A stretch of DNA of 51,853 nucleotides, taken from positions 1 through 51,853 of the forward strand of contig BEHK01000001.1 of assembly GCA_002898775.1 (NCBI GenBank). Direction: 5' to 3'. Positions within the stretch are counted from its first letter, which is position 1. Each line of letters opens with the position of its first letter. The position numbers and the translations under genes were made by a program. This DNA comes from a bacterium HR08 (GTDB lineage: Bacteria; Acidobacteriota; Blastocatellia; HR10). The notes under the pieces are model-generated. The model saw nothing but the letters and a program-made list of their open reading frames with translations, made no database searches and had not been told where the DNA came from. This document shows, one piece after another, positions 1 to 51,853 of the stretch.

Positions 1-1
1 A

Positions 2-223
2 CAGTTCTTCAATGCCGATTTCGGGCTTCTGAAGCGCACTCGCTTTGCCACGCCGCTCAACGAGCAGACGGAGCTGGAGTTCCGGGCCGAATTCTTCAAC
101 ATTTTCAATGTGCCCAACTTCTTCGTGGGAGAAAGCCATAACATCAACAGCACGAGCTTCGGTCGGATTACGCAGACGTTCGACCCTCGCATCATTCAAT
201 TTGCGTTCAAGCTGAATTTCTAA
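2..223 (+). CDS. C-terminal end of a TonB-dependent-receptor-like outer-membrane barrel (5' partial, runs off window)
   Basis: The frame is open from the window edge to TAA at 221-223. The tail FGRITQTFDPRIIQFAFKLNF parallels the tail of the 1066-aa receptor at 45518-48718 (FGVITSAFDPRILQFGLKVFF), with a terminal aromatic residue. Confidence 0.75.
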   Translation, partial: QFFNADFGLLKRTRFATPLNEQTELEFRAEFFNIFNVPNFFVGESHNINSTSFGRITQTFDPRIIQFAFKLNF

Positions 224-235
224 TGACTTTTCTGG

Positions 236-330
236 GAGCGCACGCGTCTTGCGTGCTTAAACCGACGGGCTCTCACGGGCCCGCCGGGCCGCCCTGATAC
301 CGAGCGCACGCATCTTGCGCACTTAAACCG
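236..330. repeat. Imperfect 29-bp direct repeat (236-264 and 302-330, 26/29 identical)
   Basis: The copies are gagcgcacgcGtcttgcgTGcttaaaccg and gagcgcacgcAtcttgcgCActtaaaccg. The first copy forms a GCACGC/GCGTGC hairpin just after the upstream stop codon. Confidence 0.6.
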
Positions 331-720
331 GTAAATTTCTGTTCGTGCTCTTCGATGCGGACTCGCCGCGCCTGCTCGGCATCATCGGCCTGCTGAATTT
401 CCCGGCGATAGAGGATGTTGACTGTCCCTTCCGACCCCATCCCGCAATTTCTGCGTCGGCCGGGCATAATTGATGTCAGTGCGAATATGCTTGGAGCCCA
501 TGTCGCAGTAGGCGCCGCCGTAAGATTTTCGGGTGATGATCGTGATCTTCGGCGCGGTCGCCTTGGCAAACGCAGAGAGCAGTTTAGCGCCGTGATGGGT
601 AATGCCGCCATGCTCTTGATCGCTGCCGGGGGGAATCCAGGGACATCTTCAAACGTGATGATCGGGATGTTAAAGCGATCGCAGAAGCGAACGCTTTGAC
701 CGAGGACTGAGGCCGAAGAT
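273..720 (-). pseudogene. Fragment of a propionyl-CoA carboxylase beta / methylmalonyl-CoA carboxyltransferase gene (C-terminal third only, frameshifted)
   Basis: Reverse-strand translation gives [62 protein letters not shown] and [16 protein letters not shown] in three different frames. One shift sits in the G6 run at 628-633. The N-terminal two thirds of the gene are absent. Confidence 0.6.
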
Positions 721-1067
721 GTGAGGATCCGTATGGCTGGTGATTTTGATCATGACGGCAGTCGGTTGGGTTCCGGTCACGCGCCATCTTTTCATATTCA
801 CCACGTTGGGAATGTTCTCAGCGTCAGGGAAGAGAACTTCGGGAAACGTTAACCACCGTCTCTGGAAAGCTGAATTTTCACATTGCCGGTGACATCTTGA
901 TTACTCCACACGATGATTCTCTCTTGTTCGACAGCCCACACCTCATTTTGTGCCGGAGCGCTCACGGTGATCGTTTGCAGTGTTTCGCTGATCGTGAACC
1001 CAGCGTCGCTGGTATCTGTCAGGGCAGGAGTATCAACGCTTGAAATCCGGATGCGGGCTTGCGCCAT
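721..1067 (-). pseudogene. Fragment of a repeat-domain protein (GNVKIQLSRDGG-type module), truncated and frameshifted
   Basis: ORF 849-1067 ends in VTGNVKIQLSRDGG then TAA. The motif continues in another frame (FPEVLFPDAENIPNVVNMKRWRVTGTQPTAVMIKITSHTDP). The ORF begins in the middle of a repeat. Confidence 0.35.
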
Positions 1068-1269
1068 GGAGGTCGCGCCCGGTGAGGCGCATCATGCTTT
1101 GGCAGATTCGGGGGCGGGGCGTCGTTGATCTGTGCGGAATTTTCCCGAGGGATATGATGTCTGCCAGAAGGGATGACCGCTCCATGAAGGCGCGCCTGCC
1201 GTGCCCGTATTCCCGTGGGCCGGAGGTCCTCATGGAACAGCTTCAACTGCCGGGTGTGAATCTGCTCAT

Positions 1270-2274
1270 TTAGCGGCCTCGCCGTTGCTGTGGCTGCTCC
1301 TCACGGTAGACTTCCGTGTCAGGATAAAAATCGCTCCAGGCGAACCAGAAGAGCGCAATCGAAGGGATGAGAATCCCGCTCTCATCGGTGACGTATCCGG
1401 TCTCCGATTTCTTGTCGAAGTGGATGATGACCTTCTTCCCGTTGATCCGATCCTCGAACCGTTCGGGCTTCTTCTTCAAGATGGCGAACGGATAAGCCTT
1501 CTTCACGCCGTTCACCGAGAGGCCGAGCACGCGCTCCATGGGCCTGAGTTTTACGCCCGACTTCGTCTCTTTGGGCGGCCGCCGGAAGCGCGGCGGCTGG
1601 CCCATCTCCCAGTATTCTTGATAGGGATTCAGGCCGTAATCGCGGCGGAATCCCGTCTCGGGCGAGAGGACGAGCGTCTGAGGATGTTGCGCCCGCCAGT
1701 ACGCCCACGTCGTGTGCAGACTCGGCAGGACCGCGAGCTTCGCTCCTGTCATCGGGCCGGCGATGGCTTCTCCCTTGAGCTGCGACCAGAGACTCTCGGT
1801 CTGGCGGTCGTACATGACCAAGGCCGCCTTGTAGAGTTTGCCCGACACGCCAAAGGTGAATCGCTTGCCGTCAATGATCGGGTCGTACACGACGCCCGAA
1901 CTGCAAAGCGGTCACCAGGTGACGAGAACGGGCCGATCCCCAACCCGATCGTTGACGATCTCGTGCCAGTTGAGGATCTTGATCGGGTAGGCTTTGGCCG
2001 CGCCGGCGAGCGAAACACCTAAGACGCGGTCCCAAGGACGCAGGAATTTTTCGGCCTCGCGAGCCGAGACGAATGTGGGCGAGTCGAGAGCCGGGATGCC
2101 GTCTTTAGGCGGTCCGCCGCCTTGAATGTCTTCGAGTGGAACCGAGCGCTTGGTGACGTCGAACGGGCGCTGACCCGGACCCGCATCGAGATATTGCTTC
2201 TCTTGAACGAACGCGATGAGCCCGCCCGGGCCCATCACGCAACAGAGAGCGGCAATCAGAACCGATGTCTTCAT
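1270..2274 (-). CDS. DUF3179-family exported protein with an in-frame TGA (1912-1914) at the first Cys of the conserved CPxC motif; candidate selenoprotein (UPLC)
   Basis: ORFs 1912-2274 and 1270-1890 are in the same frame (1005 nt in total) and are joined only by a TGA. The read-through gives VLVTW-U-PLCSSGVVYD followed by GVSGKLYKAALVMYDRQTESLWSQ, which is DUF3179-like. It has an N-terminal membrane anchor or signal, and a GGGAGG SD lies 7 nt upstream of the ATG. Confidence 0.7.
1878..1899 (-). promoter_or_regulatory. Candidate SECIS-like hairpin downstream of TGA 1912-1914
   Basis: The RNA ucgggcgucg-ugua-cgacccga forms a bulged 8-bp stem. The apical loop UGUA lies 23-26 nt after the UGA. 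Confidence 0.4.
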
Positions 2275-2382
2275 CGCTGACCTCCCGAGCTGAGGGTGGC
2301 TGAAAACTCTCTCGAATCGGACAAAGCTCCAGCTTTTGGCGGAGAAACCGCTCTGCCGGGCGAGCCTCTTGCCAGCGCCGGC

Positions 2383-2877
2383 TCAATCGGCAGCAGTATC
2401 CTCGGCGAGATCCTCCAACTCGAGCGAGGTCGTGATGGTCACGCAGCCGCCGATGGTTCGAGCGACGGGGCAGTATTCGACATGCCTTTCGTAGGCTCGG
2501 AGAGCGGCCTCGCGCTTGTCCGGTCTCAGGCGCAGGTGATACGTCACGTGAATGCGCCGCACGACGAGCACGCGCCCGTCGGCTTCCACCTCGCCCGTTG
2601 CCTCCGAGGTGAGCCGTCCTTCTCCGGCGGGGATGCCGCGCGCTTCCAGCGCGCCACCGAAAGTCCCGGTGAGTCAGCCCGCCGCCGCGGCCACCAGATA
2701 ATCGAGCGTCGTGGCGTGCGGCTCATGGACGCGCGGATCAACGCCGTAGTGCGCGGCCACCTCGGAGTGAACGCCGAAGAGAACCGGCTGCGATTCCGCC
2801 GGAAGATAAGCCCGCCGGAGCGGTCCCGCGACGCGCTCAATCCGTACCTGCGAACGATAAACCACAGCGCTGTTCAT
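2383..2877 (-). CDS. OsmC/Ohr-family peroxiredoxin-like protein with an in-frame TGA (2674-2676) at the conserved active-site Cys; candidate selenoprotein
   Basis: The read-through gives DYLVAAAAG-U-LTGTFGGALEARG, and the second conserved Cys is present as EYCPVARTI. The two ORF halves share a frame. A GGAGGT SD lies 6 nt before the ATG at 2877. Confidence 0.7.
2638..2654 (-). promoter_or_regulatory. Candidate SECIS-like hairpin downstream of TGA 2674-2676
   Basis: GCGCGC-UGGAA-GCGCGC has a 6-bp stem. The loop lies 26-30 nt after the UGA. Confidence 0.35.
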
Positions 2878-3000
2878 CGGTTGACCTCCACGCATTTATT
2901 TTGGCTGAACACAGAGTCCATTTCAGCGAACCTTTGCCTGAACGCCCGATAGGACGCAGCGGCGATCGCGAAAGACGCATAGGCGCATGGCCATACGCCT

Positions 3001-4065
3001 CTACTTGTTGCGTCCCCTTTGGCGAGCGACCGGGGTGTAAATCTTCGTATCCGGGAAGTAGGCGGCCCAGGCGTACCAGGCTCCCGTGTGAGCCGGCACG
3101 GCTGCAAGTTGCTCGCCGCGCAGTCGCCCCGACTCGGCGCGACCGGCCAAGTTCCACCGGGAGCGCGTGGCCGTATCCACCGCATCGAGCCGTTGGCCCT
3201 GCCGATCCGCGTTTTCGAACCGGAGCACGCGCTTGCCCAGCTTGCGCTCGTAAGCGGCTGCGGTGTTCGCCTGTGGGTCGTAGAAGACGACGATCGGCAC
3301 GCCGCCGACGACATCGTTGATCACGCCGCCCGCCTGCTTGAGCGTGGATAAGGGATAGGCTTTGCGTTCATCGCCCAGGGCCACCGCCAGGACCAGCTCC
3401 ATCCTTCCCAATCGCTCATCCCGATGCGTGAGCGTGCGCTCGAAAACGGGGCTGAGCTGCCGGGGCTGCCAGCGGAAGGGCTTGTAGTGGGCTTGATGCG
3501 GCGTCCGGTTGGAAACGATCAGCGTATCGGGATGGAGCTGTTTCCACTTCGCCCAGCTCGTCTGCACGACCGCGAGTTTGTTGAGTCTTTGGCCTGCGAG
3601 CGGGCCGTCCATCGCCTCACCGCTCGTCAACGACCAGACGCTCCCCGTCTCCCGATCGGCGAACACCAGTTCGGCATTATACAACCCGTGAGGCTTGAAC
3701 GTCAGCCGCTTCCCCTCGTCGGTCGCGGAGTCGAACCCGACTCCCGTCCCGCAGACCGGTCAGTAGACGAGGACGATGGAGCGGCCCCTGACGACGTCGT
3801 TGACCACGTGATGATAGGCCATGATCCGGAGCGGATAGGCCCGGCTCTCTCCCTCAAGTGCAATGCCCATCACCGTCTCGTTGTCATCCAGGTAGCCACT
3901 ATCGGGATGGGTGGCGGGGATGAACTCCGGGTTGGTCAACTCCGGGGGGAATTGGGTGACGACGAAGAGCTTGTCTTTTTGGAACTGAGAAAGCGCGTTC
4001 ATAGGTCCCATCGTCAAGAGAGCGACGAGCGGCACCGTCAGGCGGCCGAATCGTCGAAGCGTCAT
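3001..4065 (-). CDS. DUF3179-family exported protein (paralog) with an in-frame TGA (3760-3762) at the first Cys of CPxC; candidate selenoprotein (UPVC)
   Basis: ORFs 3760-4065 and 3001-3684 are in frame (1065 nt). The read-through gives RSIVLVY-U-PVCGTGVGFD followed by LYNAELVFADRETGSVWS. It has a signal-like N-terminus, and an AAGGAGGTGA SD lies upstream. Confidence 0.7.
3727..3744 (-). promoter_or_regulatory. Candidate SECIS-like hairpin downstream of TGA 3760-3762
   Basis: GGAGUCG-GGUU-CGACUCC is a perfect 7-bp stem. The loop GGUU lies 23-26 nt after the UGA, the same register as in the paralog. Confidence 0.5.
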
Positions 4066-4163
4066 GATCGTTCCTCACCTCCTTGTCGGCCTTTTCCGGC
4101 GAGTCACGAAACGTCAGTCTACCACACCCACATCATCGAGAGGAAAAGCGGAGCCGGGAAGAA

Positions 4164-4703
4164 TCAGGGCTCGGACAATAATCGTTCGACCTCGCGGACG
4201 AAATCCTCCTCGTCCATGAAACCGGCGTGCTCGGCACGGATGCGCCCTTTCCGATCAATGAAAAACGTCATGGGGAGTCCCGTCAATGCGCCGAACTTTT
4301 CCGCGACTTTTTCATCGCCAAGGATGACGGTGTAGGGGAGAGCGTGTTCCCGGATGAACGTTTTGACTTCTCGTTCGTCCTCGTCCAGGGAGATGGCGAT
4401 GATCTCCAGCCCCTTATCTCGATACGTCGCGTGGAGCTTCTTGAAGGTTGGGACTTCCATCACGCAGGGAGGGCACCAGGTCGCCCAAAAATCCACGATG
4501 ACGACTTTGCCCCGCAGGGAGGCCAAACTCACCGGGCGACCGTGAACGTCCACAAGCTCGAGCTCCGGTGCGGGCCGGCCCCTGTCATCAGCATCCTTGT
4601 CGGCCGCAACGGCGAGAGTCGGATCATGAGCGGGGACGCATGACCATGTGCCTCTGTTGCCGACGATGAGCGACATTCCGGCAGCCAGGACGACGGCGAT
4701 CAC
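4164..4703 (-). CDS. TlpA/ResA-like membrane-anchored thiol:disulfide oxidoreductase (thioredoxin fold, WCPPC)
   Basis: It contains GKVVIVDFWATWCPPCVMEVP and LPMTFFIDRKG. The start is uncertain. I chose GTG 4703 (or ATG 4676) because the longer ORF to 5003 would read through palindromic repeat copy a at 4731-4768. Confidence 0.8.
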   Translation of the reverse strand: MIAVVLAAGMSLIVGNRGTWSCVPAHDPTLAVAADKDADDRGRPAPELELVDVHGRPVSLASLRGKVVIVDFWATWCPPCVMEVPTFKKLHATYRDKGLEIIAISLDEDEREVKTFIREHALPYTVILGDEKVAEKFGALTGLPMTFFIDRKGRIRAEHAGFMDEEDFVREVERLLSEP

Positions 4704-4730
4704 CCCAGCAAGTTCCTGCGAGAGGCGAGC

Positions 4731-4768
4731 GGGGTCCCCAAGCGATCTCTGGATCGCTTGGGGTGCCC
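4731..4768. repeat. Palindromic repeat family, copy a
   Basis: The sequence is ggggtCCCCAAGCGATCtctgGATCGCTTGGGGtgccc, with a 12-bp perfect stem. Confidence 0.85.
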
Positions 4769-5048
4769 GAGCGGTTCCTCGTGCTCTTGAGCGTCTCAGC
4801 ACGGCTGTCGAGGGTATCGCGATATGGTCCGAAACAGTCGGCCGTAGGCGCGGCCAGATGGCCTCGCGCTCCGGCGTCGGACAACGCCATCTGGTATTCT
4901 TCGATCGGTCATGATCGTCTCCGGCAGATTGAGAATTCGCATCGAACGGCCAGCTTAGCGCCACTGGACCGCGCCGTTCAGTAGTCGAGATTACACGTCG
5001 CAAAACGTCTCTTGCCGGTGTCCCTTCCGCCTCTGTCGAAAAAAGGGC

Positions 5049-5080
5049 TTGACCTTGCAGTTGGCTGCAAGGTTTAGAAT
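5049..5080 (+). promoter_or_regulatory. MerR/CueR-type promoter-operator
   Basis: In TTGACC-ttgcagttggctgcaaggtt-TAGAAT the spacer is 20 nt. It carries a perfect dyad ACCTTGCAG-N4-CTGCAAGGT that overlaps the -35 element. Confidence 0.7.
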
Positions 5081-5104
5081 GGCAGACGTGAAAGGAGGCG
5101 TGAG

Positions 5105-5554
5105 ATGTCGGGTCGGACGTTTTACATCGGCGAGCTGGCGCGGGCCGTGGGGGTGAAGCCCCAGACGGTTCGCTATTACGAGCGGGAGGGATTGTTGGGA
5201 CGGGCGGCGCGGACGCGTTCGGGCTACCGCCTCTACGATGAGGAGGCGCTCTTGCGGCTGCGCTTCATTCGAGCGGCGCAAGCGCTGGGGCTGTCGCTGG
5301 CGGAGATTCGAGAGCTTGTGGTGCTCAGCCGCGAGGGACGGTCCCCGTGCGCGCGAGTCCGAACCTTGCTCCGAGAAAAGCTTCGGGCGCTGGATCAGAA
5401 GATCGCCGAGCTGCGAGCCTTTCGCCGGGAGCTGGCCGCTCGACTCGCTCAATTGGACGCGATGCCCGATCAAGCAGACTCCTCGCCCTACGTCTGCTCG
5501 CTCATCATGACGCTGGCCCGGCGTCACCGTCCAGATCACGGAAAGGAGGGATGA
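5105..5554 (+). CDS. MerR-family heavy-metal-responsive transcriptional regulator
   Basis: The N-terminal HTH reads YIGELARAVGVKPQTVRYYEREGLL. It has a coiled-coil dimerisation helix and Cys residues at GRSPCARV and PYVCSL. An AGGAGG SD lies upstream. Confidence 0.85.
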   Translation: MSGRTFYIGELARAVGVKPQTVRYYEREGLLGRAARTRSGYRLYDEEALLRLRFIRAAQALGLSLAEIRELVVLSREGRSPCARVRTLLREKLRALDQKIAELRAFRRELAARLAQLDAMPDQADSSPYVCSLIMTLARRHRPDHGKEG

Positions 5555-5557
5555 CCT

Positions 5558-5731
5558 ATGCGACGAACCCGTCGGATCGTGCTGTTGCTGGCCTTGAGCG
5601 TGGCGATCGGATCGGGAGCACTCTATGGGTTCAAGGTGTCGTCCGAGAGCCCGGCGAGCTGCCCGGGTCGGATCGTCTGCCCGCTCACGGGCAAGATCAT
5701 CTGTCGCGACGCCTGTCCGCTGAAGAAGTGA
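5558..5731 (+). CDS. 57-aa membrane-anchored Cys-rich peptide (not in ORF track, under 60 aa)
   Basis: The peptide is MRRTRRIVLLLALSVAIGSGALYGFKVSSESPASCPGRIVCPLTGKIICRDACPLKK. A GGAGGG SD lies 7 nt upstream, and the start is 4 nt after the regulator stop. Confidence 0.5.
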   Translation: MRRTRRIVLLLALSVAIGSGALYGFKVSSESPASCPGRIVCPLTGKIICRDACPLKK

Positions 5732-5749
5732 CGGCGTCGGTCACCGCAG

Positions 5750-5773
5750 GGGAGCGCCTGCGAGGGCGCTCCC
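5750..5773 (+). other. GC-rich stem-loop between the small peptide gene and the next gene
   Basis: GGGAGCGCC-tgcgag-GGCGCTCCC has a 9-bp stem and no U-tract. It may be an attenuator or a processing site. Confidence 0.3.
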
Positions 5774-5813
5774 TCGTGGAGGGAAGGAGGCTGAGATAGA
5801 GAAGCGGCGCGCT

Positions 5814-6101
5814 ATGGTTCGCCGGTGGGGGCCAATCTACAGTGGGGTGGCGGTGCTGGCATCGCTCCCCTGGTGCTGACTGGCGCCGACGGTGTTCGCC
5901 CTGCTCGGGACAGCAGGGACCGTCGCCGCGCACATGATCTTCGTCCGCGGGAATGCGATCTTCGAGGGCCTCACCGTGTACGCTCTGCTGCGCGCGCATT
6001 ATCTGGTGAACGTGAGGGGGCAGGGAGGGCGAACGGCTCGCTTCACGGTGTGGGCGGGGACACTCGTCTCGGCCTTGCTTTGGAGCTTTCGCCTCTTTTG
6101 A
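5814..6101 (+). CDS. MerT/MerF-like small membrane protein with an in-frame TGA (5877-5879) at the second Cys of the TM1 Cys-Cys pair; candidate selenoprotein (C-U)
   Basis: The read-through VLASLPWC-U-LAPTVFALLGTAGTV aligns with ASLCCTGPLVAALLGLGS of the MerT-like proteins at 8310 and 10791. ORF 5892-6101 is in frame with ATG 5814. The product has about three hydrophobic helices. The SD is weak. Confidence 0.55.
5899..5918 (+). promoter_or_regulatory. Candidate SECIS-like hairpin downstream of TGA 5877-5879
   Basis: CCCUGC-ucgggaca-GCAGGG has a 6-7 bp stem. The loop begins 26 nt after the UGA. Confidence 0.35.
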
Positions 6102-6115
6102 CCGGGAACCGTCAC

Positions 6116-7126
6116 ATGCCCTATCGGCCGGAAACTTCGGAATTCGTAGCGGCCTTTGCCTCGACGGCAGAGCCTCAGGAAAAGCCAGCAGGAAAGCCTG
6201 CGCCATTCCGGAGAGCGCGGTCCTGGAGCGCGGCGCTTTTGTTCCTCGGCGGCGTGGGGCTTTCATCGGCTGAACTGCGCGCCCAGACCATCGTGGCTCC
6301 GAGCGCGCGCACGCTCTTCAATCGGGCGACGCTTGTGCGCTTGTCGGTCGAAGTCCGGCATTCGTCCCTTCGAACAGACGGAAGATCAACCGCTGTCACT
6401 CAGTATGTCCCGGTGCTGGCCGTCGTCTATGGATTTCGCCCGAACTGGACGATCATCGTGGCTCAGCCTTACGCGGTCGTAGATGTGACCAACCGGATGG
6501 GGGATGAAACCCGACGAGAGAGCTTGAACGGCCTGGCTGATACGCGGGTGTTTATTCAATACGATGGGCTTTACAGGCGCAACACGCCCGGCGGGCTGAC
6601 GCGGCTATCGGCGGTCTTTGGTGTGCAGGTCCCCACCGGTGCCGATCGGTTCTCAACAGGTGCGGTGGCTTATACTGGCGGAATGATCTTCCAGAAAGCG
6701 GTGAGGTTGAAGCATGTCTTCACCGGAGATTTCGAATATACTCGTGCGACCGAGAACCGTCGGGGCCTCTCGATGGGCGACCGGATCCGGTTTGACGCCG
6801 CTCTGTCGCGCTTTGTTATTTCCCAGGATAAAGCTCCGCCTGGCGCGAGTTGGCCGCGCAAGGCCTTCGATCGCATCTTTCGTTACGGAGCGTACTTCGT
6901 CCTGGAACTCAACGGCACTTGGCAGGCTCGCGCCCGCACTCGCGGAACTCCGATTCCCGACAGCGGCGGGACGATGCTCTCGGTGTCGCCGGGAATCCAG
7001 TGGTTTTTGAGCAACGCGTTTTTGGTCGAGATTTCCGCCCCGATTCCAGTCGTCAAGGCGCTCAGCGGGAAGCAGCCCAAACCCAACTCGACGTTTCTCT
7101 TGGGATTCCGGATTCTGTTTTTCTGA
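6116..7126 (+). CDS. Outer-membrane beta-barrel protein (MetA/transporter-like), signal peptide
   Basis: Starting at ATG 6116 gives a signal-like SWSAALLFLGGVGLSSAELRAQ. The sequence has an alternating beta-strand pattern and ends in LLGFRILFF with a terminal Phe. Confidence 0.5.
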   Translation: MPYRPETSEFVAAFASTAEPQEKPAGKPAPFRRARSWSAALLFLGGVGLSSAELRAQTIVAPSARTLFNRATLVRLSVEVRHSSLRTDGRSTAVTQYVPVLAVVYGFRPNWTIIVAQPYAVVDVTNRMGDETRRESLNGLADTRVFIQYDGLYRRNTPGGLTRLSAVFGVQVPTGADRFSTGAVAYTGGMIFQKAVRLKHVFTGDFEYTRATENRRGLSMGDRIRFDAALSRFVISQDKAPPGASWPRKAFDRIFRYGAYFVLELNGTWQARARTRGTPIPDSGGTMLSVSPGIQWFLSNAFLVEISAPIPVVKALSGKQPKPNSTFLLGFRILFF

Positions 7127-7169
7127 GTATGAGACGACGAAACATTCAGCCTCTTTGGAGGGTTTGAAT

Positions 7170-7733
7170 ATGAGAAAGCAAGGCATGTGGCTTCTGTTTG
7201 TATTTTGCCTTCTTACCGCCGTGCCGGTGTCGGCCCAGGTCGAGAAGGCGAGGGTCAAAATTGACGGCATGATCTGAGGTCTCTGAGCGCGAGGGGCTCA
7301 GAGAGCCCTCCAACGCCTGGATGGCGTTGATCGTGTCGAGGTGAATTTGGTGAAAGGGGAAGCCGAAGTATTTTCCAAGCCCGAGAAGTCTTTCGATCCT
7401 GTCCTGATCCCTAAGGCTCTTCGGGAGGCCGGCTTCACGGCGACCGAGGTCGTGGTGACGGCTGAGGGAACTCTGATCAAGGGGGAGGAAGCCTTCACAC
7501 TGGATGTTCCGGGACTGGCGCACCCGTTTGTGCTGGCCGGCGGAGCACAGGCCGACACGCTCAGAAAACGGACAGACCTCGTGGGGAAGAAAATCCGCGT
7601 GACCGGGAAGCTTCATCCCAGCCATGCGGATCATCCGCCCGGCCTTACGGTCGAGAGCTTTGAGCAGTTGCGCGAGGATGGTCTCGGCCTCGGCGGGAAA
7701 ATGGTGTTGCGCCTGGTGGGGCGGAGAATGTGA
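7170..7733 (+). CDS. Secreted HMA (MerP/CopZ-fold) domain protein whose GMxCxxC metal site is encoded as GM-I-TGA-G-L-TGA; candidate U-x-x-U selenoprotein
   Basis: The signal peptide ends VSA/Q. Then comes VKIDGMI-U-GL-U-ARGAQRALQRLDGVDRVEVNLVKGEAEVF...ALREAGF, a canonical HMA fold. The TGAs are at 7275-7277 and 7284-7286, and everything is in frame with ORF 7341-7733. A GGAGG SD lies 8 nt upstream. Confidence 0.7.
7280..7310 (+). promoter_or_regulatory. Two overlapping, mutually exclusive hairpins at and after the paired TGAs (candidate SECIS)
   Basis: Stem A is UCUCUGAGC-gcgaggg-GCUCAGAGA (9 bp, and it includes the second UGA). Stem B is GAGGG(G)CUC-aga-GAGCCCUC (8 bp with a bulge). Confidence 0.4.
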
Positions 7734-7778
7734 CCTAAGGGCGACCAAATCAAAGTGTCGTCGAGCAAAAATTAGAGC

Positions 7779-7810
7779 TTGACTCTGGAGGCGAGTCCAG
7801 GGTTTATACT
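7779..7810 (+). promoter_or_regulatory. MerR-type promoter-operator
   Basis: In TTGACT-ctggaggcgagtccagggtt-TATACT the spacer is 20 nt. The dyad CyCTGGA-N6-TCCAGrG is imperfect. Confidence 0.65.
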
Positions 7811-7817
7811 TCCGATT

Positions 7818-8285
7818 GTGAAAACGAGCGGAGCAGAAGCGACGCTGTTGAAGATCGGGCAGGTGGCCGCCGAATGCGGCGTGAGCGTGGATACGCTCCG
7901 CTACTACGAGCGGTTGGGGCTTGTGCCCAAACCGGTGCGCACGGCGAGCGGGTATCGGCTCTACGATCGGCGCATCCTGGAGCGCTTGAGCTTCATCAAG
8001 CGGGCGCAGAGCTTCGGCTTCACGCTCGAGGAGATCAAACAGTTGCTCCAATTGCCGACGGCAGAACCGCGGACGTGCGCGGAAGTTCTTCAGGTGATCG
8101 AGCACAAGCTCGACGACCTCGATCGGCGATACGAAGAGATCAAGCGGCTGCGGCGGGAGCTGGCGGCCTACAAGGCCGAGTGCGAGCGGGCTCTCGCCGG
8201 GCGGAAGAGTTGTCCGGTCATCGAAGATTTTCTTCACCCTTCCTCTCGCGCGGCAAAGCCCCGGCGGGGGCGGAAGCGAGAGTGA
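7818..8285 (+). CDS. merR: MerR (mercury-type) transcriptional regulator
   Basis: The HTH reads KIGQVAAECGVSVDTLRYYERLGL. Three Cys residues are placed as in Hg-MerR (EPRTCAEV, AECERA, KSCPVIEDF; compare SCPLI in Tn21 MerR). The start is uncertain: GTG 7818, which would be nearly leaderless, or TTG 7848. Confidence 0.8.
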   Translation: MKTSGAEATLLKIGQVAAECGVSVDTLRYYERLGLVPKPVRTASGYRLYDRRILERLSFIKRAQSFGFTLEEIKQLLQLPTAEPRTCAEVLQVIEHKLDDLDRRYEEIKRLRRELAAYKAECERALAGRKSCPVIEDFLHPSSRAAKPRRGRKRE

Positions 8286-8309
8286 ACGGATGTCGTGGAA
8301 GGAGGGACG

Positions 8310-9116
8310 ATGAGAGAGAAGATCACACTGGGGGCATCACTCATTGGGGCGATCGCGGCGTCGCTCTGCTGCACGGGGCCGCTTGTGGCTGCGCTCCTTG
8401 GCCTGGGCAGTTTCGGCGCGGCGGCGGCCTTCGAGGCCTGGCGACCATATTTGCTCGGCGTCACGGCAGTGCTGCTTCTCGCAGCGTTTTATTTCACCTA
8501 CCGCCGGCCAAAGGTCGCTTGCGCCGAGGGCGCGTGCGCGACGTCCGAGGCTTCGCGGTGGAGCAAGCTCGCGCTGTGGATCGCTGCGGGCGCCGTCATA
8601 GCACTTGCGGCCTTTCCGTATTATTCGGGGCGGCTGTGGGCGGCGCTCGGTCGCCACGCGGGCGGGCCATCGGCGTCACACGCGCAGGCGGCGACCGGCC
8701 GAATCATCACGGCGCGAATGGCCGTCACGGGGATGACCTGCGGCGGGTGCGCAACTGCGCTGGAAGCAGCGCTCAGAGAGATCTCCGGAGTGCAATTGGC
8801 GGCGGCGAGCTACGAGAAAGGCGAAGCCACCGTCGAGTACGATCCGGCGCGGGTCAAGTTAGAAAAGCTTGTGGAAACGGTCAAGGAGACCGGATTCACG
8901 GTCGAAGCTGTGACGGCGACCATCCCTGTCGAAGGGATGACCTGTGCCGGGTGCGCGGTGTCGGTCCGGCAGGCGCTCCTGCAGCGCGATGGGGTGAAGG
9001 CTGTGGAAGTCAGTGTCGAGAAGAAGCACGCCGTCGTGACGTTCGATCCGGCCCGCCTCACCCTCGAGCAAGTGGCCGACGCGATCAACAAAACGGGTTT
9101 CAAGGCCCTCCTGTGA
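8310..9116 (+). CDS. merT: MerT-like mercuric transporter fused to two HMA (MerP-like) domains
   Basis: TM1 reads ASLCCTGP, the loop carries CAEGAC, and there are two GMTCxxC domains (GMTCGGCA and GMTCAGCA). Confidence 0.8.
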   Translation: MREKITLGASLIGAIAASLCCTGPLVAALLGLGSFGAAAAFEAWRPYLLGVTAVLLLAAFYFTYRRPKVACAEGACATSEASRWSKLALWIAAGAVIALAAFPYYSGRLWAALGRHAGGPSASHAQAATGRIITARMAVTGMTCGGCATALEAALREISGVQLAAASYEKGEATVEYDPARVKLEKLVETVKETGFTVEAVTATIPVEGMTCAGCAVSVRQALLQRDGVKAVEVSVEKKHAVVTFDPARLTLEQVADAINKTGFKALL

Positions 9117-9176
9117 GGAGCGCGATCATGGGGATGGCTTATGCCTATCCGAGCCGTTGCTCGAACGTGAGCGACG

Positions 9177-9214
9177 CGGGTACCTCAAGCGATCTCGAGA
9201 TCGCTTGGAGTCCC
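9177..9214. repeat. Palindromic repeat family, copy b
   Basis: The sequence is gggtaCCTCAAGCGATCTCGAGATCGCTTGGAGtcccc. Confidence 0.8.
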
Positions 9215-9262
9215 CACATGGTCTGACGTGCGAGCCCGGTTGGTCGAGGAGGTGGAAGACTC

Positions 9263-9790
9263 ATGTCCGAGTGTTGCCAGGTGCCGATCGTGGCCAATTC
9301 AGCTCACTGCCGCTTGTGCGGGCGGAAAGGACAGTCCGTCACGCGGCGGACGATGGAACACTTGCTCGTGGATTCGGCGAGGGCCCGCCTCGAGGATCAT
9401 CCCTACTTTTTCTGCGCGACGCCGACCTGTCCGGTCGTCTACTTTTCCAACGAGGCGGATTCCTACTTCTGCAAAGGTGATGTGCGCGTGCGGGTGGGAG
9501 TGAAGGAAACCGAAGATCCGGTGCCGATCTGCTATTGCTTCGGCATCACGGAGAAGATGGTGCGCGATGAGATCGCAGCGACGGGACGGACGACGATTCC
9601 CGATTACATCAAGGCGCAAATCAAATCGGGCCGATGCGCTTGTGAGATCATGAATCCTTCGGGCCGATGCTGCCTCGGCGTCGTGACCGGGATCGCGCTC
9701 AGACTAGTGAAGCGATCGGGCTCGACAAGGAAGCGGGAAGAATCTATTGCGGCCTCGATGCCCGAGTGCTGCGCGGTGACGAAGTCGTGA
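9263..9790 (+). CDS. Cys-rich CopZ-family / putative Fe-S metallochaperone-like protein
   Basis: It contains MSECCQVP, CRLCGRKG, YFFCATPTCPVVYF, a BFD-like ICYCFGIT and a C-terminal PECCAV. A GAGGAGGTG SD lies upstream. Confidence 0.6.
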   Translation: MSECCQVPIVANSAHCRLCGRKGQSVTRRTMEHLLVDSARARLEDHPYFFCATPTCPVVYFSNEADSYFCKGDVRVRVGVKETEDPVPICYCFGITEKMVRDEIAATGRTTIPDYIKAQIKSGRCACEIMNPSGRCCLGVVTGIALRLVKRSGSTRKREESIAASMPECCAVTKS

Positions 9791-9799
9791 GGTGGGGTC

Positions 9800-9928
9800 A
9801 TGAGCACAGACTGTTGCGGCGCGGTCGGGCCGAAAGATCTCGTGGCGAACCGGTGGATTTCGCCGGTTGTATGGAGACTGCTGCTTATAGGGAGTTTCGG
9901 CTTAACATCTCAACGCTCCAGCCAATAA
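9800..9928 (+). CDS. 42-aa ORF with an N-terminal DCC motif (possibly a truncated membrane-protein gene)
   Basis: The product is MSTDCCGAVGPKDLVANRWISPVVWRLLLIGSFGLTSQRSSQ. A GAGGTGG SD overlaps the preceding stop codon. Confidence 0.3.
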   Translation: MSTDCCGAVGPKDLVANRWISPVVWRLLLIGSFGLTSQRSSQ

Positions 9929-9993
9929 CCCGGCTGGTTCACCGAGAAAAGGTCAAATACGCCTGTAGGAGTGAAGGCAGAGTGATCCCCAAC

Positions 9994-10030
9994 GGGGGCC
10001 TATGTGATCTATAGATCGCATGGGGTGCCC
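9994..10030. repeat. Palindromic repeat family, copy c (left arm degenerate)
   Basis: The sequence is gggggcctatgtGATCTATAGATCgcatggggtgccc. Confidence 0.7.
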
Positions 10031-10227
10031 AAAGCTCCACGGGGTGAGAGAGCCCCCGTGCGCCTTGGAAAAGGCACCGGTCCGCCCTTCGAGCCTGGAG
10101 GGCGGAATAAGAACCGTTGTGAAGGCGAGTTATTGCGTCTCGGTGGAGCTTGATCGAGATGAACCGCTGCACTCCTGGCATGCTGTCCGAGGCGATGACA
10201 CGTCGCACCTTTGGAGCTTGAGATGCT

Positions 10228-10265
10228 GGTGCCCCACGCGATCTGAGGAATCGTGTGGAGACTCC
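10228..10265. repeat. Palindromic repeat family, copy d (right arm degenerate)
   Basis: The sequence is ggtgccccacgcgatctgaggaatcgtgtggagactcc. Confidence 0.6.
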
Positions 10266-10292
10266 GAGGGCTGGGTCTCACTCAAGAGGTCC

Positions 10293-10324
10293 TTGACTCT
10301 GGAGCTTGCTCTAGGGCTTACAAT
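10293..10324 (+). promoter_or_regulatory. MerR-type promoter-operator
   Basis: In TTGACT-ctggagcttgctctagggct-TACAAT the spacer is 20 nt and the dyad is imperfect. The first 12 nt are identical to the promoter at 7779. Confidence 0.6.
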
Positions 10325-10344
10325 CCGAACCTGGGAGGTCAGCG

Positions 10345-10794
10345 ATGACGGACAAAGCCGTGCTCAAGATCGGCGAAGTGGCTGCGCGAAGTGGCGTCGG
10401 CATTGACACCTTTCGCTACGATGAGCGGCTCGGCTTGTCGCCTCGAGCGGTGCACACCCGGAGCGGTTATCGCGTGTATGATCCGAACGCGATTGATCGA
10501 ATCGCCTTCATTAAGCGGGCCAAGAGCTTCGGTTTCGCCCTCAATGAAATCTGCGATCTCGTCCGGGCTGAGACCGCAGACCCTGAAACCTGCTTCACTG
10601 TGTTGCGGGTGATTGAACGAAAGCTTGGTGATCTGAATCGCCGACATGCAGAGATCAAACGACTGAGGCGAGAGCTGGCCGTCTACAAAGCCACCGGCGA
10701 GCGGGCCATCGCCGACGACAAGGCTCGTCCGGTCATCGAGGATTTTCTTCAGGGCTCCTATCAACGAACGGGCAACGGAGGGAACAAAACATGA
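10345..10794 (+). CDS. MerR-family regulator, paralog lacking two of the three Hg-ligand Cys residues
   Basis: The HTH reads KIGEVAARSGVGIDTFRYDERLGL. It keeps ETCFTV, but where the paralog has AECERALAGRKSCPVIEDF it reads ATGERAIADDKARPVIEDF. Confidence 0.8.
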   Translation: MTDKAVLKIGEVAARSGVGIDTFRYDERLGLSPRAVHTRSGYRVYDPNAIDRIAFIKRAKSFGFALNEICDLVRAETADPETCFTVLRVIERKLGDLNRRHAEIKRLRRELAVYKATGERAIADDKARPVIEDFLQGSYQRTGNGGNKT

Positions 10795-11669
10795 AAAGGG
10801 AGACAACGCTCGTAGCATCCGTGATCGCGGCGATCACGGCTTCGCTCTGCTGCCTGGGGCCGATTGTGGCCGCGGTCGTTGGCCTGGGCAGTTTTGGGGC
10901 GGCGGCTGTGTTCGAGACCTGGCGGCCCTATCTGCTAGGGGTGACCTTTGGGCTGCTCGGGCTGGGGTTTTACTTCACCTATCGCAAGCAGGAAGTACAC
11001 TGCGCCGATAGGAGTGTATGCGCGACGCGCCCTTCAGTAGGTCGGTGGAATAAAATCCTGCTGTGGCTGGCAACAGGTCTCGTCATCGCCTTCGCCACGT
11101 TTCCGTATTACTCCGGAGCAGTCTGGAGGTTCTTGTTGACTAAAGGGGAAACGCAAGCGATAACCGATCCGGCAGCCCCAGGCGATTCGCCGTCACGATC
11201 GAATGAATTCGCCGTGGCGGGCCAAGCCCAACAGCCATCGTCACCAGCGGAGGAACCTCAAACCAGCTCGCCCAAGCTGGCGGCCGAATCTGCACGAGAT
11301 AGAGGGGCCGTTCGGAGGTCAATCTCAGCATCGAAAACATACGGAGGGACTGTTCAGAGGGCGGGCTCAGCATCAAAACCCCTGGCGGCCAACTCGCCAT
11401 CCACCACCGCCGCAATCCGCAATCCGCAAGACGTGCCCGCCCTGACACGCGCAACGATTGAAATTCAAGGCATGCATTGTGCCGGCTGTGCGGTGAATGT
11501 TGAGCAAGCACTCAAGCGACTGCCGGGCGTTAAAGCTGTCGTAGCAAGCTATGAAAAAGGTCAGGCCGTAGTTGAGTACGATCCAGCGAAAGTCAAGCCG
11601 GAACAGCTCAAAGCCGCTATTGACGGGATCGGATACAAGGTCGGAGCGGTGCACACAGCGCAACCGTGA
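10791..11669 (+). CDS. merT: MerT-like transporter fused through a low-complexity linker to one HMA domain
   Basis: It contains ASLCCLGP, the loop CADRSVC and GMHCAGCA. Its start overlaps the regulator stop (ATGA). Confidence 0.8.
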   Translation: MKRETTLVASVIAAITASLCCLGPIVAAVVGLGSFGAAAVFETWRPYLLGVTFGLLGLGFYFTYRKQEVHCADRSVCATRPSVGRWNKILLWLATGLVIAFATFPYYSGAVWRFLLTKGETQAITDPAAPGDSPSRSNEFAVAGQAQQPSSPAEEPQTSSPKLAAESARDRGAVRRSISASKTYGGTVQRAGSASKPLAANSPSTTAAIRNPQDVPALTRATIEIQGMHCAGCAVNVEQALKRLPGVKAVVASYEKGQAVVEYDPAKVKPEQLKAAIDGIGYKVGAVHTAQP

Positions 11670-11765
11670 TTTTGAAATTCTTCCCCGGTTTATCCGAGCC
11701 AGGGAGGAAAGAGGAAGCGCAAGCTGTCGGCTTGCGCCACAGGAATACTTTCGGAGGGAGAAAAG

Positions 11766-12131
11766 ATGGCAAGAGACACAAGAATGGGAATGATCACGGT
11801 AGACTTGGCAGAGTTGAGTCCTGAGATTCATGACGCCTTGGCTCACATTCGGGAAGTCGCCTATGCCGATGGCATCTTCCCCGCGAAAGTGAAGGTGCTC
11901 ACGGCGCTCGCCATTTCCACCATCATCAAGTGCGAGCCGTGCGTGCGGATGTATGTGGAGAAAGCCATAGCCCTCGGCGTCACACGCGAAGAGATGGTCG
12001 AGATGCTCAACGTCGCGATGGCCATGGGCGGCTGCCCGGGCGAGGCTTGGGTGCATAAAGCCCTACTGCTCTATGAGAGCCAAGTGCAAAGGCGACTGGC
12101 GACGGTCTCCAGCGACGCCTGCTGCGCGTAG
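11766..12131 (+). CDS. Carboxymuconolactone decarboxylase (CMD)/AhpD-like family protein with CxxC
   Basis: It contains TIIKCEPCVRMYVEKA and has a C-terminal DACCA. A GGAGGGAG SD lies upstream. Confidence 0.7.
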   Translation: MARDTRMGMITVDLAELSPEIHDALAHIREVAYADGIFPAKVKVLTALAISTIIKCEPCVRMYVEKAIALGVTREEMVEMLNVAMAMGGCPGEAWVHKALLLYESQVQRRLATVSSDACCA

Positions 12132-12198
12132 TCGGTCGCGCGTCGGCCGGAGTCGGCCTTTGACCGATCGAAGCCTTGAGAGAAAGGAGGTGTTCGCT

Positions 12199-12675
12199 AT
12201 GAGGAGCAAGATCACTACCCTGCCTCTTGTGCTCGTCGCTTGTTGCGTTTTACTCCTTGCCGATCCCCCCGCAGTGGCGCAAAGAGCGGGCGAGCCGGTG
12301 GTCGTGAAATCAAAAAACAGTTTTGCCGATACGGTATCCAAGCTGAAGAGTGCCATTCAGCAGAACCAGATGATGGTGCTGTTCGAGGCAAATCATAAAA
12401 ACATGATGGCGATGGTCGGCGTGGAGAGCAAAAACAGCGTCACCGTTCTCTTTGGCCGTCCGCAGATGGGGGCCATGCTGATGGGCGCGGAGCCGAAAGC
12501 GGCGCTGGAGATGCCCATGCGCATCGCTGTGCGCGAGCTGGATAACGGTGAGATTGTGGTCATCTACTACAAGCCGTCATATCTGCTCTCGCATTACAAG
12601 AACGCCAAGCTCGATCCGATCGGCCGGCAGATGGACGCCATGCTGCAGAAGCTCGTAGACGCGGCGACAAAGTGA
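12199..12675 (+). CDS. DUF302-domain secreted protein
   Basis: It has a signal peptide and the segments MVLFEANHKNMMAMVG and EMPMRIAVRELDNGEIVVIYYKP. An AGGAGG SD lies upstream. Confidence 0.7.
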   Translation: MRSKITTLPLVLVACCVLLLADPPAVAQRAGEPVVVKSKNSFADTVSKLKSAIQQNQMMVLFEANHKNMMAMVGVESKNSVTVLFGRPQMGAMLMGAEPKAALEMPMRIAVRELDNGEIVVIYYKPSYLLSHYKNAKLDPIGRQMDAMLQKLVDAATK

Positions 12676-12758
12676 GAGCCGGACCAGGGGCGGTAGCACC
12701 GTCGCTGTTCCCAAGAGAGGGCTTCCCGCCTTAGCTCGATAAGGCCAGAGAGGTTGCC

Positions 12759-14162
12759 ATGCCGGCGGCCCGCACAGAGAGACTGAAGCGCCTGGCTCTC
12801 ATCGCGGGAGTCATCATTGCCGGCATGGCCAAAACCGACCTGCTGGTTGAAAGGGGAGCGATCGTCGCGGCACAGTTGAAATCGCGGGAGGTTAAACAAC
12901 CGCCTGAGATTCCTCTCGGCCCAGATGGAAAGTACGCATTAGAGACATGCACCCGCTGCCATGAGGCCTCTCGCTGGGAGATCGAAGCCAGCGTTCATGG
13001 TCCGGAGTTTCTCAGGCGCAAGGGAATCTCGGCAGAAAAGGCGCGCGAGATCACCTGCCTGACCTGCCACGATTCGCACGGGAAAAGCGAGTTCGCAGCC
13101 GCCAACTTCCCCATCACATCAGGTCGCGATGTCGCCACCTGCTCGAAATGTCATGGGCGAGAGCGCTGGGTCTTCTTCAACCACTTTCATGGGAAGTACT
13201 TTGCTCTGAAAAAGCGCAATATCCCCACCTGCACATATTGCCATGTGGGTCATGAACTGCCACGCGACAACCCGATTTCGCCCATCAACGTTGCCAACGT
13301 CGGGCGCATATGTGCCGGATGTCATGGGGGGAGCGACGAGCAAGCTAAGGTCATCATGGCCGCCAATCTCGGAACGCCTTCCACCTCGCGGGCACTGTAT
13401 CGAAAGAACCTCTTTGGCATCGGCTGGTTGGCCCTGCCCATTAAAGCTTTCTACTCCCTCCTGACGGTGGTGATCTTATTGTTTGGTTTCACGTGCTTGC
13501 GGGAACTCTACTACACCCTCAAGGGGGATTTATCGCCCTCAACTTCAGGTCTGTTCACCGGCTGGTTGGCGGTTCAGACCATCCTCCTTTTCATGTTCTA
13601 CACGCTGCTCGATAGCTCTGGAATTACGCTCCTGTACGCGTACACTCACGGTGACCTCATTTCCAACGTGATGATCCGCATCACGGAACCGCTCCGTCAA
13701 TTCTTCGGGAGTGCAGATGCCCGGAGCTTGATGCACCGGCTGGCCGGACTGGCTTTGATTCTGGGATTCACCGGGCACGTTATCTACCTGGCCATGCATC
13801 GCGACGTCTTCCGACGGTTGCGGATCCAAAGAGAAGATCTCAGGCAAGCGTTCGATGAGTTGAGACGGCGTAAGCCACCGGAGACCGACTGGAAGGTTAA
13901 GGTCGCCTACTGGCTGGTCACCTTTTTGGTAGCCGTCATGCTGCTGACGGGGGTTGGCGAGTGGGCTGCGTTCGAGTTGATGAAATACGTGTCCTACCAG
14001 GTGGTGGAGTACAACAACCTCATCCATGAGTGGAACGGTCGCACCCTCAGCCTGTTCCTCTACGGCATCGTGGTGTTCTTCTTCGGACTCCTGCGGCCTT
14101 TGGCGATCCGGCTGGGCCGCTGGGTGAGCGGGAGAGAAATGCCGACAAGGGAAAGGAGGTGA
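12759..14162 (+). CDS. Inner-membrane multihaem cytochrome: pentahaem c-type domain fused to a polytopic b-type-like membrane domain (CbcL-like architecture)
   Basis: It has five CxxCH motifs (CTRCH, CLTCH, CSKCH, CTYCH, CAGCH) followed by several hydrophobic helices that contain His residues. Confidence 0.65.
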   Translation: MPAARTERLKRLALIAGVIIAGMAKTDLLVERGAIVAAQLKSREVKQPPEIPLGPDGKYALETCTRCHEASRWEIEASVHGPEFLRRKGISAEKAREITCLTCHDSHGKSEFAAANFPITSGRDVATCSKCHGRERWVFFNHFHGKYFALKKRNIPTCTYCHVGHELPRDNPISPINVANVGRICAGCHGGSDEQAKVIMAANLGTPSTSRALYRKNLFGIGWLALPIKAFYSLLTVVILLFGFTCLRELYYTLKGDLSPSTSGLFTGWLAVQTILLFMFYTLLDSSGITLLYAYTHGDLISNVMIRITEPLRQFFGSADARSLMHRLAGLALILGFTGHVIYLAMHRDVFRRLRIQREDLRQAFDELRRRKPPETDWKVKVAYWLVTFLVAVMLLTGVGEWAAFELMKYVSYQVVEYNNLIHEWNGRTLSLFLYGIVVFFFGLLRPLAIRLGRWVSGREMPTRERR

Positions 14163-14168
14163 TCCGTT

Positions 14169-15566
14169 ATGGAGAGGAAGGTAAAGGTTGGTGCCGTTCT
14201 GGCGCTCCTCATTTTGGCCGGAGTGCTTTGGCTCGCCCTGCCCTCGGGCGGGCTCGTTCCTGAGGACGTATCGGTTTCAGCCTCCGAGTTGCCATCGGCG
14301 GAGACGTGCAAACCGTGCCACGAGGAGATCTATAATCAGTGGCGAGAGTCGTATCACGCCCGCTCGATTCACGAGCCTACCTTCCGAGCCATGCTGACCA
14401 TCTTTGCCTACAACACGCGCGGGACGAATCCCGAGGTGTGGGGCCCGAATTATGAGTTCTGTTTTAACTGCCATGCGCCGGAAGTGAAAGTCAAAAACAA
14501 TGCCGCCGAGCTGGCCCGCCAAATCCGCAACGGCGAGAAGATCACGAGCGAAGGGATCACCTGCACGGTCTGTCACTCCATCGAGTGGGTGACGGACATT
14601 CCGGATCCCAATGTGCCGGTCGCATTCGATGTGGGTCCGACACTGCCCTACCACAAAGTGAAAAAGACCGCCTTGTTCGAGCAATCGGTGCTTTGCTCGC
14701 CCTGTCACGATTACAACAATCCGTATGCGGTCGTGGCCCATCAGGTCTATAAATCCGATCCCGGGGTCACGGGCGTGCCGTGCTGTACGGTCAACCGAGA
14801 CTGGAAAAAGACTTCGTATGCCCAAAAAGGCATCACCTGCCAATCCTGCCACATGCGCGAAGAACAGCAGGTCGTCCAGTTAAGTGGGTTCGATAAGTTT
14901 AAAAACATGCTGTACGCCCTGACGGGGCTGACGCGATATCGAGATGACCGGCGGCGCGTCAGTCATACCTTCCCTGGCGGGCGCTCCGAAGAGATGCTCA
15001 AGCGCGCCGTAAAGATGGAGATCGAAGCCGAATCCGCGGGAGACGACATCAAGGCGACCGTCGCTTTGAGAAACCTCACTGGCCATAGCATCCCCAACGG
15101 CTGACCGCCGAGGACGCGCATCGTGCTCAGGTTCTGGGCACAGGACGAACACGGCAATGAACTCTTCTCCGACACGAGAGAATACGGGTTCAACTTCGTT
15201 GATCCGAAAGGCAACGAGCCGGCCATGGTGGATAGCACAAGCGGTCGAGGGTATGAGGTTGTGCTTGAACCCGAGGTGACGCGGCGCGAGTCGTTCGCTT
15301 TCCCCCGGCCTGAAGGGAGCCGGCGGCTTGAGCTGAAGGCGACTCTGACGTACATCTTCTTCGTTCCACCGCCGCCGGACGCCATGAACCGAATGCAACA
15401 GGACATCATCGCTCGGATACAAACCGCTAAGACGCCAGAGGAGAAGGATCGAATTCTGAACGAAGAGATTCCGGCGCGGATGCGGTCCATGAATATCTTG
15501 GCGACAACCTATCCGCCGGTGGTCATGGCGTCCGTGACGAAGGCCTTGGAGATCGGGAGGCGTTGA
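14169..15566 (+). CDS. Periplasmic multihaem cytochrome c (five CxxCH) interrupted by one in-frame TGA (15102-15104); either a read-through (Sec?) product or a pseudogene
   Basis: The haem motifs are CKPCH, CFNCH, CTVCH, CSPCH and CQSCH. ORFs 14169-15104 and 15123-15566 share a frame (1398 nt) and read LTGHSIPNG-TGA-PPRTRIVLRFWAQDEHG. Confidence 0.55.
15123..15141 (+). promoter_or_regulatory. Hairpin downstream of TGA 15102-15104
   Basis: GUGCUCAG-guu-CUGGGCAC has 8 bp including one G-U pair. The loop lies 27-29 nt after the UGA. Confidence 0.3.
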
Positions 15567-15671
15567 GCGGGCCCGATTCCTCTGGTCTGTGAAACACCAG
15601 AGCATCGGGATATTTCACCGCCCATTTGATTGGAGAGGCGGACGGACAATGGTGCTCAATCGGAGGTGTCT

Positions 15672-16415
15672 ATGGCCAGGGAAAGTTTCTGGTGCTTGCG
15701 TCAGGTGTGTATCCTCGATGGCTTGAGCGAGCACGAGCTACAGGAGCTCTCGCGGATCGCGCCGATGCGTCATTTCAAGGCAGGCCAGTTCATTTACCAC
15801 ATCGGCCAGCGGGCCGATATGCTCTACATTATCGGGGAAGGGGAGGTGACGATCTCGACGGTCACGCCCGAGGGGAAAGAGCTCATCCTTGGTCTGTTCA
15901 AAAACGGCGATGTCTTCGGCGAGCTGTTCGCACCCGAAGTGGCGTGCGGAAAGACGGAGGCGAAAGCGCATACCGATGTCTGGCTGTGCGCGCTCACGGA
16001 GCGGGATTTCGTCTCGATATGCAAGCGCCAGCCGGAAGTGGCCATCAACTTCATTCGCGTGCTCATGCGACGGGTGCACGAGCTGCAAGAGGAGGTCGAA
16101 GACCTGGCGTTCGCGACGGCCCGCGAGCGATTCGTGAAGCTGCTCCACAGGCTGTGCGCGGAATCTCAGCAAGAGGCCGCAAAAGCGCCGGAGTGCGTCG
16201 TTCGATATTCTCAAGAGGAACTGGCGCGCATGCTCGGCCTCACCCGCGAGCGCGTGAACGCCGTCATCGCTGAGCTGAAGGAGCGAGGCGTCCTCCGCTC
16301 GCACTACGGCTACCTCACGGTCGATCGAAGTCGCCTGCGCTCGCTTCTTCCGTCGGAAGAAGCGGCCAATTCAGCGTTCCGAACAGGCTATCCCATACGG
16401 GCGGCGGGACGGTGA
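15672..16415 (+). CDS. Crp/Fnr-family transcriptional regulator
   Basis: The cNMP-binding fold reads FKAGQFIYHIGQRADMLYIIGEGEV and the C-terminal HTH reads YSQEELARMLGLTRERVNAVIAELKERGVL. A GGAGGTG SD lies 4 nt before ATG 15672. Confidence 0.85.
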   Translation: MARESFWCLRQVCILDGLSEHELQELSRIAPMRHFKAGQFIYHIGQRADMLYIIGEGEVTISTVTPEGKELILGLFKNGDVFGELFAPEVACGKTEAKAHTDVWLCALTERDFVSICKRQPEVAINFIRVLMRRVHELQEEVEDLAFATARERFVKLLHRLCAESQQEAAKAPECVVRYSQEELARMLGLTRERVNAVIAELKERGVLRSHYGYLTVDRSRLRSLLPSEEAANSAFRTGYPIRAAGR

Positions 16416-16904
16416 ACCCGTAGCAGATGAGGGGCCGATCATCACGTCGCCGGTGGTGTTCGATCTGACGGGCGCGGAGGCGACCGATCACCGGCACTCG
16501 CAAGAGCACGGCGTCCACCAGATTGACGCGAACGAACCCGTGCGCCGTCTCGAAGAAAACGAGATGCGCGGTCACGTCGAGGAAAAAGGCTGCCATCGCG
16601 GGCTTCGGAAGAATGAGCACGGCGACCAGATAGGAGACGGAAAACAGAACCAGGAACACAGACCACTGTCCGACAATATGCCCGAGCGCCTGCGGATCAT
16701 TGGATTGAAAATGCTCGCCGGAAAAATCCGATGATGCCCCAGATGGTGGGCTCGAATGAACCGAGGTCCGGTCAATCTCCGATGCATGGCCAGGGGGTGC
16801 CACAGGTATTCGAAAAGATTCGCATAGAAAGCTCCTGCCCCGATCCAGATCCACCCCAAGGGCGAAGCGCTGAGAGGGGAAAGACGCGGACGGTGGAAGA
16901 TCAT
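16315..16904 (-). pseudogene. Fatty-acid hydroxylase / sterol-desaturase-family membrane protein with a frameshift in an A5/T5 run (16722-16726)
   Basis: The N-terminal frame gives EYLWHPLAMHR and IRAHHLGHHRIF. The C-terminal frame gives FFETAHGFV, HHRRRDD and VWDSLFGT. One extra T would restore the frame. The 3' end overlaps the convergent crp-like gene by about 100 nt. Confidence 0.55.
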
Positions 16905-16960
16905 TGTTGCCGCTTAGGTGAGGACGGCGGCGGAAGCGACCTTGTGGAGCGGCCACGCCC

Positions 16961-17236
16961 TCATAAGGGGTCCTTTGCCGGCACGCTCGATTCCTCCGGC
17001 GGCGAAACCGGATGAACCTCATCGCCACCCGACCGACCGTCGGAGTCCACGCCCTCAAGCACGCGCGGTGACGGGCGTCGGTTCCAGTCCGGCGGCGTAG
17101 CCGGTTCATCCGAAAGAAGGGAGATCACAGAAGCTCGTCGCTGGTGACGCCACTTCATGATCATAGCCAGGATCACGACGGCGAGGGCAAAGCCCACAAA
17201 TCCCAGAGTGAGAAAGTCCGAATGGCTTGACATCAT
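16961..17236 (-). CDS. Small single-pass membrane protein, hypothetical
   Basis: The TM segment is FLTLGFVGFALAVVILAMIM. There is no recognisable domain. Confidence 0.35.
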   Translation of the reverse strand: MMSSHSDFLTLGFVGFALAVVILAMIMKWRHQRRASVISLLSDEPATPPDWNRRPSPRVLEGVDSDGRSGGDEVHPVSPPEESSVPAKDPL

Positions 17237-17508
17237 TTTCTCCCCCTTTTCTCCTCCCCCGACGACCCTTCCAGAAGCCGAAGCGCGATCGGGGGGAGGT
17301 CCTGTTCCTTTTCAAAGCGAGACCGTTCACTTCGTCGCCCATCCGGCTCATCCGCCCGATCCTCAGATGAAGGACGCGGCTGCCACATTGTTTCCTCTCG
17401 GCGCATGATCTCTCGTGCGATCTCGATGACGAATCGCCCGATGAGCAGGAGTCCAATCCCACCATAAAGCAGAACGAAGAGTATCAGGATGATGAACGGA
17501 AGCCTCAT
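17233..17508 (-). CDS. Small single-pass membrane protein, hypothetical
   Basis: The TM segment is LPFIILILFVLLYGGIGLLLIG. Its stop overlaps the downstream start by 4 nt. Confidence 0.35.
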   Translation of the reverse strand: MRLPFIILILFVLLYGGIGLLLIGRFVIEIAREIMRREETMWQPRPSSEDRADEPDGRRSERSRFEKEQDLPPIALRLLEGSSGEEKRGRK

Positions 17509-18021
17509 CTTTTCCCCTCATTTGTCCTCAGAAAGCCGAGCCGAGCGCGGGCCCGATGGCGCGATGCCTATGCCGAGAGGGCGGCCGGTCACGCGTTTCG
17601 CCGGAGGAGATCGTTCGGCCAAACCGATGCCAAGGAGAAGGCGCTTTCGCGGTTCCCATGAGGAGTCAAAGCGTTCGCGAGCCAGGGGCGCGGCTTTTCG
17701 GCCGGGAAAAGGACGGGCGATCGCCCATGGGGATGAGCCGACGAGGCGTTCGCGCACCGTGGGCGTGGGCCTTCGGCCAGGAGGCCAACCCCGCGCCACC
17801 CGGACTGGTTCGATCGCCCGCTTCGGATTCAAACGGTCCTCGTTCATTCCACTTCGGAATCTTAGCCGGAAGATCGGCGATTTCTGCGAAGGATTTCACA
17901 TTCTGCTCGCACAAGCGGTTGGGGCCGTACCGGACATCTCCATGGGGCGAAAGAAGGGCTTGAGCCTGGAGCAACTCCAGGGTTTATCCTAAAGCTGCAG
18001 GACCGAAGAAGAGAAAGGGCT

Positions 18022-18753
18022 ATGAAGAAGATCAGCCTCGATCACCTTCGCCCTCCGGATCGGGCGCGACTTGACGCGCTCGTCGGGCAAGTCGAACAGG
18101 CGGTGCCGATTCTTCGAGAGCGCAGTGTGCCCTTGAGCCCACAAGAGCGGCAAGTCTGGCAGGCCGTTTTACATAGGTTCGCTCAGTTCGGGCGGGCACC
18201 GACGGTCGGGGAGTTGTCCAGCGGCCGAACTGGCCTCTCACCAGAAGTCACTCACGCATGCTTGGAGCGATTAGCTGCGAAAGATGTCATCGTGCTCGAT
18301 GAGCGGTCAGGCGAAATTCTCGGCGCGTATCCCTTCTCTGCCCGTCCGACGCGCCATCGGGTGAGCTTTGACGCTCAGACCGTCTATGCCATGTGCGCCG
18401 TGGATGCTCTCGGCATCGCCGTAATGCTTGGCCGAGAGGTTCGAATCGAGTCGCGCTGTCCACTGTGCGGCGGAGCCATCAACGTGAAGGCAGACGCTGA
18501 AGGAATAACCCACTTGGAGCCGGCGTCGGCCGTGGTTTGGTTGGGTGAACCGAGGGCACGAGCGACTTGCTGCGCCGATTGGCTTTGCCCGGAGATCAAC
18601 TTCTTCTGTTCGGATGAACATGTGAATCAGTGGCGGCTGGGGCAAGCCGAAGCGAGCGGTTATACACTCATGCCTCTTGAGGCGCTCTACCTGGCCAGTC
18701 GCTTCTTTGCCGGTTTGCTTCAGCGGCATCCTGAAGAAGGAGGGAAGATATGA
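18022..18753 (+). CDS. merB: Organomercurial lyase MerB
   Basis: YAMCAVDALGIAVMLG matches YAWCALDTLIFPALIG, RCPLCGGAINV matches HCAATGAPVSL, and TCCADW...NFFCS matches FCCHVHFFAS of R831b MerB. Confidence 0.85.
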   Translation: MKKISLDHLRPPDRARLDALVGQVEQAVPILRERSVPLSPQERQVWQAVLHRFAQFGRAPTVGELSSGRTGLSPEVTHACLERLAAKDVIVLDERSGEILGAYPFSARPTRHRVSFDAQTVYAMCAVDALGIAVMLGREVRIESRCPLCGGAINVKADAEGITHLEPASAVVWLGEPRARATCCADWLCPEINFFCSDEHVNQWRLGQAEASGYTLMPLEALYLASRFFAGLLQRHPEEGGKI

Positions 18754-19262
18754 AAAGCGTCTCCTTGGTCATGCTCGGCATCCTCTGCATGCCCGTGTGC
18801 ACTTTGGCACAAACCTCGCCGCTCCACCTCAGGGTGGTCGGCGATGTGGAAGCGAACAAGGCACTCAAGATCCTTTGACCGAGCACGGTGAGCGGCATGC
18901 TCCAACGCCAGGCTGGCGTTGAAAAAGCGACCTACTCCCGTGACGGTGTAGTCGAAATTGAAGCGAAGACCGAAGCTCCGTTTGAAGTGAAGCGAATCCT
19001 TTCGGTGCTCAAAGACGAAATGGGTTTTGATCCGATTCGGGAGATCGAGGTCACGGTCGTTGGCCAGCTCAGCTCAACTTCGGCAGGATGGATCGTGAAA
19101 CCGAAAAATAGCGTCGAGGCGTTCGCCCTGGTCGAGAATGAAGAACTCCAGGGGCTCAAGGCAAGAGAGAACATCGAACACCAAGAGATCAGGCTGACAG
19201 GGAGGCTTCAGAAGCGAGCCGATGGTACGCTCGCCCTCAAAGTCGAGGCGGTGGAGAGGTGA
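18750..19262 (+). CDS. Secreted HMA-like protein, paralog of 7170-7733, with a single in-frame TGA (18876-18878) at the second metal-ligand position; candidate selenoprotein
   Basis: After a signal peptide it reads LRVVGDVEANKALKIL-U-PSTVSGMLQRQAGVEKATY. The U lies 13 residues before the conserved GV, exactly as the second U of the paralog does. The C-terminal half resembles the paralog. The ATG overlaps the merB stop (ATATGA). Confidence 0.6.
18903..18921 (+). promoter_or_regulatory. Candidate SECIS-like hairpin downstream of TGA 18876-18878
   Basis: CAACGCC-aggcu-GGCGUUG is a perfect 7-bp stem. The loop lies 32-36 nt after the UGA. Confidence 0.4.
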
Positions 19263-19266
19263 ACAG

Positions 19267-19500
19267 ATGAATTCTTGGAAAATCATCATTCCGGCTTTCA
19301 TCGCCTTGGCCATCTGCTGTCTCGGCCCGCGGCTCATCGCGCTCATCGGAGCCGGGCTGCTCTGGTTGGCAGCGCCGCTGGGAGAGTTCGGTTGGTTGAT
19401 TGTCCCGGGAGCGATTCTCCTGCTCGCGTTGGCGTGGCGAGAACGCCGAAGCCGACGGGCATGCTGTCGCGTGAAAAGTTCGAATCCAGATGAACCGTAG
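19267..19500 (+). CDS. merF: MerF-like two-helix mercury transporter
   Basis: The 77-aa product has a CC pair in TM1 (ALAICCLGP) and a C-terminal CC (RRACCRV), as MerF does. Confidence 0.6.
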   Translation: MNSWKIIIPAFIALAICCLGPRLIALIGAGLLWLAAPLGEFGWLIVPGAILLLALAWRERRSRRACCRVKSSNPDEP

Positions 19501-19511
19501 AAGCACCAACG

Positions 19512-20351
19512 ATGTTCGAGTATCTCACCGAGTACTGGTTTGCTTTCCCGGTCGTGGCGCTGGGCTGCACGATGACGATCATGGGTGGCGTCGGGGGCAA
19601 TGTCGTCTGCGGGCCGTTTTTCATGCTGGTGCTGAAATTGTCACCGGAAGCGGCAATTGGAACGGCGTTGGTCACCGAAGTCTTCAGTATGTCGAGCGGC
19701 GTCATCGGCTACGGACGGCGCAAGCTGATAGACTACAAACTGGCATTGTTTTTAGCCCTGGGAGCTGTGCCAGCGGCCATCGTCGGCTCATTGCTTTCTG
19801 TGCATGCGCCGGGGACTTTCCTGAAGATCATCTTCGGCGGAGCCATCATGATCATTGCTTGGCTGCTGTATCGCTCGCCGAACGAGACCGTCCTTGCCGC
19901 TCAAGAGGCGATCGTGAATCCTGGAGTGCCCGGCGTGCGCACGCGCATTGATCGTCAGGGCCGCGTCTCCTCGTACCGGGTGTGTCGGCGAGGACAACTC
20001 TTGGGCATCAGCGTGCTCGCCGGATTAGGGTCGGGGCTTGTCGCCATCGGTGGCGGCGAACTGAACACGCCGGCGATGGTGCTCCGTTGCAAAATTCCGG
20101 TTCGCATTGCGGCCGCGACGGCTGTGTTCACCATGGCCCTGACCGTCATGGCAGGTGCGAGCACGCACGTCCTTGTTGGTCGGCCCGTTTGGAACCCTGC
20201 TCTCTGGACCATCCCCGGAGCCATCCTCGGTGGGCAATTGGGGAGCTATCTGGCCAGCCGCATCGAATCGGAGGCGCTGAAGCGGTGGCTTTCGCTTCTC
20301 TTCGTGCTGGTCGGTATGGTGATGATCGCGGACGCCGTATTTCTGAAGTAG
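19512..20351 (+). CDS. TauE/SafE (TSUP, DUF81) family permease
   Basis: It is polytopic and contains MGGVGGNVVCGPFFMLVL and GGGELNTPAMV. Confidence 0.75.
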   Translation: MFEYLTEYWFAFPVVALGCTMTIMGGVGGNVVCGPFFMLVLKLSPEAAIGTALVTEVFSMSSGVIGYGRRKLIDYKLALFLALGAVPAAIVGSLLSVHAPGTFLKIIFGGAIMIIAWLLYRSPNETVLAAQEAIVNPGVPGVRTRIDRQGRVSSYRVCRRGQLLGISVLAGLGSGLVAIGGGELNTPAMVLRCKIPVRIAAATAVFTMALTVMAGASTHVLVGRPVWNPALWTIPGAILGGQLGSYLASRIESEALKRWLSLLFVLVGMVMIADAVFLK

Positions 20352-20393
20352 GAGCGACCCGCCGGGTCGCCCCTGCCCGGAGATCGTCAGCCG

Positions 20394-21083
20394 ATGGAAA
20401 AAATCGTCTCGCTTTTCGAGCACTACGGATACGTGGTCGTCTTCCTCGGCGTCTTCCTGGATACGGTCGGCCTCCCCTTTCCGGGCGAGATCGCTTTGTT
20501 CATCGCCGGAGCCCTCAGCTTCAGGGGGAGACTGAACCTTCTCGTGGTCATTTTCCTCGGAACGGTTGCCGCGATACTTGGTGACAGCCTGATGTTTCTC
20601 ATCGGTCGGATGGTGACCGAAGCCCGCGAGCAGCGCACGGTGGAACTCTATTGCCGGTGGACCGCGTGCACATTAGGATCAAGCTATTGTTATCAGCGGG
20701 CGCGCCGCTCTGTGGAACGATTTCGCGCTCGCGTGCTCCTGCTGGCCAAGTTTATTCTCGGCGCGCGACAATTCATCCCGCCGATAGCCGGGATGGCGCG
20801 GATGCGGCCGCTCCAGTTCATCGGCTGGGATGCCCTTGGCGTTCTCCTCTGGGTGGCAGTAGTGTCGTCCCTTGGGTATTGGTCGCGGAGTCATCTCGAA
20901 TCCGTCCTGGCCGGTTTCGAGCGGTTGAAATCCATCTTCTCGATAGCCATGGCCTCGGGTGTGATGGGGTACTTTTTCTGGAAGATTTATCGGCTTCAGC
21001 GGTTCGGCCCGCCGAAGGCCGATCAGAGGGTGATCGAAGCCGGTCGGCAGCATCCTTCGGATCTCAAGGAGTCGGCACGATGA
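20394..21083 (+). CDS. DedA-family membrane protein
   Basis: It contains YGYVVVFLGVFLDTVGLPFPGEIALFIAG. Confidence 0.8.
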   Translation: MEKIVSLFEHYGYVVVFLGVFLDTVGLPFPGEIALFIAGALSFRGRLNLLVVIFLGTVAAILGDSLMFLIGRMVTEAREQRTVELYCRWTACTLGSSYCYQRARRSVERFRARVLLLAKFILGARQFIPPIAGMARMRPLQFIGWDALGVLLWVAVVSSLGYWSRSHLESVLAGFERLKSIFSIAMASGVMGYFFWKIYRLQRFGPPKADQRVIEAGRQHPSDLKESAR

Positions 21084-23482
21084 ACGCAAAAGACGGCTGC
21101 GCCTTCGGCCAACCGGGAATTCCGCCTCGATGGACCTCAAGCTCGAAGGAGGGAGTGGGAACAGCTTACAGCACGTCCAGTCGCGTCTGGTTTACCATCT
21201 CACATGGCATCCTCAACGAGGTCTATTATCCGACGATTGACCGCCCGCAGATCAGAGACCTCGAGTTCCTCATCAGCGATGGTGAGACCTTCTTTCACGA
21301 AGAGAAGCGCCACCTCGTCCACCAGATCGAGTACATCGAGCGTCATACGCTGGGCTATCGCATCACGAGCACCGACCCGCAGGGGCGATATCGGATCATC
21401 AAAGAGATCATCGCGGACCCTCATGCCCCTTGTGTGCTCATACACGCCAGGATCGAAACGGCCGCGGAGTGGTCGGATCGCTTGCAGGTTTATGCGTTGC
21501 TTGCGCCACATCTGGAAGTGGGAGGTTGGGGCAACTCGGCTCGAAAGTTTCGCGTTGCGGGAAGCGATGTCCTCGTAGCTTGGAAAGGCCGGACCTATCT
21601 GGCTATGGGAACGAACGTAGGTTTCGCTAAGACATCCTGTGGATACGTGGGCGCAAGCGACGGCTGGCAAGATCTAAACGACAACTTTCAGATGGACTGG
21701 CAGTTCGAACGGGCTGAGGACGGGAATGTTGCCGTCATCGGACAGATCGCCCTGACCAAAGATAAGGAATTCACCTTAGGATTGGCCTTTGGAGACGGAC
21801 TGCACGCAGCGGTGACAACTCTGATTCAATCGTTAAGTGTGCCTTTTGCCGAACAGAGGGAGAAATATATCGAGCAATGGCATCGCGTCTGCTGCGATAT
21901 CCTTGATTTGGATGGGTACTCCTGCGACGGTGGGCGCCTGTATCGTATCAGCCACAGCTTGTTGCTGGCGCACGAGGATAAGACGTTCGCCGGGGCTCTG
22001 ATCGCCTCGGCGAGCATCCCGTGGGGAGACGCGAAGGGTGATGAGGATCTCGGCGGCTACCATCTGGTATGGACTCGTGACATGGTTCACAGTGCCACGG
22101 GGCTTTTAGCCTGTGGCGACGCGGTGACGCCACGTCGGGCGCTCATCTATCTGGCCTGCTCGCAGCGCGCCGACGGAGGCTTTCCGCAAAACTTCTGGCT
22201 CGATGGAACGCCGTACTGGAACGGCATCCAGCTTGACGAGGTGGCCTTCCCCGTGATGTTGGCCTGGCGGTTGTGGAAGGCCGATGCGCTGGGTGAGTTC
22301 GACCCTTATCCGATGGTCCGGGCAGCCGCCGCGTACTTGATTCGCCAAGGTCCGGCGACGCAGCAAGAGCGCTGGGAGGAAAACAGCGGATATTCGCCCT
22401 CGACGCTCGCCGCGACCATTGCCGCGCTGATCTGCGCCGCAGACTTCGCCCGCTCGCGCGATCACCGGGAAGCGGCTCTTTTCCTCGAAGAGTATGCTGA
22501 CTTCTTGGAATCACACGTCGAGCGCTGGACGGTGACGACACAAGGGAGTTTGGTACAAGGGATCTCAAGGCATTACATTCGTATTCTTCCCACGGACATT
22601 AATGACCCTGCGCCGGAGGAGGACCCGAATCGCGGCGTGCTTCAGATTCGCAACAGACCTCCGGGCGAAAAGTGGGAGTTTCCGGCAAAAGATATCGTTG
22701 ATGCGGGCTTCTTGGAATTAGTCCGTTACGGCATACGTAAACCGGGAGACCCGCTCATCGAAGACTCGCTCGAAGTTGTGGACGCTGTGCTCAAGGTGGA
22801 TACGCCCTTTGGTCCCTGCTGGCGCCGCTACAACTACGATGGATACGGGACGCGTCCGGACGGCGGCCCGTTTGAGGGATGGGGAAAGGGGCGAGCGTGG
22901 CCGCTTCTTACCGGTGAGCGAGGTCACTATGAGCTTGCTGCTGGCCGCGATGTGAGACCGTATATCCGGGCGATGGAGTGCTTCGCTTCCAGAGGGGGCA
23001 TGCTTCCTGAGCAAGTGTGGGACGAGCCGGACCGGCCTGATCTGGGCCTGTACCTGGGCCGGCCGGCAGGTTCGGCAATGCCTCTGATGTGGGCGCATGC
23101 GGAATACATCAAGCTGCTCAGATCGGCCGCCGACGGCCAGGTGTTCGATCTGATTCCAGTTGTGGCCGAGCGTTATCTTGCTGGGCGTGGACGCAAGGAC
23201 CTTGAGGTGTGGAAACCAAACCGCCAAGTGCGGCGAGTCGTGCCAGGGCAGGTGTTGCGCGTTCAAGCGCCGGCGCCCTTTCGGCTCCGGTGGACGGCGA
23301 ACGAATGGCAGAGTTTCCAGGATACGATGTCGCTCTCCAGCAGCCTGGGCATCTTCTTCGTGGATATCCCTGTGGCTGAAGGACAGCGTGCGCCCATCCG
23401 ATTCGCATTCTTCTGGACCGACAGGGAGCAATGGGAAGACCAAGAGTACCGAGTTGAAGTCGAAGAGAAAGCCAGGTCATGA
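21080..23482 (+). CDS. GH15 glucoamylase / glucodextranase-like glycoside hydrolase
   Basis: It contains PRWTSSSKEGVGTAYS, ILNEVYYPTIDRPQIRDLEF, YHLVWTRDMV and ERWEENSGYSPSTLA. ATG 21080 overlaps the DedA stop (ATGA). The track ORF from 20651 is a spurious N-terminal extension. Confidence 0.85.
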   Translation: MNAKDGCAFGQPGIPPRWTSSSKEGVGTAYSTSSRVWFTISHGILNEVYYPTIDRPQIRDLEFLISDGETFFHEEKRHLVHQIEYIERHTLGYRITSTDPQGRYRIIKEIIADPHAPCVLIHARIETAAEWSDRLQVYALLAPHLEVGGWGNSARKFRVAGSDVLVAWKGRTYLAMGTNVGFAKTSCGYVGASDGWQDLNDNFQMDWQFERAEDGNVAVIGQIALTKDKEFTLGLAFGDGLHAAVTTLIQSLSVPFAEQREKYIEQWHRVCCDILDLDGYSCDGGRLYRISHSLLLAHEDKTFAGALIASASIPWGDAKGDEDLGGYHLVWTRDMVHSATGLLACGDAVTPRRALIYLACSQRADGGFPQNFWLDGTPYWNGIQLDEVAFPVMLAWRLWKADALGEFDPYPMVRAAAAYLIRQGPATQQERWEENSGYSPSTLAATIAALICAADFARSRDHREAALFLEEYADFLESHVERWTVTTQGSLVQGISRHYIRILPTDINDPAPEEDPNRGVLQIRNRPPGEKWEFPAKDIVDAGFLELVRYGIRKPGDPLIEDSLEVVDAVLKVDTPFGPCWRRYNYDGYGTRPDGGPFEGWGKGRAWPLLTGERGHYELAAGRDVRPYIRAMECFASRGGMLPEQVWDEPDRPDLGLYLGRPAGSAMPLMWAHAEYIKLLRSAADGQVFDLIPVVAERYLAGRGRKDLEVWKPNRQVRRVVPGQVLRVQAPAPFRLRWTANEWQSFQDTMSLSSSLGIFFVDIPVAEGQRAPIRFAFFWTDREQWEDQEYRVEVEEKARS

Positions 23483-23535
23483 CTGTGTCACCGGTGTATG
23501 GCGCTCACTCAATCCTCGATAAGGAGGTACAGACG

Positions 23536-25200
23536 ATGACTGAGCGAACGCATGTCACTTTGCGCATTGAAGGGATGACCTGCGACGGTTGCGCCCGGCA
23601 TGTCACTGAGGCGCTCAAGAACGTCGCCGGGGTCATCGAAGTTCACGTGCCCGGCTGGCGGTCGGGACAGGCCACAGTCATCGCCGAAGCCGGCATTAGC
23701 GACGAGGCATTGATTCGTGCCGTCCGCGACGCGGGCTATCGCGCCCTGGTGCGCGAACGGCGACCGCTGGAAGGCGAGCGTCGAGCGCCGAAGCCAGAAA
23801 GGGCCGATTATGATCTCATGATCATCGGCGGCGGATCGGCGGGGTTTGCGGCTGCGATCAAAGGCGCAGAGTTGGGCGCGAACGTGGCCATTGTCGAGGG
23901 CGGCACCATCGGCGGCACGTGCGTCAACATCGGCTGCGTGCCTTCGAAGACGCTGATCAAGGCAGCCGAACTCTGCTACCGCTCCGCCTATCCCAAATTC
24001 GAAGGACTCACCGCTTGTCCGCCGCCGTCGGATTGGCGGCGAGTCGTCGAACAAAAAGATGAATTGGTGGCGGCCCTGCGTCAGGGCAAGTACATCAACG
24101 TGGTGGATGTGTATCCCAATATCACGCTCATTCGCGGCTGGGCCAGGCTCACGGGCGGTCGCCAAGTCTCGGTCAACGGCACGACCTATACGCCGGGGAA
24201 GATCATCATTGCAACCGGCTCGCGTCCGTGGGCGCCGCCGATTCCGGGGTTGAAAGAAGCGGGGTACTTGGACAGCACCGATGCTTTGAGTCTTCCGGCC
24301 TTGCCGCAATCGCTCCTGATCATCGGAGCCGGAGCCATCGGGCTTGAACTAGGGCAGCTCTTCAGCCGCTTCGGTGTGCGCGTGATGATCCTCGAGGCTG
24401 GCCCTCACGTCGCGGGGATGGAGGAACCGGAGATCGGAGAGGCGCTCACGCGGTACCTCGAAGAGGAGAAGATGCGCATCTGCACCGGGGTGACCATCCA
24501 TCGCGTCGAGCGGGTAGGGAACGAGTACCACGTCATGGCGACCATCAATGGACGCGAGGAGATCTGCGCGGCGGAGCAAGTGATGGTGGCGACCGGACGA
24601 CGGCCCAATACCGGGGGATTGGGATTGGAAGAGGCCGGAGTGCAGGTCGGCACGCGCGGGGAGATCCTGGTCAACGAGTATCTGCAAACGACCAATCCCG
24701 ACATCTACGCGGCGGGCGATTGTATCGGCGATCCGATGTATGTTTACGTGGCCGCTTATGCCGGTGGAATGGCGGCGGAGAATGCCCTGACCGGAGCGGG
24801 ACGGATTTACGATCTTTCAGCTCTGCCGCATGTCATCTTCACCGACCCGCAGGTGGCGAGCGTGGGCCTGACCGAAGCGCAGGCGCGGGAGAAAGGATTG
24901 AAGGTCAAAACGTCGGTCTTGCATCTGAAAGACGTGCCGCGGGCGCTGGCGGCTCGCGATACGCGGGGGCTCATCAAGCTCGTCGCCGAAGAGAGTACAG
25001 GCCGACTCCTTGGGGCACACGTTCTAGCCGATGAAGCGGGCGAGGTGATTCAAGAGGCAACGCTGGCCATTCGCTTCGGGCTGACGATCAAAGACATTGT
25101 CGAGACGTTCCACCCTTACTTGACGATGGTTGAAGGGCTGAAGTTGGCGGCGCTCGCGTTCGAACGAGACGTGGCCAAGCTCTCCTGCTGCGCCACCTGA
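23536..25200 (+). CDS. merA: Mercuric reductase MerA with N-terminal HMA domain
   Basis: It contains GMTCDGCA, the FAD motif IIGGGSAGFAAA, the redox site GGTCVNIGCVPSK and a C-terminal KLSCCAT. An AAGGAGG SD lies 8 nt before ATG 23536. Confidence 0.95.
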   Translation: MTERTHVTLRIEGMTCDGCARHVTEALKNVAGVIEVHVPGWRSGQATVIAEAGISDEALIRAVRDAGYRALVRERRPLEGERRAPKPERADYDLMIIGGGSAGFAAAIKGAELGANVAIVEGGTIGGTCVNIGCVPSKTLIKAAELCYRSAYPKFEGLTACPPPSDWRRVVEQKDELVAALRQGKYINVVDVYPNITLIRGWARLTGGRQVSVNGTTYTPGKIIIATGSRPWAPPIPGLKEAGYLDSTDALSLPALPQSLLIIGAGAIGLELGQLFSRFGVRVMILEAGPHVAGMEEPEIGEALTRYLEEEKMRICTGVTIHRVERVGNEYHVMATINGREEICAAEQVMVATGRRPNTGGLGLEEAGVQVGTRGEILVNEYLQTTNPDIYAAGDCIGDPMYVYVAAYAGGMAAENALTGAGRIYDLSALPHVIFTDPQVASVGLTEAQAREKGLKVKTSVLHLKDVPRALAARDTRGLIKLVAEESTGRLLGAHVLADEAGEVIQEATLAIRFGLTIKDIVETFHPYLTMVEGLKLAALAFERDVAKLSCCAT

Positions 25201-25372
25201 AGGGACTTTCGGAACGCTGCTGGGGGACGGGAGTGAGGCCTATCCTCCATCCGAAAAAGGGGCGAGGGATCAGGGGGTGAAGCCCAGAGGCAGGTCTCAT
25301 CCGGATTCCGGTCAAAGAGAGGGGGCTGACCGAATGTGAAGTCTTTCACAGACGGGGCCGCAGGATTGAGCT

Positions 25373-25666
25373 ATGCTGGTTGTTGGTATGCAACAGGAGG
25401 GGCCGAGAAAAGTCGCTCTCGGGCTCTGTGGCGGGGGAAGCAGAGGCGCGGTGGAGGTGGGGCTCTACCGCGCTCTGCTCGAGCTCGGCGTGCCGATTGA
25501 TGAAATCGTCGGCGTCTCGATCGGCGCCGTCAACGGAGCGGTCATGGCTGCCGGGATGCCGGTCCACCAACTCGTCGAGTTATGGCAGACGGTCACGTTC
25601 GCCGACCTGTTCGCTTTCAACCGGAAGTCGTTTCAGAACGACACCTTCCTGAGGTATTGGAATTGA
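25373..25666 (+). pseudogene. Truncated patatin-like phospholipase (N-terminal 97 aa only)
   Basis: It contains CGGGSRGAVEVG and GVSIGAVNG. It is about 72% identical over 71 aa (hand count) to the intact paralog at 33833 and then diverges and stops. Confidence 0.65.
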
Positions 25667-25735
25667 TTCGACCTTCTCGTTCTGAGGAAGGCGTCAGGAC
25701 TCATGACGATAAGACTCTGAACGGCGGAGGTTCAG

Positions 25736-27067
25736 ATGATGGAGATGAAAACCCCCTTTACGGATGGCGTTTCTGTCACCCCGACGGGGACCCAGGCGGT
25801 CCCTCGGTTTCGGGTGGATGTTCCCGTTCATCAGTTGCTGATGCGGCCTCGAATTCGATCCCCGCTGTCGGTTTCGGGCGAACCTCAAACGCTGCCGGAT
25901 CCTGTCTTTCCTCAGCACCCGGAATTGCTCGGTGACGATCCGCGCGATGAGGAGGCCCATCGAGCCGCGATTGCGGGGAGACGGTCGTGGCCGGCCCCTC
26001 TGGTTCTGCGGGCGATGCGAGGGTGGTTGTTCCCCTACATTAAATCGCGTGTTCTTCCGGGCGATTTCCATCCCATCATTGCTTATCTGTTCACCGAGTG
26101 GAAATGCAATCTGGATTGCCACTACTGCTGGGCGTTCGACAATCGGGTGAAGGGCATGACTGAAGATACGGCCAAACGCGCGATTGACTGGCTTCACAAT
26201 GACACGGTCTGTCGCGTGCTGGCTCTGATGGGAGGAGAACCGCTCCTGCGACCTCACTTCGTGCACAAGGTGATCTATTACGCAGCGAAAAAAGGCTTCT
26301 GGGTGTACTTGCCCACCAACGGGAGACTCCTGCGCCCGGCGGTGATTGATCGGATCGCCGATGCCGGTGTCGCCGTCGTCAATCTTGCTGTGGATGTGGT
26401 TGATGAGAAAGCAGGACTCCCCAAGGCGCTCAATCCCATTCGGTCGTACTTCGAGTATCTGGTCAAAAGGCAGTACCGCTATGGCTACTGCGTGTTTTTC
26501 AACATCAACATCTGCCGGAACAACCTGGAGGACGTCAAGCAACTGACCGAGATTGCGCACGACAACGGCATCGCCACCGACTATCACATCAACGAGACGC
26601 CGATGTTGGAGGAAGGGCACTTTCAGCACTACGAGAATAACGAGACGTTCATCCGGCCGGAGGATTGGCCTCGGGTGGACGAGCTGATTGATTGGCTGTG
26701 CGAGAAGAATCGTCAGGGCTACAAGATGGTCAACTCGATCCAGCGCTTGCAGGAGATGAAGGCGTTCATGCGCGGCACGCTTCAGCAGTGGGATTGCCGG
26801 GCCGGGCAGAACAGCTTCATCATTCGCGTGGATGGAACGCTTGCGCCGTGCTTCCCGATGTATTCGGCCACCTACGACTGGGGGACGGTTGAGAAGCCCA
26901 AATTCGACGTGCGTCAGCTCACCGAGATGAAGCGAAGCTGCCAGCCGCATTGCTTCTCGACGCTCAATCACAATCTGGCCTATTGTTACAAGGCCTCGCG
27001 AGCCATCCGCTGGGTCTTCAAGCAAGCGCTGCGCAAGTTCCAAGGGGTGACCGGCAGCTTCGATTGA
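25736..27067 (+). CDS. Radical SAM enzyme, subfamily unknown
   Basis: It contains LFTEWKCNLDCHYCWAF (CxxxCxxC) and GGEPLLRP, plus a C-terminal Cys-containing auxiliary region (CRAGQNSFIIRVDGTLAPC). A GGAGG SD lies upstream. Confidence 0.8.
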   Translation: MMEMKTPFTDGVSVTPTGTQAVPRFRVDVPVHQLLMRPRIRSPLSVSGEPQTLPDPVFPQHPELLGDDPRDEEAHRAAIAGRRSWPAPLVLRAMRGWLFPYIKSRVLPGDFHPIIAYLFTEWKCNLDCHYCWAFDNRVKGMTEDTAKRAIDWLHNDTVCRVLALMGGEPLLRPHFVHKVIYYAAKKGFWVYLPTNGRLLRPAVIDRIADAGVAVVNLAVDVVDEKAGLPKALNPIRSYFEYLVKRQYRYGYCVFFNINICRNNLEDVKQLTEIAHDNGIATDYHINETPMLEEGHFQHYENNETFIRPEDWPRVDELIDWLCEKNRQGYKMVNSIQRLQEMKAFMRGTLQQWDCRAGQNSFIIRVDGTLAPCFPMYSATYDWGTVEKPKFDVRQLTEMKRSCQPHCFSTLNHNLAYCYKASRAIRWVFKQALRKFQGVTGSFD

Positions 27068-27137
27068 AAGGCAGACGCAAGACTCAAGGAAGGGAAAAAG
27101 GTCTTGGGCCTTGAAGGGGCCGCCTTGGGAGAGGGGA

Positions 27138-28487
27138 ATGAAGAGACGACGCCCTCTCGTGATCATGGGCCTCGCCGGATTGGTGCTCTTACCCTTGGTG
27201 GGGGCGGTGAAGTTTCTCCACCATACGGAAGGCGACCTGAACGCGGTGCTTCATGATCCGCGATACAAGAATGATCGAGTGGAGAAGCTCATCGTGATGC
27301 TTGATGGTGTGCCCTACGAGACGATTGAGCGTCTGCGGCGGGGCGGGGGCTTCCGAATCTTCAAGCGCCCCAGCCGCGTCATCGCTCCTTTCCCTTCGAT
27401 GACCAATGTCTCGGCTGCCCAGATATGGCAGGCGGAGCTGCCTGATGGCTATGAGAGCCTCTACTTTGACCGGGCCAACAACGCGCTCATCGGGGGCGCC
27501 AATACCTATCTGCGAAAGCGGGCGTGCCAAGCCGGCGATTACCACCGAATGCTCGATTATGTGGAACCCAGGGCTTTTGAGTTCGCCATCTATGGCTTCC
27601 CGTCTCGAGTGAACCGTGCCGATTTGCGCCGCTTCTTCCTCGCTTATGCCAGGTCGGAGAAGCCCATCTTTCGCGCCTTTCTCAAGTCGACCGATGGTCT
27701 GACGCATATCCGTGGGGAGAGCGAACTGGAAAGAGCGCTTGTCGAGCTCGATGCCCTCCTGAGCCACATGTATCAGGACCGAGGCGGTCGCCTGGAGATC
27801 ATCGTCTTTTCCGATCACGGAAACCAGTTCACTCGCTGTCGAAGAGTGGATTTAGTGGATCACTTGCGGCGTCGCGGCTTCGAGGTTCGAGATCGTCTCG
27901 AAGGCGAAAAGGCGGTGGTCATCCCCGACTTCGGCCTGGTGGGATATGCAGCCCTGTACACGATGCCGGCAAGCCGACGGCGCGTAGCCGAGGTCGTTGC
28001 CGAAATGGACGTAGCCATTGTGGCTTACGCACATGGGCCGGATGTCTTTGTCCTTGGCGGTGGTGGCGTGGCCAGGATCTCATACGACCAGCAGAGGAAC
28101 AGCTACCGATATGAGGCCGTGCGAGGGGATCCGCTCGATTTGGCGAAGCGCATAGACCAGATCAAACGTGAGGGGAAGATGGCGGATGATGGGCATGTCG
28201 CCGATCAGGTCTGGTTCGAGGCGCTCGCGTCCCATCGATATCCGGACGCCCTCTTCCGACTTCATCAGGGAATCAACGGGCTGGTCAAAAATCGAGCCGA
28301 TGTCCTCGTCAGCTTCAAGGACGGCTTCGTTCAGGGCAGCCGGCTTTTTCAAGCGTACGACCGGTTGGTTCCGGTCAGGGCGATTCATGGTGGGCTGGCG
28401 GCAGCCCAGAGTGAAGGCTTCTTTATGTCCACCGCCAAGGAGGCGCCGCCCTATCTCCGAGCTCGACAGGTGAGAAACTACTTTTGA
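27138..28487 (+). CDS. Alkaline-phosphatase-superfamily (phosphodiesterase/phosphotransferase-like) membrane-anchored protein
   Basis: It has an N-terminal TM segment and contains LIVMLDGVPYETIERL, FPSMTNVSAAQIW and VFSDHGN. Confidence 0.5.
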   Translation: MKRRRPLVIMGLAGLVLLPLVGAVKFLHHTEGDLNAVLHDPRYKNDRVEKLIVMLDGVPYETIERLRRGGGFRIFKRPSRVIAPFPSMTNVSAAQIWQAELPDGYESLYFDRANNALIGGANTYLRKRACQAGDYHRMLDYVEPRAFEFAIYGFPSRVNRADLRRFFLAYARSEKPIFRAFLKSTDGLTHIRGESELERALVELDALLSHMYQDRGGRLEIIVFSDHGNQFTRCRRVDLVDHLRRRGFEVRDRLEGEKAVVIPDFGLVGYAALYTMPASRRRVAEVVAEMDVAIVAYAHGPDVFVLGGGGVARISYDQQRNSYRYEAVRGDPLDLAKRIDQIKREGKMADDGHVADQVWFEALASHRYPDALFRLHQGINGLVKNRADVLVSFKDGFVQGSRLFQAYDRLVPVRAIHGGLAAAQSEGFFMSTAKEAPPYLRARQVRNYF

Positions 28488-28784
28488 GGTTACGGTTGGA
28501 AAATTCGACCTTTCGGACGCGTTCGGAGCTGGGGGCTTGTCCCCATACCGGCGCGAGAGCAGGAGGGCCTGGGACGAAGAAGGTTCGAACTGACGGCGGG
28601 CGAAGGTGGTGTGGTAGCTTGGGAGCAAAGAGGATGACCCGTTGATATCACGAGGGGAAAGTTCGAGAGCGATGAGAGAACACACCTGCGAGAAGGTCTC
28701 ATTGGCGACAAATCTGGTTACAGCGGGGATTTTAATCGGGGGATGATTTGAGGAACCTTCAGGAAAAGCCTCGATGAACGCTGC

Positions 28785-28806
28785 GGGGGTCCCACGTGGG
28801 GTGCCC
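28785..28806. repeat. Short form of the palindromic repeat (outer arms only)
   Basis: The sequence gggggtCCCACGTGGGgtgccc matches the two ends of the 38-bp family but lacks the GCGATCT core. Confidence 0.5.
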
Positions 28807-29030
28807 ATGTATCTCCTGGCGATGGATGCAGTGGAGCACGCTCGCTCCGAGCCTGCCTTTGAGGGGGTGCGCCGATGGCTTATGTTCTATGGGATCGCTT
28901 CCTGCGCCATACTCCGCGCAATCCGAGATGGTTCAACCGCGACCGCTTTATTCTGTCTGCCGGACATGGCTCAGCTTTGCTCTATGCTCCGCCGCATTTT
29001 TAAGGTTATGATCTGCCACTTGAAGGAAGG
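28807..29030 (+). pseudogene. Transketolase N-terminal remnant (frameshifted, in-frame TAA, truncated by gnd)
   Basis: It reads [10 protein letters not shown] in one frame and [53 protein letters not shown] in another. Confidence 0.7.
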
Positions 29031-29040
29031 AGGAGCGGGT

Positions 29041-30024
29041 ATGCAAGTAGGCATGGTTGGTTTAGGAAGGATGGGAGCGAACATGGTACGGCGGCTGATG
29101 CGCGCCGGCCATGAGTGCGTCGTTTTCGACCGGAATCCGGATCGGGTAGCGTCACTGGTGACCGAAGGGGCGATGGGCGCGGCCTCGCTGGAGGATTTCG
29201 TGCAGCGCCTGCGCCCGCCCCGAGTGGTGTGGCTCATGGTTCCCGCCGGGCTGCCCACCGAGCAGACGATCGCGGCGCTGGCCGAGCGGATGGAGCCCGG
29301 CGACATCATCGTTGACGGCGGCAATTCATACTTCAAAGACGATGTGCGGCGTGCGAAGATGCTGAAGCCGAAGGGCATTCATCATGTGGATGTGGGCACA
29401 AGCGGCGGCATCTGGGGGCTTGAGCAGGGATACTGCCTGATGATCGGCGGAGAGAAGGAGATCTTCGACGTCCTGGAGCCGATCTTTCGCGCCCTCGCGC
29501 CGGGACGCGGCACGATCCCGCGCACGCCCGGACGTGACCTCCGCCCAAGCACGGCGGAGGAGGGGTACCTGTATTGTGGTCCGTCGGGAGCCGGACATTT
29601 CGTCAAGATGATTCATAACGGCATCGAATACGGAGTGATGCAGGCGTATGCCGAGGGCTTCGATATTTTACGCGCGGCGCGGTCGCACGATCTGCCGGAG
29701 GAGGCGCGCTACGAGTTCGATCTCGCGGACATCGCCGAGCTGTGGCGACGGGGCAGCGTCATCCGCTCCTGGCTGCTGGACCTGATCGCGCAGGGCCTGG
29801 TGGAAGACCCGGAGCTGTCGCACTACACGGGCATCGTTCAGGATTCGGGGGAAGGGCGCTGGACGATCATGACGGCGATTGAGGAGGCTGTGCCGGCGGA
29901 GGTGCTCTCGGCTGCGCTCTATGCGCGATTCCGTTCTCGGCAGGAGCACACCTTCGCCGAGAAACTGCTCTCGGCTATGCGTTATCTTTTCGGGGGCCAC
30001 GTCGAGAGGCCCACGGGGGAATGA
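29041..30024 (+). CDS. gnd: 6-phosphogluconate dehydrogenase (decarboxylating), short form
   Basis: It contains [26 protein letters not shown] and [19 protein letters not shown]. Confidence 0.9.
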
Positions 30025-30028
30025 GGCG

Positions 30029-31561
30029 ATGAACGAATCACCGCTGGTCAATCCTTTGCGCGAGGGATTGTCTTTGGACCGTGCTCCCGAGCCGTGCATC
30101 CTGGTCATCTTCGGAGCGTCGGGGGATTTGACCCGGCGCAAACTCGTGCCGGCTCTCTACGCGCTAGCCCGCCGACGTCTGCTGCCGGTGGGATTCGCGG
30201 TTGTCGGTCTGGCCCGAAGCCCGATGACCGACGATGAGTTTCGCGCGCGTATGCGCGAGAGTGTGGAGGCGTTCTCCGGCGGAGGATCGCTGGAGGCGGC
30301 GATCTGGGACGATTTCGCTCGAAGCCTTTTTTATTTATCGGCAGACTTTCGCGCACCCGAAGGGTACCGATCATTGGGTGCCATGGTCTCCCGAATCGAT
30401 CGCGAGCGAGCCACCGCAGGCAACCGGATTTTCTATCTGGCCTTGCCTCCCAGCCTCTACGTTGACGTCATCCGGGGCCTCGATGCGGCGGGACTGGCGC
30501 GACCTTCCAACCCGACGAGCTGGAGGCGAATCGTCATCGAAAAGCCCTTTGGCCGAGACCTCGCCTCAGCCCGCGCCTTGAACGAGACTGTCAGCCGTGT
30601 CTTCCGCGAGGATCAGGTCTACCGCATTGACCACTACTTGGGGAAGGAGACGGTTCAGAACATCCTCGTCTTTCGGTTTGCCAACAGCATCTTTGAACCG
30701 CTGTGGAATCGGCGCTACATTGATCACGTCCAGATCACGATGGCCGAAACCGTCGGCGTCGAAGAGCGGGCGGCCTATTACGAGGAAGCCGGAGCGGTGC
30801 GCGATATGGTTCAGAACCACATGCTCCAGCTTTTGGCCTTGACGGCCATGGAACCGCCCGTCGCCTTCGAAGCCGACGCCGTGCGGGATGAGAAAGTGAA
30901 GGTCCTGCGGGCCATTCGCCCGATCACTCCCGATGGCGCGGTTCGAGGACAATATGGCGACGGATGGATAGCCGGTCAAGAAGTCCGCGCTTATCGTCAC
31001 GAGGCCGGTGTGAAACCGGATTCGCCCAGAGAGACGTATGCTGCGCTGAAGCTCTTTATCGAGAACTGGCGCTGGGCGGGTGTCCCTTTTTATCTCCGAA
31101 CGGGCAAGCGGCTGCCCAAGCGCCTCACAGAGATCGCCATCCAATTCAAGCAGCCTCCGCTTCTTCTCTTCGGTCGGAGTCCAGCCGACCAGGTGGAGCC
31201 GAACGTGCTTGTCTTACGCATCCAGCCGGATGAAGGGATTTCGTTGAAATTCGAGGCGAAGCTCCCCGGTCATGCGATTCGCATTCGGTCGGTCCTGATG
31301 GATTTTCGCTACGCGACCTCCTTCGGGGCAGACCCGATGAGCGCCTATGAGCGCCTGCTGCTCGATTGCCTGCTCGGAGATGCGACGCTTTTTGCCCGCC
31401 GCGATGGCGTGGAAGCGGCCTGGTCTGTTGTGACGCCCCTGCTCCAGATGTGGGAAGCGACTCCGCCCCAAGGATTCCCCAACTACGCGGCCGGAAGCTG
31501 GGGACCGAAAGAAGCGGACGCCTTGATCGAAAGCGATGGTCGTCGGTGGAGGCGGCTTTAG
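30029..31561 (+). CDS. zwf: Glucose-6-phosphate dehydrogenase
   Basis: It contains [23 protein letters not shown] and [10 protein letters not shown]. Confidence 0.95.
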
Positions 31562-31614
31562 TGTGGCATCGAGCCGATGGCCAACCAAGGCCATTCGATC
31601 CGGACAAGCCTACA

Positions 31615-32787
31615 ATGAAGCGGAGGAACGACATTGAGAACGTCCTCAGGGGAATACCGAAAGCCGTCCCGGTGCAGGCCATTGAGCAGGAACTCGAACG
31701 ATTGTGGAAGACGGCGGCGCAGCCCGCCGAAGGGGAGTCGCCGCTCCCCGTCCTGAGAGCATGCGCGTTGAACTTGGTCGTCTACGTCGCTGCCCCGGAA
31801 CGGGTGTCAGAGATTGAGGCTGTGATTCCTCAGCTCATCCCGGAGCATCCGCTGCGGGCCATCGTCATTTCGGCGGACGAGAGTGCGGGGGAATCTCGCC
31901 TGGACGCCTGGATCTCTGCACATTGTCTGCAGCCGGTACCGGAGGGGAAACAGATCTGCTGCGAGCAGATTCGGCTTGGCGCCCGAGGCGAAGCGATCAG
32001 CGGGCTGCCCCGCCTCGTCGTGCCGATTCTTGTTCCGGATGTGCCCGTTTTTCTCTGGTGGTGCGGCGCTCCGCCGTTTGGGAGCGAGCGGCTCGATGAT
32101 TTCATCGCCATCGCCGATCGCGTCATCATTGACTCGGCCGATTTCGAGAATCCGCGGGAGGATTTCTCCAGGCTCGCCCGCCTGATGGCGAGTCGTGAGG
32201 CGAGCACCGCTTTCAGCGATGTGGCCTGGACCCGCTTGACCTTCTGGCGTCATGCGGTGGCTCGGCTCTTCGACAGCCCGTTGACCCAACCATTCCTTTA
32301 TCGCCTCGAGCGTGTCGTCATCGGATACGCCGAGGAGCGCGATATATATGCGTTCTCATCCCAGGCGCTGTTGATGGCCGGCTGGCTGGCGAGTCGCCTG
32401 GCGTGGCAGCCGCTCAGCGGCTTGACGTTCTCGGCGACGCGTCAGGACGGAGCCCGGTCTGAGCTGCGCCTGCAGTCGCCGTGCGGGGCGCTCACGATCG
32501 AATTTCGAGCCGTGAGTCTGCCTTCTGTTCCAAGTGGGGAACTCGCCTTCCTGGAACTGGACGCCGAAGGAACGCCGGCCATGCGCTTCGTTTTGGCTGA
32601 AACGGGAGAGCCCACTTGGGTCGAGAGCCGAATCGAGCGGGCCGGGATGAATCCGATCGTCCACAGGATCGGCCGTCCGGAGACGAGCTTGGCTCAGGAC
32701 ATCGGCAGCGCGCTCGAGCTCTTCGGTCACGATCGCGTGTACGAACAGGCCGTGAGGACGGCCACCGCGTTTCTCGATGAAAAATGA
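31615..32787 (+). CDS. opcA: OpcA, glucose-6-phosphate dehydrogenase assembly protein
   Basis: It contains VQAIEQELERLW, ACALNLVVY and LWWCGAPPF. An alternative start is a GTG at 31561 that overlaps the zwf stop. Confidence 0.8.
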   Translation: MKRRNDIENVLRGIPKAVPVQAIEQELERLWKTAAQPAEGESPLPVLRACALNLVVYVAAPERVSEIEAVIPQLIPEHPLRAIVISADESAGESRLDAWISAHCLQPVPEGKQICCEQIRLGARGEAISGLPRLVVPILVPDVPVFLWWCGAPPFGSERLDDFIAIADRVIIDSADFENPREDFSRLARLMASREASTAFSDVAWTRLTFWRHAVARLFDSPLTQPFLYRLERVVIGYAEERDIYAFSSQALLMAGWLASRLAWQPLSGLTFSATRQDGARSELRLQSPCGALTIEFRAVSLPSVPSGELAFLELDAEGTPAMRFVLAETGEPTWVESRIERAGMNPIVHRIGRPETSLAQDIGSALELFGHDRVYEQAVRTATAFLDEK

Positions 32788-33577
32788 GACCATGAAAAGA
32801 GACCTCCGGCGCGGGGAGCTGATCATCTGCCAGGACGCCGAAGAGCTCGCCCTTCGGGCGGCGATGCATTTCGTCGAGTTGGCCGAGCAGTTCATCACCA
32901 GAAATGGGCGCTTTTGCGTCGCTCTCTCCGGGGGCTCAACCCCGCGGGGACTATATGCTCGCCTGGCGAGGCCTCCTTTTCGAGAGAGGGTGATCTGGTC
33001 GAGGGTTCACCTGTTCTGGGGGGATGAGCGATGCGTGCCACCGGATCACCCCGAGAGCAACTACGGTATGGTCCAACGAGAATTGTTGACGAAGGTGCCC
33101 ATCCCCCCGGCCAATGTTCACCGCATGCCGGTGGAAAAAGATCCCGAAGAGGCCGCCATCGAGTATGCGCACATCCTCAGGGCGTTCTTCGGGCTTGCAG
33201 CTCAAGAACTGCCCGCGCTCGATCTCGTTCTGCTCGGCCTGGGAGAAGACGGACACACGGCCTCTCTTTTCCCGGGGACGGGTGTGCTCCATGAGCAGAC
33301 GGAGATGGTCCGAGCCGTCTTTGTGGAAAAGCTCGGTGCGTCACGCCTGACGCTCACCGCGGCCGTTTTCAATCACGCGGCCAACGTGACTTTCCTGGTC
33401 TCCGGAGAGAGGAAAGCCGCCATCCTGAGGGAAGTTCTCCTGGGCGAAGAGCAGCCGGACAGGCTCCCGGCGCAGTTAATCGCGCCAACTTGGGGCAAGC
33501 TCCTTTGGATCGTGGATGGCGACGCCGCGCGCGAAATCGTCCGGCAGATGTCGAGTGTGTCGCAAGACTCACCGTAG
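32777..33577 (+). CDS. pgl: 6-phosphogluconolactonase
   Basis: It contains VALSGGSTPRGLY, LFWGDERCVPPDHPESNY and LGLGEDGHTASLFPG. Confidence 0.9.
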   Translation: MKNETMKRDLRRGELIICQDAEELALRAAMHFVELAEQFITRNGRFCVALSGGSTPRGLYARLARPPFRERVIWSRVHLFWGDERCVPPDHPESNYGMVQRELLTKVPIPPANVHRMPVEKDPEEAAIEYAHILRAFFGLAAQELPALDLVLLGLGEDGHTASLFPGTGVLHEQTEMVRAVFVEKLGASRLTLTAAVFNHAANVTFLVSGERKAAILREVLLGEEQPDRLPAQLIAPTWGKLLWIVDGDAAREIVRQMSSVSQDSP

Positions 33578-33832
33578 AGATCACCGGGAGCGCGGTCGTA
33601 ATCCCATTTGTTCCCACCGCTCCCTGCCCATTCACGATAGGGCCGAGAATTCCTCGGAGGCCGATCGGAAAGCCGAAGGTCTGCGAGGTCGGCATTCATC
33701 GTCAGATAAAAGGGGCCCGCTGTTGCCAGGGTTCTCTCCGGCGACCGGCTTGAGTCCAAGGGCTTGCGGCTCAGCCGCTCGCAGCAGAGACTGTGAAGTT
33801 TTTTACAGATTTCGCTTTCGGGGGGAGTCAAA

Positions 33833-34699
33833 ATGTCGCCGAACATGAAGCCGACGGAATCAAAGGCGGTCGTTCTCGTGCTCTGTGGCGGGGGGAGCAA
33901 GGGCGCGGTGGAAGTGGGGTGCTACCGCGCCCTGCTCGAACTCGGCGTATCCGTTGATGCCATCGTTGGGACTTCGATTGGAGCCGTCAACGGAGCCTTT
34001 ATCGCTGCGGGGATACCGGTGGCCGAGATTATCGCTCTGTGGCAGCGGGTGAAGTTTTCGGATCTGTTCGCGTTCAACTGGGCCGCTTTATGGAATCCGC
34101 GAACGGCCGCGAGCCTCTATGATAACCGCAAGCTGCGGCGATTCTTGGAGCGGCATCTTCCGGCTCGCTTCGAGGAGCTCCTGTTGCCGTTGACAATCAT
34201 CGGCACGGACCTGAGAACCGGGGAGATGGTTCTGATGGAGAAGGGAAATCTCATTGATGCGATTGTGGCCAGCACGGCCGTTCCGGGGATATTGCCGCCG
34301 GTGACCGTCGAAGGGCGTGAGATCGTGGATGGTGGCCTGGCGAACAACCTGCCGCTGGATGTGGCGGCGCAAAAGGGCGCCCGGGTGGTTCTGGCCATGC
34401 GTTGCGGCTGTCGCCGCCCGCTCGCGCAGACACCTCGCGGTATCCTGGGCATTCTCTCGCGCTCGTTCGACATCAGTCTCAACGGCCGATGGGACTGCCA
34501 GATCGAGCCCTATCGGGATCGAACCCGCTTCATCGTGCTCGAACCGTGCCTCGACGAAAACATTGGGCTGCTCGATTTCAGCCACAGCGCCGAGCTCATC
34601 GAAATAGGCTACCGGTTCGCCCTCAGCGAGTTGCGGGGGCAAGCGACTGAATGGTTCGACCCCATCTCGATGGGGGGTGCTGAGAGTGTGATATGGTGA
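33833..34699 (+). CDS. Patatin-like phospholipase
   Basis: It contains CGGGSKGAVEVG, GTSIGAVNG and the catalytic-Asp region VDGGLANNLP. Confidence 0.85.
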   Translation: MSPNMKPTESKAVVLVLCGGGSKGAVEVGCYRALLELGVSVDAIVGTSIGAVNGAFIAAGIPVAEIIALWQRVKFSDLFAFNWAALWNPRTAASLYDNRKLRRFLERHLPARFEELLLPLTIIGTDLRTGEMVLMEKGNLIDAIVASTAVPGILPPVTVEGREIVDGGLANNLPLDVAAQKGARVVLAMRCGCRRPLAQTPRGILGILSRSFDISLNGRWDCQIEPYRDRTRFIVLEPCLDENIGLLDFSHSAELIEIGYRFALSELRGQATEWFDPISMGGAESVIW

Positions 34700-34788
34700 C
34701 GAGGAATGTTTTCATAGCGAGGAATCACGCGCTGGTGAAAAAGGCGTTGAAGATTCGATGCCACCCGGATCTCGAGCACCGGTTCGTT

Positions 34789-37290
34789 GTGGGGCTTCGG
34801 TCTTTGCTTCGGCGTGGGGCGCATGCTGGGGCAATGGTTTTGCTTCTTGTCTTCTTGGTGTTCGCCCGGGCTCTGGGTGGGCAAACGGGCGGCATCCGGG
34901 GCGTGGTCGTCAGCCTCGGGCCGGATGGTCAGCCGTTGTATCTAGCTGGGGCCAAGGTGACCGTCCGACTCGAGTCGCCTGGCGGCTGGTCGCTGGCGAC
35001 CTTTTCCAATGATCAAGGCGAGTTCTCATTCATTGATCTCAAGGAGGGCACCTACACAGTCACGGCAGAGCTGAGCGGGTTCAAACCAGTTACGCAATCG
35101 GTGAGTCTAAAAGCCGGTGCGGTGGCTGAAATCCGAATTGAGTTGGAGCTGGCGCCCGTCACCGGCGAAGTGACGGTGACACCGGAACCGGAGGGGATTG
35201 ACCGCACGGAGTCATCGCCGACCGGCGCAGTGAAAGAACGAACACTGCAAGACGCCCCGCTGGTGAACGAACGGTTTCAGGATGCGCTGCCGCTGCTTCC
35301 GGGCGTCGTGCGCGGCCCCGATGGGCTCATCAACATCAAAGGCGCGCGCACCAGCCAGAGCGGTTATCTGGTCAACAGCGCCAATGTCACCGATCCGGTG
35401 ACCGGTCAGTTCGCCATCAATCTCCCCATTGACGCGATTCAGGATGTGCAAGTGCTGTCCAGCCCCTACGCGGCGGAATACGGGCGTTTCACGGGCGCCG
35501 TGACCACCATCGCCACGCGCCCGAGCGGCGATCGGTGGGCGTTTAAGATTCAAAACATTCTGCCGCGTGCGCGTCGTCGGAGTGGAAAGACGGTCGGGAT
35601 TGAAGCCGCAACACCGCGCCTGTTTTTAGGTGGGCCGCTCATCAAAAACCGGCTGACTCTGGCACAGAGCTTCGAGTATCGCTTTGTCCGAACCAAAGTC
35701 GAGAGCCTCCCTCCCTTGCAGAACGACACCGTCCTGGAGAGCTTCGATTCCTTCAGCCACTTTAATCTCCAACTCACGCCGAACCACAACCTGACGGTGA
35801 CCTTCTCGGTCTATCCGCAGAAGAATCAGTTCGTGAATCTGAATACGTTCAACCCCGAGCCCGTCACGCCGAATTTCAAGCAGCGCGGGTTCAACCTGGC
35901 CTTTCTCGAACGAGCGGTTTTCTCCAATGGCTCGCTCTTGGAGTCCATGTTCAGCGTCAAGCAATACGATGCCGATGTCTTCCCCAACATCGAAGAGCCG
36001 ATGACGCTCTTCCCGGAACGGAACTTTGGCGGCTTTTTCAACCGGCAGGATCGCGACAGCTTTCGCTATCAATGGTTCGAGCTTTATCACTTCCCGGTGA
36101 AAGAGTGGCACGGACAACATAATGTCAAGATCGGTGTGGACATCGGCTACAGCACGTACACGGGCAGGATTGCGAGTAACACCGTGCGTGTGCTCAGGGA
36201 AGATCGGACGCTCGCCGAGCAGATTGATTTCGTCGGCCAGACGCACATCGAGCGAAACAATGCTGAGTATAGCGCCTTCATTCAAGACAAATGGCTGGTG
36301 ACGCCGAAGCTCACGTTCGATGTGGGTTTGCGCTATGAGCGCGACGGCGTGGCCGAAGACAACAACCTGGCGCCGCGCGTGGGCTTCGTCTTCGTGCCCT
36401 GGCGGGCAGGCCATACGGCCATTCGCGGGGGATTTGGTGTCTTCTTCGATAAGATTCCGCTCAATGTCGCCACCTTCGATCAACTGCAAAACCGCGTGGT
36501 GACCCGATTCGCTCGTGACGGCGTGACCGTTGTGGACAGCCCGCGATTTTTCCTTAACCTCGTGGATCGAGCCGAGATCAAAAACCCGTACAGCTTGGCT
36601 TGGAGCCTGGAAGTGGATCGGGAGGTGACACGAAAGCTGCTCTTCCGCTTTGGCTATCAGCAACGGGAAGGAAGGCGCGAACATCTGGTCGAGCCGCTGG
36701 CTGGCCCTGGCTCTTCGGGGACATTGCTGCTTTTGAGCGGCGGGCGGTCGCGCTATCGCGAGTTTCAATTCACCGCGCGCTACAAGCTCGGCGAGCGAAG
36801 CGACCTGTTCGCCTCGTATGTTCGCTCGCGAGCGACGGGCGATCTGAACACGTTCGATCTTCACTTCGGCAACTTCCCGGCCCCGATCATTCGGCCCAAC
36901 CAGCGGTCGCGCCTGCCCTTCGATGCGCCGAACCGCTTCCTGTTCTGGGGCGATATCGGGTTGCCGGCGGACATCACCGCGTCGCCGGTGCTCGAGGTGA
37001 GAAACGGTTTTCCCTTCTCCATTGTGGATGAGGAGTTGAACTTCATCGGGCGGCGGAATCGCGCCGGGCGGTTTCCGACATTCGCCTCGCTCGATCTGCA
37101 AGTGACCAAAGGGTTGAAGATTCCCTTCAGGGGCAAGAAATACACGTTTCGGGCCGGGCTCAAGGTGTTCAACATCCTCAATCGCTTCAACCCGCGAGAT
37201 GTCCAGAACAACATCGGGAGCCCGAACTTTGGCGGCTTCTTCAACGGCGTCAGCCGCACGTTTCGCGGCAAGTTCGTCTTTGAATTTTGA
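34789..37290 (+). CDS. Carboxypeptidase-regulatory-domain TonB-dependent-receptor-like outer-membrane protein
   Basis: It contains GIRGVVVS...GAKVTV...TFSNDQGEFSFIDLKEGTYTVTAELSGFKP, then a plug-like region and a barrel ending in FRGKFVFEF. The start is uncertain (GTG 34789 or ATG 34834). Confidence 0.8.
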   Translation: MGLRSLLRRGAHAGAMVLLLVFLVFARALGGQTGGIRGVVVSLGPDGQPLYLAGAKVTVRLESPGGWSLATFSNDQGEFSFIDLKEGTYTVTAELSGFKPVTQSVSLKAGAVAEIRIELELAPVTGEVTVTPEPEGIDRTESSPTGAVKERTLQDAPLVNERFQDALPLLPGVVRGPDGLINIKGARTSQSGYLVNSANVTDPVTGQFAINLPIDAIQDVQVLSSPYAAEYGRFTGAVTTIATRPSGDRWAFKIQNILPRARRRSGKTVGIEAATPRLFLGGPLIKNRLTLAQSFEYRFVRTKVESLPPLQNDTVLESFDSFSHFNLQLTPNHNLTVTFSVYPQKNQFVNLNTFNPEPVTPNFKQRGFNLAFLERAVFSNGSLLESMFSVKQYDADVFPNIEEPMTLFPERNFGGFFNRQDRDSFRYQWFELYHFPVKEWHGQHNVKIGVDIGYSTYTGRIASNTVRVLREDRTLAEQIDFVGQTHIERNNAEYSAFIQDKWLVTPKLTFDVGLRYERDGVAEDNNLAPRVGFVFVPWRAGHTAIRGGFGVFFDKIPLNVATFDQLQNRVVTRFARDGVTVVDSPRFFLNLVDRAEIKNPYSLAWSLEVDREVTRKLLFRFGYQQREGRREHLVEPLAGPGSSGTLLLLSGGRSRYREFQFTARYKLGERSDLFASYVRSRATGDLNTFDLHFGNFPAPIIRPNQRSRLPFDAPNRFLFWGDIGLPADITASPVLEVRNGFPFSIVDEELNFIGRRNRAGRFPTFASLDLQVTKGLKIPFRGKKYTFRAGLKVFNILNRFNPRDVQNNIGSPNFGGFFNGVSRTFRGKFVFEF

Positions 37291-37318
37291 GCGGACAAAA
37301 CGGATGAGGAAGGTATAG

Positions 37319-38107
37319 GTGGAACGAAGGCAGAGGAGAATCATTCCATATCACGTGGGTCGCGCGCAACGGTTTTTTATCGGGTTGTCAGTGGTGATTC
37401 TGGGGCTTATGCTCCCCTCCCGGGCGGCACAATTCGGACAAGATATTATCCCGGGGGGATTGGCCTCACATCTGCATCCCCCCTTGGATGGGCTCACGGG
37501 GGACATCGTTTTTTCCCGACTGTTGGAGCGCAATCGCCAGAGGGAGTCTCGCCTGAAGGAGTATACAGTTGTGCGGACGTATCAGGTCAGGAAGGAGAAC
37601 GGCAAAGTTCGTGCCGAGGCGCAAGTGGTGATGCGCTATCGAGCGCCCGACGTGAAGGAATACACCATTGTCTCTGAACGGGGCTCGGGGTTCGTTCGCC
37701 GTCGCATCTTCGAACGATTGCTCGAGAGCGAAGTGGAGACAGCTGCCGGGCGGAATCACCACGATAGTTCGATCACTCTAGCCAACTACGATTTCGAGTT
37801 GCTGGGGGAGGAGGACGTGGAGGGGTATCATTGCTATGTCGTTCGGGCCCTTCCCAAGCGCCGAGATAAATATCTGTTCGAGGGAAAAGTCTGGATCCAC
37901 GCTCGTGATTTCGCCATTGTCAAGATCGAGGGACGACCGGCGAAGAACCCCTCGTTCTGGATCAAGCGGGTCGAATTCGTGCGCCGGTACCAGAAGATCG
38001 GGGAGTTCTGGCTGCCCCTCAAAGACGAATCGGTCACGCAGGTGCGGATCGTGGGGACAAACATCTTGAGCATTGACTACGCTCACTATGAGGTGGTTCA
38101 AAAGTGA
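37319..38107 (+). CDS. Outer-membrane lipoprotein-sorting (LolA-like) family protein
   Basis: It contains YHCYVVRALPKRRDKYLFEGKVWIHARDFAIVKIEG and FWLPLKDES. It lies immediately downstream of the receptor gene. Confidence 0.65.
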   Translation: MERRQRRIIPYHVGRAQRFFIGLSVVILGLMLPSRAAQFGQDIIPGGLASHLHPPLDGLTGDIVFSRLLERNRQRESRLKEYTVVRTYQVRKENGKVRAEAQVVMRYRAPDVKEYTIVSERGSGFVRRRIFERLLESEVETAAGRNHHDSSITLANYDFELLGEEDVEGYHCYVVRALPKRRDKYLFEGKVWIHARDFAIVKIEGRPAKNPSFWIKRVEFVRRYQKIGEFWLPLKDESVTQVRIVGTNILSIDYAHYEVVQK

Positions 38108-38269
38108 TCGAGCGACAGTGCCAGCATTTTCCGGTTTCGCTGCCAGGGGTACGACCGGCACTTCGATGAGAAGCGACTGTTCCCGGTTCTCGCAGCCTCC
38201 GACCGAGCGGAATGGGCTGCTGCCCTCTTTCTTCGGGTGCACTTGTTCTGTCAGATGCGTCGGGGGGAC

Positions 38270-38440
38270 GGATGGCGCTCCTGGTCGAACTCTCTGTGCC
38301 AGAGCTGCCTGAAGGGTCGGTGACGGTCGTGACGACGCATCTGGAAAGTCGAGCCCGGCCGCGCGTTCGTCACGAGCAGATGCGAGAATTATTCGAGCTG
38401 ATTGGTGGGATGGCTCACTCGCTCATCTTGGCCAATTTTA
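38270..38440 (+). pseudogene. Endonuclease/exonuclease/phosphatase-family fragment
   Basis: It reads VTVVTTHLESRARPRVRHEQMRELFELIGG...LILANFNT. Neither an N-terminus nor a C-terminus is present. Confidence 0.4.
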
Positions 38441-38456
38441 ACACCTCACATGCGCA

Positions 38457-38699
38457 TTGCGCAGGAGGGAGATCTTCGGCCCCGTGCTTGCGGTCATCCG
38501 CGTCGAGGACTTCGATGGAGCCATCCAGCACATCAACTCGCCGACGACCGGTGGCGAAGCCCACGCACCTTTTGGCGGCATCAAATCGAGCGGGATCGGA
38601 CCGCGCGAGCAAGGTTCCACGCAGCTTGAGTTTTACACCGAACCGAAGGCCGTGTATGTGAATTATACAGGCCACGCCCGTCAGACGGCGATTTACTAG
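38457..38699 (+). pseudogene. Aldehyde dehydrogenase C-terminal fragment with an internal deletion
   Basis: It contains EIFGPVLAVIRVEDFDGAIQHIN and APFGGIKSSGIGPREQG...EFYTEPKAVYV. About 40 aa that normally lie between these segments are missing. Confidence 0.6.
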
Positions 38700-38747
38700 G
38701 CGTCCTGCGGCTCTCCGTTGCGCTTTCGCTCGAGAGCGGTCTGATCC

Positions 38748-38945
38748 TCAAGGGGCCTTATGCGAATCCTCTTGCGAAGTGAGAAGCTGTTCGGCATCGA
38801 ACCGATGGCCACAACGTTGACACTGAGCTGTTGGGAGACACTGCTCGTGTGTGGGTTCGCATCGAAGCCTGAGATCGAACTGCGTCGCCCCGCACAACGG
38901 ACATGTGATGTGAGCGAGCCGGCGTTCTATTTCTTCGAGTGTCAT
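38748..38945 (-). CDS. Small zinc-ribbon protein (CxxC...CxxC), hypothetical
   Basis: The product is MTLEEIERRLAHITCPLCG...CQRCGHRF. A GAGGAG SD lies 8 nt upstream of ATG 38945. Confidence 0.45.
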   Translation of the reverse strand: MTLEEIERRLAHITCPLCGATQFDLRLRCEPTHEQCLPTAQCQRCGHRFDAEQLLTSQEDSHKAP

Positions 38946-40031
38946 GAGGCTTTCTCCTCGGTGAGGTCTGGCCACAGACTCTTTGTTTCGACTCCTCGGA
39001 AAAGGGCCACAGATTTCACAGATTCGTACCGATTGTTCTGTCTGTGAGAATCGGTTTCTTCTGTGGCCGGCTTTCCATCATTTCGGGGAGTCGCCACAGG
39101 GGCGACATGAACAACTCCTCCGGGTCCTCTGCTCTCATGGCCGCACGCCTTCGCCCCCGCTTTGGAACCGAGTCCCTTCCACTTCAGATGGCGAGAGAGT
39201 CGGCAAGGAATCGCCGGTGAGGAACATCACCAGTTCGCCAGAGAGCGGGCCGAAAAGCGAAAGAACACTATGTGACAGCCCCGCCGCTCCCGCTCCATCT
39301 TCCGCGTTGGGGGTGGTTGCCGGAAGCCAACTCTCGGGTGCCCCTGAGCGGAGCGTGGATCGAAGTCGCGGCGGAGCTCGGTGCCGGTGCGCCCTTACCG
39401 CGTCAGAGAAGATGAGGAGAGCGCGACGGCACGGAGGTCGTTGGCCGATCGCCTGTGCCATGATCCTCTTCTGCTTTGATCCGGCAGGCGACTTGCACAG
39501 GGTCGTTTCTCCTTTGGTCCACGGGCCGTGCGAGCATACGTACGCCTCATCGAGCCTGACGGGGCAGGGCATGGGCGTCCAGAGGGCCACTCGCCAAGAC
39601 GCGCGGAGTTGGTGGGAGGTCCGAACGCGACCGTCCTGCGCGATTGGTTCGCCGGCGATCTCACTCCGCCGCCTCCGAAGGCGAAGCCCGCGCGCCTTCC
39701 AGCCCTGCCAGGCATATCGTGAATCCTTGATTCCCATCGCCGGAGATTCTCCTTCAGGAGGGAGGGAAGCTCTATGAAACATTTCACAATGGCGCATCTC
39801 CGCCCTATGGGTGCTTTGTCCTTCCCAGCGACCGATGGCGACGATCATCCAAAGCTCGTCACGAGTCGCCCCGAAGGATCGAACTTGAGCACCGCGGGCA
39901 GATCGGAACCGGCTGACCTGACTTCACCACGATCTATGCAGTGGATACATCATGCTTCCCGGATGGAACACGCGCAGAGTTTTTGTGCAGAAATGTCTTT
40001 TGCCGTGCGATTTTTGGGGGGTACCAACCGT

Positions 40032-40310
40032 TCACGTATCGGGCCGATGGTCGAGTTCGGCGAAATATCGGCGGCGAAACTCTGGCCATTTCGCCGGATC
40101 ATGGGCGAACCAGCGGCGCAGGGCATCGCTCGGGCACCCCATGCGATCTATAGATCGCATGGGGACCCCGGTGGGCGCGACCTCCTTCAGCCATCCTTCG
40201 AGATGGAGAGCCTCTTTCCGAATGCCCCGGGGCCAGAGCCGTTCGACCAGGAACCGACGCCCATCGCTGGGCTCCACCGGATCATAGACGCGCTTGAGGC
40301 GAATCATCAT
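40032..40310 (-). pseudogene. DUF488-family gene carrying an in-frame palindromic-repeat insertion and a frameshifted C-terminus
   Basis: It reads [10 protein letters not shown]...[15 protein letters not shown]...WLKEVAPTG[[13 protein letters not shown]][21 protein letters not shown]. The bracketed 13 aa are encoded by repeat copy e. The family tail (TAKD...) is found in another frame. Confidence 0.6.
40131..40170. repeat. Palindromic repeat family, copy e (opposite orientation), inside the DUF488 reading frame
   Basis: The sequence is cgggcaCCCCATGCGATCTATAGATCGCATGGGGaccccg, with a 28-bp perfect palindrome. Confidence 0.85.
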
Positions 40311-41038
40311 TCTGCTCCCTCGTGCTGTCGCGTGGGGTGAACTCTGGAGAGGGTCTCAAGGGTTCGGATCCGCTCAAAGACCCGTGAGACCACACGGTCA
40401 CAGCGTGCCCCACCAAAAGGAAACGTCCGAGTCGCTTGTGCTCTCAATCGGTTGGAGAGATATTTGCGCAGCCGTGCCCGCGCTCGGTGCAATCGAACTT
40501 TCACAGCGTCTTCGCTGAGGCCCAAACAGGCCGCCGTCTCAGTCGTACTCATCCCTTCCACCTCTCGCAGCACGAATACCGAGCGGTACACCGGGGGCAA
40601 GGCCTCGATAGCCGCTTCGAGAAGAACCTGCATCTCGCGCTCCAAAACTTGTTGCTCGGGATCACGTCCGGCCATTGTCGTCGCGCTGCCAGTGAAATTC
40701 TGGTGATCGGTCACGTCCTCGATTTCGACAAAGCGGCGCCGTTGGCGGACGCGCGCCAGGGCTTCGTAGACGGCGATCTTGGTCAACCAGGTGGAAAACC
40801 GAGCGGCGCCGGTGAACTGATCCAGATGGAGATAGGCGCGCACATACGCCTCCTGCATAACGTCTTCGGCCTCGCTATCATCGCCCAGAATGGCCCGCGC
40901 CACCCGATAGAGCCGTTGATTGTACCGACGCATGAGAACTTCAAAGAGCGCCGCCTCGCCCGCCCGCACGCGCTCGACGACTTCTTCGTCGGTGAGCGAC
41001 GCCGCTGTCGAGGACACGGTCATCTCGTCGGTAGCCAT
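40307..41038 (-). CDS. ECF (sigma-70 family) RNA polymerase sigma factor with a C-terminal extension
   Basis: Region 2 reads [17 protein letters not shown]...[12 protein letters not shown] and region 4 reads [25 protein letters not shown]. The tail adds about 50 aa ([19 protein letters not shown]). Confidence 0.85.
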
Positions 41039-41073
41039 TACCGCTCCTTTTACTGAGTCATCGGGCTCAAAAA

Positions 41074-41108
41074 GGTTACAGGATTTTTTCGTTCCTCCTT
41101 CTGTAACC
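41074..41108. promoter_or_regulatory. Inverted pair of CTGTAACC elements in the divergent sigma/DoxX intergenic region (possible divergent ECF-type -35 boxes)
   Basis: ggttacag (41074-41081) and ctgtaacc (41101-41108) form the pair. In its own transcription direction each element is followed after 15-16 nt by ACTC. Confidence 0.35.
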
Positions 41109-41153
41109 AGAAGGGCACCCTCTCACTCTATATGTCGTTCACAAGATACGAGT

Positions 41154-41579
41154 ATGACCGTACCGAACGAGAAACTCAACTCGGCCTGGTGGGGACTGAA
41201 AATCGGTCTGGGCGCGGCGGCCTTGCTCGCCGGCTTGGATAAGTTCTTCAACCTTCTCACCCGGTGGGAGATGTACCTGAGCCCCTGGGTCGAACGGCTG
41301 CTGCCTGTTCCGCCAGGCGTGTTCATGTCCTTTATCGGCGTGGTGGAGATGATCGTCGGTTTGGCCATCCTCACGCGCTGGACGCGCCTGGGCAGTTACG
41401 CCGCCATGGGGTGGCTCGCGGTCATCGCCGTGAACCTTGTGTCCACGGGAATGTTCTTCGACTTGGCCGTGCGCGATCTGGTCATGGCGGTGGCCGCTTA
41501 CGCTCTCGCCCGTTTGACCGAGGTCCGACAGGCTGCCGCACCCACAGAAGCTGCCGGATCTACATCGGCGCGAACGTGA
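41154..41579 (+). CDS. DoxX-like membrane protein
   Basis: It has four hydrophobic helices and contains LKIGLGAAALLAGLDKF and FIGVVEMIVGLAILT. Confidence 0.6.
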   Translation: MTVPNEKLNSAWWGLKIGLGAAALLAGLDKFFNLLTRWEMYLSPWVERLLPVPPGVFMSFIGVVEMIVGLAILTRWTRLGSYAAMGWLAVIAVNLVSTGMFFDLAVRDLVMAVAAYALARLTEVRQAAAPTEAAGSTSART

Positions 41580-41697
41580 GAAACATCTCGGTCACGGAAG
41601 GAATCGTTCATGGGCAGCGGCACGTCACGGACCATGAACACGAGCGCACGCCGAGAACGTGCGCCACGTCAAAACTGTTTTCACAGGAGGAACGAGT

Positions 41698-42042
41698 ATG
41701 AAAAAGCTGGTCAGAACGCTGCTGCTGATCTTGTTGGGGTTTTCGGTTCCGGCCCTCGTCCGGGCCGAGACCTGGAAGAATGTTCCGCTCATTGACACCA
41801 TGTGCCTGAACAAGGTCAAGGCGAATCCCGACAAGCATCCCACCGAGTGCCTCATCCAGTGCTCCAAGAGCGGCTATGGCATTCTCACGTCCGACGGCAC
41901 CTACTTGAAGTTCGACGAGGCCGGGAATAAACAGGCACTCGATGCCCTCAAGAAGACAAAGAAGAAAGACTCCATTCGCGTGACGGTGACCGGAGACCGT
42001 CAGGGCGATACGATCAAGGTCACATCGGTCGCCATCGAGTGA
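41698..42042 (+). CDS. Small secreted protein, hypothetical
   Basis: The signal peptide is MKKLVRTLLLILLGFSVPALVRA. An AGGAGG SD lies upstream. It has three Cys residues. Confidence 0.5.
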   Translation: MKKLVRTLLLILLGFSVPALVRAETWKNVPLIDTMCLNKVKANPDKHPTECLIQCSKSGYGILTSDGTYLKFDEAGNKQALDALKKTKKKDSIRVTVTGDRQGDTIKVTSVAIE

Positions 42043-42449
42043 TCTCCGGCGGGGAAAGGGCCGCTCGCCGGGCGGACTCGCGTTGGGCGGCGGCCCGTTT
42101 TTCAAGATCGAAACGTTGGGCCGGAAATTTTTCGGAACCGAAGGTAAAACGGTGACGTTTCCTGGGGTGGCTTGACGGCGTGAGCGGCAGCTACAATGCC
42201 GCATTGATTTGTAGGTACGGCTGAAGATGAGCGATAAGATCGTGCGGGTTCGATACACAGGGGAATGGTGGGATCTTCGCCTCGCCGTGCGCGCCGGCGG
42301 TCTATGACTTTCGGCTGGCCGGGCGACAGGAAAGAGAACCTATCGCGAACGTCCCTGCCGTCGGCCTATGAGTCCGATCCTGCCAGGACACCGCTTCTGC
42401 CGTACAGCCTGCTATCGGAATCACCATAGAAGTTGCCCGAGGAGATCTT

Positions 42450-42872
42450 ATGCCAAACTATGACTTGGGGTTCACTACGCTGGAAAGAGAGGTCGAAATT
42501 GATCGCCTGCCCGTCAGCGGCCGGCTACCGGCTTGGCTCTCCGGCACGCTCGTGCGCAACGGCCCAGCCAAGTTCGAAGTCGGCCAACAGACCTTCCGCA
42601 GACTACCGCTACGCGTATGGTATCAGCAGTCGTCAGGATCGCCCAACCGACTTCCCCAATCAGCTCGTGAAAGTAGATGTGCGGGAACGTAGCTCGAAAG
42701 TGTGGTGGCAGGAAAACTGCTACCCGGGGGAACCGGTCTTCGTCCCTGCTCCCCATTCCGCCGCCGAGGATGAGGGCGTCGTGCTCTCCATTGTGCTCAA
42801 CGCCGCCGAGGGCAACTCCTTTTTACTCGTGCTCGATAAGGCGAGCTGGTTTGGGAAGCGCCTTTTCGCGAG
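42450..42872 (+). pseudogene. Carotenoid cleavage oxygenase gene with a large internal deletion
   Basis: The N-terminal 50 aa (LPAWLSGTLVRNGPAKFE) are joined out of frame near 42600 to the C-terminal roughly 90 aa (YRYAYG...NQLVKVDV...CYPGEPVFVPAP...EDEGVVLS...SFLLVLD). Confidence 0.7.
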
Positions 42873-42995
42873 ATGGCCTGGGGGTATCTGTTCGACCTGA
42901 TTCACCATCGCGGTCAACTGAGCGTCTACATTCGCCCGATGGGCGGGCGCGTGCCGGCGATCTACGGTCCGTCGGGCGATTTTCCCACCCCATGA
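42873..42995 (+). pseudogene. DinB-family C-terminal fragment
   Basis: It reads YLFDLIHHRGQLSVYIRPMGGRVPAIYGPSGD. It directly abuts the previous fragment. Confidence 0.6.
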
Positions 42996-43453
42996 AGACG
43001 TCTCGCCTGGAGCGGCGCGAGCGTCCGGGTCACACGCTGCAAACGACGGCGCTGGTGAACGAAGTCTATCTGCGGCTCATTGATCAGACGAAAGTGAGCG
43101 GGCAGAATCGCGCCCACTTCTTCGGCGTCGCCGCCCATCTGATGCGTCAGATCCTCGTCCAACACGCCCGGCGTCGCCAGGCGGCCAAGCGAGGCGGCGC
43201 TCGCCCTTCGGTGTCCCTTGAGGACGCGGTGGGGTTGTCCCAGGAGCCCGCGGTGGATCTCGTCGCGCTCGACCAGGCGCTCACCAGCCTAGACGCGCTC
43301 GACCCGCAGAAAAGCCGAATCGTTGAACTGCGCTTCTTTAGGCTTCTTCGGTTCGGGCAGCCCGCGAGCGTTCCAGTTCGCCGCCCGATTCAGTTTCTAA
43401 AAAGTGAAACACGAGCCCCTGGCCTTTATGAAAGCGAAGAGCAAAGAGCGTAG
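42992..43453 (+). pseudogene. ECF sigma factor (ECF-type sigma-70 family) internal fragment
   Basis: It reads RERPGHTLQTTALVNEVYLRLID...NRAHFFGVAAHLMRQILVQHARRRQAAKRGG...IVELRFF. The N-terminus and the region-4 HTH are missing. Confidence 0.65.
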
Positions 43454-43642
43454 ACGAAGCTTTGACTCGCGGATCGAGTGACATCACTGCGATCCTCTAT
43501 CCTCCACCCTCGATCCTCAGTCTTGCGCTCTTCGCTCTAAGCCCATTCAGGCTGGGGGCTCTGAATCACAAATCTAAGGAAGCACAACCAGCATCGCTCG
43601 CTAGCGGGCAAACCGCAGCTCGTTCACACTGGTTCAATGAAT

Positions 43643-43658
43643 TTGCGTCCGATAAAAA
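43643..43658. repeat. Left copy of a 16-bp inverted repeat (TTGCGTCCGATAAAAA)
   Basis: Its exact reverse complement occurs at 45425-45440. The pair brackets the lower-GC mosaic. Confidence 0.5.
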
Positions 43659-43678
43659 TATCCCCTAAAAATATCCCC
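43653..43678. repeat. Tandem 13-bp direct repeat (TAAAAATATCCCC x2)
   Basis: The units are 43653-43665 and 43666-43678 and are identical. They are AT-rich in a GC-rich context. Confidence 0.7.
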
Positions 43679-43712
43679 ACTGAACTGTGATCGAGCGGCC
43701 CAAGCGCTCGGT

Positions 43713-44229
43713 GTGCCCGACGCTGTCCAAAACGCTCTGCAGATCATCAGCGATGCCGTAAAGCAGGGGCATCAGGTTGATGAGATCGTCCGACAAACAG
43801 CTCAGCAGATCGTTGACGATCTCAACATGAACAACGGGAAGAATGTCGCTTCTCTGCTTGAGGATATGCATCGCCGCGTCGCGGCCGCTTGGGGGGGGCG
43901 AGGTGGACGAAAACGTTCTCACGGTGAGGATATCGCAGTGGGTCGAGCAACTGGGATCGCTCCAGGGGCGGCCGGTGGAGGAGATCGAGTCTGATCTGCG
44001 ACGGCTTGAACGTCCGACATTTCTTCCTCCTCGGCTCAAGTGGGGCGTTCATGATGCGCTCACGGCGCTGGCCGTGCTGGCCGAGCCGAAGGTCTTAGAG
44101 GGCGATAGGGTGTACGCCCGTCGGCTCCTTTCAACAGCCGGGCGTCGGCCCGGCGCGGCTGGGGGGAACTCATCATCGTGGGAATGCCTCACGCGCAGGG
44201 TCGCCGGACAGACTGTTTTGTTCACATAG
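43713..44229 (+). pseudogene. Hypothetical gene split by a frameshift in a G8 tract (43891-43898)
   Basis: ORFs 43713-43994 and 43843-44229 overlap across the G8 run. A G7 run would fuse them into one roughly 171-aa product. Confidence 0.3.
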
Positions 44230-44232
44230 CGC

Positions 44233-44259
44233 TTGACGATGACACGGAGGTGTTATAAT
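44233..44259 (+). promoter_or_regulatory. Sigma-70-like promoter with an extended -10
   Basis: TTGACG is followed by a 15-nt spacer that ends in the TGT of an extended -10, then TATAAT. It lies about 30 nt upstream of the AAGGAGG-ATG of the 84-aa ORF. Confidence 0.45.
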
Positions 44260-44288
44260 AAGGAGATAAGGGAAAGGAGGAATCCACG

Positions 44289-44543
44289 ATGGAATTTGTG
44301 GTGGCAAAGCGGCGGTTCGACTTGGATCCCCGTGATATCCCTCGAAGGCTGGAGGGAGTTGAGCCTGAACTGATCCGGACCTACGCCGTGCGGATCAAAG
44401 GGAAGCTGTACCCCTGCAAGCAGGTTCTCTCGGTCCTGACCGGCCTCCCGAAGGCCAGTTTTGATGCGCATCAGGCCTACCGGATCTTGGAGCGGATGGG
44501 GTTGGAGGTCGTGGTAGTGAAGGGGCGCACCCGTCAACGTTAA
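44289..44543 (+). CDS. 84-aa hypothetical protein
   Basis: It has a strong SD and promoter. The product is MEFVVAKRRFDLDPRDIPRRLEG...YPCKQVLSVLTGLPKASFDAHQAYRILERMGLEVV. I cannot assign a domain confidently. Confidence 0.5.
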   Translation: MEFVVAKRRFDLDPRDIPRRLEGVEPELIRTYAVRIKGKLYPCKQVLSVLTGLPKASFDAHQAYRILERMGLEVVVVKGRTRQR

Positions 44544-44859
44544 CAGAGACGCGTCGCCCTGGAGCGTCGCATGGCCGAAAAGCGTCGAGTGCCAGTGCCC
44601 CGCGGCTTGGACTTTTACATCCGCTGGGCGCAAGGAGCCTGGGCGGAGCGGAAGGTCACAGAGGCGATCAACGCTTCCGAAGCGCGGTAGGCCGCATGGG
44701 ATTTCGAGATTCGAGAGGCGATCCTGGAGAGTTATGGAGAATGAGTTTGCTGAATTTTTCTTATCGGACATAACGGATCCGTGAGAGCGCCTCATAGTGC
44801 CCCCTCCCTCGCCGTCATCCCACCCATAATACGCACACTACTGGAGCGTGAGGCGGGCT

Positions 44860-44870
44860 CCCCCCCCCCC
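44860..44870. repeat. C11 homopolymer
   Basis: There are eleven consecutive C residues. Confidence 0.9.
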
Positions 44871-45036
44871 ATGCGCGTGCATCGAGTGAGAAAAGCCGCT
44901 CCCCGTTTGGTCTCAACTCGATTTTCTCAAAGATGTCGCGCTGCAGACGCAGGACGAAGACATGATGGCGTCGAATTGAATGCCGCACATTAACGAAAAA
45001 GTATCCCGTGCAGCGATACGTGTGGATTTCGTCTCA

Positions 45037-45420
45037 CTACCATTTAGAAGTGAGGAGAGCACAAGCCAAATGAAGAATCCCGCTAGGTCGTGATCATACG
45101 CTCATAGCGCACTACCAAGCGCCGAAAATGCCCCAGACAGGCAAACATCCGCCCCACTACCGCCAGTAGCAGCACAACTTACGCTCGTCCTGATCAGCGC
45201 CCTTCCTGTGGTTGCACCGCGCAGGGATGATCGGCCCTATCCCCATTCCGCTTCAGCCTTTTGCACTGGGGTTTGCTATCGAAGGCCCGATCAGCAATCA
45301 GCCGCCGCGGGCGCTTACAGAGCCACCCTATGCGACGGTATCAAGCGTCCCCCTCAAGAGCGTAACCTCCGCCGAGGAAGCAAAGAGGACGGTTCTTGCT
45401 TGAAAGATGCTCATGATCAG
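45037..45420 (-). mobile_element. IS5-family (DDE) transposase remnant: C-terminal half only, with frameshifts and in-frame stops
   Basis: Reverse-strand frames give PRRLIADRAFDS, GIGPIIPARCNHRKG, GRMFACLGHFRRLVVRYERMITT and GILHLACALL. Confidence 0.65.
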
Positions 45421-45424
45421 ACTC

Positions 45425-45440
45425 TTTTTATCGGACGCAA
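45425..45440. repeat. Right copy of the 16-bp inverted repeat
   Basis: tttttatcggacgcaa is the reverse complement of 43643-43658. Confidence 0.5.
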
Positions 45441-45453
45441 TAAGCCCAGCGCA

Positions 45454-45469
45454 CCCCCCCCCCTCCCCC
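45454..45469. repeat. C10-T-C5 homopolymer tract
   Basis: The sequence is cccccccccctccccc. It lies about 50 nt beyond the 3' end of the receptor gene. Confidence 0.9.
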
Positions 45470-45517
45470 ATGGCTGCACCTTGCGGGAGAAGGTCCCCTC
45501 GAATGCAACACTCGAAT

Positions 45518-48500
45518 TCAAAAGAAGACCTTCAGGCCGAACTGGAGGATTCGGGGATCGAAAGCCGATGTGATGACGCCAAAGAGCGGCGTCCCCACGG
45601 TGATCCCGGGCCCGCCGAAGTTCGTCCGATTGAACAGATTGAAGGCCTCGAAGCGAAATTCCACGGAAGTCGTCTCCGTGATTGCCGTCTTCTTCAAGAG
45701 GGAGAAGTCGAAGGCGTTGAATCCAGGCCCGACGATCACGTTTCGCCCAGAGTTTCCGAATTCCCCGACGGGGGGCAGTTGGAACGCTCCCGTATCGAAC
45801 CACCGCTCGCGTCGCCGCTGATCCTTCGGCAGGTTTCCGTCGCGGAGGCGGTTCGGTCGGTCCGTGAGTCCACCGGTGAGGCTCCGATCTCCAGAGACGC
45901 GCGGCGTCCACGGCGACCCGCTGGCGAGCGTCCAAATCCCTCCCACCTGCCATCCACCGACCAGCTTCCCGAGGACTCCCGAAATGCTCGAGAGGTATCG
46001 GCGTCCGGGCCCGAAGGGGAGCTCGTAGATACCGGTAAGGGTCGCGCGATGCCGCTGATCATAATCGGAGTGAGCGCGCTCGGCGCGAAGGTTCCGCGGA
46101 TCCTGAGGGAAGAACTGCTCGCTCCCTCCGCCGACGGCCCCGGGCGAATCATCGATCGAGTGGGCGTAGGTGTAGCTCCCCATGAGCAGGAAGCCTCGCG
46201 ACAGGCGCTTCTGCACGTGAAGCTGCAGGGCATTGTAGCTCGAATTCGCGTGGCTGAACGTCGTCAGGAATGTCCCCCAATTCGGGAAGGGGCGGACGTA
46301 GGGCGCCTTCGGTGTTCCCGGCACGGCGCCTTGGTTCACCCACTTGATGTTGTCGAGGTTCGTTCCCTTGCTCCCGACGTAGCTGAGGTCCAGCATGAGA
46401 TCCGGGACGATTTGGTGTTGAATCCCGAAGCTCCACTGCTGCACGTACCCGTCCTTGAAATCCACGGCGAGGTTCCGTCCGCCGGGGACGCCCGCCACAC
46501 GCCCTTCAGGAAATGGGGCCTCAAATCGGAGGAGGAGACCGATCCCCGGGTTCGCGCGAAAGGTCTCATCCACGCGGAAGGGGATGTTGTTCCAGGCGAG
46601 AAAGATGCCGTTCCAGAGGGCGAGGTTGTAGTAGATCCCATATCCGGTGCGCAGCACGGTCGTGCCCTTCCCCGTCAGATCAAAGGCCAATCCCAAACGC
46701 GGTCCCCAGTTGCGCGTCGTGTAGGGATAGAGCGACCGATTCCGCCGCCCGCGAAATCCATCGTTCGGATCTCCGGCGATGAGGATCTGGCCGGGTCGAG
46801 CCGGATCCACATACCCATCGGGGACGAAGACGCTCATGCGGTTCTGCTTGTCCACGAAGGGTTGATAGAGTTCGTAGCGAATCCCGTAGTTCAGCGTGAA
46901 GCGTGGCGTCACCTTCAGGTCGTCCCCGAAGTAGAAGGCGAAGAGCGTCGAGCGGGCATCCGCGCGAGGGACGCCGCGTGTCCGTTGGGCGACTTGGGGG
47001 AGGCCGAGCAAGAACTCCGGCAATCCCGTCGACGCGCCGGTGAGGAAGTTGGTGAAGGTGAAGACCCCGCGATTGAAGGCGAGCACGCTCACGTTGTTGA
47101 ATTGCAACGGGCGAATATCGAATCCCCAGCGAAACGTGTGCTTGCCTCGAATCGCCGTGACGTTCCCGACGATCTGCTCGGAGTTCTCCACGCGCTGCTC
47201 GGGAGCGAACGAGAGATCACCGAGCGTCGCGAAACCGCTGATATTCACACTCGGATAGCCGTCTAACTCCGGCGGCAGCGGCGGTAGCCCTTGGATGCCG
47301 AGCTGTTGCGTCCCGCGAAACTTCCCAACCTGCTCCGACGTGTTCAGGGCGCGCTCCCGGTTATATCCCAAGCGCAGTTCGGCCAGCAGGGTGGGCCGGA
47401 ACGTATACGTGTTCACGATCGCCACGTTTTGAACCGTCAACTCATTGAAGAGCCCAAAGCGCGGGATAGCGCTCGGGGTGAAATCGTCCGTATCAGACCA
47501 CGTATAGCGCGCGAACAAGCGCCACCGATCAGAGACCTGATGATCCACGCGGATATTGAAGAGGGCACCATCCAGTCGCCGACTCTGGAAGTTAACGAAG
47601 TTCGGCCGTTGAAACGGCGCGTTGGGCAGCGGATAGAGGGCGATGAGCGTCCGGGCGATCGCCGAGATGCGCTCGGGCGGAATGCGATTGTTGGGGAAGG
47701 GCTGTCCGGTCTGGGGATCGAGCACAGGTCTCGGGTCGGCTGAGAAATCGCCCGCGCGTTCGGCGGCCGTGGGGACTTGCGCTGTCGCCGTCACCCCGCG
47801 GCGATGTCGGAGCCACTCCATGCTGGAGAAGAAGAACGTCCGGTTCTTCACCACGGGCCCGCCCAGCGTCCACCCGAATTGATTGCGTCGGAAGGGTGGC
47901 GGCTCCTGGAAGTCGAAGAAGTTCCGGGCGTCTAGCGCATCGTTTCGGAGGAATTCGAAGACGTTCCCATGAAGCTCGTTGGTGCCGGATTTGGTCGCCA
48001 CGTTCACCTGCCCGTTGGAGAAGAAACCGTACTGGGGATCGTAGGGTGAGGTCTGGACCCTGAACTCCTGCACCATCTCGATCGAGGGCTGCAGGCTTGT
48101 ATTCCGAAATCGGAAGCCGGAGGACTCGATGCCATCGATCAAGTAGCTGTTGTTACTCGCTCGACCGCCGCTCAGTTGCAAACCGATATTGTTCGGTCCA
48201 GAGCCTCGAAGCGTCACATGGGCTTTGACGGCCGGCGAGGCGCCCGGCACCAGATAGGCGAGCTGCAGATATTGTCGGCCGTTGAGGGGCAGTTCCAGGA
48301 CTTCACGCCGATTGATGACGGTCCCGATATTCGCATTCTCCGTGTTCACCAGCGGAACCTGAGCGACGACGATGACCTCCTCCCGCACCTCTCCGGGCTG
48401 GAGCACAATATCCAAGCGGGCCGCTTGCGCCACCTCCAGGATGATCCCGCTCTGGGCGAAGGGGCGAAAGCCCGTCATCTCCGCTCGGAGCGCGTACTCC

Positions 48501-48718
48501 CCGGGCAGCAGATTGAGGACGCGGTAGAGGCCATTCTCATCGCTCTGCACCGTTCGCGTCTCGTTCGTCCGCACGTTCCGCACGGTGATCGTCACGCCCG
48601 GGACGACGGCTCCGCTCGGATCTCGAACGATCCCCGTCAGTGAGGCCACCGTCGTTTGCGAGGCCACCGAGCACACGGGAAGAGCCAGAAGAACGAGGAG
48701 AAGACTGTGTCGTCTCAT
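45518..48718 (-). CDS. Carboxypeptidase-regulatory-domain TonB-dependent-receptor-like outer-membrane protein (1066 aa)
   Basis: After a signal peptide it reads SLTGIVRDPSGAVVPGVTITVRNVRTNETRTVQSDENGLYRVLNLLPGEYALRAEMTGFRP, followed by a plug and barrel ending in LQFGLKVFF. Confidence 0.9.
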   Translation of the reverse strand: MRRHSLLLVLLALPVCSVASQTTVASLTGIVRDPSGAVVPGVTITVRNVRTNETRTVQSDENGLYRVLNLLPGEYALRAEMTGFRPFAQSGIILEVAQAARLDIVLQPGEVREEVIVVAQVPLVNTENANIGTVINRREVLELPLNGRQYLQLAYLVPGASPAVKAHVTLRGSGPNNIGLQLSGGRASNNSYLIDGIESSGFRFRNTSLQPSIEMVQEFRVQTSPYDPQYGFFSNGQVNVATKSGTNELHGNVFEFLRNDALDARNFFDFQEPPPFRRNQFGWTLGGPVVKNRTFFFSSMEWLRHRRGVTATAQVPTAAERAGDFSADPRPVLDPQTGQPFPNNRIPPERISAIARTLIALYPLPNAPFQRPNFVNFQSRRLDGALFNIRVDHQVSDRWRLFARYTWSDTDDFTPSAIPRFGLFNELTVQNVAIVNTYTFRPTLLAELRLGYNRERALNTSEQVGKFRGTQQLGIQGLPPLPPELDGYPSVNISGFATLGDLSFAPEQRVENSEQIVGNVTAIRGKHTFRWGFDIRPLQFNNVSVLAFNRGVFTFTNFLTGASTGLPEFLLGLPQVAQRTRGVPRADARSTLFAFYFGDDLKVTPRFTLNYGIRYELYQPFVDKQNRMSVFVPDGYVDPARPGQILIAGDPNDGFRGRRNRSLYPYTTRNWGPRLGLAFDLTGKGTTVLRTGYGIYYNLALWNGIFLAWNNIPFRVDETFRANPGIGLLLRFEAPFPEGRVAGVPGGRNLAVDFKDGYVQQWSFGIQHQIVPDLMLDLSYVGSKGTNLDNIKWVNQGAVPGTPKAPYVRPFPNWGTFLTTFSHANSSYNALQLHVQKRLSRGFLLMGSYTYAHSIDDSPGAVGGGSEQFFPQDPRNLRAERAHSDYDQRHRATLTGIYELPFGPGRRYLSSISGVLGKLVGGWQVGGIWTLASGSPWTPRVSGDRSLTGGLTDRPNRLRDGNLPKDQRRRERWFDTGAFQLPPVGEFGNSGRNVIVGPGFNAFDFSLLKKTAITETTSVEFRFEAFNLFNRTNFGGPGITVGTPLFGVITSAFDPRILQFGLKVFF

Positions 48719-49110
48719 AATCTGCCCTCCTTTCCGGCGCAGATTGTAGTCCCCACCCGGGAGGAGGTCAAACGAGAAGATCTGATGAGTTCGATCAGCA
48801 TTCCTTTTGCTCCACCCGGCTGTCTGGCCGAGGGCGGGGAGTGGCTTCGATCCATCCCCTTCTGGGATGCGAACCGATCACGTTCATCGAAGTTGCGTCG
48901 CGGCCTGGTCTGCCGAGCTATGGGTCACGGTCGGCCCGAAACCGGGCGCGGCGAGCAGGGGCGACTGGCCAGTCGTCCCTACTTGTGGTGCCCGCACCGC
49001 AGGCGGAATGAGCCACAGAACGAGGCAGCTTCACAAGGCTCGCTCCCCCGTGGTATCTTACGGGCAGCGGGGATTGAACGGCGGGAACAGCTCGTCGGGG
49101 AGACGAGACG

Positions 49111-49506
49111 ATGAATCGGTGGAAGGATTGGTACGAGCAGGGAAAGCGAGATTATGAGCGCGCGCTCCTTGATCTGCAGTACGGCTACTATGAATGGGCG
49201 TGCTTCACCCTACAACAGTCGGCCGAGAAGGTCATCAAGGCGTTGGGACTGGCTCGCGGGCTGACACTCTGGGGTCACTCTTTGACCGAGATGCTGAGGC
49301 TGATCGGTCACGCTTTGGAGGTCCCGCCGGACATCCTGGAGTGTGCCCGGCGGCTCGACTTCTACTATATTTCGCCCCGTTATCCGAACGGCTTCGCCTC
49401 GGGCAAGCCGGCCGATTACTTCACCGAAGCTCAGGCGCGGGAGGCTCTGGATGCGGCAGATCAGATCATCCGGTTCTGTGAAGGCCATCTCCCTCGACCG
49501 GGATGA
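49111..49506 (+). CDS. HEPN-domain protein (toxin-like partner of the MNT gene)
   Basis: It contains FTLQQSAEKVIKAL, GHSLTEML and YISPRYPN. Confidence 0.8.
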   Translation: MNRWKDWYEQGKRDYERALLDLQYGYYEWACFTLQQSAEKVIKALGLARGLTLWGHSLTEMLRLIGHALEVPPDILECARRLDFYYISPRYPNGFASGKPADYFTEAQAREALDAADQIIRFCEGHLPRPG

Positions 49507-49819
49507 AGTGCTTCGACGGTTGCGGGAGGTCGCGGCCGAAGCTCTGGAGACCTTCCCAGAACTTCGGCAGATACGAGTGATCGGTTCTCTGGCGACGGGG
49601 ACCCAGACGGGCACCAGCGATGTGGACCTGTTGCTCCAGGTGGCGGACTTTCCAGCCCATCCGCTGGAGGCCATGAAACCCTACTACCTCTTCTTCTCCC
49701 GCCGCCTGAACGTGGGCCTGGATATGCTGCTCATCGGCCCGGTCCCCCCACCTGAATTGGAGGGGATGCTCCGAGAGAGCCTCTTGGTGGCCGCGCGGGA
49801 AGATGCCGCCTGCCTCTAG
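49478..49819 (+). CDS. Minimal nucleotidyltransferase (MNT) domain protein
   Basis: It contains IRVIGSLATGTQTGTSDVDLLL. GTG 49478 overlaps the HEPN gene by 29 nt. Confidence 0.7.
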   Translation: MKAISLDRDEVLRRLREVAAEALETFPELRQIRVIGSLATGTQTGTSDVDLLLQVADFPAHPLEAMKPYYLFFSRRLNVGLDMLLIGPVPPPELEGMLRESLLVAAREDAACL

Positions 49820-50724
49820 CTCGCATACACCTGGCCTGTGAGAGCCTCCTCACGCATCACGCGGTTGCGGAGTTCGCCGATGCGCTCGATCCAGGCGACG
49901 ACCTCATCCCCCTCGTTCAGATAGGTCGGAGGGCGACGGCCCATCCCGACCCCGGGTGGCGTTCCCGTGGAGATGATGTCTCCAGGCCGCAGCGTGAAGA
50001 GTTGCGAGAAGTAGTGCACCAGATAGGGGATCGAGAAGATCATCTCCCCCGTGTGGGAGTCCTGGCGCAGCTCCCCATTCACCCACAGTCGCAGACGCAG
50101 CGCGTGGGGATCGCCCACCTCGTCGGCCGTCACCAGAAATGGGCCGCAGGGAGCGAAGCCGTCGAACGTCTTGCCGTGCGTCCACTGCCCGGTCCGAAAC
50201 TGAAAATCCCGCGCGCTCACGTCGTTGAGCACCATATAGCCAGTCACATAGGCCATGGCCTCGCTCTCCGAGACATACTTCCCCTCCCGACCGATCACCA
50301 CGGCCAGCTCCACTTCATAATCGAGCTGCGCGACCGCGCGCGGGAGCGGGATCGGATCGCGCGGCCCGATGAGGGCGTTGGCGTACTTGGCGAAGAAGAT
50401 CGGCTCTTGCGGAATGGGCATTCCGGCTTCCCGCGCATGATCCCGATAGTTGAGGCCGAGGCAGATGATCTTCTCCGGCCTTCGGATGGGCGGCAGAAGG
50501 CACACCTGCTCAAGGGGCACTGCTGCGTCTTCGGAAAGCGGCCGCTCACCGGCTCGGATCGCCGCCTCTAAACGCTGCGCCTCGGAGAGCGCCTCCTGGC
50601 CGCGCTCCAACAGATCGCGCGCGTCTCGGAGATCGGGATCGCGATCGCTCAAGCTGTAGACCCGATCTCCGATAACGATCCCCACCTGTTCCCTCCCCTG
50701 CCAAATATAATGGGCCAACCGCAT
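49816..50724 (-). CDS. Fumarylacetoacetate hydrolase (FAH) family protein
   Basis: It contains IICLGLNYRDHAREAG, LDYEVELAVVIG, VLNDVSARDFQ and ISTGTPPGVG. Confidence 0.9.
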   Translation of the reverse strand: MRLAHYIWQGREQVGIVIGDRVYSLSDRDPDLRDARDLLERGQEALSEAQRLEAAIRAGERPLSEDAAVPLEQVCLLPPIRRPEKIICLGLNYRDHAREAGMPIPQEPIFFAKYANALIGPRDPIPLPRAVAQLDYEVELAVVIGREGKYVSESEAMAYVTGYMVLNDVSARDFQFRTGQWTHGKTFDGFAPCGPFLVTADEVGDPHALRLRLWVNGELRQDSHTGEMIFSIPYLVHYFSQLFTLRPGDIISTGTPPGVGMGRRPPTYLNEGDEVVAWIERIGELRNRVMREEALTGQVYAS

Positions 50725-50808
50725 ATCCCCTCCCTGCGCATGAGCTCAGACCGCACGCGAGAACCCCTGAATTTTAACAGCTCTCGGTCTGATGCTCAGC
50801 CCCACGAC

Positions 50809-50846
50809 GGGGTCCCCACGCGATCTCGAGATCGCGTGGGGTGTCC
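50809..50846. repeat. Palindromic repeat family, copy f
   Basis: The sequence is ggggtCCCCACGCGATCTCGAGATCGCGTGGGGtgtcc. Confidence 0.85.
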
Positions 50847-50877
50847 GCCGCCTTCTCCCGGTGAAGTGAGCGCGAGA

Positions 50878-51853
50878 TCACCCTGGGTGGAGAACGAGAC
50901 CGGGGTGAGCTCCGGTCAGGCCTGAGCGGTCTTTCACAATACAGCCACGAATGAGCACATATTCGACGCCGTGGGCGAACCGGCGCGGATGCGCGTAGTC
51001 GGCGCGATCGCCGATGGACTGCGGATCGAAGAGGGCGAGATCGGCCACCTTGCCCACCTCTACGGTCCCACGATCGCGAAGGCGAAGGCGCGCTGCCGGC
51101 AAGGCGGTGATCTTGCGAATGGCCTCCTCAAGGGGGAGAAGGCCGCGTTCGCGCACATAACGGCCGAGGAATCGTGCGAACGCCCCGTACAAACGCGGAT
51201 GTGGCCGTTGTCCGGTCTCGATCCCGTCGCTCCCGATCATGTGGAAGGGGTCGCGGAGAATGCGGCAAACATCCGGCTCATATCCATGATGCGAGATGAT
51301 GGAGACCTGTAACTCTTCTTCCCGTAAAAGCTGTACGATCGCCTCGCCTACAGAGATCGCGCGAGCGCGAGCGACCTCCGCGAGCGAGCGTCCCAGAGCG
51401 AAAGCGTTCCTCCTGGTCGTCAGCCCGCTGATGGTCACGCTCGCCCAATCCCGGGGAGCGACGTTGAGCTCGGTGATGATGCGGCGGCGGGTGAGTGGGT
51501 CGTTGAGTCGGGCGAGGATCCGTTCGGCGTCATCGGCCTGGGCCCACTCCGGCAGGAGCGCATGGAGGAAGGTCGAGCCGGCTGTGTAGGGATAGGAATC
51601 TATGGTCACGTCCACACCTCGCTTGCGGGCTCGATCGAGTCGTTCGAGCACAGCCTCGGCTTTCCCCCAATTCCCTCGCCCGGCGGTCTGCAGGTGAGAG
51701 ATCTGCACGGGCACACCAGCCTCTTCGGCGAGGGTGAGCGCTTCGGTGAGCGCTTCGTCGAGCCCATCGAAGTAATCGCGAAGGTGGATGGCGAAAAACC
51801 CGCCCGCTTCGCCCACGGCGCGGAGCACGGCACGCAGCTCCTCTCGCGTCGCG
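50878..51853 (-). CDS. D-aminoacylase / amidohydrolase-family protein (5' partial, continues beyond window)
   Basis: It contains VQISHLQTAG, DSYPYTAGST, MIGSDG and VEYVLIRGCIV. The frame stays open through the window end. Confidence 0.8.
   Translation of the reverse strand, partial: ATREELRAVLRAVGEAGGFFAIHLRDYFDGLDEALTEALTLAEEAGVPVQISHLQTAGRGNWGKAEAVLERLDRARKRGVDVTIDSYPYTAGSTFLHALLPEWAQADDAERILARLNDPLTRRRIITELNVAPRDWASVTISGLTTRRNAFALGRSLAEVARARAISVGEAIVQLLREEELQVSIISHHGYEPDVCRILRDPFHMIGSDGIETGQRPHPRLYGAFARFLGRYVRERGLLPLEEAIRKITALPAARLRLRDRGTVEVGKVADLALFDPQSIGDRADYAHPRRFAHGVEYVLIRGCIVKDRSGLTGAHPGLVLHPG

Follow-up and report, generated by a model that had tools for sequence, protein, structure and literature searches.

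Seven genes in a soft-metal island of a thermophilic hot-spring acidobacterium (Blastocatellia order HR10, GAL08 lineage) contain in-frame TGA codons, eight in all, which are best read as selenocysteine (Sec) codons (with a probability of roughly 0.82–0.85). They are recoded sense codons at metal-ligand or redox Cys positions, most probably encoding Sec. This is the best reading of the seven-gene set because the TGAs are conserved, are naturally exchanged for Cys codons, lie in intact frames and are followed by hairpins, while TGA is still the usual stop codon. The analysis covered a window of 51,853 nucleotides (the whole stretch of DNA), and its features are listed in Table 1; related loci carry L numbers.

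Table 1. Features of the island, with in-frame TGAs written as U in their protein context.
Feature	Position	Strand	In-frame TGA and context	3′ hairpin	Match or basis
DUF3179a, exported	1270–2274	−	1912–1914, VTW-U-PLC	1878–1901, bulged, loop GUGUA	Pfam DUF3179, E 4e-88
OsmC-like peroxidase	2383–2895	−	2674–2676, AAAG-U-LTG	2638–2654, GCGCGCU-GGA-AGCGCGC	Pfam OsmC, E 8e-13, 49 bits (cut-off 27.5)
DUF3179b, exported	3001–4065	−	3760–3762, LVY-U-PVC	3727–3744, GGAGUCG-GGUU-CGACUCC	Pfam DUF3179, E 1e-73
TlpA/redoxin-like membrane-anchored thiol:disulfide oxidoreductase, Cys form (WCPPC)	4164–4673	−			AhpC-TSA/Redoxin, E 3e-29
MerR-type promoter	5049–5080	+			TTGACC, 20 nt spacer, TAGAAT, read from sequence
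merR1, MerR-family regulator	5105–5554	+			MerR_1, MerR-DNA-bind; genuine TGA stop
PWCU membrane protein, small, 2–3 TM, distantly MerT-like	5814–6101	+	5877–5879, LPWC-U-LAP	5899–5918, CCCUGCU-CGGGAC-AGCAGGG	merT_RC607, 23.6 bits
Outer-membrane beta-barrel (OMP), Phenol_MetA_deg family	6116–7126	+			PF13557, E 4.6e-8
HMA1: signal peptide, MerP-like HMA domain, C-terminal beta domain	7170–7733	+	7275–7277 and 7284–7286, GMI-U-GL-U	A, 7293–7309; B, 7311–7329	HMA, E 1.6e-11
merR2, Hg-type Cys triad (RTC...AEC...KSCPVIE)	7818–8285	+			Sequence read; start codon uncertain
MerT-HMA-HMA fusion transporter, all-Cys (LCC; GMTCGGC; GMTCAGC)	8319–9116	+			NF033556 MerTP_fusion, 184.9 bits (cut-off 180)
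zf-CopZ/BFD-type Fe-S metallochaperone, CC form	9263–9790	+			NF047645, 144 bits (cut-off 100)
merR3	10345–10794	+
MerT-HMA fusion, Cys form	10791–11669	+
CMD/AhpD-like protein	11766–12131	+
DUF302	12199–12675	+
Multihaem cytochrome c/b561 fusion	12759–14162	+
ExtKL-like multihaem cytochrome c	14169–15566	+	15102–15104, GHSIPNG-U-PPR	15123–15141, GUGCUCAG-GUU-CUGGGCAC	NF040886, 137.5 bits (cut-off 250)
MerB-like organomercurial lyase, Cys form	18022–18753	+			86 bits, below NCBIfam cut-offs; precomputed Pfam MerB match
HMA2, HMA1 paralogue	18750–19262	+	18876–18878, KIL-U-PST	18903–18921, CAACGCCA-GGC-UGGCGUUG	E 2e-8 against HMA1
MerA, N-terminal HMA, all-Cys (GMTCDGC, CVNIGC, C-terminal CC)	23479–25200	+			TIGR02053, 582.8 bits (cut-off 454)

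Reading the sequence placed all eight TGAs in frame, as the original prediction had claimed, and no TAA or TAG was found anywhere in the seven reading frames. The prediction had counted the TGA of the cytochrome gene without describing it, and had placed TGA on a conserved Cys in six genes. Alignments to homologues bore this out, with a conserved Cys column at seven of the eight sites; the remaining site is that of the ExtKL-like cytochrome. TGA is also the ordinary stop of 25 of the window's 32 confident genes (among them merR1, DUF302, glucodextranase and merA, where the C-terminus LSCCAT is followed by a genuine TGA stop). The genetic code is therefore not reassigned, which agrees with the earlier claim.

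Three of the recoded genes belong to a minus-strand operon headed by the TlpA-like gene, the start of which is uncertain (the ORF reaches 5003). The L106 orthologue of this gene is fused to a DsbD_TM domain. In DUF3179a the TGA replaces the first Cys of CPLC; the DUF3179 column is TGT or TGC in 78/78 scorable homologues outside the lineage, and TGA in HR10. The TGA of DUF3179a also occurs in L002, L106 and L108, and that of DUF3179b in L002, L106 and L107. Alignment of the OsmC-like protein to PDB 1UKK put its TGA at the peroxidatic Cys of Thermus thermophilus OsmC, and the resolving Cys is retained (EYCPVAR). Both this TGA and its hairpin are unchanged in L002 and L106.

On the plus strand, the MerR-type promoter has a spacer spanned by the dyad ACCTTGCAG-N4-CTGCAAGGT and, judged by MerR/CueR promoter architecture, would function as such. 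The operator of MerR1 is CueR-like, and the regulator itself contains just two Cys residues. In the PWCU protein TGA replaces the second Cys of PWCC, a motif present in all four full-length Cys homologues (P0003–P0006). The family is small (~95 aa) and rare, with 6 representative clusters among 1.84 billion proteins; its codon is TGA in L002, L101 and L104–L107 and TGC in L099. The gene always adjoins merR and/or an OMP gene, its conserved partner; in L101 and L107 a homologue of this partner lies directly 3′ of the PWCU gene. HMA1 has TGA at both ligand positions of GMxCxxC, as do L107 and L101, while HR10 has TGT and TGA. The lone TGA of HMA2 aligns with the second ligand of HMA1, the first position being Lys; it is present in 7 loci, and no Cys form was found. 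At the cytochrome column TGA is shared by HR10, by Desulfocapsa and by three loci from deltaproteobacteria, while L108/L109 have TGT. This is the only Cys form; most homologues have Ala, Val, Thr, Asp or Leu there.

At least six related assemblies share these TGAs, among them that of Bacterium HR10 (78–85% nucleotide identity). Carriers comprise the NCBI HR10 record, JGI 3300005855 and 3300010938, three other NCBI MAGs and Logan contigs; among the related loci compared, TGA is kept in HR10, L101 and L104–L109. Three sites show natural exchange of Sec and Cys: the first HMA1 site (TGA/TGT), the PWCU family (TGA/TGC) and the cytochrome (TGA/TGT). Past the TGAs the frames are intact, with no additional stops or frameshifts, and dN/dS was 0.25, 0.08, 0.14, 0.63 and 0.25 (0.25 across 210 codons of DUF3179a, 0.08 for the OsmC-like gene and 0.14 across 253 codons of DUF3179b). 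The region 3′ of each TGA is thus under purifying selection.

A hairpin lies 3′ of every TGA (8/8 sites) and is conserved in relatives. The prediction of such hairpins stood, although its loop distance of 12–32 nt did not: with the U of UGA as reference, loop starts fall between +24 and +36. By minimum free energy alone, the sites were barely separated from 400 in-frame control positions, being only modestly unusual in GC-rich DNA. A SECIS-like criterion (a perfect stem of at least 6 bp, and a loop of 3–8 nt that begins between +20 and +40 and carries a G at one of its first three positions) selected 7/8 TGA sites compared to 7.9% of 10,793 control codons and 5.1% of codons for Cys, although it was defined post hoc, with the hairpins already seen. 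The hairpins keep a fixed distance from the TGA and are invariant where flanks vary, as for DUF3179b. Compensatory pair changes occur in the hairpins of DUF3179a (U-A to U.G to C-G), HMA1 hairpin A (U-A to C-G) and HMA hairpin B; the HMA2 hairpin has A-U changed to G-C in L082. In the cytochrome family, differing hairpin sequences occupy the same place. An Rfam search returned no family matches, and amino-acid conservation could be the source of part of the hairpin conservation.

Do the TGAs have to encode Sec? Were they real stops, leaving split or truncated products or decaying pseudogenes, the public gene calls would be explained: each gene is split, including DUF3179 and OsmC calls in L106–L108, and all 16 HMA2 clusters are C-terminal fragments. 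However, seven TGAs fall exactly on an active-site Cys, so that the function of both halves would be lost, and the downstream parts often have no start codon or ribosome-binding context yet stay in frame with dN/dS of 0.08–0.63. The interrupting codon is always TGA, never TAA or TAG, and the sites are common to at least six assemblies and distant deltaproteobacterial cytochromes, which makes this explanation very unlikely. For an error in sequencing or assembly, or a reassignment of UGA to a standard amino acid throughout the lineage, the only argument is that in-frame TGAs are present at all. This explanation is effectively refuted, since identical TGAs recur in independent assemblies of different projects, and TGA still ends most genes, where conserved C-termini (MerA's, for example) precede it.

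It is also improbable, if less so than real stops, that the UGAs are recoded by a SECIS/SelB-type route that wholly or partly inserts Cys, by a selC*-type tRNA-Cys(UCA) or, under selenium shortage, by near-cognate Cys-tRNA. The swaps at three sites indicate that Cys is functionally tolerated; Desulfobacterales and Syntrophobacterales are known to have selC* tRNA-Cys(UCA) with dedicated SelB* and CysRS*, and Acidobacteria to have unusual allo-tRNAs (PMC7609411). Against this, selC* is unreported for Acidobacteria, no selC*-type tRNA was found in the window or the related loci examined, and TGA has been kept across genomes at 65–85% identity even though TGY is one mutation away. Against the Sec reading, no selA, selB, selD or tRNA-Sec gene was found within the window or the related loci examined. 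Indirect support for the Sec machinery comes from the literature: the Sec trait is known in the phylum, and GAL08 species, of a clade placed together with HR10, are scored 'selenocysteine: yes' (Supplementary Table S6 of PMC8787282).

The original prediction held that mer-type proteins using Sec were undescribed. This was overstated: a 2022 preprint mentions CU-motif MerT-family selenoproteins, and NCBIfam has several models. DUF3179, OsmC-like, MerT-like, UxxU metal-binding and ExtKL selenoproteins are already catalogued, and the best or only NCBIfam matches of island proteins are (seleno)protein models, although none of the proteins reaches a selenoprotein cut-off. DUF3179 selenoproteins (PF11376, UxxC/T; first listed from an Olavius symbiont metagenome) share the family and Sec at the first Cys of CPxC, whereas here two paralogues share one acidobacterial operon with a TlpA-like reductase and a Sec-OsmC. 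The OsmC-like selenoprotein NF041052 (UxxT) shares the fold and Sec at the N-terminal catalytic Cys, but the island protein scores 16 bits vs 95, has the motif U-L-T-G and is nearer classical two-Cys OsmC.

Known MerT-family selenoproteins (the C/SxxU 'putative mercuric transport protein' and a small CU group; Haft 2022) likewise have C-U for the Cys pair of the first TM helix and an adjoining merR, but the PWCU protein has no Pfam MerT match and scores 23.6 bits vs 130 for merT_RC607. Nearest to HMA1 are NF041115 ('putative mercuric reductase' HMA domain) and NF045683 (MerT/CopZ fusion heavy-metal transport selenoprotein). NF041115 (UxxU), its best match (49 bits vs cut-off 95), shares the HMA fold with Sec at both GMxCxxC ligands, whereas HMA1 has a signal peptide and the extra beta domain. 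HMA2 matches no curated model. ExtKL NF040886, the cytochrome's sole NCBIfam match (E 4.5e-40, below cut-off), has TGA at the common column GHxxPxG-U-P, including in deltaproteobacterial members. The CopZ-like protein scores 90 bits vs 190 against NF045877; its family's sister model is a CU selenoprotein. For the SAO locus, known from anaerobes that include Clostridioides difficile, a role of Sec as heavy-metal ligand has been put forward (Haft 2022 preprint). That locus likewise groups a MerB relative and metal transporters with several selenoproteins and CU motifs, but its families differ (ABC transporter SaoABPX, Sec in MerB-like SaoL) and its hosts are Firmicutes; in the island, both MerB and MerA have Cys, and Sec lies in exported or membrane proteins.

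The mer-gene setting proposed for the island is present in its parts: three merR genes, a MerR-type promoter, MerT-HMA fusions, merB and merA. The Sec-rich core, however, exists without the merA/merB segment (~16.5–25.8 kb), an insertion relative to HR10 that is missing from the syntenic HR10 region. The mercury assignment is therefore weaker than it looks, given also that MerR1 is CueR-like with two Cys and that MerR3 is missing two Hg ligands. The canonical mer operon (Tn21/Tn501) has the order merR-T-P-(C/F)-A-(B)-D. The island resembles it in merR, the MerT-HMA fusions, merB-like, a merA above the equivalog cut-off and a promoter with a 20 bp spacer, but its genes, scattered across 24 kb, are interspersed with unrelated genes and three regulators, merA/merB is inserted, and there are extra stations with Sec.

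We propose that the UGAs would be read by the standard bacterial SelB/tRNA-Sec/SECIS route, with the coding-region hairpin 20–45 nt past each UGA as putative SECIS element, and that the products would be seven selenoproteins of a chromosomal island under MerR-type regulators. In a putative metal relay, selenolate may take the place of thiolate at the stations in the membrane and outside the cytoplasm (exported MerP-like HMA1 with U-x-x-U, HMA2 with a single U, and inner-membrane PWC-U with an outer-membrane channel), with the cytoplasmic stations (MerT-HMA fusions, CopZ-like, MerB, MerA) presumably staying Cys. The divergent operon is probably a periplasmic reductive and peroxide-defence branch, in which the TlpA-like reductase would serve with two U-x-x-C DUF3179 proteins and OsmC with a peroxidatic Sec; the ExtKL-like cytochrome would supply the eighth Sec. 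Sec has a lower pKa than Cys, binds soft metals such as Hg(II) more tightly and exchanges them faster. Metal capture and hand-over would therefore be faster at high temperature. The clustering of seven selenoprotein genes in one MerR-controlled acidobacterial island appears to be new, as do two forms missed by curated models, PWCU and the single-Sec HMA protein.

When the in-frame TGAs were read through, the paired ORF fragments of seven genes joined into complete proteins, with eight TGAs and no TAA or TAG, as the original prediction had it. That prediction counted seven genes correctly and left the seventh undescribed; it encodes a multihaem cytochrome. The others encode two DUF3179 proteins, an OsmC-like protein, two exported MerP-like proteins with HMA domains (HMA1 and HMA2) and a small MerT-like membrane protein with candidate selenocysteine (Sec, U) at the second Cys of PWCC (PWCU). 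Pfam gave strong scores for DUF3179 (twice), OsmC and HMA, and no match for PWCU or HMA2. Judging by their N-termini, five of the seven proteins start with a signal or anchor sequence; another is integral to the membrane.

Recoded genes and other features of the window, with the codons found at the TGA sites in related loci (L numbers; L002 and L082 are from Bacterium HR10, L106 is a JGI contig)
Feature	Position	Strand	Sequence or content	TGA in	Cys codon in
DUF3179a	1270-2274	-	VTW-U-PLC	L002, L106, L108	
OsmC-like	2383-2895	-	AAAG-U-LTG	L002, L106	
DUF3179b	3001-4065	-	LVY-U-PVC	L002, L106, L107	
PWCU (95 aa)	5814-6101	+	LPWC-U-LAP	L002, L101, L104, L105, L106 (twice), L107	L099 (TGC)
HMA1	7170-7733	+	GMI-U-GL-U	L107, L101 (both sites)	HR10 (TGT, first site)
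Multihaem cytochrome (ExtKL-like)	14169-15566	+	GHSIPNG-U-PPR; TGA at 15102-15104	HR10	L108/L109 (TGT)
HMA2	18750-19262	+	KIL-U-PST	7/7 loci examined	none found
merR1 operator region	5049-5554				
MerT/MerP fusion	8319-9116				
zf-CopZ/BFD protein	9263-9790		starts MSECCQ		
merR3	10345-10794	+			
Region with no convincing gene	16416-18020				
merB/merA segment	~16500-25800				
Radical-SAM, patatin-like lipase and TonB-dependent receptor genes	25736-27067, 33833-37290				
Pentose-phosphate cluster	28774-33577		gnd, zwf, opcA-like, pgl		

The nearest public genome is that of Bacterium HR10 (HRbin10, BEHM01000007.1), which is syntenic with positions 1184-7771 at 78-85% nucleotide identity and with 10650-16496 at 75-78%. 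HR10 is an order of Blastocatellia (Acidobacteriota) in GTDB, grouped with the hot-spring clade GAL08 (PMC8787282). A TGA is kept in HR10 in all seven genes; at HMA1 it is the second site that is kept, and the first is TGT. More islands with the same split genes were found in two JGI metagenomes, three NCBI MAGs and Logan contigs (L104-L109), together with a distant contig (L101). The 185 kb contig from JGI 3300005855 carries, at 5173-19927, a merR, PWCU, merR, merT-HMA module in two copies, and it has a TlpA-like reductase joined to a DsbD_TM domain, a fusion that suggests a supply of electrons from the cytoplasm. The radical-SAM, patatin-like lipase and TonB-dependent receptor genes accompany the island in several relatives (L106-L109) at 74-84% identity. 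For HMA2, all 16 homologous database clusters are C-terminal fragments of 121-131 aa, and no unsplit form is on record among them. Public records enter every HMA2 homologue as a truncated fragment, and likewise this lineage's genes for DUF3179, OsmC and PWCU.

The TGAs had been predicted to replace conserved Cys residues, and alignment to Cys-containing homologues bore this out for DUF3179, OsmC and PWCU, as did the TGT of HR10 for the first HMA1 site. In a scan of the best 80 of at most 600 candidate stretches, the DUF3179 column could be scored in 79 of the 80 related loci: every one of the 78 loci of other lineages had TGT or TGC there, and the closest relative had TGA. The second Cys of the DUF3179 CPLC motif, downstream of the U column, was retained in 77 of those 78. 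In the OsmC-like protein the U falls on the residue that is the peroxidatic Cys in Thermus thermophilus OsmC (PDB 1UKK); its resolving Cys is kept. Homologues of PWCU are rare: when 1.84 billion representatives were searched exhaustively with the 73 residues that follow the TGA, just six clusters came back, and a sequence search of the PDB with the protein returned no match. Because all four full-length homologues carry S-x-PWCC, the U is read as a replacement of the second Cys. Within the window, the first transmembrane helix of the MerT-HMA fusion offers a further counterpart: the C-U pair, and only that pair, aligns with its CC (E 8e-4). HMA1 and HMA2 are paralogous (E 2e-8), with the single U of HMA2 aligned to the second U of HMA1 and a Lys at the first ligand position. 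The cytochrome is unusual as a Sec site with mostly non-Cys counterparts. Among L083-L098, its column is Ala, Val, Thr, Asp or Leu in most of the relatives without Sec; only L108/L109, of the same lineage and 36% identical, holds a Cys codon (TGT). A TGA stands at exactly that column in four deltaproteobacterial loci; as L092 and L097 do not differ, these amount to three distinct sequences.

A hairpin follows each UGA on its 3′ side, with the loop starting at +24 to +36, and at seven of the eight sites it is SECIS-like, a stem-loop close behind the UGA that carries G in its apical loop. By a structural criterion set after the hairpins had been seen, seven of the eight sites scored; the corresponding rates were 7.9% for 10,793 in-frame control codons and 5.1% for Cys codons. 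The minimum free energy of the whole segment and the energy of the best hairpin discriminated poorly against 400 in-frame controls; free energy alone is weak evidence in DNA of 60% GC. No Rfam family was matched in the window at gathering thresholds. Across orthologues, the hairpins of DUF3179b, OsmC and PWCU are invariant within variable flanks, while others show compensatory changes: U-A to U.G to C-G in DUF3179a, U-A to C-G in HMA1 hairpin A, and A-U to G-C in HMA hairpin B. Hairpin B is common to HMA1 and HMA2, lies at +28 to +46 from the homologous UGA, and is made partly of the rare codons CAA and GUU. In HR10 (L002 ~4740-4775, equivalent to window 7275-7310), where the first HMA1 site is UGU, hairpin A lacks two pairs and hairpin B is intact; this single case is suggestive of one hairpin per UGA. 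Members of the cytochrome family, folded sequence by sequence rather than with RNAalifold, have hairpins of unrelated sequence at the same position, offset by a few nucleotides.

What other than recoding could place TGAs within these frames? Under sequencing error they would be artefacts, and under pseudogene decay the marks of lost function. The same TGAs recur in HR10 and the related islands, and comparison of the window with HR10 shows neither frameshifts nor additional stops past them. The dN/dS values after the TGA are 0.25, 0.08, 0.14, 0.63 and 0.25, a mark of purifying selection, and those of the upstream parts are similar. Taken together, this shows that the parts downstream of the TGAs are translated. 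Because the TGAs are conserved, the downstream frames intact and dN/dS low (0.08-0.63), both sequencing error and pseudogene decay were ruled out. A reassigned code, in which UGA would no longer signal termination, had been thought unlikely from the start, and is ruled out because TGA is the normal terminator here: it ends 25 of the 32 confident genes in the window, including MerA at its conserved ...LSCCAT end.

ARAGORN detected no tRNA in the window, the HR10 locus or the related loci, and tblastn with E. coli SelA, SelB and SelD found no selA, selB or selD in the window, the HR10 locus or the related loci. Indirect backing for a Sec machinery comes from the literature: the Acidobacteria include Sec-decoding members (PMC1794560), and all three GAL08 species are entered as 'selenocysteine: yes' in Supplementary Table S6 of PMC8787282. 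On the evidence as a whole, the TGAs are very probably recoded as Sec (a probability of roughly 0.85).

Several of the proteins fall within known selenoprotein kinds. Reviews list DUF3179 (UxxC/T), OsmC-like, mercuric transport protein (MerT, putative), UxxU metal-binding and ExtKL among selenoprotein families (PMC9312934, PMC13188914), and a 2022 preprint by Haft noted MerT-family selenoproteins with a CU motif and argued for heavy-metal binding by CU motifs. The two DUF3179 proteins scored 296 and 249 bits against a gathering score of 27 (PF11376), with U first in CPxC. The OsmC-like protein matched Pfam OsmC with U on the peroxidatic Cys; its match to the OsmC-related (seleno)protein model NF041052 was weak and secondary (16 bits, below the cut-off of 95). 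HMA1 had as its top NCBIfam match the UxxU metal-binding (seleno)protein model NF041115, below cut-off (49.3 bits versus 95), and shares with it the UxxU motif and Pfam HMA; it works like the NF041115 family but is not a curated member. HMA2 did not match NF041115. The sole family match of the cytochrome was ExtKL (NF040886), below cut-off at 137.5 bits versus 250, with the TGA column common to its deltaproteobacterial relatives. PWCU scored 23.6 bits, below the cut-off of 130 for merT_RC607, and matched neither Pfam MerT (PF02411) nor the MerT/CopZ selenoprotein model NF045683, nor any other MerT model above cut-off (NF033560 included). Neither PWCU nor HMA2 matched an NCBIfam selenoprotein model. 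The zf-CopZ/BFD protein of the island belongs to NF047645 ('CopZ_Nterm_CC'), the Cys form whose sister model NF045877 is a CU selenoprotein, and is from another family that alternates between Sec and Cys.

The island is laid out around a single MerR-type promoter, upstream of merR1 (TTGACC, 20 nt spacer, TAGAAT; dyad ACCTTGCAG-N4-CTGCAAGGT), the only one found. A minus-strand operon of a TlpA-like reductase, DUF3179b, OsmC and DUF3179a diverges from it, and on the other side it would drive merR1, the PWCU gene, an outer-membrane barrel and HMA1. Further downstream lie merR2, a MerT-HMA-HMA fusion, a CopZ-like Fe-S protein, merR3, a MerT-HMA fusion, CMD, DUF302, two cytochromes and a Crp-family regulator. 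The next segment holds merB, HMA2, TauE, DedA, a GH15 glucodextranase (an odd passenger) and merA. MerA scored as an equivalog (TIGR02053, 582.8 bits versus 454.45), and MerT/MerP transport is represented by the fusion at 8319-9116 (NF033556 MerTP_fusion, 184.9 bits versus 180). MerB reached ~86 bits versus equivalog cut-offs of 193-200, its recorded match being the Pfam MerB domain only. The cytoplasmic Hg enzymes are all-Cys.

A triad-like Cys pattern occurs in only one of the three MerR-family genes, merR2. MerR1 has two Cys (SPCARV, YVCSL); its operator, TTGACC TTGCAG TTGG CTGCAA GGT TTAGAAT, resembles the layout of a CueR-type copA promoter. MerR3 has one, keeping the first (ETC), with Thr and Arg in place of the two C-terminal Hg-ligand Cys of MerR2 (KATGERA...KARPVIEDF versus KAECERA...KSCPVIEDF); it may sense a signal other than Hg(II) or be degenerate. 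The segment with merB and merA (16.5-25.8 kb) is missing between the same flanks in HR10, where window 15672-16496 and 25797-28463 correspond to L082 7432-8295 and 9371-12013, and it looks like an inserted module. The stretch with no convincing gene has ORFs with low GC3 and Arg-rich translations, and translated similarity to HR10 in its first ~260 nt only; it may be the decayed region that the original prediction called pseudogenes. Because the merB/merA segment is absent from HR10, the merR1 operator looks CueR-like and the Hg-type triad is in merR2 only, the mercury label calls for caution. The pentose-phosphate cluster, read from translations, is ordinary and shows the island to be chromosomal. 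In other lineages (Nitrospira, Nitrosomonas, Telluria and others; L013, L017, L019, L027, L035, L041, L058), Cys-type DUF3179 genes adjoin merA-like reductases, with full merR-merT-merA sets in two of those loci; this hints that DUF3179 may be tied more generally to mercury or disulfide-reductase loci.

How might the seven proteins work together? We infer a metal relay with selenolate at its outer stations, accompanied by a periplasmic reductive and peroxide-defence branch. It is possible, if doubtful, that the whole is a coherent lineage-specific selenium relay for Hg(II) or other soft metals, with selenolate at all extracytoplasmic and membrane ligand stations and thiolate in the cytoplasm. 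On that reading the selenolate stations would be HMA1 and HMA2, both exported, the inner-membrane protein PWC-U, coupled to a channel in the outer membrane, and the two DUF3179 proteins, which TlpA would keep reduced; PWCU and HMA2, the latter obligately Sec-containing and with a single ligand, would be selenoprotein forms outside current curated models.

The idea of a previously unknown kind of system was not supported: the recoding mechanism and most of the families are known, since reviews, the preprint and NCBIfam models already cover them. The seven genes belong to known selenoprotein kinds as new members, and their arrangement is notable. Full-text literature searches returned no description of seven such genes clustered in a MerR-regulated island, of the island's conservation in the HR10 lineage, of the PWCU family, or of an obligately Sec-containing, single-ligand HMA2. 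Understanding of selenocysteine decoding is unchanged, and for five of the families the assignment had been published before. With seven genes and eight Sec codons in ~18 kb, the island would rank among the densest natural clusters of metal-handling selenoprotein genes, in a poorly known group of thermophilic acidobacteria. It also exposes an annotation problem, in that Sec genes are filed publicly as truncated fragments. The natural Sec/Cys swaps among close relatives, in the MerP-like, MerT-like and cytochrome proteins, provide ready pairs in which to test what selenium contributes to the binding and transfer of soft metals.

Follow-up and report, generated by a model that had tools for sequence, protein, structure and literature searches.

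The segment between positions 1270 and 4703 on the minus strand of a 51,853-nt stretch of DNA from bacterium HR08 (hereafter, the window) raises the question of whether genes interrupted in frame by TGA are genuine selenoprotein genes and, if so, what brings them together beside a mercury-resistance (mer) island. The segment holds four co-directional genes, encoding a TlpA-like protein, DUF3179-A, an OsmC-like protein and DUF3179-B. The first-pass annotation had described them as an exported operon with a good Shine–Dalgarno (SD) sequence in front of each gene. We confirmed the four genes and their motifs, and the features used below are as follows.

4164–4703, minus strand: TlpA/ResA-like membrane-anchored thioredoxin-fold protein with ATWCPPC (Pfam AhpC-TSA 3.4e-29, Redoxin 1.8e-26).
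3001–4065, minus strand: DUF3179-A, selenoprotein with an N-terminal signal/anchor and VY-U-PVCGTG (PF11376 1e-73).
3760–3762, minus strand: Sec-UGA of DUF3179-A, aligned with an invariant Cys column (116/116).
3724–3746, minus strand: SECIS of DUF3179-A, CGGGAGUCG-GGUU-CGACUCC(G)CG (−13.7 kcal/mol, z = −2.8).
2383–2877, minus strand: OsmC-like selenoprotein without signal peptide, AAG-U-LTG and a downstream YCPV (PF02566 7e-13).
2674–2676, minus strand: Sec-UGA of the OsmC-like gene, placed by alignment to 1UKK.
2635–2657, minus strand: SECIS of the OsmC-like gene, GCGCGCU-GGA-AGCGCGC with a lower extension (−16.5 kcal/mol, z = −3.3).
1270–2274, minus strand: DUF3179-B, selenoprotein with an N-terminal signal/anchor and TW-U-PLCSSG (PF11376 3.9e-88).
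1912–1914, minus strand: Sec-UGA of DUF3179-B, in the column shared with paralogue A and the invariant Cys.
1878–1899, minus strand: SECIS of DUF3179-B in the family-conserved register, UCGGGCGU-CGUGU-ACG(A)CCCGA (−9.6 kcal/mol and covariation).
5052–5073, no strand assigned: MerR-type operator dyad ACCTTGCAGccaaCTGCAAGGT in a TTGACC-19 nt-TTAGAA promoter, read from the sequence and conserved in the related contigs L002 and L006.
5105–5554, plus strand: gene for a MerR-family metal-responsive regulator, divergent from the four genes (Pfam MerR_1, MerR-DNA-bind).

The SD sequences were strong for three of the genes and weak for the TlpA-like gene (CAGGAAC before the GTG at 4703). The start of the latter is probably this GTG, because the ATG at 4676 reads ATA in the relative L006. 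We observed an N-terminal hydrophobic segment in the TlpA-like protein (hydropathy of 2.61 over the first 15 residues) and in both DUF3179 proteins, which agrees with their export. The OsmC-like protein has none, and export therefore does not extend to all four products. The DUF3179 pair matched PF11376 over the full domain with 248.7 and 296.1 bits (gathering threshold 27), and they are diverged paralogues with 33% identity. The OsmC-like protein passed PF02566 (49.2 bits, cut-off 27.5) but missed the cut-off of the NCBIfam OsmC subfamily (23.6 against 85.8), and is therefore a divergent OsmC-like member. The thioredoxin fell below the NCBIfam equivalog cut-offs both for ResA (114.1 against 170) and for TlpA (81.8 against 230); it is a TlpA-like redoxin with no demonstrable orthology to either.

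We then examined the TGA codons. Both DUF3179 TGAs occupy the same alignment column, as the first-pass annotation had pointed out, and the Cys-versus-Sec count that it had proposed gave Cys at this column in all of the 116 full-length homologues. The codon there was TGC or TGT in 73 of 73 matched Cys-type genome loci. The TGAs are kept in six related contigs (L001–L006), with dN/dS of 0.05–0.30 on both sides and dS reaching values above 1. DUF3179-A keeps its TGA in the orthologues of L003 (80% identity) and L006 (92%), with dN/dS of 0.11–0.19 on either side; DUF3179-B keeps it in L001–L006 (0.05–0.30 on either side), and the OsmC-like gene in L002–L006 (0.05–0.18). As grounds against its own reading, the annotation had named a variable or non-Cys column, or ordinary stops with decay of the downstream halves in close relatives; we found an invariant Cys, and orthologues in which the TGA persists and purifying selection acts on both halves. 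On the alignment to Thermus thermophilus OsmC (1UKK), U falls on the Cys of AGCF and YCPV falls on GCPV, which assigns Sec to the first active-site Cys, with the second Cys (YCPV) retained. On these comparative grounds, the three TGAs almost certainly specify Sec in place of a catalytic or ligand Cys.

All three TGAs are followed by a hairpin at a spacing of 20–26 nt. We compared these with the bSECIS model (PMC13188914, Fig. 2), which asks for a loop of 3–9 nt, an upper stem of 4–16 bp, a G in the first two loop positions, a spacing of 16–37 nt and an MFE of −7.5 kcal/mol or lower. The DUF3179-A hairpin lies within these limits (loop GGUU starting 22 nt past the UGA, 7 bp, −10.7/−13.7 kcal/mol), and its core recurs in L003 and L006. 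So does that of the OsmC-like gene (loop GGA starting 26 nt past the UGA, 7 bp, −11.2/−16.5 kcal/mol; 0/200 shuffles as good), which is invariant across five related loci while its flanks vary. The annotation had also placed a hairpin after each DUF3179 TGA; the GGUU loop of DUF3179-A stood, whereas its GUCG-UGUA-CGAC register for DUF3179-B yielded only −5.3 kcal/mol, against −9.6 for the family-conserved register with the CGUGU loop, GGGCGU-CGUGU-ACG(A)CCC. The latter passes in energy, loop (G at position 2) and spacing (20), but has 3 bp of upper stem before a 1-nt bulge and is thus borderline on the strict stem rule.

A filter of this kind is poorly specific here, being passed by 7.6–22.5% of all TGA triplets of the window, and the 63–65-nt windows after the TGAs gave folding z-scores of +0.7 to −0.8. 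Hairpin energy by itself is weak evidence in GC-rich DNA, and the strong evidence is comparative. In an alignment of 82 Sec-type DUF3179 genes, 89.7% of the cells of the SECIS stem were paired compared with 77.2% in shuffles (0/500), and 72 cells carried double changes compared with 25 (0/500); stems slid along the alignment as controls gave 22–53%. Three of the pairs showed compensatory changes. The Cys-type homologues are without the hairpin (48% paired cells; median MFE −4.0, compared with −10.15 in Sec-type genes). Synonymous-site conservation downstream of the DUF3179-B UGA ranked in the top 1–5% of windows.

These data establish the segment as a conserved cassette that encodes a TlpA-like thioredoxin anchored in the membrane, together with three genuine selenoproteins: two extracytoplasmic DUF3179 paralogues, whose Sec belongs to the U-P-x-C knuckle of a β-hairpin, and a cytoplasmic OsmC-like protein. 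Each UGA is read as Sec by way of its downstream SECIS hairpin. The families themselves are not new: DUF3179 (UxxC/T) has been catalogued as a selenoprotein since 2007 (Zhang & Gladyshev) and appears in two reviews (PMC9312934, 2022; PMC13188914, 2026), OsmC-like selenoproteins have been catalogued since the Sargasso Sea selenoproteome of 2005 (PMC1088965), and the NCBI PGAP annotation already uses the name "DUF3179 domain-containing (seleno)protein". Since both families were already listed, the cassette genes are not new as selenoproteins, the novelty implied by the annotation does not hold, and no new selenoprotein family has been discovered. What is new is the conserved grouping of three selenoprotein genes on the border of a mercury-resistance island. 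The cassette copies share with the catalogued DUF3179 selenoproteins the Pfam family, the U-P-x-C position of Sec, a SECIS immediately downstream and abundant Cys homologues. They differ in that two diverged Sec paralogues, a Sec-OsmC and a TlpA-like gene form one cassette inside a mer island, in a lineage related to 'bacterium HR10'; the papers that we consulted do not describe this arrangement. The OsmC-like protein likewise resembles its known counterparts in the OsmC fold, in having Sec in place of the first active-site Cys and in keeping the Cys of CPV, but reads U-L-T-G-T instead of the UxxT of the reviews and has DUF3179 selenoproteins as neighbours. Like the Tso and SAO operons (Haft et al., as related in PMC13188914), the cassette clusters selenoprotein genes with a link to metals or organometals, but its families differ; the Tso/Sao models gave no Sao match to the four proteins and only a weak TsoB match in the thioredoxin domain (22.7, cut-off 805). 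In the window, L003 and L006, a DUF3179 selenoprotein gene stands on either side of the OsmC-like gene; in L002, L004 and L005 the OsmC-like gene comes ahead of DUF3179-B.

What could the cassette do? Exported DUF3179 proteins form a large family with a wide distribution (we detected more than 7,000 homologues), and the present data provide testable leads to its function: the conserved three-selenoprotein grouping adjoining mer genes, the repeated occurrence of DUF3179 next to genes for TlpA-like/CcdA-like reductants and, within one clade, next to MerT-like/MerP-like genes, the covariation-supported SECIS model of the family, and a domain picture in which a tandem repeat bears the CPxC knuckle on an insertion. 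The protein of about 300 residues and two domains is an internal duplication, a two-repeat β-protein in which DSSP places the CPxC knuckle in a β-hairpin on that insertion; comparison with the PDB gave no match, and the fold is not HMA. About 33 residues, including His, Asn-Asp, Ser and Tyr, are invariant across phyla, which suggests an enzyme with a specific substrate. No partner dominates across the family: of 80 loci, 14 have genes for ECF sigma and anti-sigma (zf-HC2) factors, and 5–6 each have MsrB, ArsS/ArsM or flavoprotein genes. Among the other neighbours are genes for ResA-like proteins, a DsbH-type thioredoxin and cytochrome c peroxidase. A Deinococcus copy sits among metal-efflux genes.

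Extracytoplasmic thioredoxins of the TlpA/ResA/CcmG type are recharged by CcdA/DsbD, and B. japonicum TlpA reduces the copper chaperone ScoI, and CoxB. The cassette thioredoxin resembles them in its N-terminal anchor, thioredoxin fold and WCxxC, and adjoins an envelope protein with Cys/Sec-x-x-Cys; it differs in its sub-cut-off equivalog scores, its putative client and the absence of a CcdA/DsbD gene from the window, as also from L006. The relay between thioredoxin and DUF3179 that the first-pass annotation had proposed gained contextual support elsewhere: TlpA/redoxin-like genes adjoin Sec-type DUF3179 in five further loci (L094, L115, L124, L141 and L147), three of which (L094, L115 and L141) also carry a CcdA-like two-Cys membrane protein. 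ResA-like genes were found in 4 of 80 Cys-type DUF3179 loci, and haloarchaeal copies are flanked by redoxin genes.

From these neighbourhoods we infer that the cassette likely serves as an envelope selenol–thiol relay used under Hg stress. The DUF3179 selenolate would attack an oxidised or Hg(II)-bound target in the envelope, and the Cys three residues on would resolve it into a selenenylsulfide or a Se–Hg–S chelate; the WCPPC thioredoxin would then re-reduce DUF3179, and would itself receive reducing power across the membrane from a protein of the CcdA/DsbD type whose gene lies elsewhere. As the second Cys is replaced by Thr in 15 of 81 Sec-type DUF3179 proteins, the intramolecular Se–S step cannot be universal. 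The Sec-OsmC may clear hydroperoxides in the cytoplasm. In the present lineage, the module may have been put to use against Hg(II) stress, where it would feed or shield the route of uptake through MerT/MerP. The complete account, which joins the selenoproteins, the relay mechanism and the recruitment under Hg stress, is our best explanation, and stands about evenly between right and wrong. The TlpA-to-DUF3179 relay, taken separately, has an even chance of being correct; a Hg-specific role of the cassette is more doubtful and is put forward tentatively. If true, the Hg link would add to the ways in which bacteria are known to use selenium against heavy metals.

The mer island of the window comprises MerA (583 bits, cut-off 454), MerB, MerTP, three MerR and two further Sec-HMA genes. 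The merR at 5105–5554 scored under all the equivalog cut-offs of the NCBIfam ZntR, MerR, CadR and CueR models, and neighbours the cassette also in L002 and L006; a MerR-MerT-HMA set lies nearby in L001. DUF3179-B relatives (59–67% identity) lie 118–166 nt from MerT-like/HMA genes in the same direction on L101, L137 and L150, the MerT-like/MerP-like genes being directly upstream, which strengthens the context of the mer link. Across the DUF3179-B clade, Mer-family genes are nearby in 7 of 12 loci, the other five having short flanks. The idea that Sec forms would co-occur with TlpA, OsmC and mer genes held in part: TlpA-like genes stand beside some of them, but co-occurrence with OsmC and mer is confined to one small clade. 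The 80 other Sec-type metagenome loci, many of them on short contigs, showed no OsmC, no MerR, five TlpA-like and four MerT/HMA genes.

It is conceivable, if rather unlikely, that the DUF3179-B clade is an unrecognised periplasmic selenoprotein part of mercury resistance, in the order merT-merP-DUF3179, whose selenolate–thiolate knuckle, kept reduced via TlpA-like/CcdA, would capture Hg(II) or organomercury, or process it, ahead of uptake by MerT. Such a component would be the first functional handle on this DUF. Like MerP, MerT and MerC/E/F/G, DUF3179 is exported, bears a paired soft-ligand motif and is found in or beside mer operons; unlike them, it is larger, with an unrelated two-repeat β fold and no HMA, and its Hg role is putative.

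A lesser possibility, though a serious one, is that DUF3179 is a general envelope thiol/selenol oxidoreductase with no specific tie to mercury, for instance repairing oxidised periplasmic proteins or reducing a small oxidant, so that the cassette would be stress cargo travelling with the island. Sec/Cys pairs typically mark redox-active cysteines (selenoprotein reviews), the MsrB, sigma/anti-sigma, ResA-like, DsbH-type and peroxidase neighbours fit such a role, and the cassette is modular, L002 being without TlpA and DUF3179-A. Moreover, the TTGACC-19-TTAGAA promoter faces the plus strand (merR and downstream), away from the cassette, which leaves Hg regulation of the cassette conjectural. The 7 of 12 clade loci with Mer-family genes, and the immediate MerT/HMA adjacency on three independent contigs, argue the other way.

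DUF3179 is unlikely to be a non-catalytic periplasmic binder of Hg(II) or soft metals, that is, a scavenger or chaperone similar to MerP in which the Sec-x-x-Cys knuckle would chelate the metal and hand it to MerT, TlpA only keeping the ligands reduced. The position of DUF3179-B relatives directly after MerT-like/MerP-like genes would suit it, as would the other Sec-substituted metal-binding HMA proteins of the island, the Deinococcus neighbourhood and CPxCG in a β-hairpin turn, a classic metal knuckle. Yet the invariant polar and aromatic residues of this two-domain protein exceed the needs of a chelating loop, some members have Thr, Asn or Ser as the second ligand, and most DUF3179 members are not near metal genes.

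That the TGAs are real stops, in pseudogenes, through sequencing errors or in split genes making N- and C-terminal fragments, is hardly credible: gene callers do split the genes (P0028, P0040, P0044 and P0102 are C-terminal fragments) and a GTG follows the DUF3179-B TGA, but the reading is effectively refuted by the recurrence of the same TGAs in at least six independent assemblies with both halves under purifying selection at dS of up to more than 1, by at least 120 Sec-type DUF3179 stretches in metagenomes, and by a SECIS with compensatory changes only in TGA forms. A reassigned TGA, read as Trp, Gly or Cys, is extremely improbable too; the selA/B/C/D machinery was not seen in the 52-kb window, which gave no tRNA or Rfam matches, but TGA is also the ordinary stop of the neighbouring TlpA-like and OsmC-like genes, the UGA-linked hairpin fits the bSECIS model and every in-frame TGA aligns with Cys. 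The whole window has five genes with six such Cys-aligned TGAs, and an HMA gene reads U-G-L-U in the window and C-P-L-U in its L006 orthologue.

We observed that three real selenoprotein genes, together with a TlpA-like gene, make up a conserved cassette, located at one edge of a mercury-resistance (mer) island. The four genes described in the first-pass annotation were all located together with their motifs, and their Pfam families were confirmed (U denotes selenocysteine, Sec, at an in-frame TGA):

4164-4703, minus strand, TlpA-like thioredoxin-fold protein; motif ATWCPPC; Pfam AhpC-TSA/Redoxin, ~1e-29
3001-4065, minus strand, DUF3179 paralogue A; TGA at 3760-3762 in VY-U-PVCGTG; PF11376, 1e-73
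2383-2877, minus strand, OsmC-like gene; TGA at 2674-2676 in AAG-U-LTG, with YCPV further downstream; PF02566, 7e-13
1270-2274, minus strand, DUF3179 paralogue B; TGA at 1912-1914 in TW-U-PLCSSG; PF11376, 3.9e-88

These genes are co-directional (1270-4703) and separated by gaps of 98-123 nt. None of the gaps contains a terminator-like site, which is compatible with a single cassette transcript without proving it; the sole minus-strand match (2263-2276) overlaps the start codon of DUF3179-B and does not rise above the shuffle level. The Shine-Dalgarno sequences, all earlier described as good, are indeed strong for DUF3179-A, OsmC-like and DUF3179-B, but weak for the TlpA-like gene. The latter starts at the GTG at 4703, as fixed by comparison with its relative in the 'bacterium HR10' genome (L006). 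Longer versions from upstream TTG/GTG starts (5003, 4964 and 4802) were ruled out, because indels relative to L006 break the reading frame. The TlpA-like protein and both DUF3179 proteins have an N-terminal hydrophobic segment and the OsmC-like protein has none, so that the proposed export of the products fits three of the four.

The cassette TGAs can be read as selenocysteine codons with high confidence, as the first-pass annotation had proposed. The TGAs of the two DUF3179 paralogues do fall in one alignment column; when this column was inspected for variable or non-Cys residues, Cys was found in 116 of 116 full-length homologues. A motif search recovered the column in 74 of 80 loci from GTDB representative genomes, with TGC/TGT in 73 and TGA in one, that of L006. 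This locus is syntenic with window positions 1-9131 at 81-93% nucleotide identity and retains all three TGAs, which are also kept in five related metagenome contigs (L001-L005). The dN/dS ratio was 0.05-0.30 both upstream and downstream of every TGA, with dS up to >1, and hence the downstream halves are not decaying in the relatives. In the alignment of the OsmC-like protein to Thermus thermophilus OsmC (1UKK), Sec falls on the first active-site Cys and YCPV on the CPV Cys. As the TlpA and OsmC genes themselves end in TGA as an ordinary stop, the recoding is context-dependent and not a codon reassignment.

Each of the three TGAs is followed by a hairpin. Taken alone, these hairpins are weak evidence for Sec: the 63-65 nt downstream of each UGA had no significant MFE z-score, stability being no greater than that of shuffles, and a filter modelled on the bacterial SECIS (bSECIS) was passed by 7.6-22.5% of the 1,722 TGAs that this GC-rich window contains. 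An Rfam search of the window at gathering and permissive thresholds yielded no SECIS and no other credible RNA. Given the z-scores and the high filter background, we no longer treated energy as the primary evidence and relied instead on covariation, with Cys-form genes as the control. A metagenome scan with the degenerate pattern HExxND-N33-TGA-CCN gave at least 120 stretches; among the matches listed, 80 of 80 loci encoded DUF3179 homologues whose Cys column carries TGA, and the motifs were UPLC (65), UPLT (15) and UPLS (1).

A gap-free alignment of 82 Sec-type DUF3179 regions gave support for a stem of 7 bp at nt 17-23/29-35 (numbering starts at the U of UGA) with a CGUGU-type loop. Paired stem cells amounted to 89.7% versus 77.2% in shuffles (0/500), and cells changed on both sides numbered 72 versus 25 (0/500); compensatory switches occurred at three stem pairs, and slid-stem controls gave only 22-53% paired cells. 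The Cys-type genes lack the structure (48% paired cells; median local MFE of −4.0 versus −10.15 kcal/mol for the Sec type). The DUF3179 family thus has a covariation-supported SECIS. The hairpins earlier noted after both DUF3179 UGAs are present, but the register then given for paralogue B (GUCG-UGUA-CGAC, just −5.3 kcal/mol) therefore gives way to GGGCGU-CGUGU-ACG(A)CCC (−9.6 kcal/mol), which family covariation and the CGUGU-type loop identify as the functional one. The elements of paralogue A (GGUU loop, −13.7 kcal/mol) and OsmC (GGA loop, −16.5 kcal/mol, z = −3.3) agree with the published bSECIS constraints (PMC13188914).

The cassette is modular. In the close relative L002 (ERZ650669 NODE_10496), TlpA and DUF3179-A are missing and MerR directly faces OsmC(U)-DUF3179-B(U); what precedes DUF3179-A in the window is joined there to the MerR-proximal region (compare window 2877-4703), so that a two-gene module has been recently gained or lost. 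OsmC(U) stands beside DUF3179 only in the HR10-like subclade. Metagenome locus L125 (Ga0187893_10024697) carries two Sec-type DUF3179 genes ~2 kb apart (942-1012 and 3164-3234), both UPLT and without the second Cys; paired Sec paralogues are thus not peculiar to the lineage of the window.

The mer island next to the cassette includes the following features:

5052-5073, unstranded, MerR-type operator dyad ACCTTGCAGccaaCTGCAAGGT, within a plus-strand-facing TTGACC-19 nt-TTAGAA promoter; dyad conserved in L002 and L006
5105-5554, plus strand, MerR-family gene, divergent from the cassette
5558-5731, plus strand, 57-aa Cys-rich protein; N-terminal hydrophobic segment and Cys-rich tail CPGRIVCPLTGKIICRDACP
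7170-7733, plus strand, exported HMA-domain protein; TGAs at 7275-7277 and 7284-7286 in the metal-binding motif KIDGMI-U-GL-U-A
18750-19262, plus strand, HMA-like paralogue immediately downstream of MerB, with a 4-nt overlap of the MerB stop; TGA at 18876-18878 in KIL-U-PSTV

The promoter, with the dyad in its spacer, resembles CueR/MerR-activated promoters and appears to drive a merR-first operon (5105-7733, plus strand) of merR, the 57-aa protein, a Phenol_MetA_deg-like outer-membrane protein and the UxxU HMA selenoprotein. The 57-aa protein, which matched nothing in Pfam or NCBIfam, may be a small membrane protein that binds metal; a gene of equal size follows MerR in L002. The HMA protein matches the NCBIfam 'UxxU metal-binding (seleno)protein' with a score below the cut-off, and SECIS-like hairpins follow both of its TGAs. 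Its orthologue in L006, at 73% identity, has C-P-L-U here and thus shows Cys and Sec naturally exchanged at the first position.

Farther along, the island encodes two additional MerR proteins, MerTP fusions, an Fe-S metallochaperone resembling CopZ, and a DUF302 protein, then MerB and the HMA-like paralogue; a TSUP transporter and MerA, the latter scoring 583 bits (cut-off 454), also belong to it. The paralogue, with a hairpin (CAACGCCA-GGC-UGGCGUUG, −10.5 kcal/mol) downstream of its TGA, is probably a further selenoprotein; if so, the window holds five Sec genes and six Sec codons. Among the genes at 9263-9790, 11766-12131, 12073-12675 and 19512-20351 are Cys versions of families having Sec forms elsewhere, such as a CMD/AhpD-like CxxC protein and an Fe-S metallochaperone of the CopZ N-terminal CC type, which scores above the NF047645 cut-off. 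DUF302 and a TSUP/TauE transporter are encoded there as well, and genes of these two families turn up again close to DUF3179 in loci L086 and L147 and on a Halorubrum plasmid.

Neighbour clustering around Cys-type DUF3179 genes in 80 genome loci revealed no dominant partner: ECF sigma factors were found in 14, zf-HC2 anti-sigma factors in 11, MsrB in six, ArsS, ArsM and disulfide-reductase-type flavoproteins in five each, and ResA-like redoxins in four. Further contexts comprised DsbH-type thioredoxin, MauE/DoxX, redoxins, a TSUP transporter, and chromate and metal efflux genes. Among the matches listed, five Sec-type metagenome loci have a TlpA/redoxin-like neighbour, and three of these (L094, L115, L141) also a CcdA-like two-Cys membrane protein, a label that is partly motif-based since Pfam DsbD_TM fell just under threshold for one and did not match another. 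CcdA/DsbD was not found in the window or L006. Of 12 loci in the paralogue-B clade (identity of 59% or more), 7 have mer-family genes and the remaining five have short flanks; in L101, L137 and L150 the DUF3179-B relative lies 118-166 nt from MerT-like/MerP-like genes. A plasmid search placed DUF3179 mainly on megaplasmids of haloarchaea, next to redoxin and metal genes; no mer operon was found near it.

A confident AF2 model of a Cys homologue (61% identical, pLDDT 92.8) is nearly all-β, with CPxC in a knuckle-like turn between two strands, whereas thioredoxin folds bear the active motif at a helix N-terminus. Sequence and profile searches found no solved-structure relatives, and Foldseek against the PDB gave nothing significant (best E-value 0.025); the weak Rieske/NirD-like and WWE-like matches were set aside as unsupported. 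The sole significant fold match was an uncharacterised protein of Indivirus, a giant virus (E = 7e-10). DUF3179 is an internal tandem duplication of a ~95-aa β-domain (hhalign profile-profile, 98.2% probability, E = 2.8e-14), with the Sec/Cys knuckle carried by an insertion of 35 residues in repeat 1. Some 33 positions do not vary, among them His104, Asn108-Asp109, Tyr96-Pro97 and those of a SLWSQ motif.

We suggest that the exported DUF3179 selenolate would react with an oxidised or Hg-bound envelope target, and that the +3 Cys would resolve the intermediate. The TlpA-like protein might then re-reduce DUF3179, itself supplied by a CcdA/DsbD encoded elsewhere, while Sec-OsmC would remove hydroperoxides in the cytoplasm, the module being employed under Hg(II) stress. 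The MerR promoter directed away from the cassette and the lack of a CcdA gene in the window tell against this scheme. DUF3179 could alternatively be a general envelope redox enzyme with no Hg connection; however, the MerT/MerP adjacency favours a link to Hg. A purely metal-binding, MerP-like role is the other alternative; the UPLT forms and the large number of invariant residues speak rather for an enzyme.

The selenoprotein status of DUF3179 and OsmC-like proteins is a rediscovery of known families. Reviews list DUF3179 with the motif UxxC/T, crediting a 2007 Olavius-symbiont study (PMC9312934, PMC13188914), OsmC-like selenoproteins go back to the Sargasso Sea study of 2005 (PMC1088965), and NCBI already uses the name 'DUF3179 domain-containing (seleno)protein'. 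In the literature searched, DUF3179 was assigned no function. The multi-selenoprotein operons reviewed are grdAB, frh/hdr and, in PMC13188914, SAO and Tso, and the present combination is not among them. What this analysis adds is the cassette in its mer-island setting, leads on a relay and on Hg, a SECIS model for the family and its domain architecture.

A radical SAM/SPASM-type protein (25736-27067, plus strand) lies just downstream of MerA, and L001 4014-5267, immediately upstream of DUF3179-B(U), has the same family-hit profile; this recurrence hints at an accessory gene pool common to these mer islands. A perfect palindrome of ~24-28 bp, CCAAGCGATCnnnnGATCGCTTGG, occurs in two copies (4738-4775 and about 9185-9222). 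The syntenic stretch of L006 lacks the copy lying upstream of TlpA; this suggests an inserted hairpin or a small element of mobile or REP-like type.

Follow-up and report, generated by a model that had tools for sequence, protein, structure and literature searches.

Among the closest described counterparts of the five-gene locus of an acidobacterium analysed here are the MerP/MerT mercury-uptake pairs of Tn501 and Tn21. As in those systems, a dyad-bearing promoter of the MerR type has an over-long spacer, a secreted HMA protein carries two ligands in x-x spacing (as in MerP), a small membrane protein of three helices has vicinal ligands in helix 1 (as in MerT), and MerA and MerTP are encoded nearby. 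In Bacillus RC607-type mer operons the first gene of the transcript is merR, and here too the regulator gene comes first. The layout is nevertheless, as the initial annotation proposed, unlike canonical merTPA: UxxU and C-U sites supply predicted selenocysteine ligands, the HMA protein has an additional domain modelled as an OB fold, the regulator has two of the three MerR Cys residues, and the unit contains a dedicated outer-membrane barrel but not merA.

The copper-silver systems CueR, CopZ and CusF offer a second point of comparison, with an activator of the MerR family, an HMA metallochaperone, a small β-barrel metal protein in the periplasm and the outer operator bases ACCTT/AAGGT. The regulator of the locus has Cys where CueR has its discriminating Ser and lacks the first loop Cys, and the window (the whole 51,853-nt stretch analysed) holds no CopA or CusCBA neighbours.

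Selenoproteins with related metal sites have been catalogued. Selenoproteome surveys (PMC9312934, PMC13188914) initially gave NF041115 'UxxU_metal_bind' the name 'putative mercuric reductase, UxxU'. It resembles the HMA-OB protein of the locus in its HMA fold and in having Sec at both metal-ligand positions. However, it is a 74-position single-domain model against which HMA-OB scores 49 bits (cutoff 95), and HMA-OB also has a signal peptide, the OB domain and an outer-membrane partner. MerT-family C-U selenoproteins are known as well (Haft 2022, bioRxiv 10.1101/2022.07.06.499078), as is NF045683, a MerT/CopZ fusion selenoprotein. Both share the Cys-Sec dipeptide at the helix-1 metal site with the window protein, which belongs instead to a 95-aa stand-alone PW-C-U...AHY family with U-U and C-U-U relatives and is seen weakly by NF033560 and not at all by Pfam MerT. 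The module had been called undescribed, which holds for the assembly but not for its UxxU HMA and C-U MerT selenoproteins. No description of the HMA-OB family, its outer-membrane partner, or paired hairpins after paired UGAs was found in the literature searched.

The barrel has relatives in the COG4313/PF13557 channels and FapF. Characterised COG4313 channels (Pput2725, TcpY and SphA) take up hydrophobic organics, whereas FapF secretes amyloid subunits, that is, polypeptides. In the literature searched, no paper connects a COG4313/PF13557 barrel with mer genes, with an HMA protein or with an operon under a metal sensor.

Promoter, regulator and envelope proteins

Five genes follow a MerR-type promoter on the + strand, all where the initial annotation had placed them, with intergenic gaps of 3, 82, 14 and 43 nt. 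They are presumably co-transcribed as an operon, and their predicted products cover the inner membrane, periplasm and outer membrane, in agreement with the first reading. Dozens of independent loci show the TGAs, gene order and promoter type again, which disfavours a chance origin.

The promoter (5049-5080, +), read directly from the sequence, consists of a -35 TTGACC (5049-5054), a 20-nt spacer and a -10 TAGAAT (5075-5080). The operator dyad ACCTTGCAG-N4-CTGCAAGGT at 5052-5073 is a perfect 9+9 repeat as first described, but it begins inside the -35 hexamer and thus does not lie wholly within the spacer. It occurs once in the window and was matched in 0 of 100 shuffles, even allowing 3 mismatches. 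A default sigma-70 scan called no promoter at 5049-5080 because it accepts only 16-18-nt spacers. Upstream of orthologous MerR genes the frame TTGAC...GGTTTAGAAT with a 20-nt spacer recurs, and the operator half-sites vary. The outer half-sites ACCTT/AAGGT resemble CueR boxes. As a clue to the metal this likeness, to which the initial annotation had drawn attention, proved weak, because orthologous modules have ACTCTATAG-type or TCCGTAC-type boxes and the regulator has Cys where CueR has Ser.

The MerR-family metal-sensor regulator (149 aa; 5105-5554, +) matches Pfam MerR_1 (4.4e-20) and MerR-DNA-bind (1.6e-19), and its gene is the first of its own predicted operon. It reaches no NCBIfam equivalog cutoff; its best score is with the ZntR-like model (111 bits vs 143). 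As first noted it has only two Cys, C82, where the dimerisation helix begins, and C131 in the C-terminal loop. Orthologous regulators keep the equivalents of MerR C82 and the last loop Cys, and the alignment shows no equivalent of C117, the residue that Hg-sensing MerR has in addition. The equivalent of CueR C112, the first loop Cys, is likewise absent. In published work, Cys at the position occupied by Ser in CueR and by Cys in MerR and ZntR marks MerR-family sensors of divalent ions; the regulator has Cys there, which therefore points to a divalent ion.

Next comes a 57-aa Cys4 mini-protein (5558-5731, +), an ORF call with no Pfam or NCBIfam match. Its N-terminal RRTRR and single hydrophobic helix are followed by CPGRIVCPLTGKIICRDAC, so that the transmembrane peptide with four Cys described earlier was recovered; from its sequence it would be membrane-anchored or secreted. 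The peptide is 89-98% conserved in L001, L017 and L025 and restricted to the window and the HR10 clade. In other loci its slot is occupied by different small Cys-rich proteins, and a related CPLxxKxIxxC(CC) motif occurs in small secreted proteins of L012 and L037.

The C-U membrane selenoprotein (95 aa; 5814-6101, +) is a three-helix protein with the motif LPW-C-U-LAP, encoded by TGC-TGA at 5874-5879 (Sec codon 5877-5879). In the 14 loci of its family the same site reads C-U, U-U, C-U-U or C-C, and an AHY motif is invariant. The suggested kinship with MerT is weak by single-sequence search (NF033560, 5e-5); the protein is undetected by Pfam MerT and fails both the Pfam and NCBIfam MerT cutoffs. 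NF033560 weakly matches 9 of 11 family members, and profile-profile comparison backs the relationship: hhalign against MerT N-domains gives 95.5% (E 1.6e-8) and aligns C-U on the MerT CC pair. MerT's cytoplasmic Cys pair is missing, so hand-off to the cytoplasm would proceed without an obvious ligand.

The fourth product (336 aa; 6116-7126, +) is a predicted 12-stranded outer-membrane β-barrel of the COG4313/Phenol_MetA_deg family, ending ...GFRILFF and containing no Cys. The initial assignment as a β-barrel was borne out by a PF13557 score of 33.9 bits (4.6e-8; gathering cutoff 22) and by an AlphaFold2 model (pLDDT 82). Foldseek matches this model to FapF 5o65/5o67 (E 2e-11, TM 0.69-0.75) and to the COG4313 channel Pput2725, 4rl8 (E 2.7e-9, TM 0.68).

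The last gene encodes the secreted HMA-OB selenoprotein (187 aa; 7170-7733, +), in which the signal peptide (about residues 1-22, ...VSA|QV), the HMA domain (PF00403, 1.6e-11) and both TGA codons of the proposed UxxU protein were found. The metal site reads GMIUGLU, with Sec codons at 7275-7277 and 7284-7286, and the HMA domain matches CopZ models at 8e-12 and MerP at 1.2e-7. The C-terminal domain, which carries a conserved HxHAD-PPGLTVE motif, is modelled as an OB fold (AlphaFold2 pLDDT 82.8; Foldseek hits to Stn1, SSB and RPA OB folds, E about 2e-3).

Conservation and proposed metal relay

The module is conserved in Acidobacteriota, with a Cys-only version in a Spirochaetia MAG. Its near-invariant core is the barrel and HMA-OB pair, adjacent in 26 of the 28 loci with enough upstream DNA; no other member is near-invariant. 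Its usual companions are a MerR regulator, which lies in the cluster in about 16 loci, and an inner-membrane protein with a Cys/Sec pair, of the MerT-like PW[C/U][C/U] type, the LVCCALP type or MerC (HMA-MerC). A secreted NHL β-propeller often accompanies the barrel and HMA-OB pair. Orthologous loci thus show linkage rather than the dispersal that would have spoken against a module. About ten loci have MerA, MerA-like, MerTP or MerC genes in their vicinity; in L001, L003, L008, L022, L035, L037, L043, L044 and L045 the distance is no more than 8 kb. In L045 the order is merA - P-type ATPase - HMA-MerC - OMP - HMA-OB - NHL - merR. In the window, two MerR-MerTP operons adjoin the five-gene set, with MerTP exceeding the NF033556 cutoff, and a MerA (583 bits; TIGR02053 cutoff 454) lies 16 kb downstream. 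This neighbourhood, including the L045 pair inside a mer cluster, favours mercury as the cognate metal.

On the sequence evidence we lean towards reading the operon as a metal-inducible, envelope-wide capture-and-import relay for a soft, thiol-loving metal, most probably Hg(II). The regulator would sit on the dyad of the 20-nt-spacer promoter and, once metal-bound, switch on its own gene and the four downstream. The COG4313/FapF-type barrel would provide a route across the outer membrane. HMA-OB would capture periplasmic metal at its diselenolate U-x-x-U site in a MerP-like role and hand it to the Cys-Sec pair in helix 1 of the MerT-superfamily protein for inward transfer, and the 57-aa peptide may serve as a membrane-anchored accessory ligand or buffer. 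The downstream MerA and the two adjacent MerR-MerTP operons would finish detoxification. Selenols bind such metals more tightly than thiols and exchange ligands faster, and selenol ligands would be an advantage in habitats where sulfide or thiols are abundant and have already complexed the metal. The trans-envelope pathway with selenol ligands put forward in the initial annotation stands as to genes, Sec codons and linkage; its metal and direction of transfer, like the order of hand-over and co-transcription, we infer.

The Hg(II) relay is supported by the HMA match to MerP, the alignment of the C-U family with MerT, the nearby mer genes and the divalent-metal Cys of the regulator. It is weakened by the regulator's missing third MerR Cys and sub-cutoff equivalog scores, the CueR-like half-sites, the position of merA outside the operon and the lack of a cytoplasmic Cys pair in the C-U protein. 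In addition, thermodynamics would oppose metal transfer from a diselenolate to thiols, canonical mer systems work without an outer-membrane protein, the known cargoes of COG4313 channels are hydrophobic organics and those of FapF polypeptides, and some orthologous modules (L005, L006 and L030) contain MymT-like metallothioneins of the copper type.

Those metallothioneins, together with the half-sites and the P-type ATPase of L045, would fit the same architecture serving a monovalent ion, Cu(I), Ag(I) or Au(I), in CueR/GolS-type periplasmic buffering or trafficking, with HMA-OB as a CopZ/CusF hybrid. The HMA domain scores at least as well with CopZ as with MerP, CusF is likewise a small periplasmic OB-like barrel, and two Cys in the regulator suit linear two-coordinate binding. 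This seems unlikely, however, given the regulator's Cys at the CueR Ser position and its lack of a C112 equivalent, the different operator boxes of orthologous modules, an inner-membrane partner from the MerT superfamily or MerC, and loci that mostly neighbour MerA, MerTP and MerC, not CopA/CusCBA.

It is more doubtful still that the barrel is a FapF-like secretion pore exporting HMA-OB to the surface or medium for extracellular metal scavenging or immobilisation. FapF polypeptide transporters are its best structural matches, its gene is nearly always adjacent to that of HMA-OB, as in two-partner systems, it offers soft metals neither Cys nor any other obvious ligand, and the NHL β-propeller that often joins the pair is itself secreted. 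Yet Pfam assigns it to PF13557/COG4313, its match to the small-molecule channel Pput2725 is nearly as good, HMA-OB is modelled with two folded domains, unlike an unfolded amyloid subunit, and the MerT-like inner-membrane partner is most simply explained by periplasmic hand-over.

Selenocysteine codons and hairpins

Judged from comparative sequence data, the three in-frame TGAs are selenocysteine codons, as the C-U and UxxU readings had it, and relatives show Cys/TGA swaps. About 35 loci keep both HMA TGAs, at protein identities as low as 45%, with the frame and signal peptide conserved through them. Cys replaces Sec in the HR10 clade (CxxU, first site only), a Spirochaetia MAG and a Cyclobacteriaceae MAG, and remote full-length homologues have CxxC. 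Two known DUF3179 UxxC selenoprotein genes adjoin the module. Public gene calls stop or start at the TGAs of the operon and list its selenoproteins only as truncated fragments (102-125 aa for HMA-OB), and the window contains no tRNA-Sec or sel genes. That the TGAs are ordinary stops, so that the genes would be pseudogenes or truncated pieces and their five-gene reading an artefact, is nevertheless highly improbable and is contradicted by the comparative data, namely TGAs fixed while flanking codons diverge, the conserved frame and signal peptide, Cys at equal positions in homologues, hairpins with covariation and frozen synonymous sites, and the adjacent DUF3179 genes.

Decoding of the three UGAs would be aided by hairpins within the coding sequence. 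Rules for bSECIS elements concern the loop, the stem, a G in the loop and a 16-37-nt spacing from the UGA (PMC13188914). The SECIS-like hairpin of the C-U gene (5881-5934, +), found by folding, conforms to all of these: its upper stem pairs 5899-5905 with 5912-5918, its loop CGGGAC (5906-5911) lies 26 nt past the UGA, and it folds at -29.7 kcal/mol (z -2.2). In a second clade of C-U genes a hairpin is conserved at equal distance, with no register common to both clades.

Two conserved hairpins in the HMA-OB gene were predicted with RNAalifold, and their pairs counted, on one alignment of 29 distinct sequences. Hairpin A (7293-7309, +; GGGGCU/AGCCCU, loop CAGAG) lies 21 nt past UGA1 and 12 nt past UGA2; 97% of its cells are paired, and its closing pair is CG in 19 sequences, UG in 3 and UA in 2. 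Synonymous sites in its stem are frozen (Gly GGG 28/28, Ala GCC 27/28). Hairpin B (7311-7329, +; CAACGCC-UGGAU-GGCGUUG) lies 31 nt past UGA2, for which it satisfies the bSECIS consensus, and 40 nt past UGA1. A compensatory change is seen at its pair 44-60, with A-U in 17 sequences and G-C in 12. In hairpin B 98.5% of cells are paired, compared with 27-49% when the partners are slid, third positions of its stem have 0-0.22 bit of entropy vs 1.1-1.9 elsewhere, and its fold in the window has a z of -3.9. The SECIS hairpins, the predicted OB-fold domain and the adjoining DUF3179 selenoprotein genes are additions to the initial annotation.

Selenocysteine codons and hairpins of the module

The initial annotation described a MerR-type promoter followed by five genes, and all of these elements are present on the + strand within 5049-7733, the start of the operator dyad being the only coordinate that needed correction. 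The genes are found where they had been placed and encode, in order, a MerR-family regulator, a peptide with four Cys residues (Cys4 peptide), a small membrane protein with a Cys-Sec pair (C-U protein), an outer-membrane barrel, and a secreted HMA protein with a UxxU motif and a C-terminal OB-fold domain (HMA-OB). The gaps between them are 3, 82, 14 and 43 nt. From sequence conservation, the TGA codons of the module are read as selenocysteine (Sec, U). In the HMA-OB gene (7170-7733, +; 187 aa) they lie at 7275 (UGA1) and 7284 (UGA2) in the motif GMI-U-GL-U. Among 45 related loci (L001-L045) drawn from genomes and metagenomes for comparison, about 35 have TGA at both sites, at protein identities as low as 45%. 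The HR10 clade has TGT...TGA (CxxU), and CxxC occurs in L015, L016 and remote full-length homologues, having been seen in one Spirochaetia MAG and one Cyclobacteriaceae MAG. In the C-U gene (5814-6101, +; 95 aa) the codons are TGC-TGA at 5874-5879. The family motif PW[C/U][C/U]...AHY reads C-U, U-U, C-U-U or C-C at the same codons. In 12 loci TGA occupies the second site, alone or together with the first, and C-C is found in L015 and L037.

An in-frame UGA kept among orthologues and Cys homologues at the Sec position, by which selenoproteins are recognized, are thus both found, and the Sec reading earlier given to the UxxU HMA protein and the C-U protein is borne out. Reassignment of TGA to Gly or Trp was rejected, as the genome has 60% GC and most of its genes end normally in TGA; a reading of these codons as plain stops is effectively excluded. 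The 'W' at both HMA codons in the JGI database entry P0002 is a gene-caller artefact. A tRNA scan returned none in the window and none in 21 loci, and hence no selC, and an Rfam scan of the window at the gathering threshold returned nothing.

The two HMA UGAs are followed by conserved RNA structure. In an alignment of 29 distinct sequences around them, RNAalifold and a manually drawn structure concur in two adjacent hairpins 3′ of the codons, hairpin A (7293-7309, +) and hairpin B (7311-7329, +; 7 bp, loop UGGAU). Across both hairpins, 97.9% of cells are paired; shifting the partners by 1-3 columns lowers this to 27-49%. One pair is A-U in 17 of the sequences and G-C in the other 12, and the closing pair of hairpin A alternates among C-G, U-G and U-A. 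At conserved residues, fourfold-degenerate third positions have 0-0.22 bit in the stems compared with 1.1-1.9 bits elsewhere in the gene. Bacterial SECIS elements (bSECIS) are described as having an upper stem of 4-16 bp, a loop of 3-9 nt with a G in its first two positions, and a distance of 16-37 nt from the UGA (PMC13188914). Hairpin B satisfies these rules for UGA2, at 31 nt and with covariation, and lies slightly beyond the range for UGA1, at 40 nt. The fit for UGA1 is partial: hairpin A stands at 21 nt, its loop in the window (CAGAG) has no early G, and across the aligned sequences the early G is often missing as well. In the window, UGA2 is also enclosed by a long hairpin (TCTCTGAGC/GCTCAGAGA), which is not kept in the PL-type sequences and so was not taken as the functional element.

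The C-U gene has a hairpin of its own that also conforms to the bSECIS rules, with a 7-bp stem and a CGGGAC loop 26 nt after the UGA at 5877 (fold z-score only -2.2). In a second C-U clade a hairpin is conserved at that same spacing. A joint alignment of both clades gave no common hairpin; they fold in different registers, so the C-U SECIS of the window rests on its own fold and on near-identical relatives.

Regulator, promoter and genomic context

The MerR-type promoter, as read from the sequence, has a -35 hexamer TTGACC (5049-5054, +), a 20-nt spacer and a -10 hexamer TAGAAT (5075-5080). The operator, ACCTTGCAG-N4-CTGCAAGGT at 5052-5073, is a perfect 9+9 inverted repeat. It occurs once in the window and was matched in none of 100 dinucleotide-preserving shuffles, even with up to three mismatches tolerated. 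The dyad had been placed inside the 20-nt spacer; its perfection and the spacer length stand, but its start falls within the -35 hexamer. A default promoter scan found no promoter at 5049-5080 because it accepts only spacers of 16-18 nt.

The first gene of the unit (5105-5554, +) encodes the regulator, of MerR_1 / MerR-DNA-bind type, with a MerR HTH (PF13411, 4.4e-20) and a coiled-coil dimerization helix (PF09278, 1.6e-19) in Pfam. Regulator and promoter both have the features of MerR-family activators that act on dyad promoters with 19-20-nt spacers. The regulator scores under every NCBIfam equivalog cutoff. Its Cys residues were compared with MerR, ZntR and CueR reference sequences. In the regulator and its orthologues, a Cys begins the dimerization helix, where MerR and ZntR also have Cys and CueR has Ser; the last loop Cys is kept, the first is missing and the loop is four residues longer. 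Against the Hg sensor MerR proper (TIGR02051) it reaches 95 bits, below the cutoff of 151, and has equivalents of C82 and C126 (Tn501 numbering) with that of C117 missing. Against the Cu/Ag/Au sensor CueR (TIGR02044) it reaches 87 bits, below the cutoff of 147; Cys replaces the Ser of CueR and, of the loop pair C112/C120, the C112 equivalent is missing.

The operator had also been called CueR-like. This holds for its outer bases in the window, but the half-sites vary among orthologous modules: ACCTTGCAG in the window clade, ACTCTATAG in L011, L014 and L022, and TCCGTAC in L003. What is kept before the MerR genes of orthologous clusters is the frame, TTGAC followed by a 20-nt spacer and a GGTTTAGAAT-like element. 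A module serving Cu, Ag or Au is a less likely alternative.

Linkage in orthologous loci had been set beforehand as a test of the module, and the barrel gene adjoins the HMA-OB gene in 26 of the 28 loci with 1.3 kb or more of upstream sequence. About 16 loci have in the cluster a MerR gene preceded by this promoter frame. As inner-membrane component the modules have the PW[C/U][C/U] protein, a 157-aa 'LVCCALPALL' protein or the two together; in L045 an HMA-MerC fusion takes this place. The least constant component is the small Cys-rich partner. The 57-aa peptide is confined to the window/HR10 clade; L012 and L037 have related CPLxxKxIxxC motifs. Other modules have 13-18-aa MCPCCPYC-type ORFs, MymT-like proteins of 47-54 aa or Thioredoxin_3-like proteins. 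Across the loci, the near-invariant part of the proposed five-gene module is its barrel/HMA-OB pair. The 13-18-aa ORFs (L004, about 6212-6253, MCPCCPYCSDDCC; L014, about 5556-5600, MCPLCPYCPDDGCC; L011, 1126-1182, MNKMCPCGPCPCCPADGD) lie directly 3′ of the MerR gene in one clade and are unannotated, with position and composition conserved.

A frequent extra member, missing from the window, is a secreted NHL beta-propeller that is ScyF-like below cutoff. Its gene lies between those of the barrel and HMA-OB in one clade and after them in others, and is carried by L009-L015, L019-L024, L037-L039 and L045. The Spirochaetia MAG L015 has a module of Cys forms only, made up of MerR, membrane proteins of both types, two genes for HMA-OB, barrels and NHL.

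The end of the operon, at 7733, is closely followed by another MerR promoter, at 7779. This promoter, TTGACTCTGGAG...GGTTTATACT, belongs to a MerR-MerTP operon (7779-9116, +) that encodes a second MerR and a MerT-HMA fusion. A third pair of the same composition lies at 10345-11669 (+; 10300-11669 with its MerR-type promoter, TTGACTCTGGAGC...GGCTTACAAT). All three MerR Cys residues are present in the second MerR; both loop Cys have been lost from the third (ATGERAIADDKARPVI), possibly a copy that is non-sensing or MerD-like. Between the two pairs lies a gene for a putative Fe-S metallochaperone, zf_CopZ or 'CopZ_Nterm_CC' (9263-9790, +; NF047645, above cutoff). Many related loci also have this gene next to MerTP, and the family includes a C-U selenoprotein form (NF045877).

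In the canonical mer operon, merR-merT-merP-merA, merA is part of the unit, whereas the genuine MerA of the window (23479-25200, +; N-terminal HMA domain; 583 bits, above the TIGR02053 cutoff of 454) is encoded 16 kb from the operon, distant from any merT or merP gene and beside patatin and radical-SAM genes. The module thus differs from the canonical mer layout, as had been claimed. In L001, L003, L008, L022, L035, L037, L043, L044 and L045, a gene for a MerA or MerA-like reductase, MerTP, MerC or zf-CopZ is no more than 8 kb from the module; the order in L045 is merA, P-type ATPase, HMA-MerC, barrel, HMA-OB, NHL, merR.

Proteins of the envelope

HMA-OB is assigned an HMA domain by Pfam and NCBIfam. 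It shares a signal peptide and an HMA domain with MerP but differs in having U/U ligands and an extra OB domain, and it scores 32 bits against a cutoff of 92.55 in the MerP model (TIGR02052; signal peptide and a single HMA with GMTCxxC). The motif of the UxxU_metal_bind family (NF041115) is present, with a score of 49.3 bits, below the cutoff of 95. An AlphaFold2 model of the second domain (pLDDT 82.8), which covers the residues after the second UGA and leaves the metal site outside, resembles the OB folds of Stn1, SSB and RPA (E about 2e-3). The domain has a motif, HxHAD...PPGLTVE (KLHPSHADHPPGLTVE, 7596-7650), that is conserved also in Cys-form homologues; it may serve as another metal site or as a surface for docking.

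A search for homologues of the HMA protein found about 120 proteins, nearly all of 102-125 aa and comprising the post-TGA part only. More than 100 database entries of the family have been cut short at the UGAs by gene callers and are named 'hypothetical' or 'HMA domain protein'. In an exhaustive profile search, 404 cluster representatives were recovered, of which the nearest are truncated Sec forms and remoter ones are full-length (160-190 aa) with a signal peptide and CPFC. Because the entries are truncated and vaguely named, mer-gene metagenomic surveys and selenoproteome surveys miss the family. Another Sec-bearing HMA motif, GMT-U-DS-C (TGA...TGT), is found at about 4171 in L003 (equivalent to about 4162 in L007), downstream of a gene annotated T4_deiodinase/AhpC-TSA; it probably belongs to a separate UxxC HMA selenoprotein.

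The C-U protein is assigned to the MerT superfamily by profile comparison. A single-sequence search gave a weak match to MerT(RC607) (5e-5), and a profile of 11 family members, assembled by pattern search of the fetched loci, aligns with MerT N-domains (hhalign 95.5%, E 1.6e-8), so that the C-U pair falls on the CC pair of MerT helix 1. This supports the earlier MerT-like label. Helix 1 keeps its vicinal pair, and a deletion has removed the cytoplasmic loop that in MerT holds the second Cys pair. Among the curated MerT models (PF02411 / NF010314 / NF033560) there is no Pfam match, and the NF033560 score is 23.6 bits, below the cutoff of 130. A homologue search returned three matches, all truncated, because a word-index search cannot reach short divergent proteins. 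The MerT-like proteins of L022 (4317) and L024 (1635) read VP-C-U-U (TGC TGA TGA), with three thiol/selenol residues in succession and two adjacent UGA codons. The Cys4 peptide (5558-5731, +; 57 aa) has a single N-terminal hydrophobic helix and no family match in Pfam or NCBIfam.

The barrel gene (6116-7126, +) encodes 336 aa ending in GFRILFF. The protein passes the gathering cutoff of PF13557 (Phenol_MetA_deg, equivalent to COG4313) with 33.9 bits against 22, and its AlphaFold2 model (pLDDT 82) matches FapF (E 2e-11, TM 0.69-0.75) and the COG4313 channel Pput2725 (4rl8; E 2.7e-9, TM 0.68). The model points to a 12-stranded member of COG4313 / PF13557. Channels of COG4313 are described as taking up hydrophobic molecules. 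Export of HMA-OB through a FapF-like secretion pore is a less likely alternative. An exact-sequence look-up of the barrel found none on record, and PDB sequence searches gave no useful matches. In the window/HR10 clade, about 30 extra N-terminal residues precede the signal-peptide-like helix (6116-6205); the start codon is uncertain, and the majority of homologues begin nearer the signal peptide.

Proposed role in metal handling

With moderate confidence, the module is read as a metal-induced relay across the envelope for a soft metal, most probably Hg(II). In such a relay the barrel would provide the route through the outer membrane, HMA-OB would act as a diselenolate analogue of MerP, the C-U protein as a minimal MerT analogue and the Cys4 peptide as an accessory ligand, and the metal would be reduced by MerA encoded elsewhere. 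Hg is favored because the membrane partner is MerT/MerC in nature, mer genes neighbor the module in about ten loci, and the regulator has a Cys at the divalent-metal position. It is made less certain by the loss of the third Cys of MerR, the CueR-like outer bases of the operator, the position of merA outside the operon, the lack of a cytoplasmic ligand pair in the C-U protein, a selenolate-to-thiol hand-over that is uphill, and the MymT-like proteins of some modules. A wider proposal is put forward tentatively: that Acidobacteriota possess a widespread, unannotated trans-envelope relay of Hg(II) type with four possible selenol ligands, a dedicated COG4313/FapF-type barrel as obligate partner and tandem SECIS. 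The selenols would be those of the HMA-OB UxxU and of the C-U or U-U of the minimal MerT-like importer, and the UGAs three codons apart would have one hairpin each.

UxxU metal-binding HMA proteins (NF041115) and MerT-family selenoproteins are already in reviews, C-U MerT proteins are mentioned by Haft (2022) (bioRxiv 10.1101/2022.07.06.499078), and NCBIfam includes a MerT/CopZ fusion selenoprotein model. The window proteins fall below the cutoffs of the NF041115, MerT-family and fusion models. Searches of literature, mostly non-subscription, on COG4313 and mercury, on selenoproteins with MerP or Acidobacteria, and on NF041115 found no description of the module and no paper connecting a COG4313/FapF-type barrel with HMA proteins, MerR operons or mer genes. 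Within that literature the module as a whole is undescribed; two of its protein kinds are catalogued.

Under the wider proposal, a mer-like pathway would for the first time include an outer-membrane component, the barrel. If the Hg(II) relay is correct, textbook mercury resistance would gain an outer-membrane step and selenium chemistry, which would suggest how Acidobacteriota of soils and hot springs compete for sulfide- or thiol-bound Hg. The graded Cys-to-Sec series at metal ligands (CxxC, CxxU and UxxU in HMA-OB; CC, CU and UU in the membrane protein) is a natural experiment on the benefit of selenium in metal trafficking, and two UGAs 9 nt apart with two conserved hairpins offer a clean test of how SelB serves closely spaced Sec codons.

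Further in-frame TGAs occur in a DUF3179 gene pair directly upstream of the module (1270-2274 and 3001-4065, -), with one in each gene (VTW-U-PLC and LVY-U-PVC). Gene callers split each gene into two ORFs, the pair is also found in HR10 (L001), and DUF3179 UxxC is a catalogued selenoprotein family; the pair is an indirect sign of selA, selB, selC and selD in the genome. A crude window-wide scan for more such genes found these two and same-frame neighbors, and nothing else. At 14169-15566 (+), a multihaem cytochrome gene ends with a TGA at 15102-15104 and is followed 18 nt later by a same-frame ORF of 147 aa without a family match, which could be due to chance or be another read-through.

Follow-up and report, generated by a model that had tools for sequence, protein, structure and literature searches.

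A gene whose start codon lies on the stop codon of merB in bacterium HR08 is interrupted by an in-frame TGA, which raises the question of whether this codon ends a short secreted peptide or specifies selenocysteine (Sec, U) and, if the latter, what such a protein does beside an organomercurial lyase. We addressed this question computationally in a window of 51,853 nt (contig BEHK01000001.1, positions 1–51,853), to which all coordinates refer. The locus and its surroundings comprise the following features.

17960–17990, + strand: MerR-type promoter/operator (TTGAGC as −35, 19-nt spacer, TATCCT as −10)
18022–18753, + strand: merB-like organomercurial lyase gene, 243 aa (Pfam MerB, E = 1.1e−36)
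18750–19262, + strand: putative selenoprotein gene, 170 codons plus stop, with signal peptide, remodelled HMA domain and predicted OB-fold domain (conservation, dN/dS and hhalign)
19267–19500, + strand: MerT/MerF-type two-helix membrane protein, 77 aa, with AICCLGP (CC of helix 1) and RACCRV (C-terminal CC)
19512–20351, + strand: TauE/SafE-family membrane protein (Pfam TauE, E = 8e−41)
23479–25200, + strand: canonical merA, with HMA GMTCDGC, redox CVNIGC and C-terminal CC (translation read directly)

The preliminary description had placed the ATG of the secreted HMA-like gene on the merB stop, and this is the case: the ATG (18750–18752) and the merB stop TGA (18751–18753) overlap within atatga (18748–18753), with GGAGG 6 nt upstream of the ATG. 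The merB product carries the MerB catalytic domain with its Cys/Asp/Cys triad; its closest PDB match was MerB2 (5c17, E = 1e−16), and MCAVDAL and TCC align with the catalytic Cys/Asp/Cys positions of MerB2. Because it scored approximately 86 bits against the NCBIfam MerB models, under their cut-offs of 193–200, we regard it as a divergent member of the family. Upstream of merB, the dyad CTGGAG-caa-CTCCAG sits inside the 19-nt spacer of the promoter, and no ordinary promoter with a 16–18-nt spacer was found. Two instances of the pattern CTGGAG-N(2-6)-TCCAGGGTTTAT are present in the window, against 0 expected by chance; the second instance (7785–7807) precedes a merR gene, and the pattern also lies upstream of merR genes in four other loci (L007, L010, L011, and L023). 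The MerR paralogs of the window have three Cys residues in a spacing that we take to be typical of Hg-type sensors.

Downstream, the CC...CC gene begins at 19267, 4 nt past the selenoprotein stop, and has the MerF-type architecture of about 80 aa, two helices, one CC, and a C-terminal CC, as had been proposed. Its product aligned by BLASTP with the N-terminus of the MerT-HMA protein of the window (8295–9116; 39% identity over 57 aa, E = 1e−6). The MerF family models did not match it, Pfam gave no hit to E = 10, the NCBIfam MerT model was alone in responding (E = 0.0096), and a tblastn search against plasmids gave no match. The TauE/SafE gene, 11 nt further downstream, probably belongs to the same transcription unit, and merA lies approximately 4 kb downstream of the selenoprotein locus.

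The open reading frame from 18750 reads ...NKALKIL-U-PSTVSGMLQRQAGV... around the TGA, after which the frame stays open to a second TGA (19260–19262). Two features bear on how the internal TGA is read.

18876–18878, + strand: in-frame TGA, very probably read as Sec, at the second Cys of the HMA CxxC (column conserved in homologs)
18903–18921, + strand: SECIS-like hairpin CAACGCC-AGGCU-GGCGUUG (pairing, compensatory changes, and synonymous dip)

A TGA stands in the same column in 16 of the 16 distinct homologous genes that were fetched, including those of the remote subfamilies L024 and L025, and this column never holds TAA, TAG, or a Cys codon (TGY). Both the frame and the amino acids are kept on the two sides of the TGA in these genes. 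In a single frame, dN/dS was 0.22 before and 0.13 after the TGA, indicating purifying selection on both sides, including the downstream half (18888–19262), on whose translation the earlier interpretation depended. In more distant relatives, the aligned residue is Cys, namely the second Cys of GLSCPFC (P0026) and of GLACPFC (P0030), which places the TGA in an HMA metal loop, as had been supposed. For the family of homologs that carry this single Sec (hereafter, the single-Sec family), searches of two very large protein collections turned up no Cys form.

Bacterial SECIS elements are stem-loops that stand shortly downstream of the UGA, within an accepted spacing, and carry a G in the apical loop. 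The hairpin at 18903–18921 has this form: a 7-bp stem at +27 to +45 starts 27 nt past the U of the UGA, and the loop (A/U-G-G-C/A-U/A) has an invariant GG. Across 20 sequences, 97% of the cells were paired, with compensatory changes at two pairs, and the synonymous-difference fraction over the hairpin was 0.10 compared with 0.35–0.5 elsewhere. Rfam gave zero matches at the gathering threshold in the whole window and nothing meaningful to E = 10 around the hairpin. Folding energies of the single sequence downstream of the UGA were unremarkable (z = −1.2 to −2.0), so that the evidence for the hairpin comes from conservation, covariation, and the synonymous dip. Recoding also appears elsewhere in the window, in a UxxU gene at 7170 and in a CU MerT-like gene (TGA at 5877), and the contig of one single-Sec homolog (L004) carries a DUF3179 UxxC recoded gene. 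The open reading frames of the window include no selA, selB, selC, or selD, and no tRNA was found within the window.

Gene callers split the open reading frame at the TGA in every database entry, and in the core family a GTG or ATG follows 12 nt past the TGA. Together with a frameshift in the HR10 copy, these points would suit a true stop, leaving either a 42-aa secreted peptide and a separate cytoplasmic protein of 121–124 aa (from GTG 18888 or ATG 18897) or a pseudogene. However, the internal starts are without a Shine-Dalgarno sequence, whereas 18750 has GGAGG. The stretch of 21 mature residues that precedes the TGA is itself under the purifying selection noted above; aligned with HMA relatives, it covers beta1 and the loop, which indicates that the two halves form one domain. 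The invariable TGA and maintained frame in the 16 homologous genes, the Cys of relatives in that column, and a hairpin and synonymous dip that fit a SECIS element also speak against termination, to which we assign next to no probability. As TGA ends merB and the selenoprotein gene themselves, we rejected an alternative genetic code in which it means Trp or Gly; we likewise rejected an assembly artefact, given that the gene order repeats in L014 and L015, which are independent assemblies.

The selenoprotein would consist of three parts.

18750–18812, + strand: predicted Sec-pathway signal peptide (MKSVSLVMLGILCMPVCTLAQ), judged by eye
18819–19058, + strand: HMA-derived (MerP-like) domain with the loop G-D-V-E-A-N-K-A-L-K-I-L-U (AF2 and profiles)
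19047–19259, + strand: predicted C-terminal OB-fold-like domain, common to the 7170 paralog (AF2 and Foldseek)

Judged by eye, the N-terminus resembles a signal peptide: its n-region is basic, its core is hydrophobic, and the motif AQ(A)Q-T is kept in the single-Sec family. A lipoprotein reading was rejected; the Cys of the hydrophobic region is not conserved. The mature protein, of approximately 150 aa and an expected ~16 kDa, is without Cys, and the Sec would be residue 43 of the precursor. Scans of the selenoprotein against Pfam and NCBIfam yielded no significant family, with no NCBIfam model matching; weak matches to RdgC and YajQ were treated as chance. The Pfam HMA model (PF00403) found the right register at E = 0.17, with 12.8 bits against a cut-off of 24.8. 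HMA homology was accordingly seen through profiles only, that is, through hhalign to HMA-OB relatives that match PF00403. The profile of the single-Sec family, compared with the PDB, matched the HMA domains of ATP7B (3e−4), TTHA1718 (0.016), and MerP (0.42). AF2 modelled the post-Sec fragment, which starts after beta1 and the Sec loop, as alpha1-beta2-beta3-alpha2-beta4 of the HMA fold (pLDDT 88). For the Cys-form relative P0026, the full beta-alpha-beta-beta-alpha-beta fold was predicted, and its best structural match was MerP (1osd; TM-score 0.83, 33% identity).

The preliminary description had seen in this protein a paralog of the 7170 protein that keeps one of two recoded ligands and shares a C-terminal module of unknown fold. 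The paralog lies upstream in the window.

7170–7733, + strand: secreted UxxU HMA-OB selenoprotein with TGAs at 7275 and 7284 (GMI-U-GL-U; Pfam HMA, E = 1.6e−11)

BLASTP aligned the two proteins at 28% identity over 131 aa (E = 2e−8), with the U of KIL-U on the second U of the 7170 protein and the alignment extending through the C-terminal module. In hhalign, the single-Sec family matched the CxxC/UxxU HMA-OB families in the same register (99.4%, E = 9.6e−22; U on the second Cys/U), supporting the earlier view of an HMA derivative that retains the second ligand alone, as Sec. The 7170 protein itself scored 4e−13 against the NCBIfam model UxxU_metal_bind (NF041115), at 49 bits against a cut-off of 95; the same model did not match the single-Sec protein, which has no UxxU motif. 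The two families share full-length homology, the order signal peptide, HMA, and OB, a Sec at the second ligand, and a hairpin at the identical offset, 27 nt past that UGA. They differ in that the U or C at the first ligand has been lost in the single-Sec family, whose loop bears an insertion, and in that the 7170 protein has a His-rich OB loop (HPSHADHP), which is absent from the single-Sec protein. The single-Sec family is also the rarer one, with 16 clusters at 90% compared with at least 124 clusters for the 7170 family, which are mostly truncated at the UGA. Metagenome-assembled genomes with single-Sec genes include GCA_002923315.1, GCA_053489175.1, JBEPZV01, JBFMAU01, and CAZTMT01.

In the loop consensus of the family, G-D-x-x-A-N-K-A-L-x-x-L-U-P, no GMxCxxC motif remains; a conserved insertion of six residues (ANKAL..) stands in place of the first ligand. 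The Lys reported at the first-ligand position is present in the 18750 protein, and that column varies among K, N, A, T, R, and G across the family. Because the GMxCxxC loop has been rebuilt in this manner, the selenolate would be the sole soft ligand. As for the C-terminal module, AF2 predicted a beta-beta-beta-alpha-beta-beta arrangement, and the top Foldseek matches in the PDB were nearly all OB folds (E = 4e−3 to 3e−2), among them SSB, ExoVII, the N-domains of Lys- and Asp-tRNA synthetases, RPA, and the C-domain of NlpE. The module is therefore common to both paralogs, as first described, and its fold is predicted to be OB rather than unknown. CusF and other periplasmic OB-fold metallochaperones provide a precedent for a small periplasmic OB domain in metal trafficking. 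Unlike CusF, however, the OB domain of the 18750 protein has no conserved Met, His, or Cys, and CusF was absent among the Foldseek hits listed. A metal site in this domain is thus unlikely, and a docking or oligomerisation role is more likely.

Among known systems, MerP (TIGR02052; PDB 1osd and 1afi) is similar in being secreted, as the 18750 protein is predicted to be, in its HMA fold, in having a ligand at the start of helix 1, and in its MerR-controlled operon beside MerT/MerF-type Cys-pair transporters. It has CxxC where the 18750 protein has a single Sec, and it has neither the six-residue loop insertion nor the extra C-terminal OB domain; the TIGR02052 model, which describes a single CxxC domain, gave no significant match to the 18750 protein. 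Replacement of a metal-ligand Cys by Sec is also listed for MerT-family CU selenoproteins and for the UxxC HMA domains of P-type ATPases (PMC13188914; preprint 10.1101/2022.07.06.499078). These are heavy-metal handling proteins as well; however, they are membrane transporters or cytoplasmic domains in which the Sec retains a Cys partner, whereas the Sec of the 18750 protein is alone.

The association with merB proved not to be general. The ATGA overlap was seen in one lineage only, represented by the window and by L014, which are 99% identical; L015, at 88% identity, has approximately 70 nt between merB and the selenoprotein gene. Translational coupling with merB, as proposed at the outset, is therefore supported by the overlap in the window lineage and does not extend beyond it. 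The order merB, selenoprotein gene, merF-type gene, and TauE gene recurs in L014 and L015, both of which have the 19267-type gene adjoining the selenoprotein gene. Linkage to merB is not a property of the family; only 2 of the 16 lineages show it. In most loci, the usual neighbour is a Cys-rich membrane protein of 126–131 aa inside a merR/merT-HMA/zf_CopZ operon, where the MerT-HMA fusions match Pfam MerT plus HMA and the zf_CopZ-type protein matches NCBIfam CopZ_Nterm_CC (2.9e−42). In L018, a different MerF-like ORF of 70 aa (NCBIfam trans_MerF, 3e−7) lies directly upstream of the selenoprotein gene, and BLASTP gave no alignment between it and the 19267 product. Flavoproteins of 450 aa that adjoin the genes of relatives were rejected as MerA; they are without the C-terminal Cys pair, so the Hg specificity of the ancestral operon stays putative.

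Taken as a whole, these observations are best explained, with moderate confidence, by a periplasmic single-selenolate carrier of Hg(II) or organomercurials encoded by the 18750 gene. We infer the export of the selenoprotein, the nature of its metal, and the transfer step. According to this proposal, the MerR-type promoter would drive merB, the selenoprotein gene, and the gene for the MerF-type Cys-pair membrane protein together. Ribosomes would start at the ATG overlapping the merB stop and read the UGA at 18876 as Sec with the aid of the hairpin at 18903–18921, and the product would be exported, its mature form comprising the MerP-like HMA and OB domains. The selenolate would capture Hg(II) or an organomercurial cation in the periplasm; ligand exchange would then transfer it to the Cys pair of the small membrane transporter encoded by the adjacent gene, which would deliver the cargo for cytoplasmic MerB and MerA. 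A linear two-coordinate Hg(II) site like that of MerP would be impossible with one ligand; the second would have to be supplied through dimerisation, by a protein partner, or by a small molecule, all of which are hypothetical. Because RHg+ needs only one ligand, the lone selenolate could suffice for it, and the protein might be a dedicated periplasmic receptor for RHg+ that delivers via the MerF-type protein to MerB, a specialization that we nevertheless hold to be unlikely. More speculatively, the selenolate itself could help to labilise the Hg–C bond.

The same carrier might instead serve another soft metal, such as Cu(I), Ag(I), Au(I), or Cd(II), with merB recruited late in one lineage. The scarcity of merB linkage (2 of 16 lineages), the conserved zf_CopZ-type and MerT-HMA neighbours, the flavoproteins without the MerA Cys pair, and the NCBIfam scores of HMA-OB relatives, as good for CopZ as for MerP, all agree with this idea. 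It is nonetheless rather unlikely in view of the canonical merA and the merB of the window, the three Cys residues of the MerR paralogs in what is presumably an Hg-type spacing, and the finding that MerP is the closest structure to the Cys-form relative. A different function, that of a periplasmic redox nucleophile rather than a metal carrier, could also be imagined for the selenoprotein; it could, for example, remove oxidants, or use selenenylsulfide exchange to maintain the periplasm-facing Cys pairs of MerT/MerF-type transporters in the reduced state. Redox enzymes make up most bacterial selenoproteins (PMC9312934; PMC13188914), and thioredoxin-like genes occur in the operons of relatives, namely a DF-family (seleno)protein in L004 and DsbD_TM/Redoxin genes. 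A single chalcogen with no resolving Cys would also call for an intermolecular partner, for which the adjacent Cys-pair membrane proteins are candidates. However, the fold is HMA (MerP-like) and not thioredoxin-like, the Sec stands exactly at the metal-ligand position, the nearest relatives have classical CxxC/UxxU metal sites, and a MerR-type metal-sensor operator governs the operon, so that a redox role seems improbable to us and carries little weight beside the mercury carrier.

Heavy-metal selenoproteins predicted before, such as the UxxU HMA and CU MerT proteins, combine Sec with a partner ligand and have Cys versions. In the single-Sec family, a remodelled loop with a lone Sec stands where a MerP-like protein classically has two Cys, and the lack of a Cys member in the two collections points to selenium as a requirement of the chemistry and not a dispensable improvement. 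This is apparently an undescribed small selenoprotein family of mercury-resistance-type operons; neither a publication describing it nor an NCBIfam model for it was found. Since all database entries are truncated "hypothetical proteins," the family extends the prokaryotic selenoproteome and exposes an annotation gap. The cassette of merB, selenoprotein gene, and MerF-type gene under a MerR operator offers a compact test of extracytoplasmic capture of organomercurials or Hg(II). If the protein were indeed an RHg+ receptor, it would be the first component of a mer system identified as binding organomercurials in the periplasm, and one with obligate Sec.

The window also holds a trace of the gene arrangement found in relatives.

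9811–9954, + strand: remnant of an ancestral gene pair (blastn against L007)

Here, the first ~25 codons of the gene for the Cys-rich membrane protein run directly into the final ~13 codons of a second copy of the selenoprotein gene. By blastn, window positions 9216–9885 correspond to 4732–5401 of L007, and positions 9888–9954 then correspond to 6356–6422 of L007.

Three closely packed genes occupy positions 18022–19500 on the forward strand, and the sequence statements of the preliminary description, namely a seleno-HMA paralog overlapping merB and followed by a merF-like gene, were all correct when re-read.

18022–18753 (+): merB-like ORF, 243 aa (Pfam MerB, 1.1e-36).
18750–19262 (+): selenoprotein gene; ATG overlapping the merB stop, in-frame TGA at 18876–18878, terminal TGA at 19260–19262.
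19267–19500 (+): merF-like ORF, 77 aa, with AICCLGP in hydrophobic helix 1 and a C-terminal RACCRV.

The ATG at 18750, preceded by GGAGG, overlaps the merB TGA (18751–18753), and the frame that it opens runs to TGA 18876–18878 and onward to TGA 19260–19262, 4 nt before the merF-like gene. The closest solved structure to the merB-like protein was MerB2 (5c17; E 1e-16), and alignment with it placed MCAVDAL and TCC at the sites of the catalytic Cys, Asp, and Cys; because its score falls below the NCBIfam MerB equivalog cut-offs, the product is a divergent MerB. The merF-like protein matched no MerF model; its homology to helices 1 and 2 of the MerT-HMA fusion encoded in the same window (E 1e-6) fits a MerF-type protein.

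When the joined product, with U written as C, was searched against 5.8 billion protein clusters, 16 clusters were retrieved, all of them 121–131-aa pieces beginning right after the TGA position. DNA was fetched for these clusters and for more distant relatives, and each gene was extended upstream. A TGA occupied one common column in all 16 distinct genes (14 from the core family and one from each of the remote subfamilies L024 and L025), and no TAA, TAG, or Cys codon was found in that column. In frame 5′ of the TGA, there was a signal-peptide-like N-terminus and a conserved P-L-R-L-K-V-V-G-D-V-x-A-N-K-A-L-x-x-L; dN/dS was 0.22 over the 21 mature codons 5′ of the TGA and 0.13 over the 58 codons 3′ of it. 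A true stop at TGA 18876 is now very unlikely. An alternative genetic code was excluded, because TGA terminates both merB and the selenoprotein gene itself in the ordinary way. Further recoding signals were found 3′ of the codon.

18903–18921 (+): 7-bp SECIS-like hairpin CAACGCC-AGGCU-GGCGUUG, with its start exactly 27 nt 3′ of the U in UGA.

The same hairpin occurs at the identical offset in both remote subfamilies, and also 3′ of the second UGA in paralogs of the type encoded at 7170–7733 (+), a secreted UxxU HMA-OB selenoprotein. Across 20 sequences, 97% of the pair cells were standard, compared with 23–55% in slid controls, the loop GG was invariant, and two pairs showed compensatory double changes (A-U to G-C and G-C to C-G). 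At codons for identical amino acids, the synonymous-difference fraction was 0.10 over MLQRQAGVEK versus 0.35–0.5 in the rest of the gene. The single-sequence thermodynamic stability of the hairpin was unremarkable, and no Rfam model matched it. We conclude that 18876–18878 very probably encodes selenocysteine (Sec).

The target protein alone matched no Pfam or NCBIfam family, reaching only E 0.17 with Pfam HMA. Its alignment with the 7170 paralog, which does match Pfam HMA (1.6e-11), spans 131 residues (E 2e-8). Only 19 relatives emerged when 1.84 billion representatives were searched with a HMMER profile; among these were the full-length Cys forms P0026 (GLSCPFC) and P0030 (GLACPFC), with the C-terminal module in common. 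In a profile–profile comparison, the single-Sec family matched the CxxC/UxxU proteins with 99.4% probability (E 9.6e-22, 161 columns); Sec fell on the second Cys of these HMA relatives, the single-Sec family carried a six-residue insertion (x-A-N-K-A-L), and the first-ligand column was Lys in the target and variable across the family. The alignment of the two paralogs and their homologues, proposed earlier as a check, upheld the assignment of U to the second ligand position of an HMA metal loop. Searched against the PDB, the family profile also hit HMA domains without a change of register (ATP7B, 3e-4; TTHA1718, 0.016; MerP, 0.42). The target is very probably an HMA-derived selenoprotein.

In an AlphaFold2 model of the post-Sec fragment (pLDDT 88, pTM 0.78), a helix-strand-strand-helix-strand segment forms the rest of the HMA domain, and its last strand extends into a strand-strand-strand-helix-strand-strand domain. 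The best Foldseek matches in the PDB were nearly all OB folds, at modest E values of 4e-3 to 3e-2 (SSB, ExoVII, the N-domains of Lys- and Asp-tRNA synthetases, RPA, and the NlpE C-domain). The model of P0026 contained a complete HMA domain, closest to MerP (1osd, TM 0.83), and the same OB-like domain (pLDDT 85). An OB fold is thus predicted for the C-terminal module, whose fold the preliminary description had called unknown. Since the mature target contains no Cys, no His or Met is conserved across the single-Sec family, and the OB domain lacks the His-rich loop seen in the paralogs, Sec is the only soft ligand.

Two reviews of prokaryotic selenoproteins (PMC9312934, 2022; PMC13188914, 2026) and the Haft preprint (10.1101/2022.07.06.499078) list a UxxU metal-binding protein (NF041115), MerT-family CU or C/SxxU proteins, and UxxC P-type ATPases; their matching passages contain no description of a single-Sec HMA protein. 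The family lacks an NCBIfam model, and public records label its truncated pieces “hypothetical proteins.” The 7170-type UxxU/CxxU family is large, and almost every one of its clusters, at least 124 in number, is truncated in databases. The single-Sec family is a rare side branch of 16 clusters (90% identity level) and a few remote representatives; it occurs in only four species-level genomes in GTDB r232, one labelled Acidobacteriota and two unclassified bacteria, including “bacterium HR10.” No Cys form of the single-Sec family was found among the 5.8 billion protein clusters or, with HMMER, the 1.84 billion representatives. We regard it as a new family of selenoproteins among the MerP/HMA metallochaperones.

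The operon context of the target includes the following elements.

17960–17990 (+): MerR-type operator, TTGAGC-N19-TATCCT with the dyad CTGGAG-caa-CTCCAG in the spacer, 31 nt upstream of merB.
23479–25200: canonical merA; HMA domain at the N-terminus, CxxxxC redox pair, CC at the C-terminus.

The same promoter/dyad element lies in front of merR at 7779 and of the merR genes of four relatives, an occurrence not expected by chance, and its layout is that of MerR-family-controlled promoters. Genes of the TauE and DedA families lie downstream of the merF-like gene. The order merB, selenoprotein gene, merF-like gene, TauE recurred in L014 (99% identical) and L015 (88%); because about 70 nt separate merB from the selenoprotein gene in L015, the ATGA overlap is lineage-specific, and so is the proposed translational coupling to merB. 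Nor did co-occurrence with merB extend beyond L014 and L015, since merB was absent from the other lineages within the 5–8 kb fetched per side (some contigs being much shorter). Their operons contain merR, merT-HMA, (a flavoprotein), zf_CopZ, a 126–131-aa Cys-rich membrane protein, and the selenoprotein gene, followed 3′ by CMD, DUF302, multihaem cytochrome, and Crp genes; in L018, a 70-aa MerF-like ORF (NCBIfam trans_MerF, 3e-7) lies directly 5′ of the selenoprotein gene. The recurring neighbour is a small Cys-pair membrane protein, not merB.

L001 5450–5830 and L004 5450–5830: conserved 126–131-aa predicted membrane protein (MAECCAPDPKDLV..., ...CGRMHCYFTGP...).
L007 5316–5711 and L026 2962–3357: the same membrane protein.
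L007 3390–4742, L026 1021–2373, and L024 2015–3361: 450-aa pyridine-nucleotide disulfide oxidoreductases in mer-like operons.

The membrane protein matched no Pfam or NCBIfam family; in most lineages its gene immediately precedes that of the selenoprotein. The 450-aa flavoproteins keep the CxxxxC pair and lack the N-terminal HMA domain and C-terminal Cys pair of MerA; the name MerA was rejected for want of the latter. A constant member of these operons is a zf_CopZ-type Cys-rich protein (window 9263–9790; NCBIfam CopZ_Nterm_CC, “putative iron-sulfur cluster-binding metallochaperone,” 2.9e-42, and Pfam zf_CopZ). A relative's operon also contains a small thioredoxin-like gene (L004 5080–5457; NCBIfam “DF family (seleno)protein,” 5e-32).

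The ancestral operon type is present in the window at 7779–16415 and contains a scar.

9811–9954: deletion scar, about 1 kb lost, two gene ends fused.

Here, the gene for the Cys-rich membrane protein breaks off after ~25 codons (MSTDCCGAVGPKDLV...) and runs directly into the final ~13 codons of a second, ancestral selenoprotein copy (EFRLNISTLQP*), where relatives have the intact gene pair. This leaves the window with a single intact copy, the one linked to merB. The HR10 copy (L007 5864–6396; also L008, L009, and L013) lacks 1 nt (GAGGCGAA-AAGGCG) immediately 5′ of the Sec codon in three assemblies of one sample series; either this copy is a pseudogene, or the assemblies have an error in common. 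In the close relative L010, the selenoprotein copy is intact; a decayed merF-like remnant with a stop and a frameshift (13950–14237) lies directly upstream of a TauE gene 90% identical to that of the window, with no merB or selenoprotein copy nearby.

The observation in the preliminary description was confirmed, and its interpretation was partly supported. The best-supported model, which we consider somewhat probable, is a periplasmic single-selenolate carrier. The signal peptide, called by eye, suggests export to the periplasm. There, Hg(II) or an RHg+ cation would bind to the lone selenolate and then move by ligand exchange onto the paired Cys residues of the adjacent MerF/MerT-type transporter, on its way to MerB and MerA. 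One ligand suits RHg+; with Hg(II), a dimer or a partner would have to provide the second. A specialisation for organomercurials seems improbable. The rivals to this carrier model are a periplasmic redox role for Sec and the carriage of another soft metal.

The contigs that carry the target family have further recoded genes, namely the UxxU gene at 7170, a C-U gene of MerT-like type at 5877, and a UxxC DUF3179 gene in L004.

Window 7170–7733, L005 2703–3194, L018 2188–2681, L013 576–1136, and L010 738–1292: UxxU/CxxU paralogs.
Window 5835–6101: MerT/MerF-like membrane ORF with in-frame TGA 5877 (SLPWC-U-LAPTVF).
L004 26–1081 (−): DUF3179 gene split by an in-frame TGA (VLVY-U-PVCGTG).

The paralogs invariably have TGA at the second ligand position. 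At the first, the window, L005, and L018 have TGA as well (GMI-U-GL-U), and the HR10 lineage has Cys (GLFCPL-U). The UxxU is followed by two hairpins, the first including the second UGA. DUF3179 is a known UxxC selenoprotein family, and the L004 gene shows Sec use in an organism carrying the target family. A few known selenoproteins of the MerT family share the C-U dipeptide found at 5877, and about 30 nt 3′ of this TGA there is a long hairpin whose loop reads CGGGAC.
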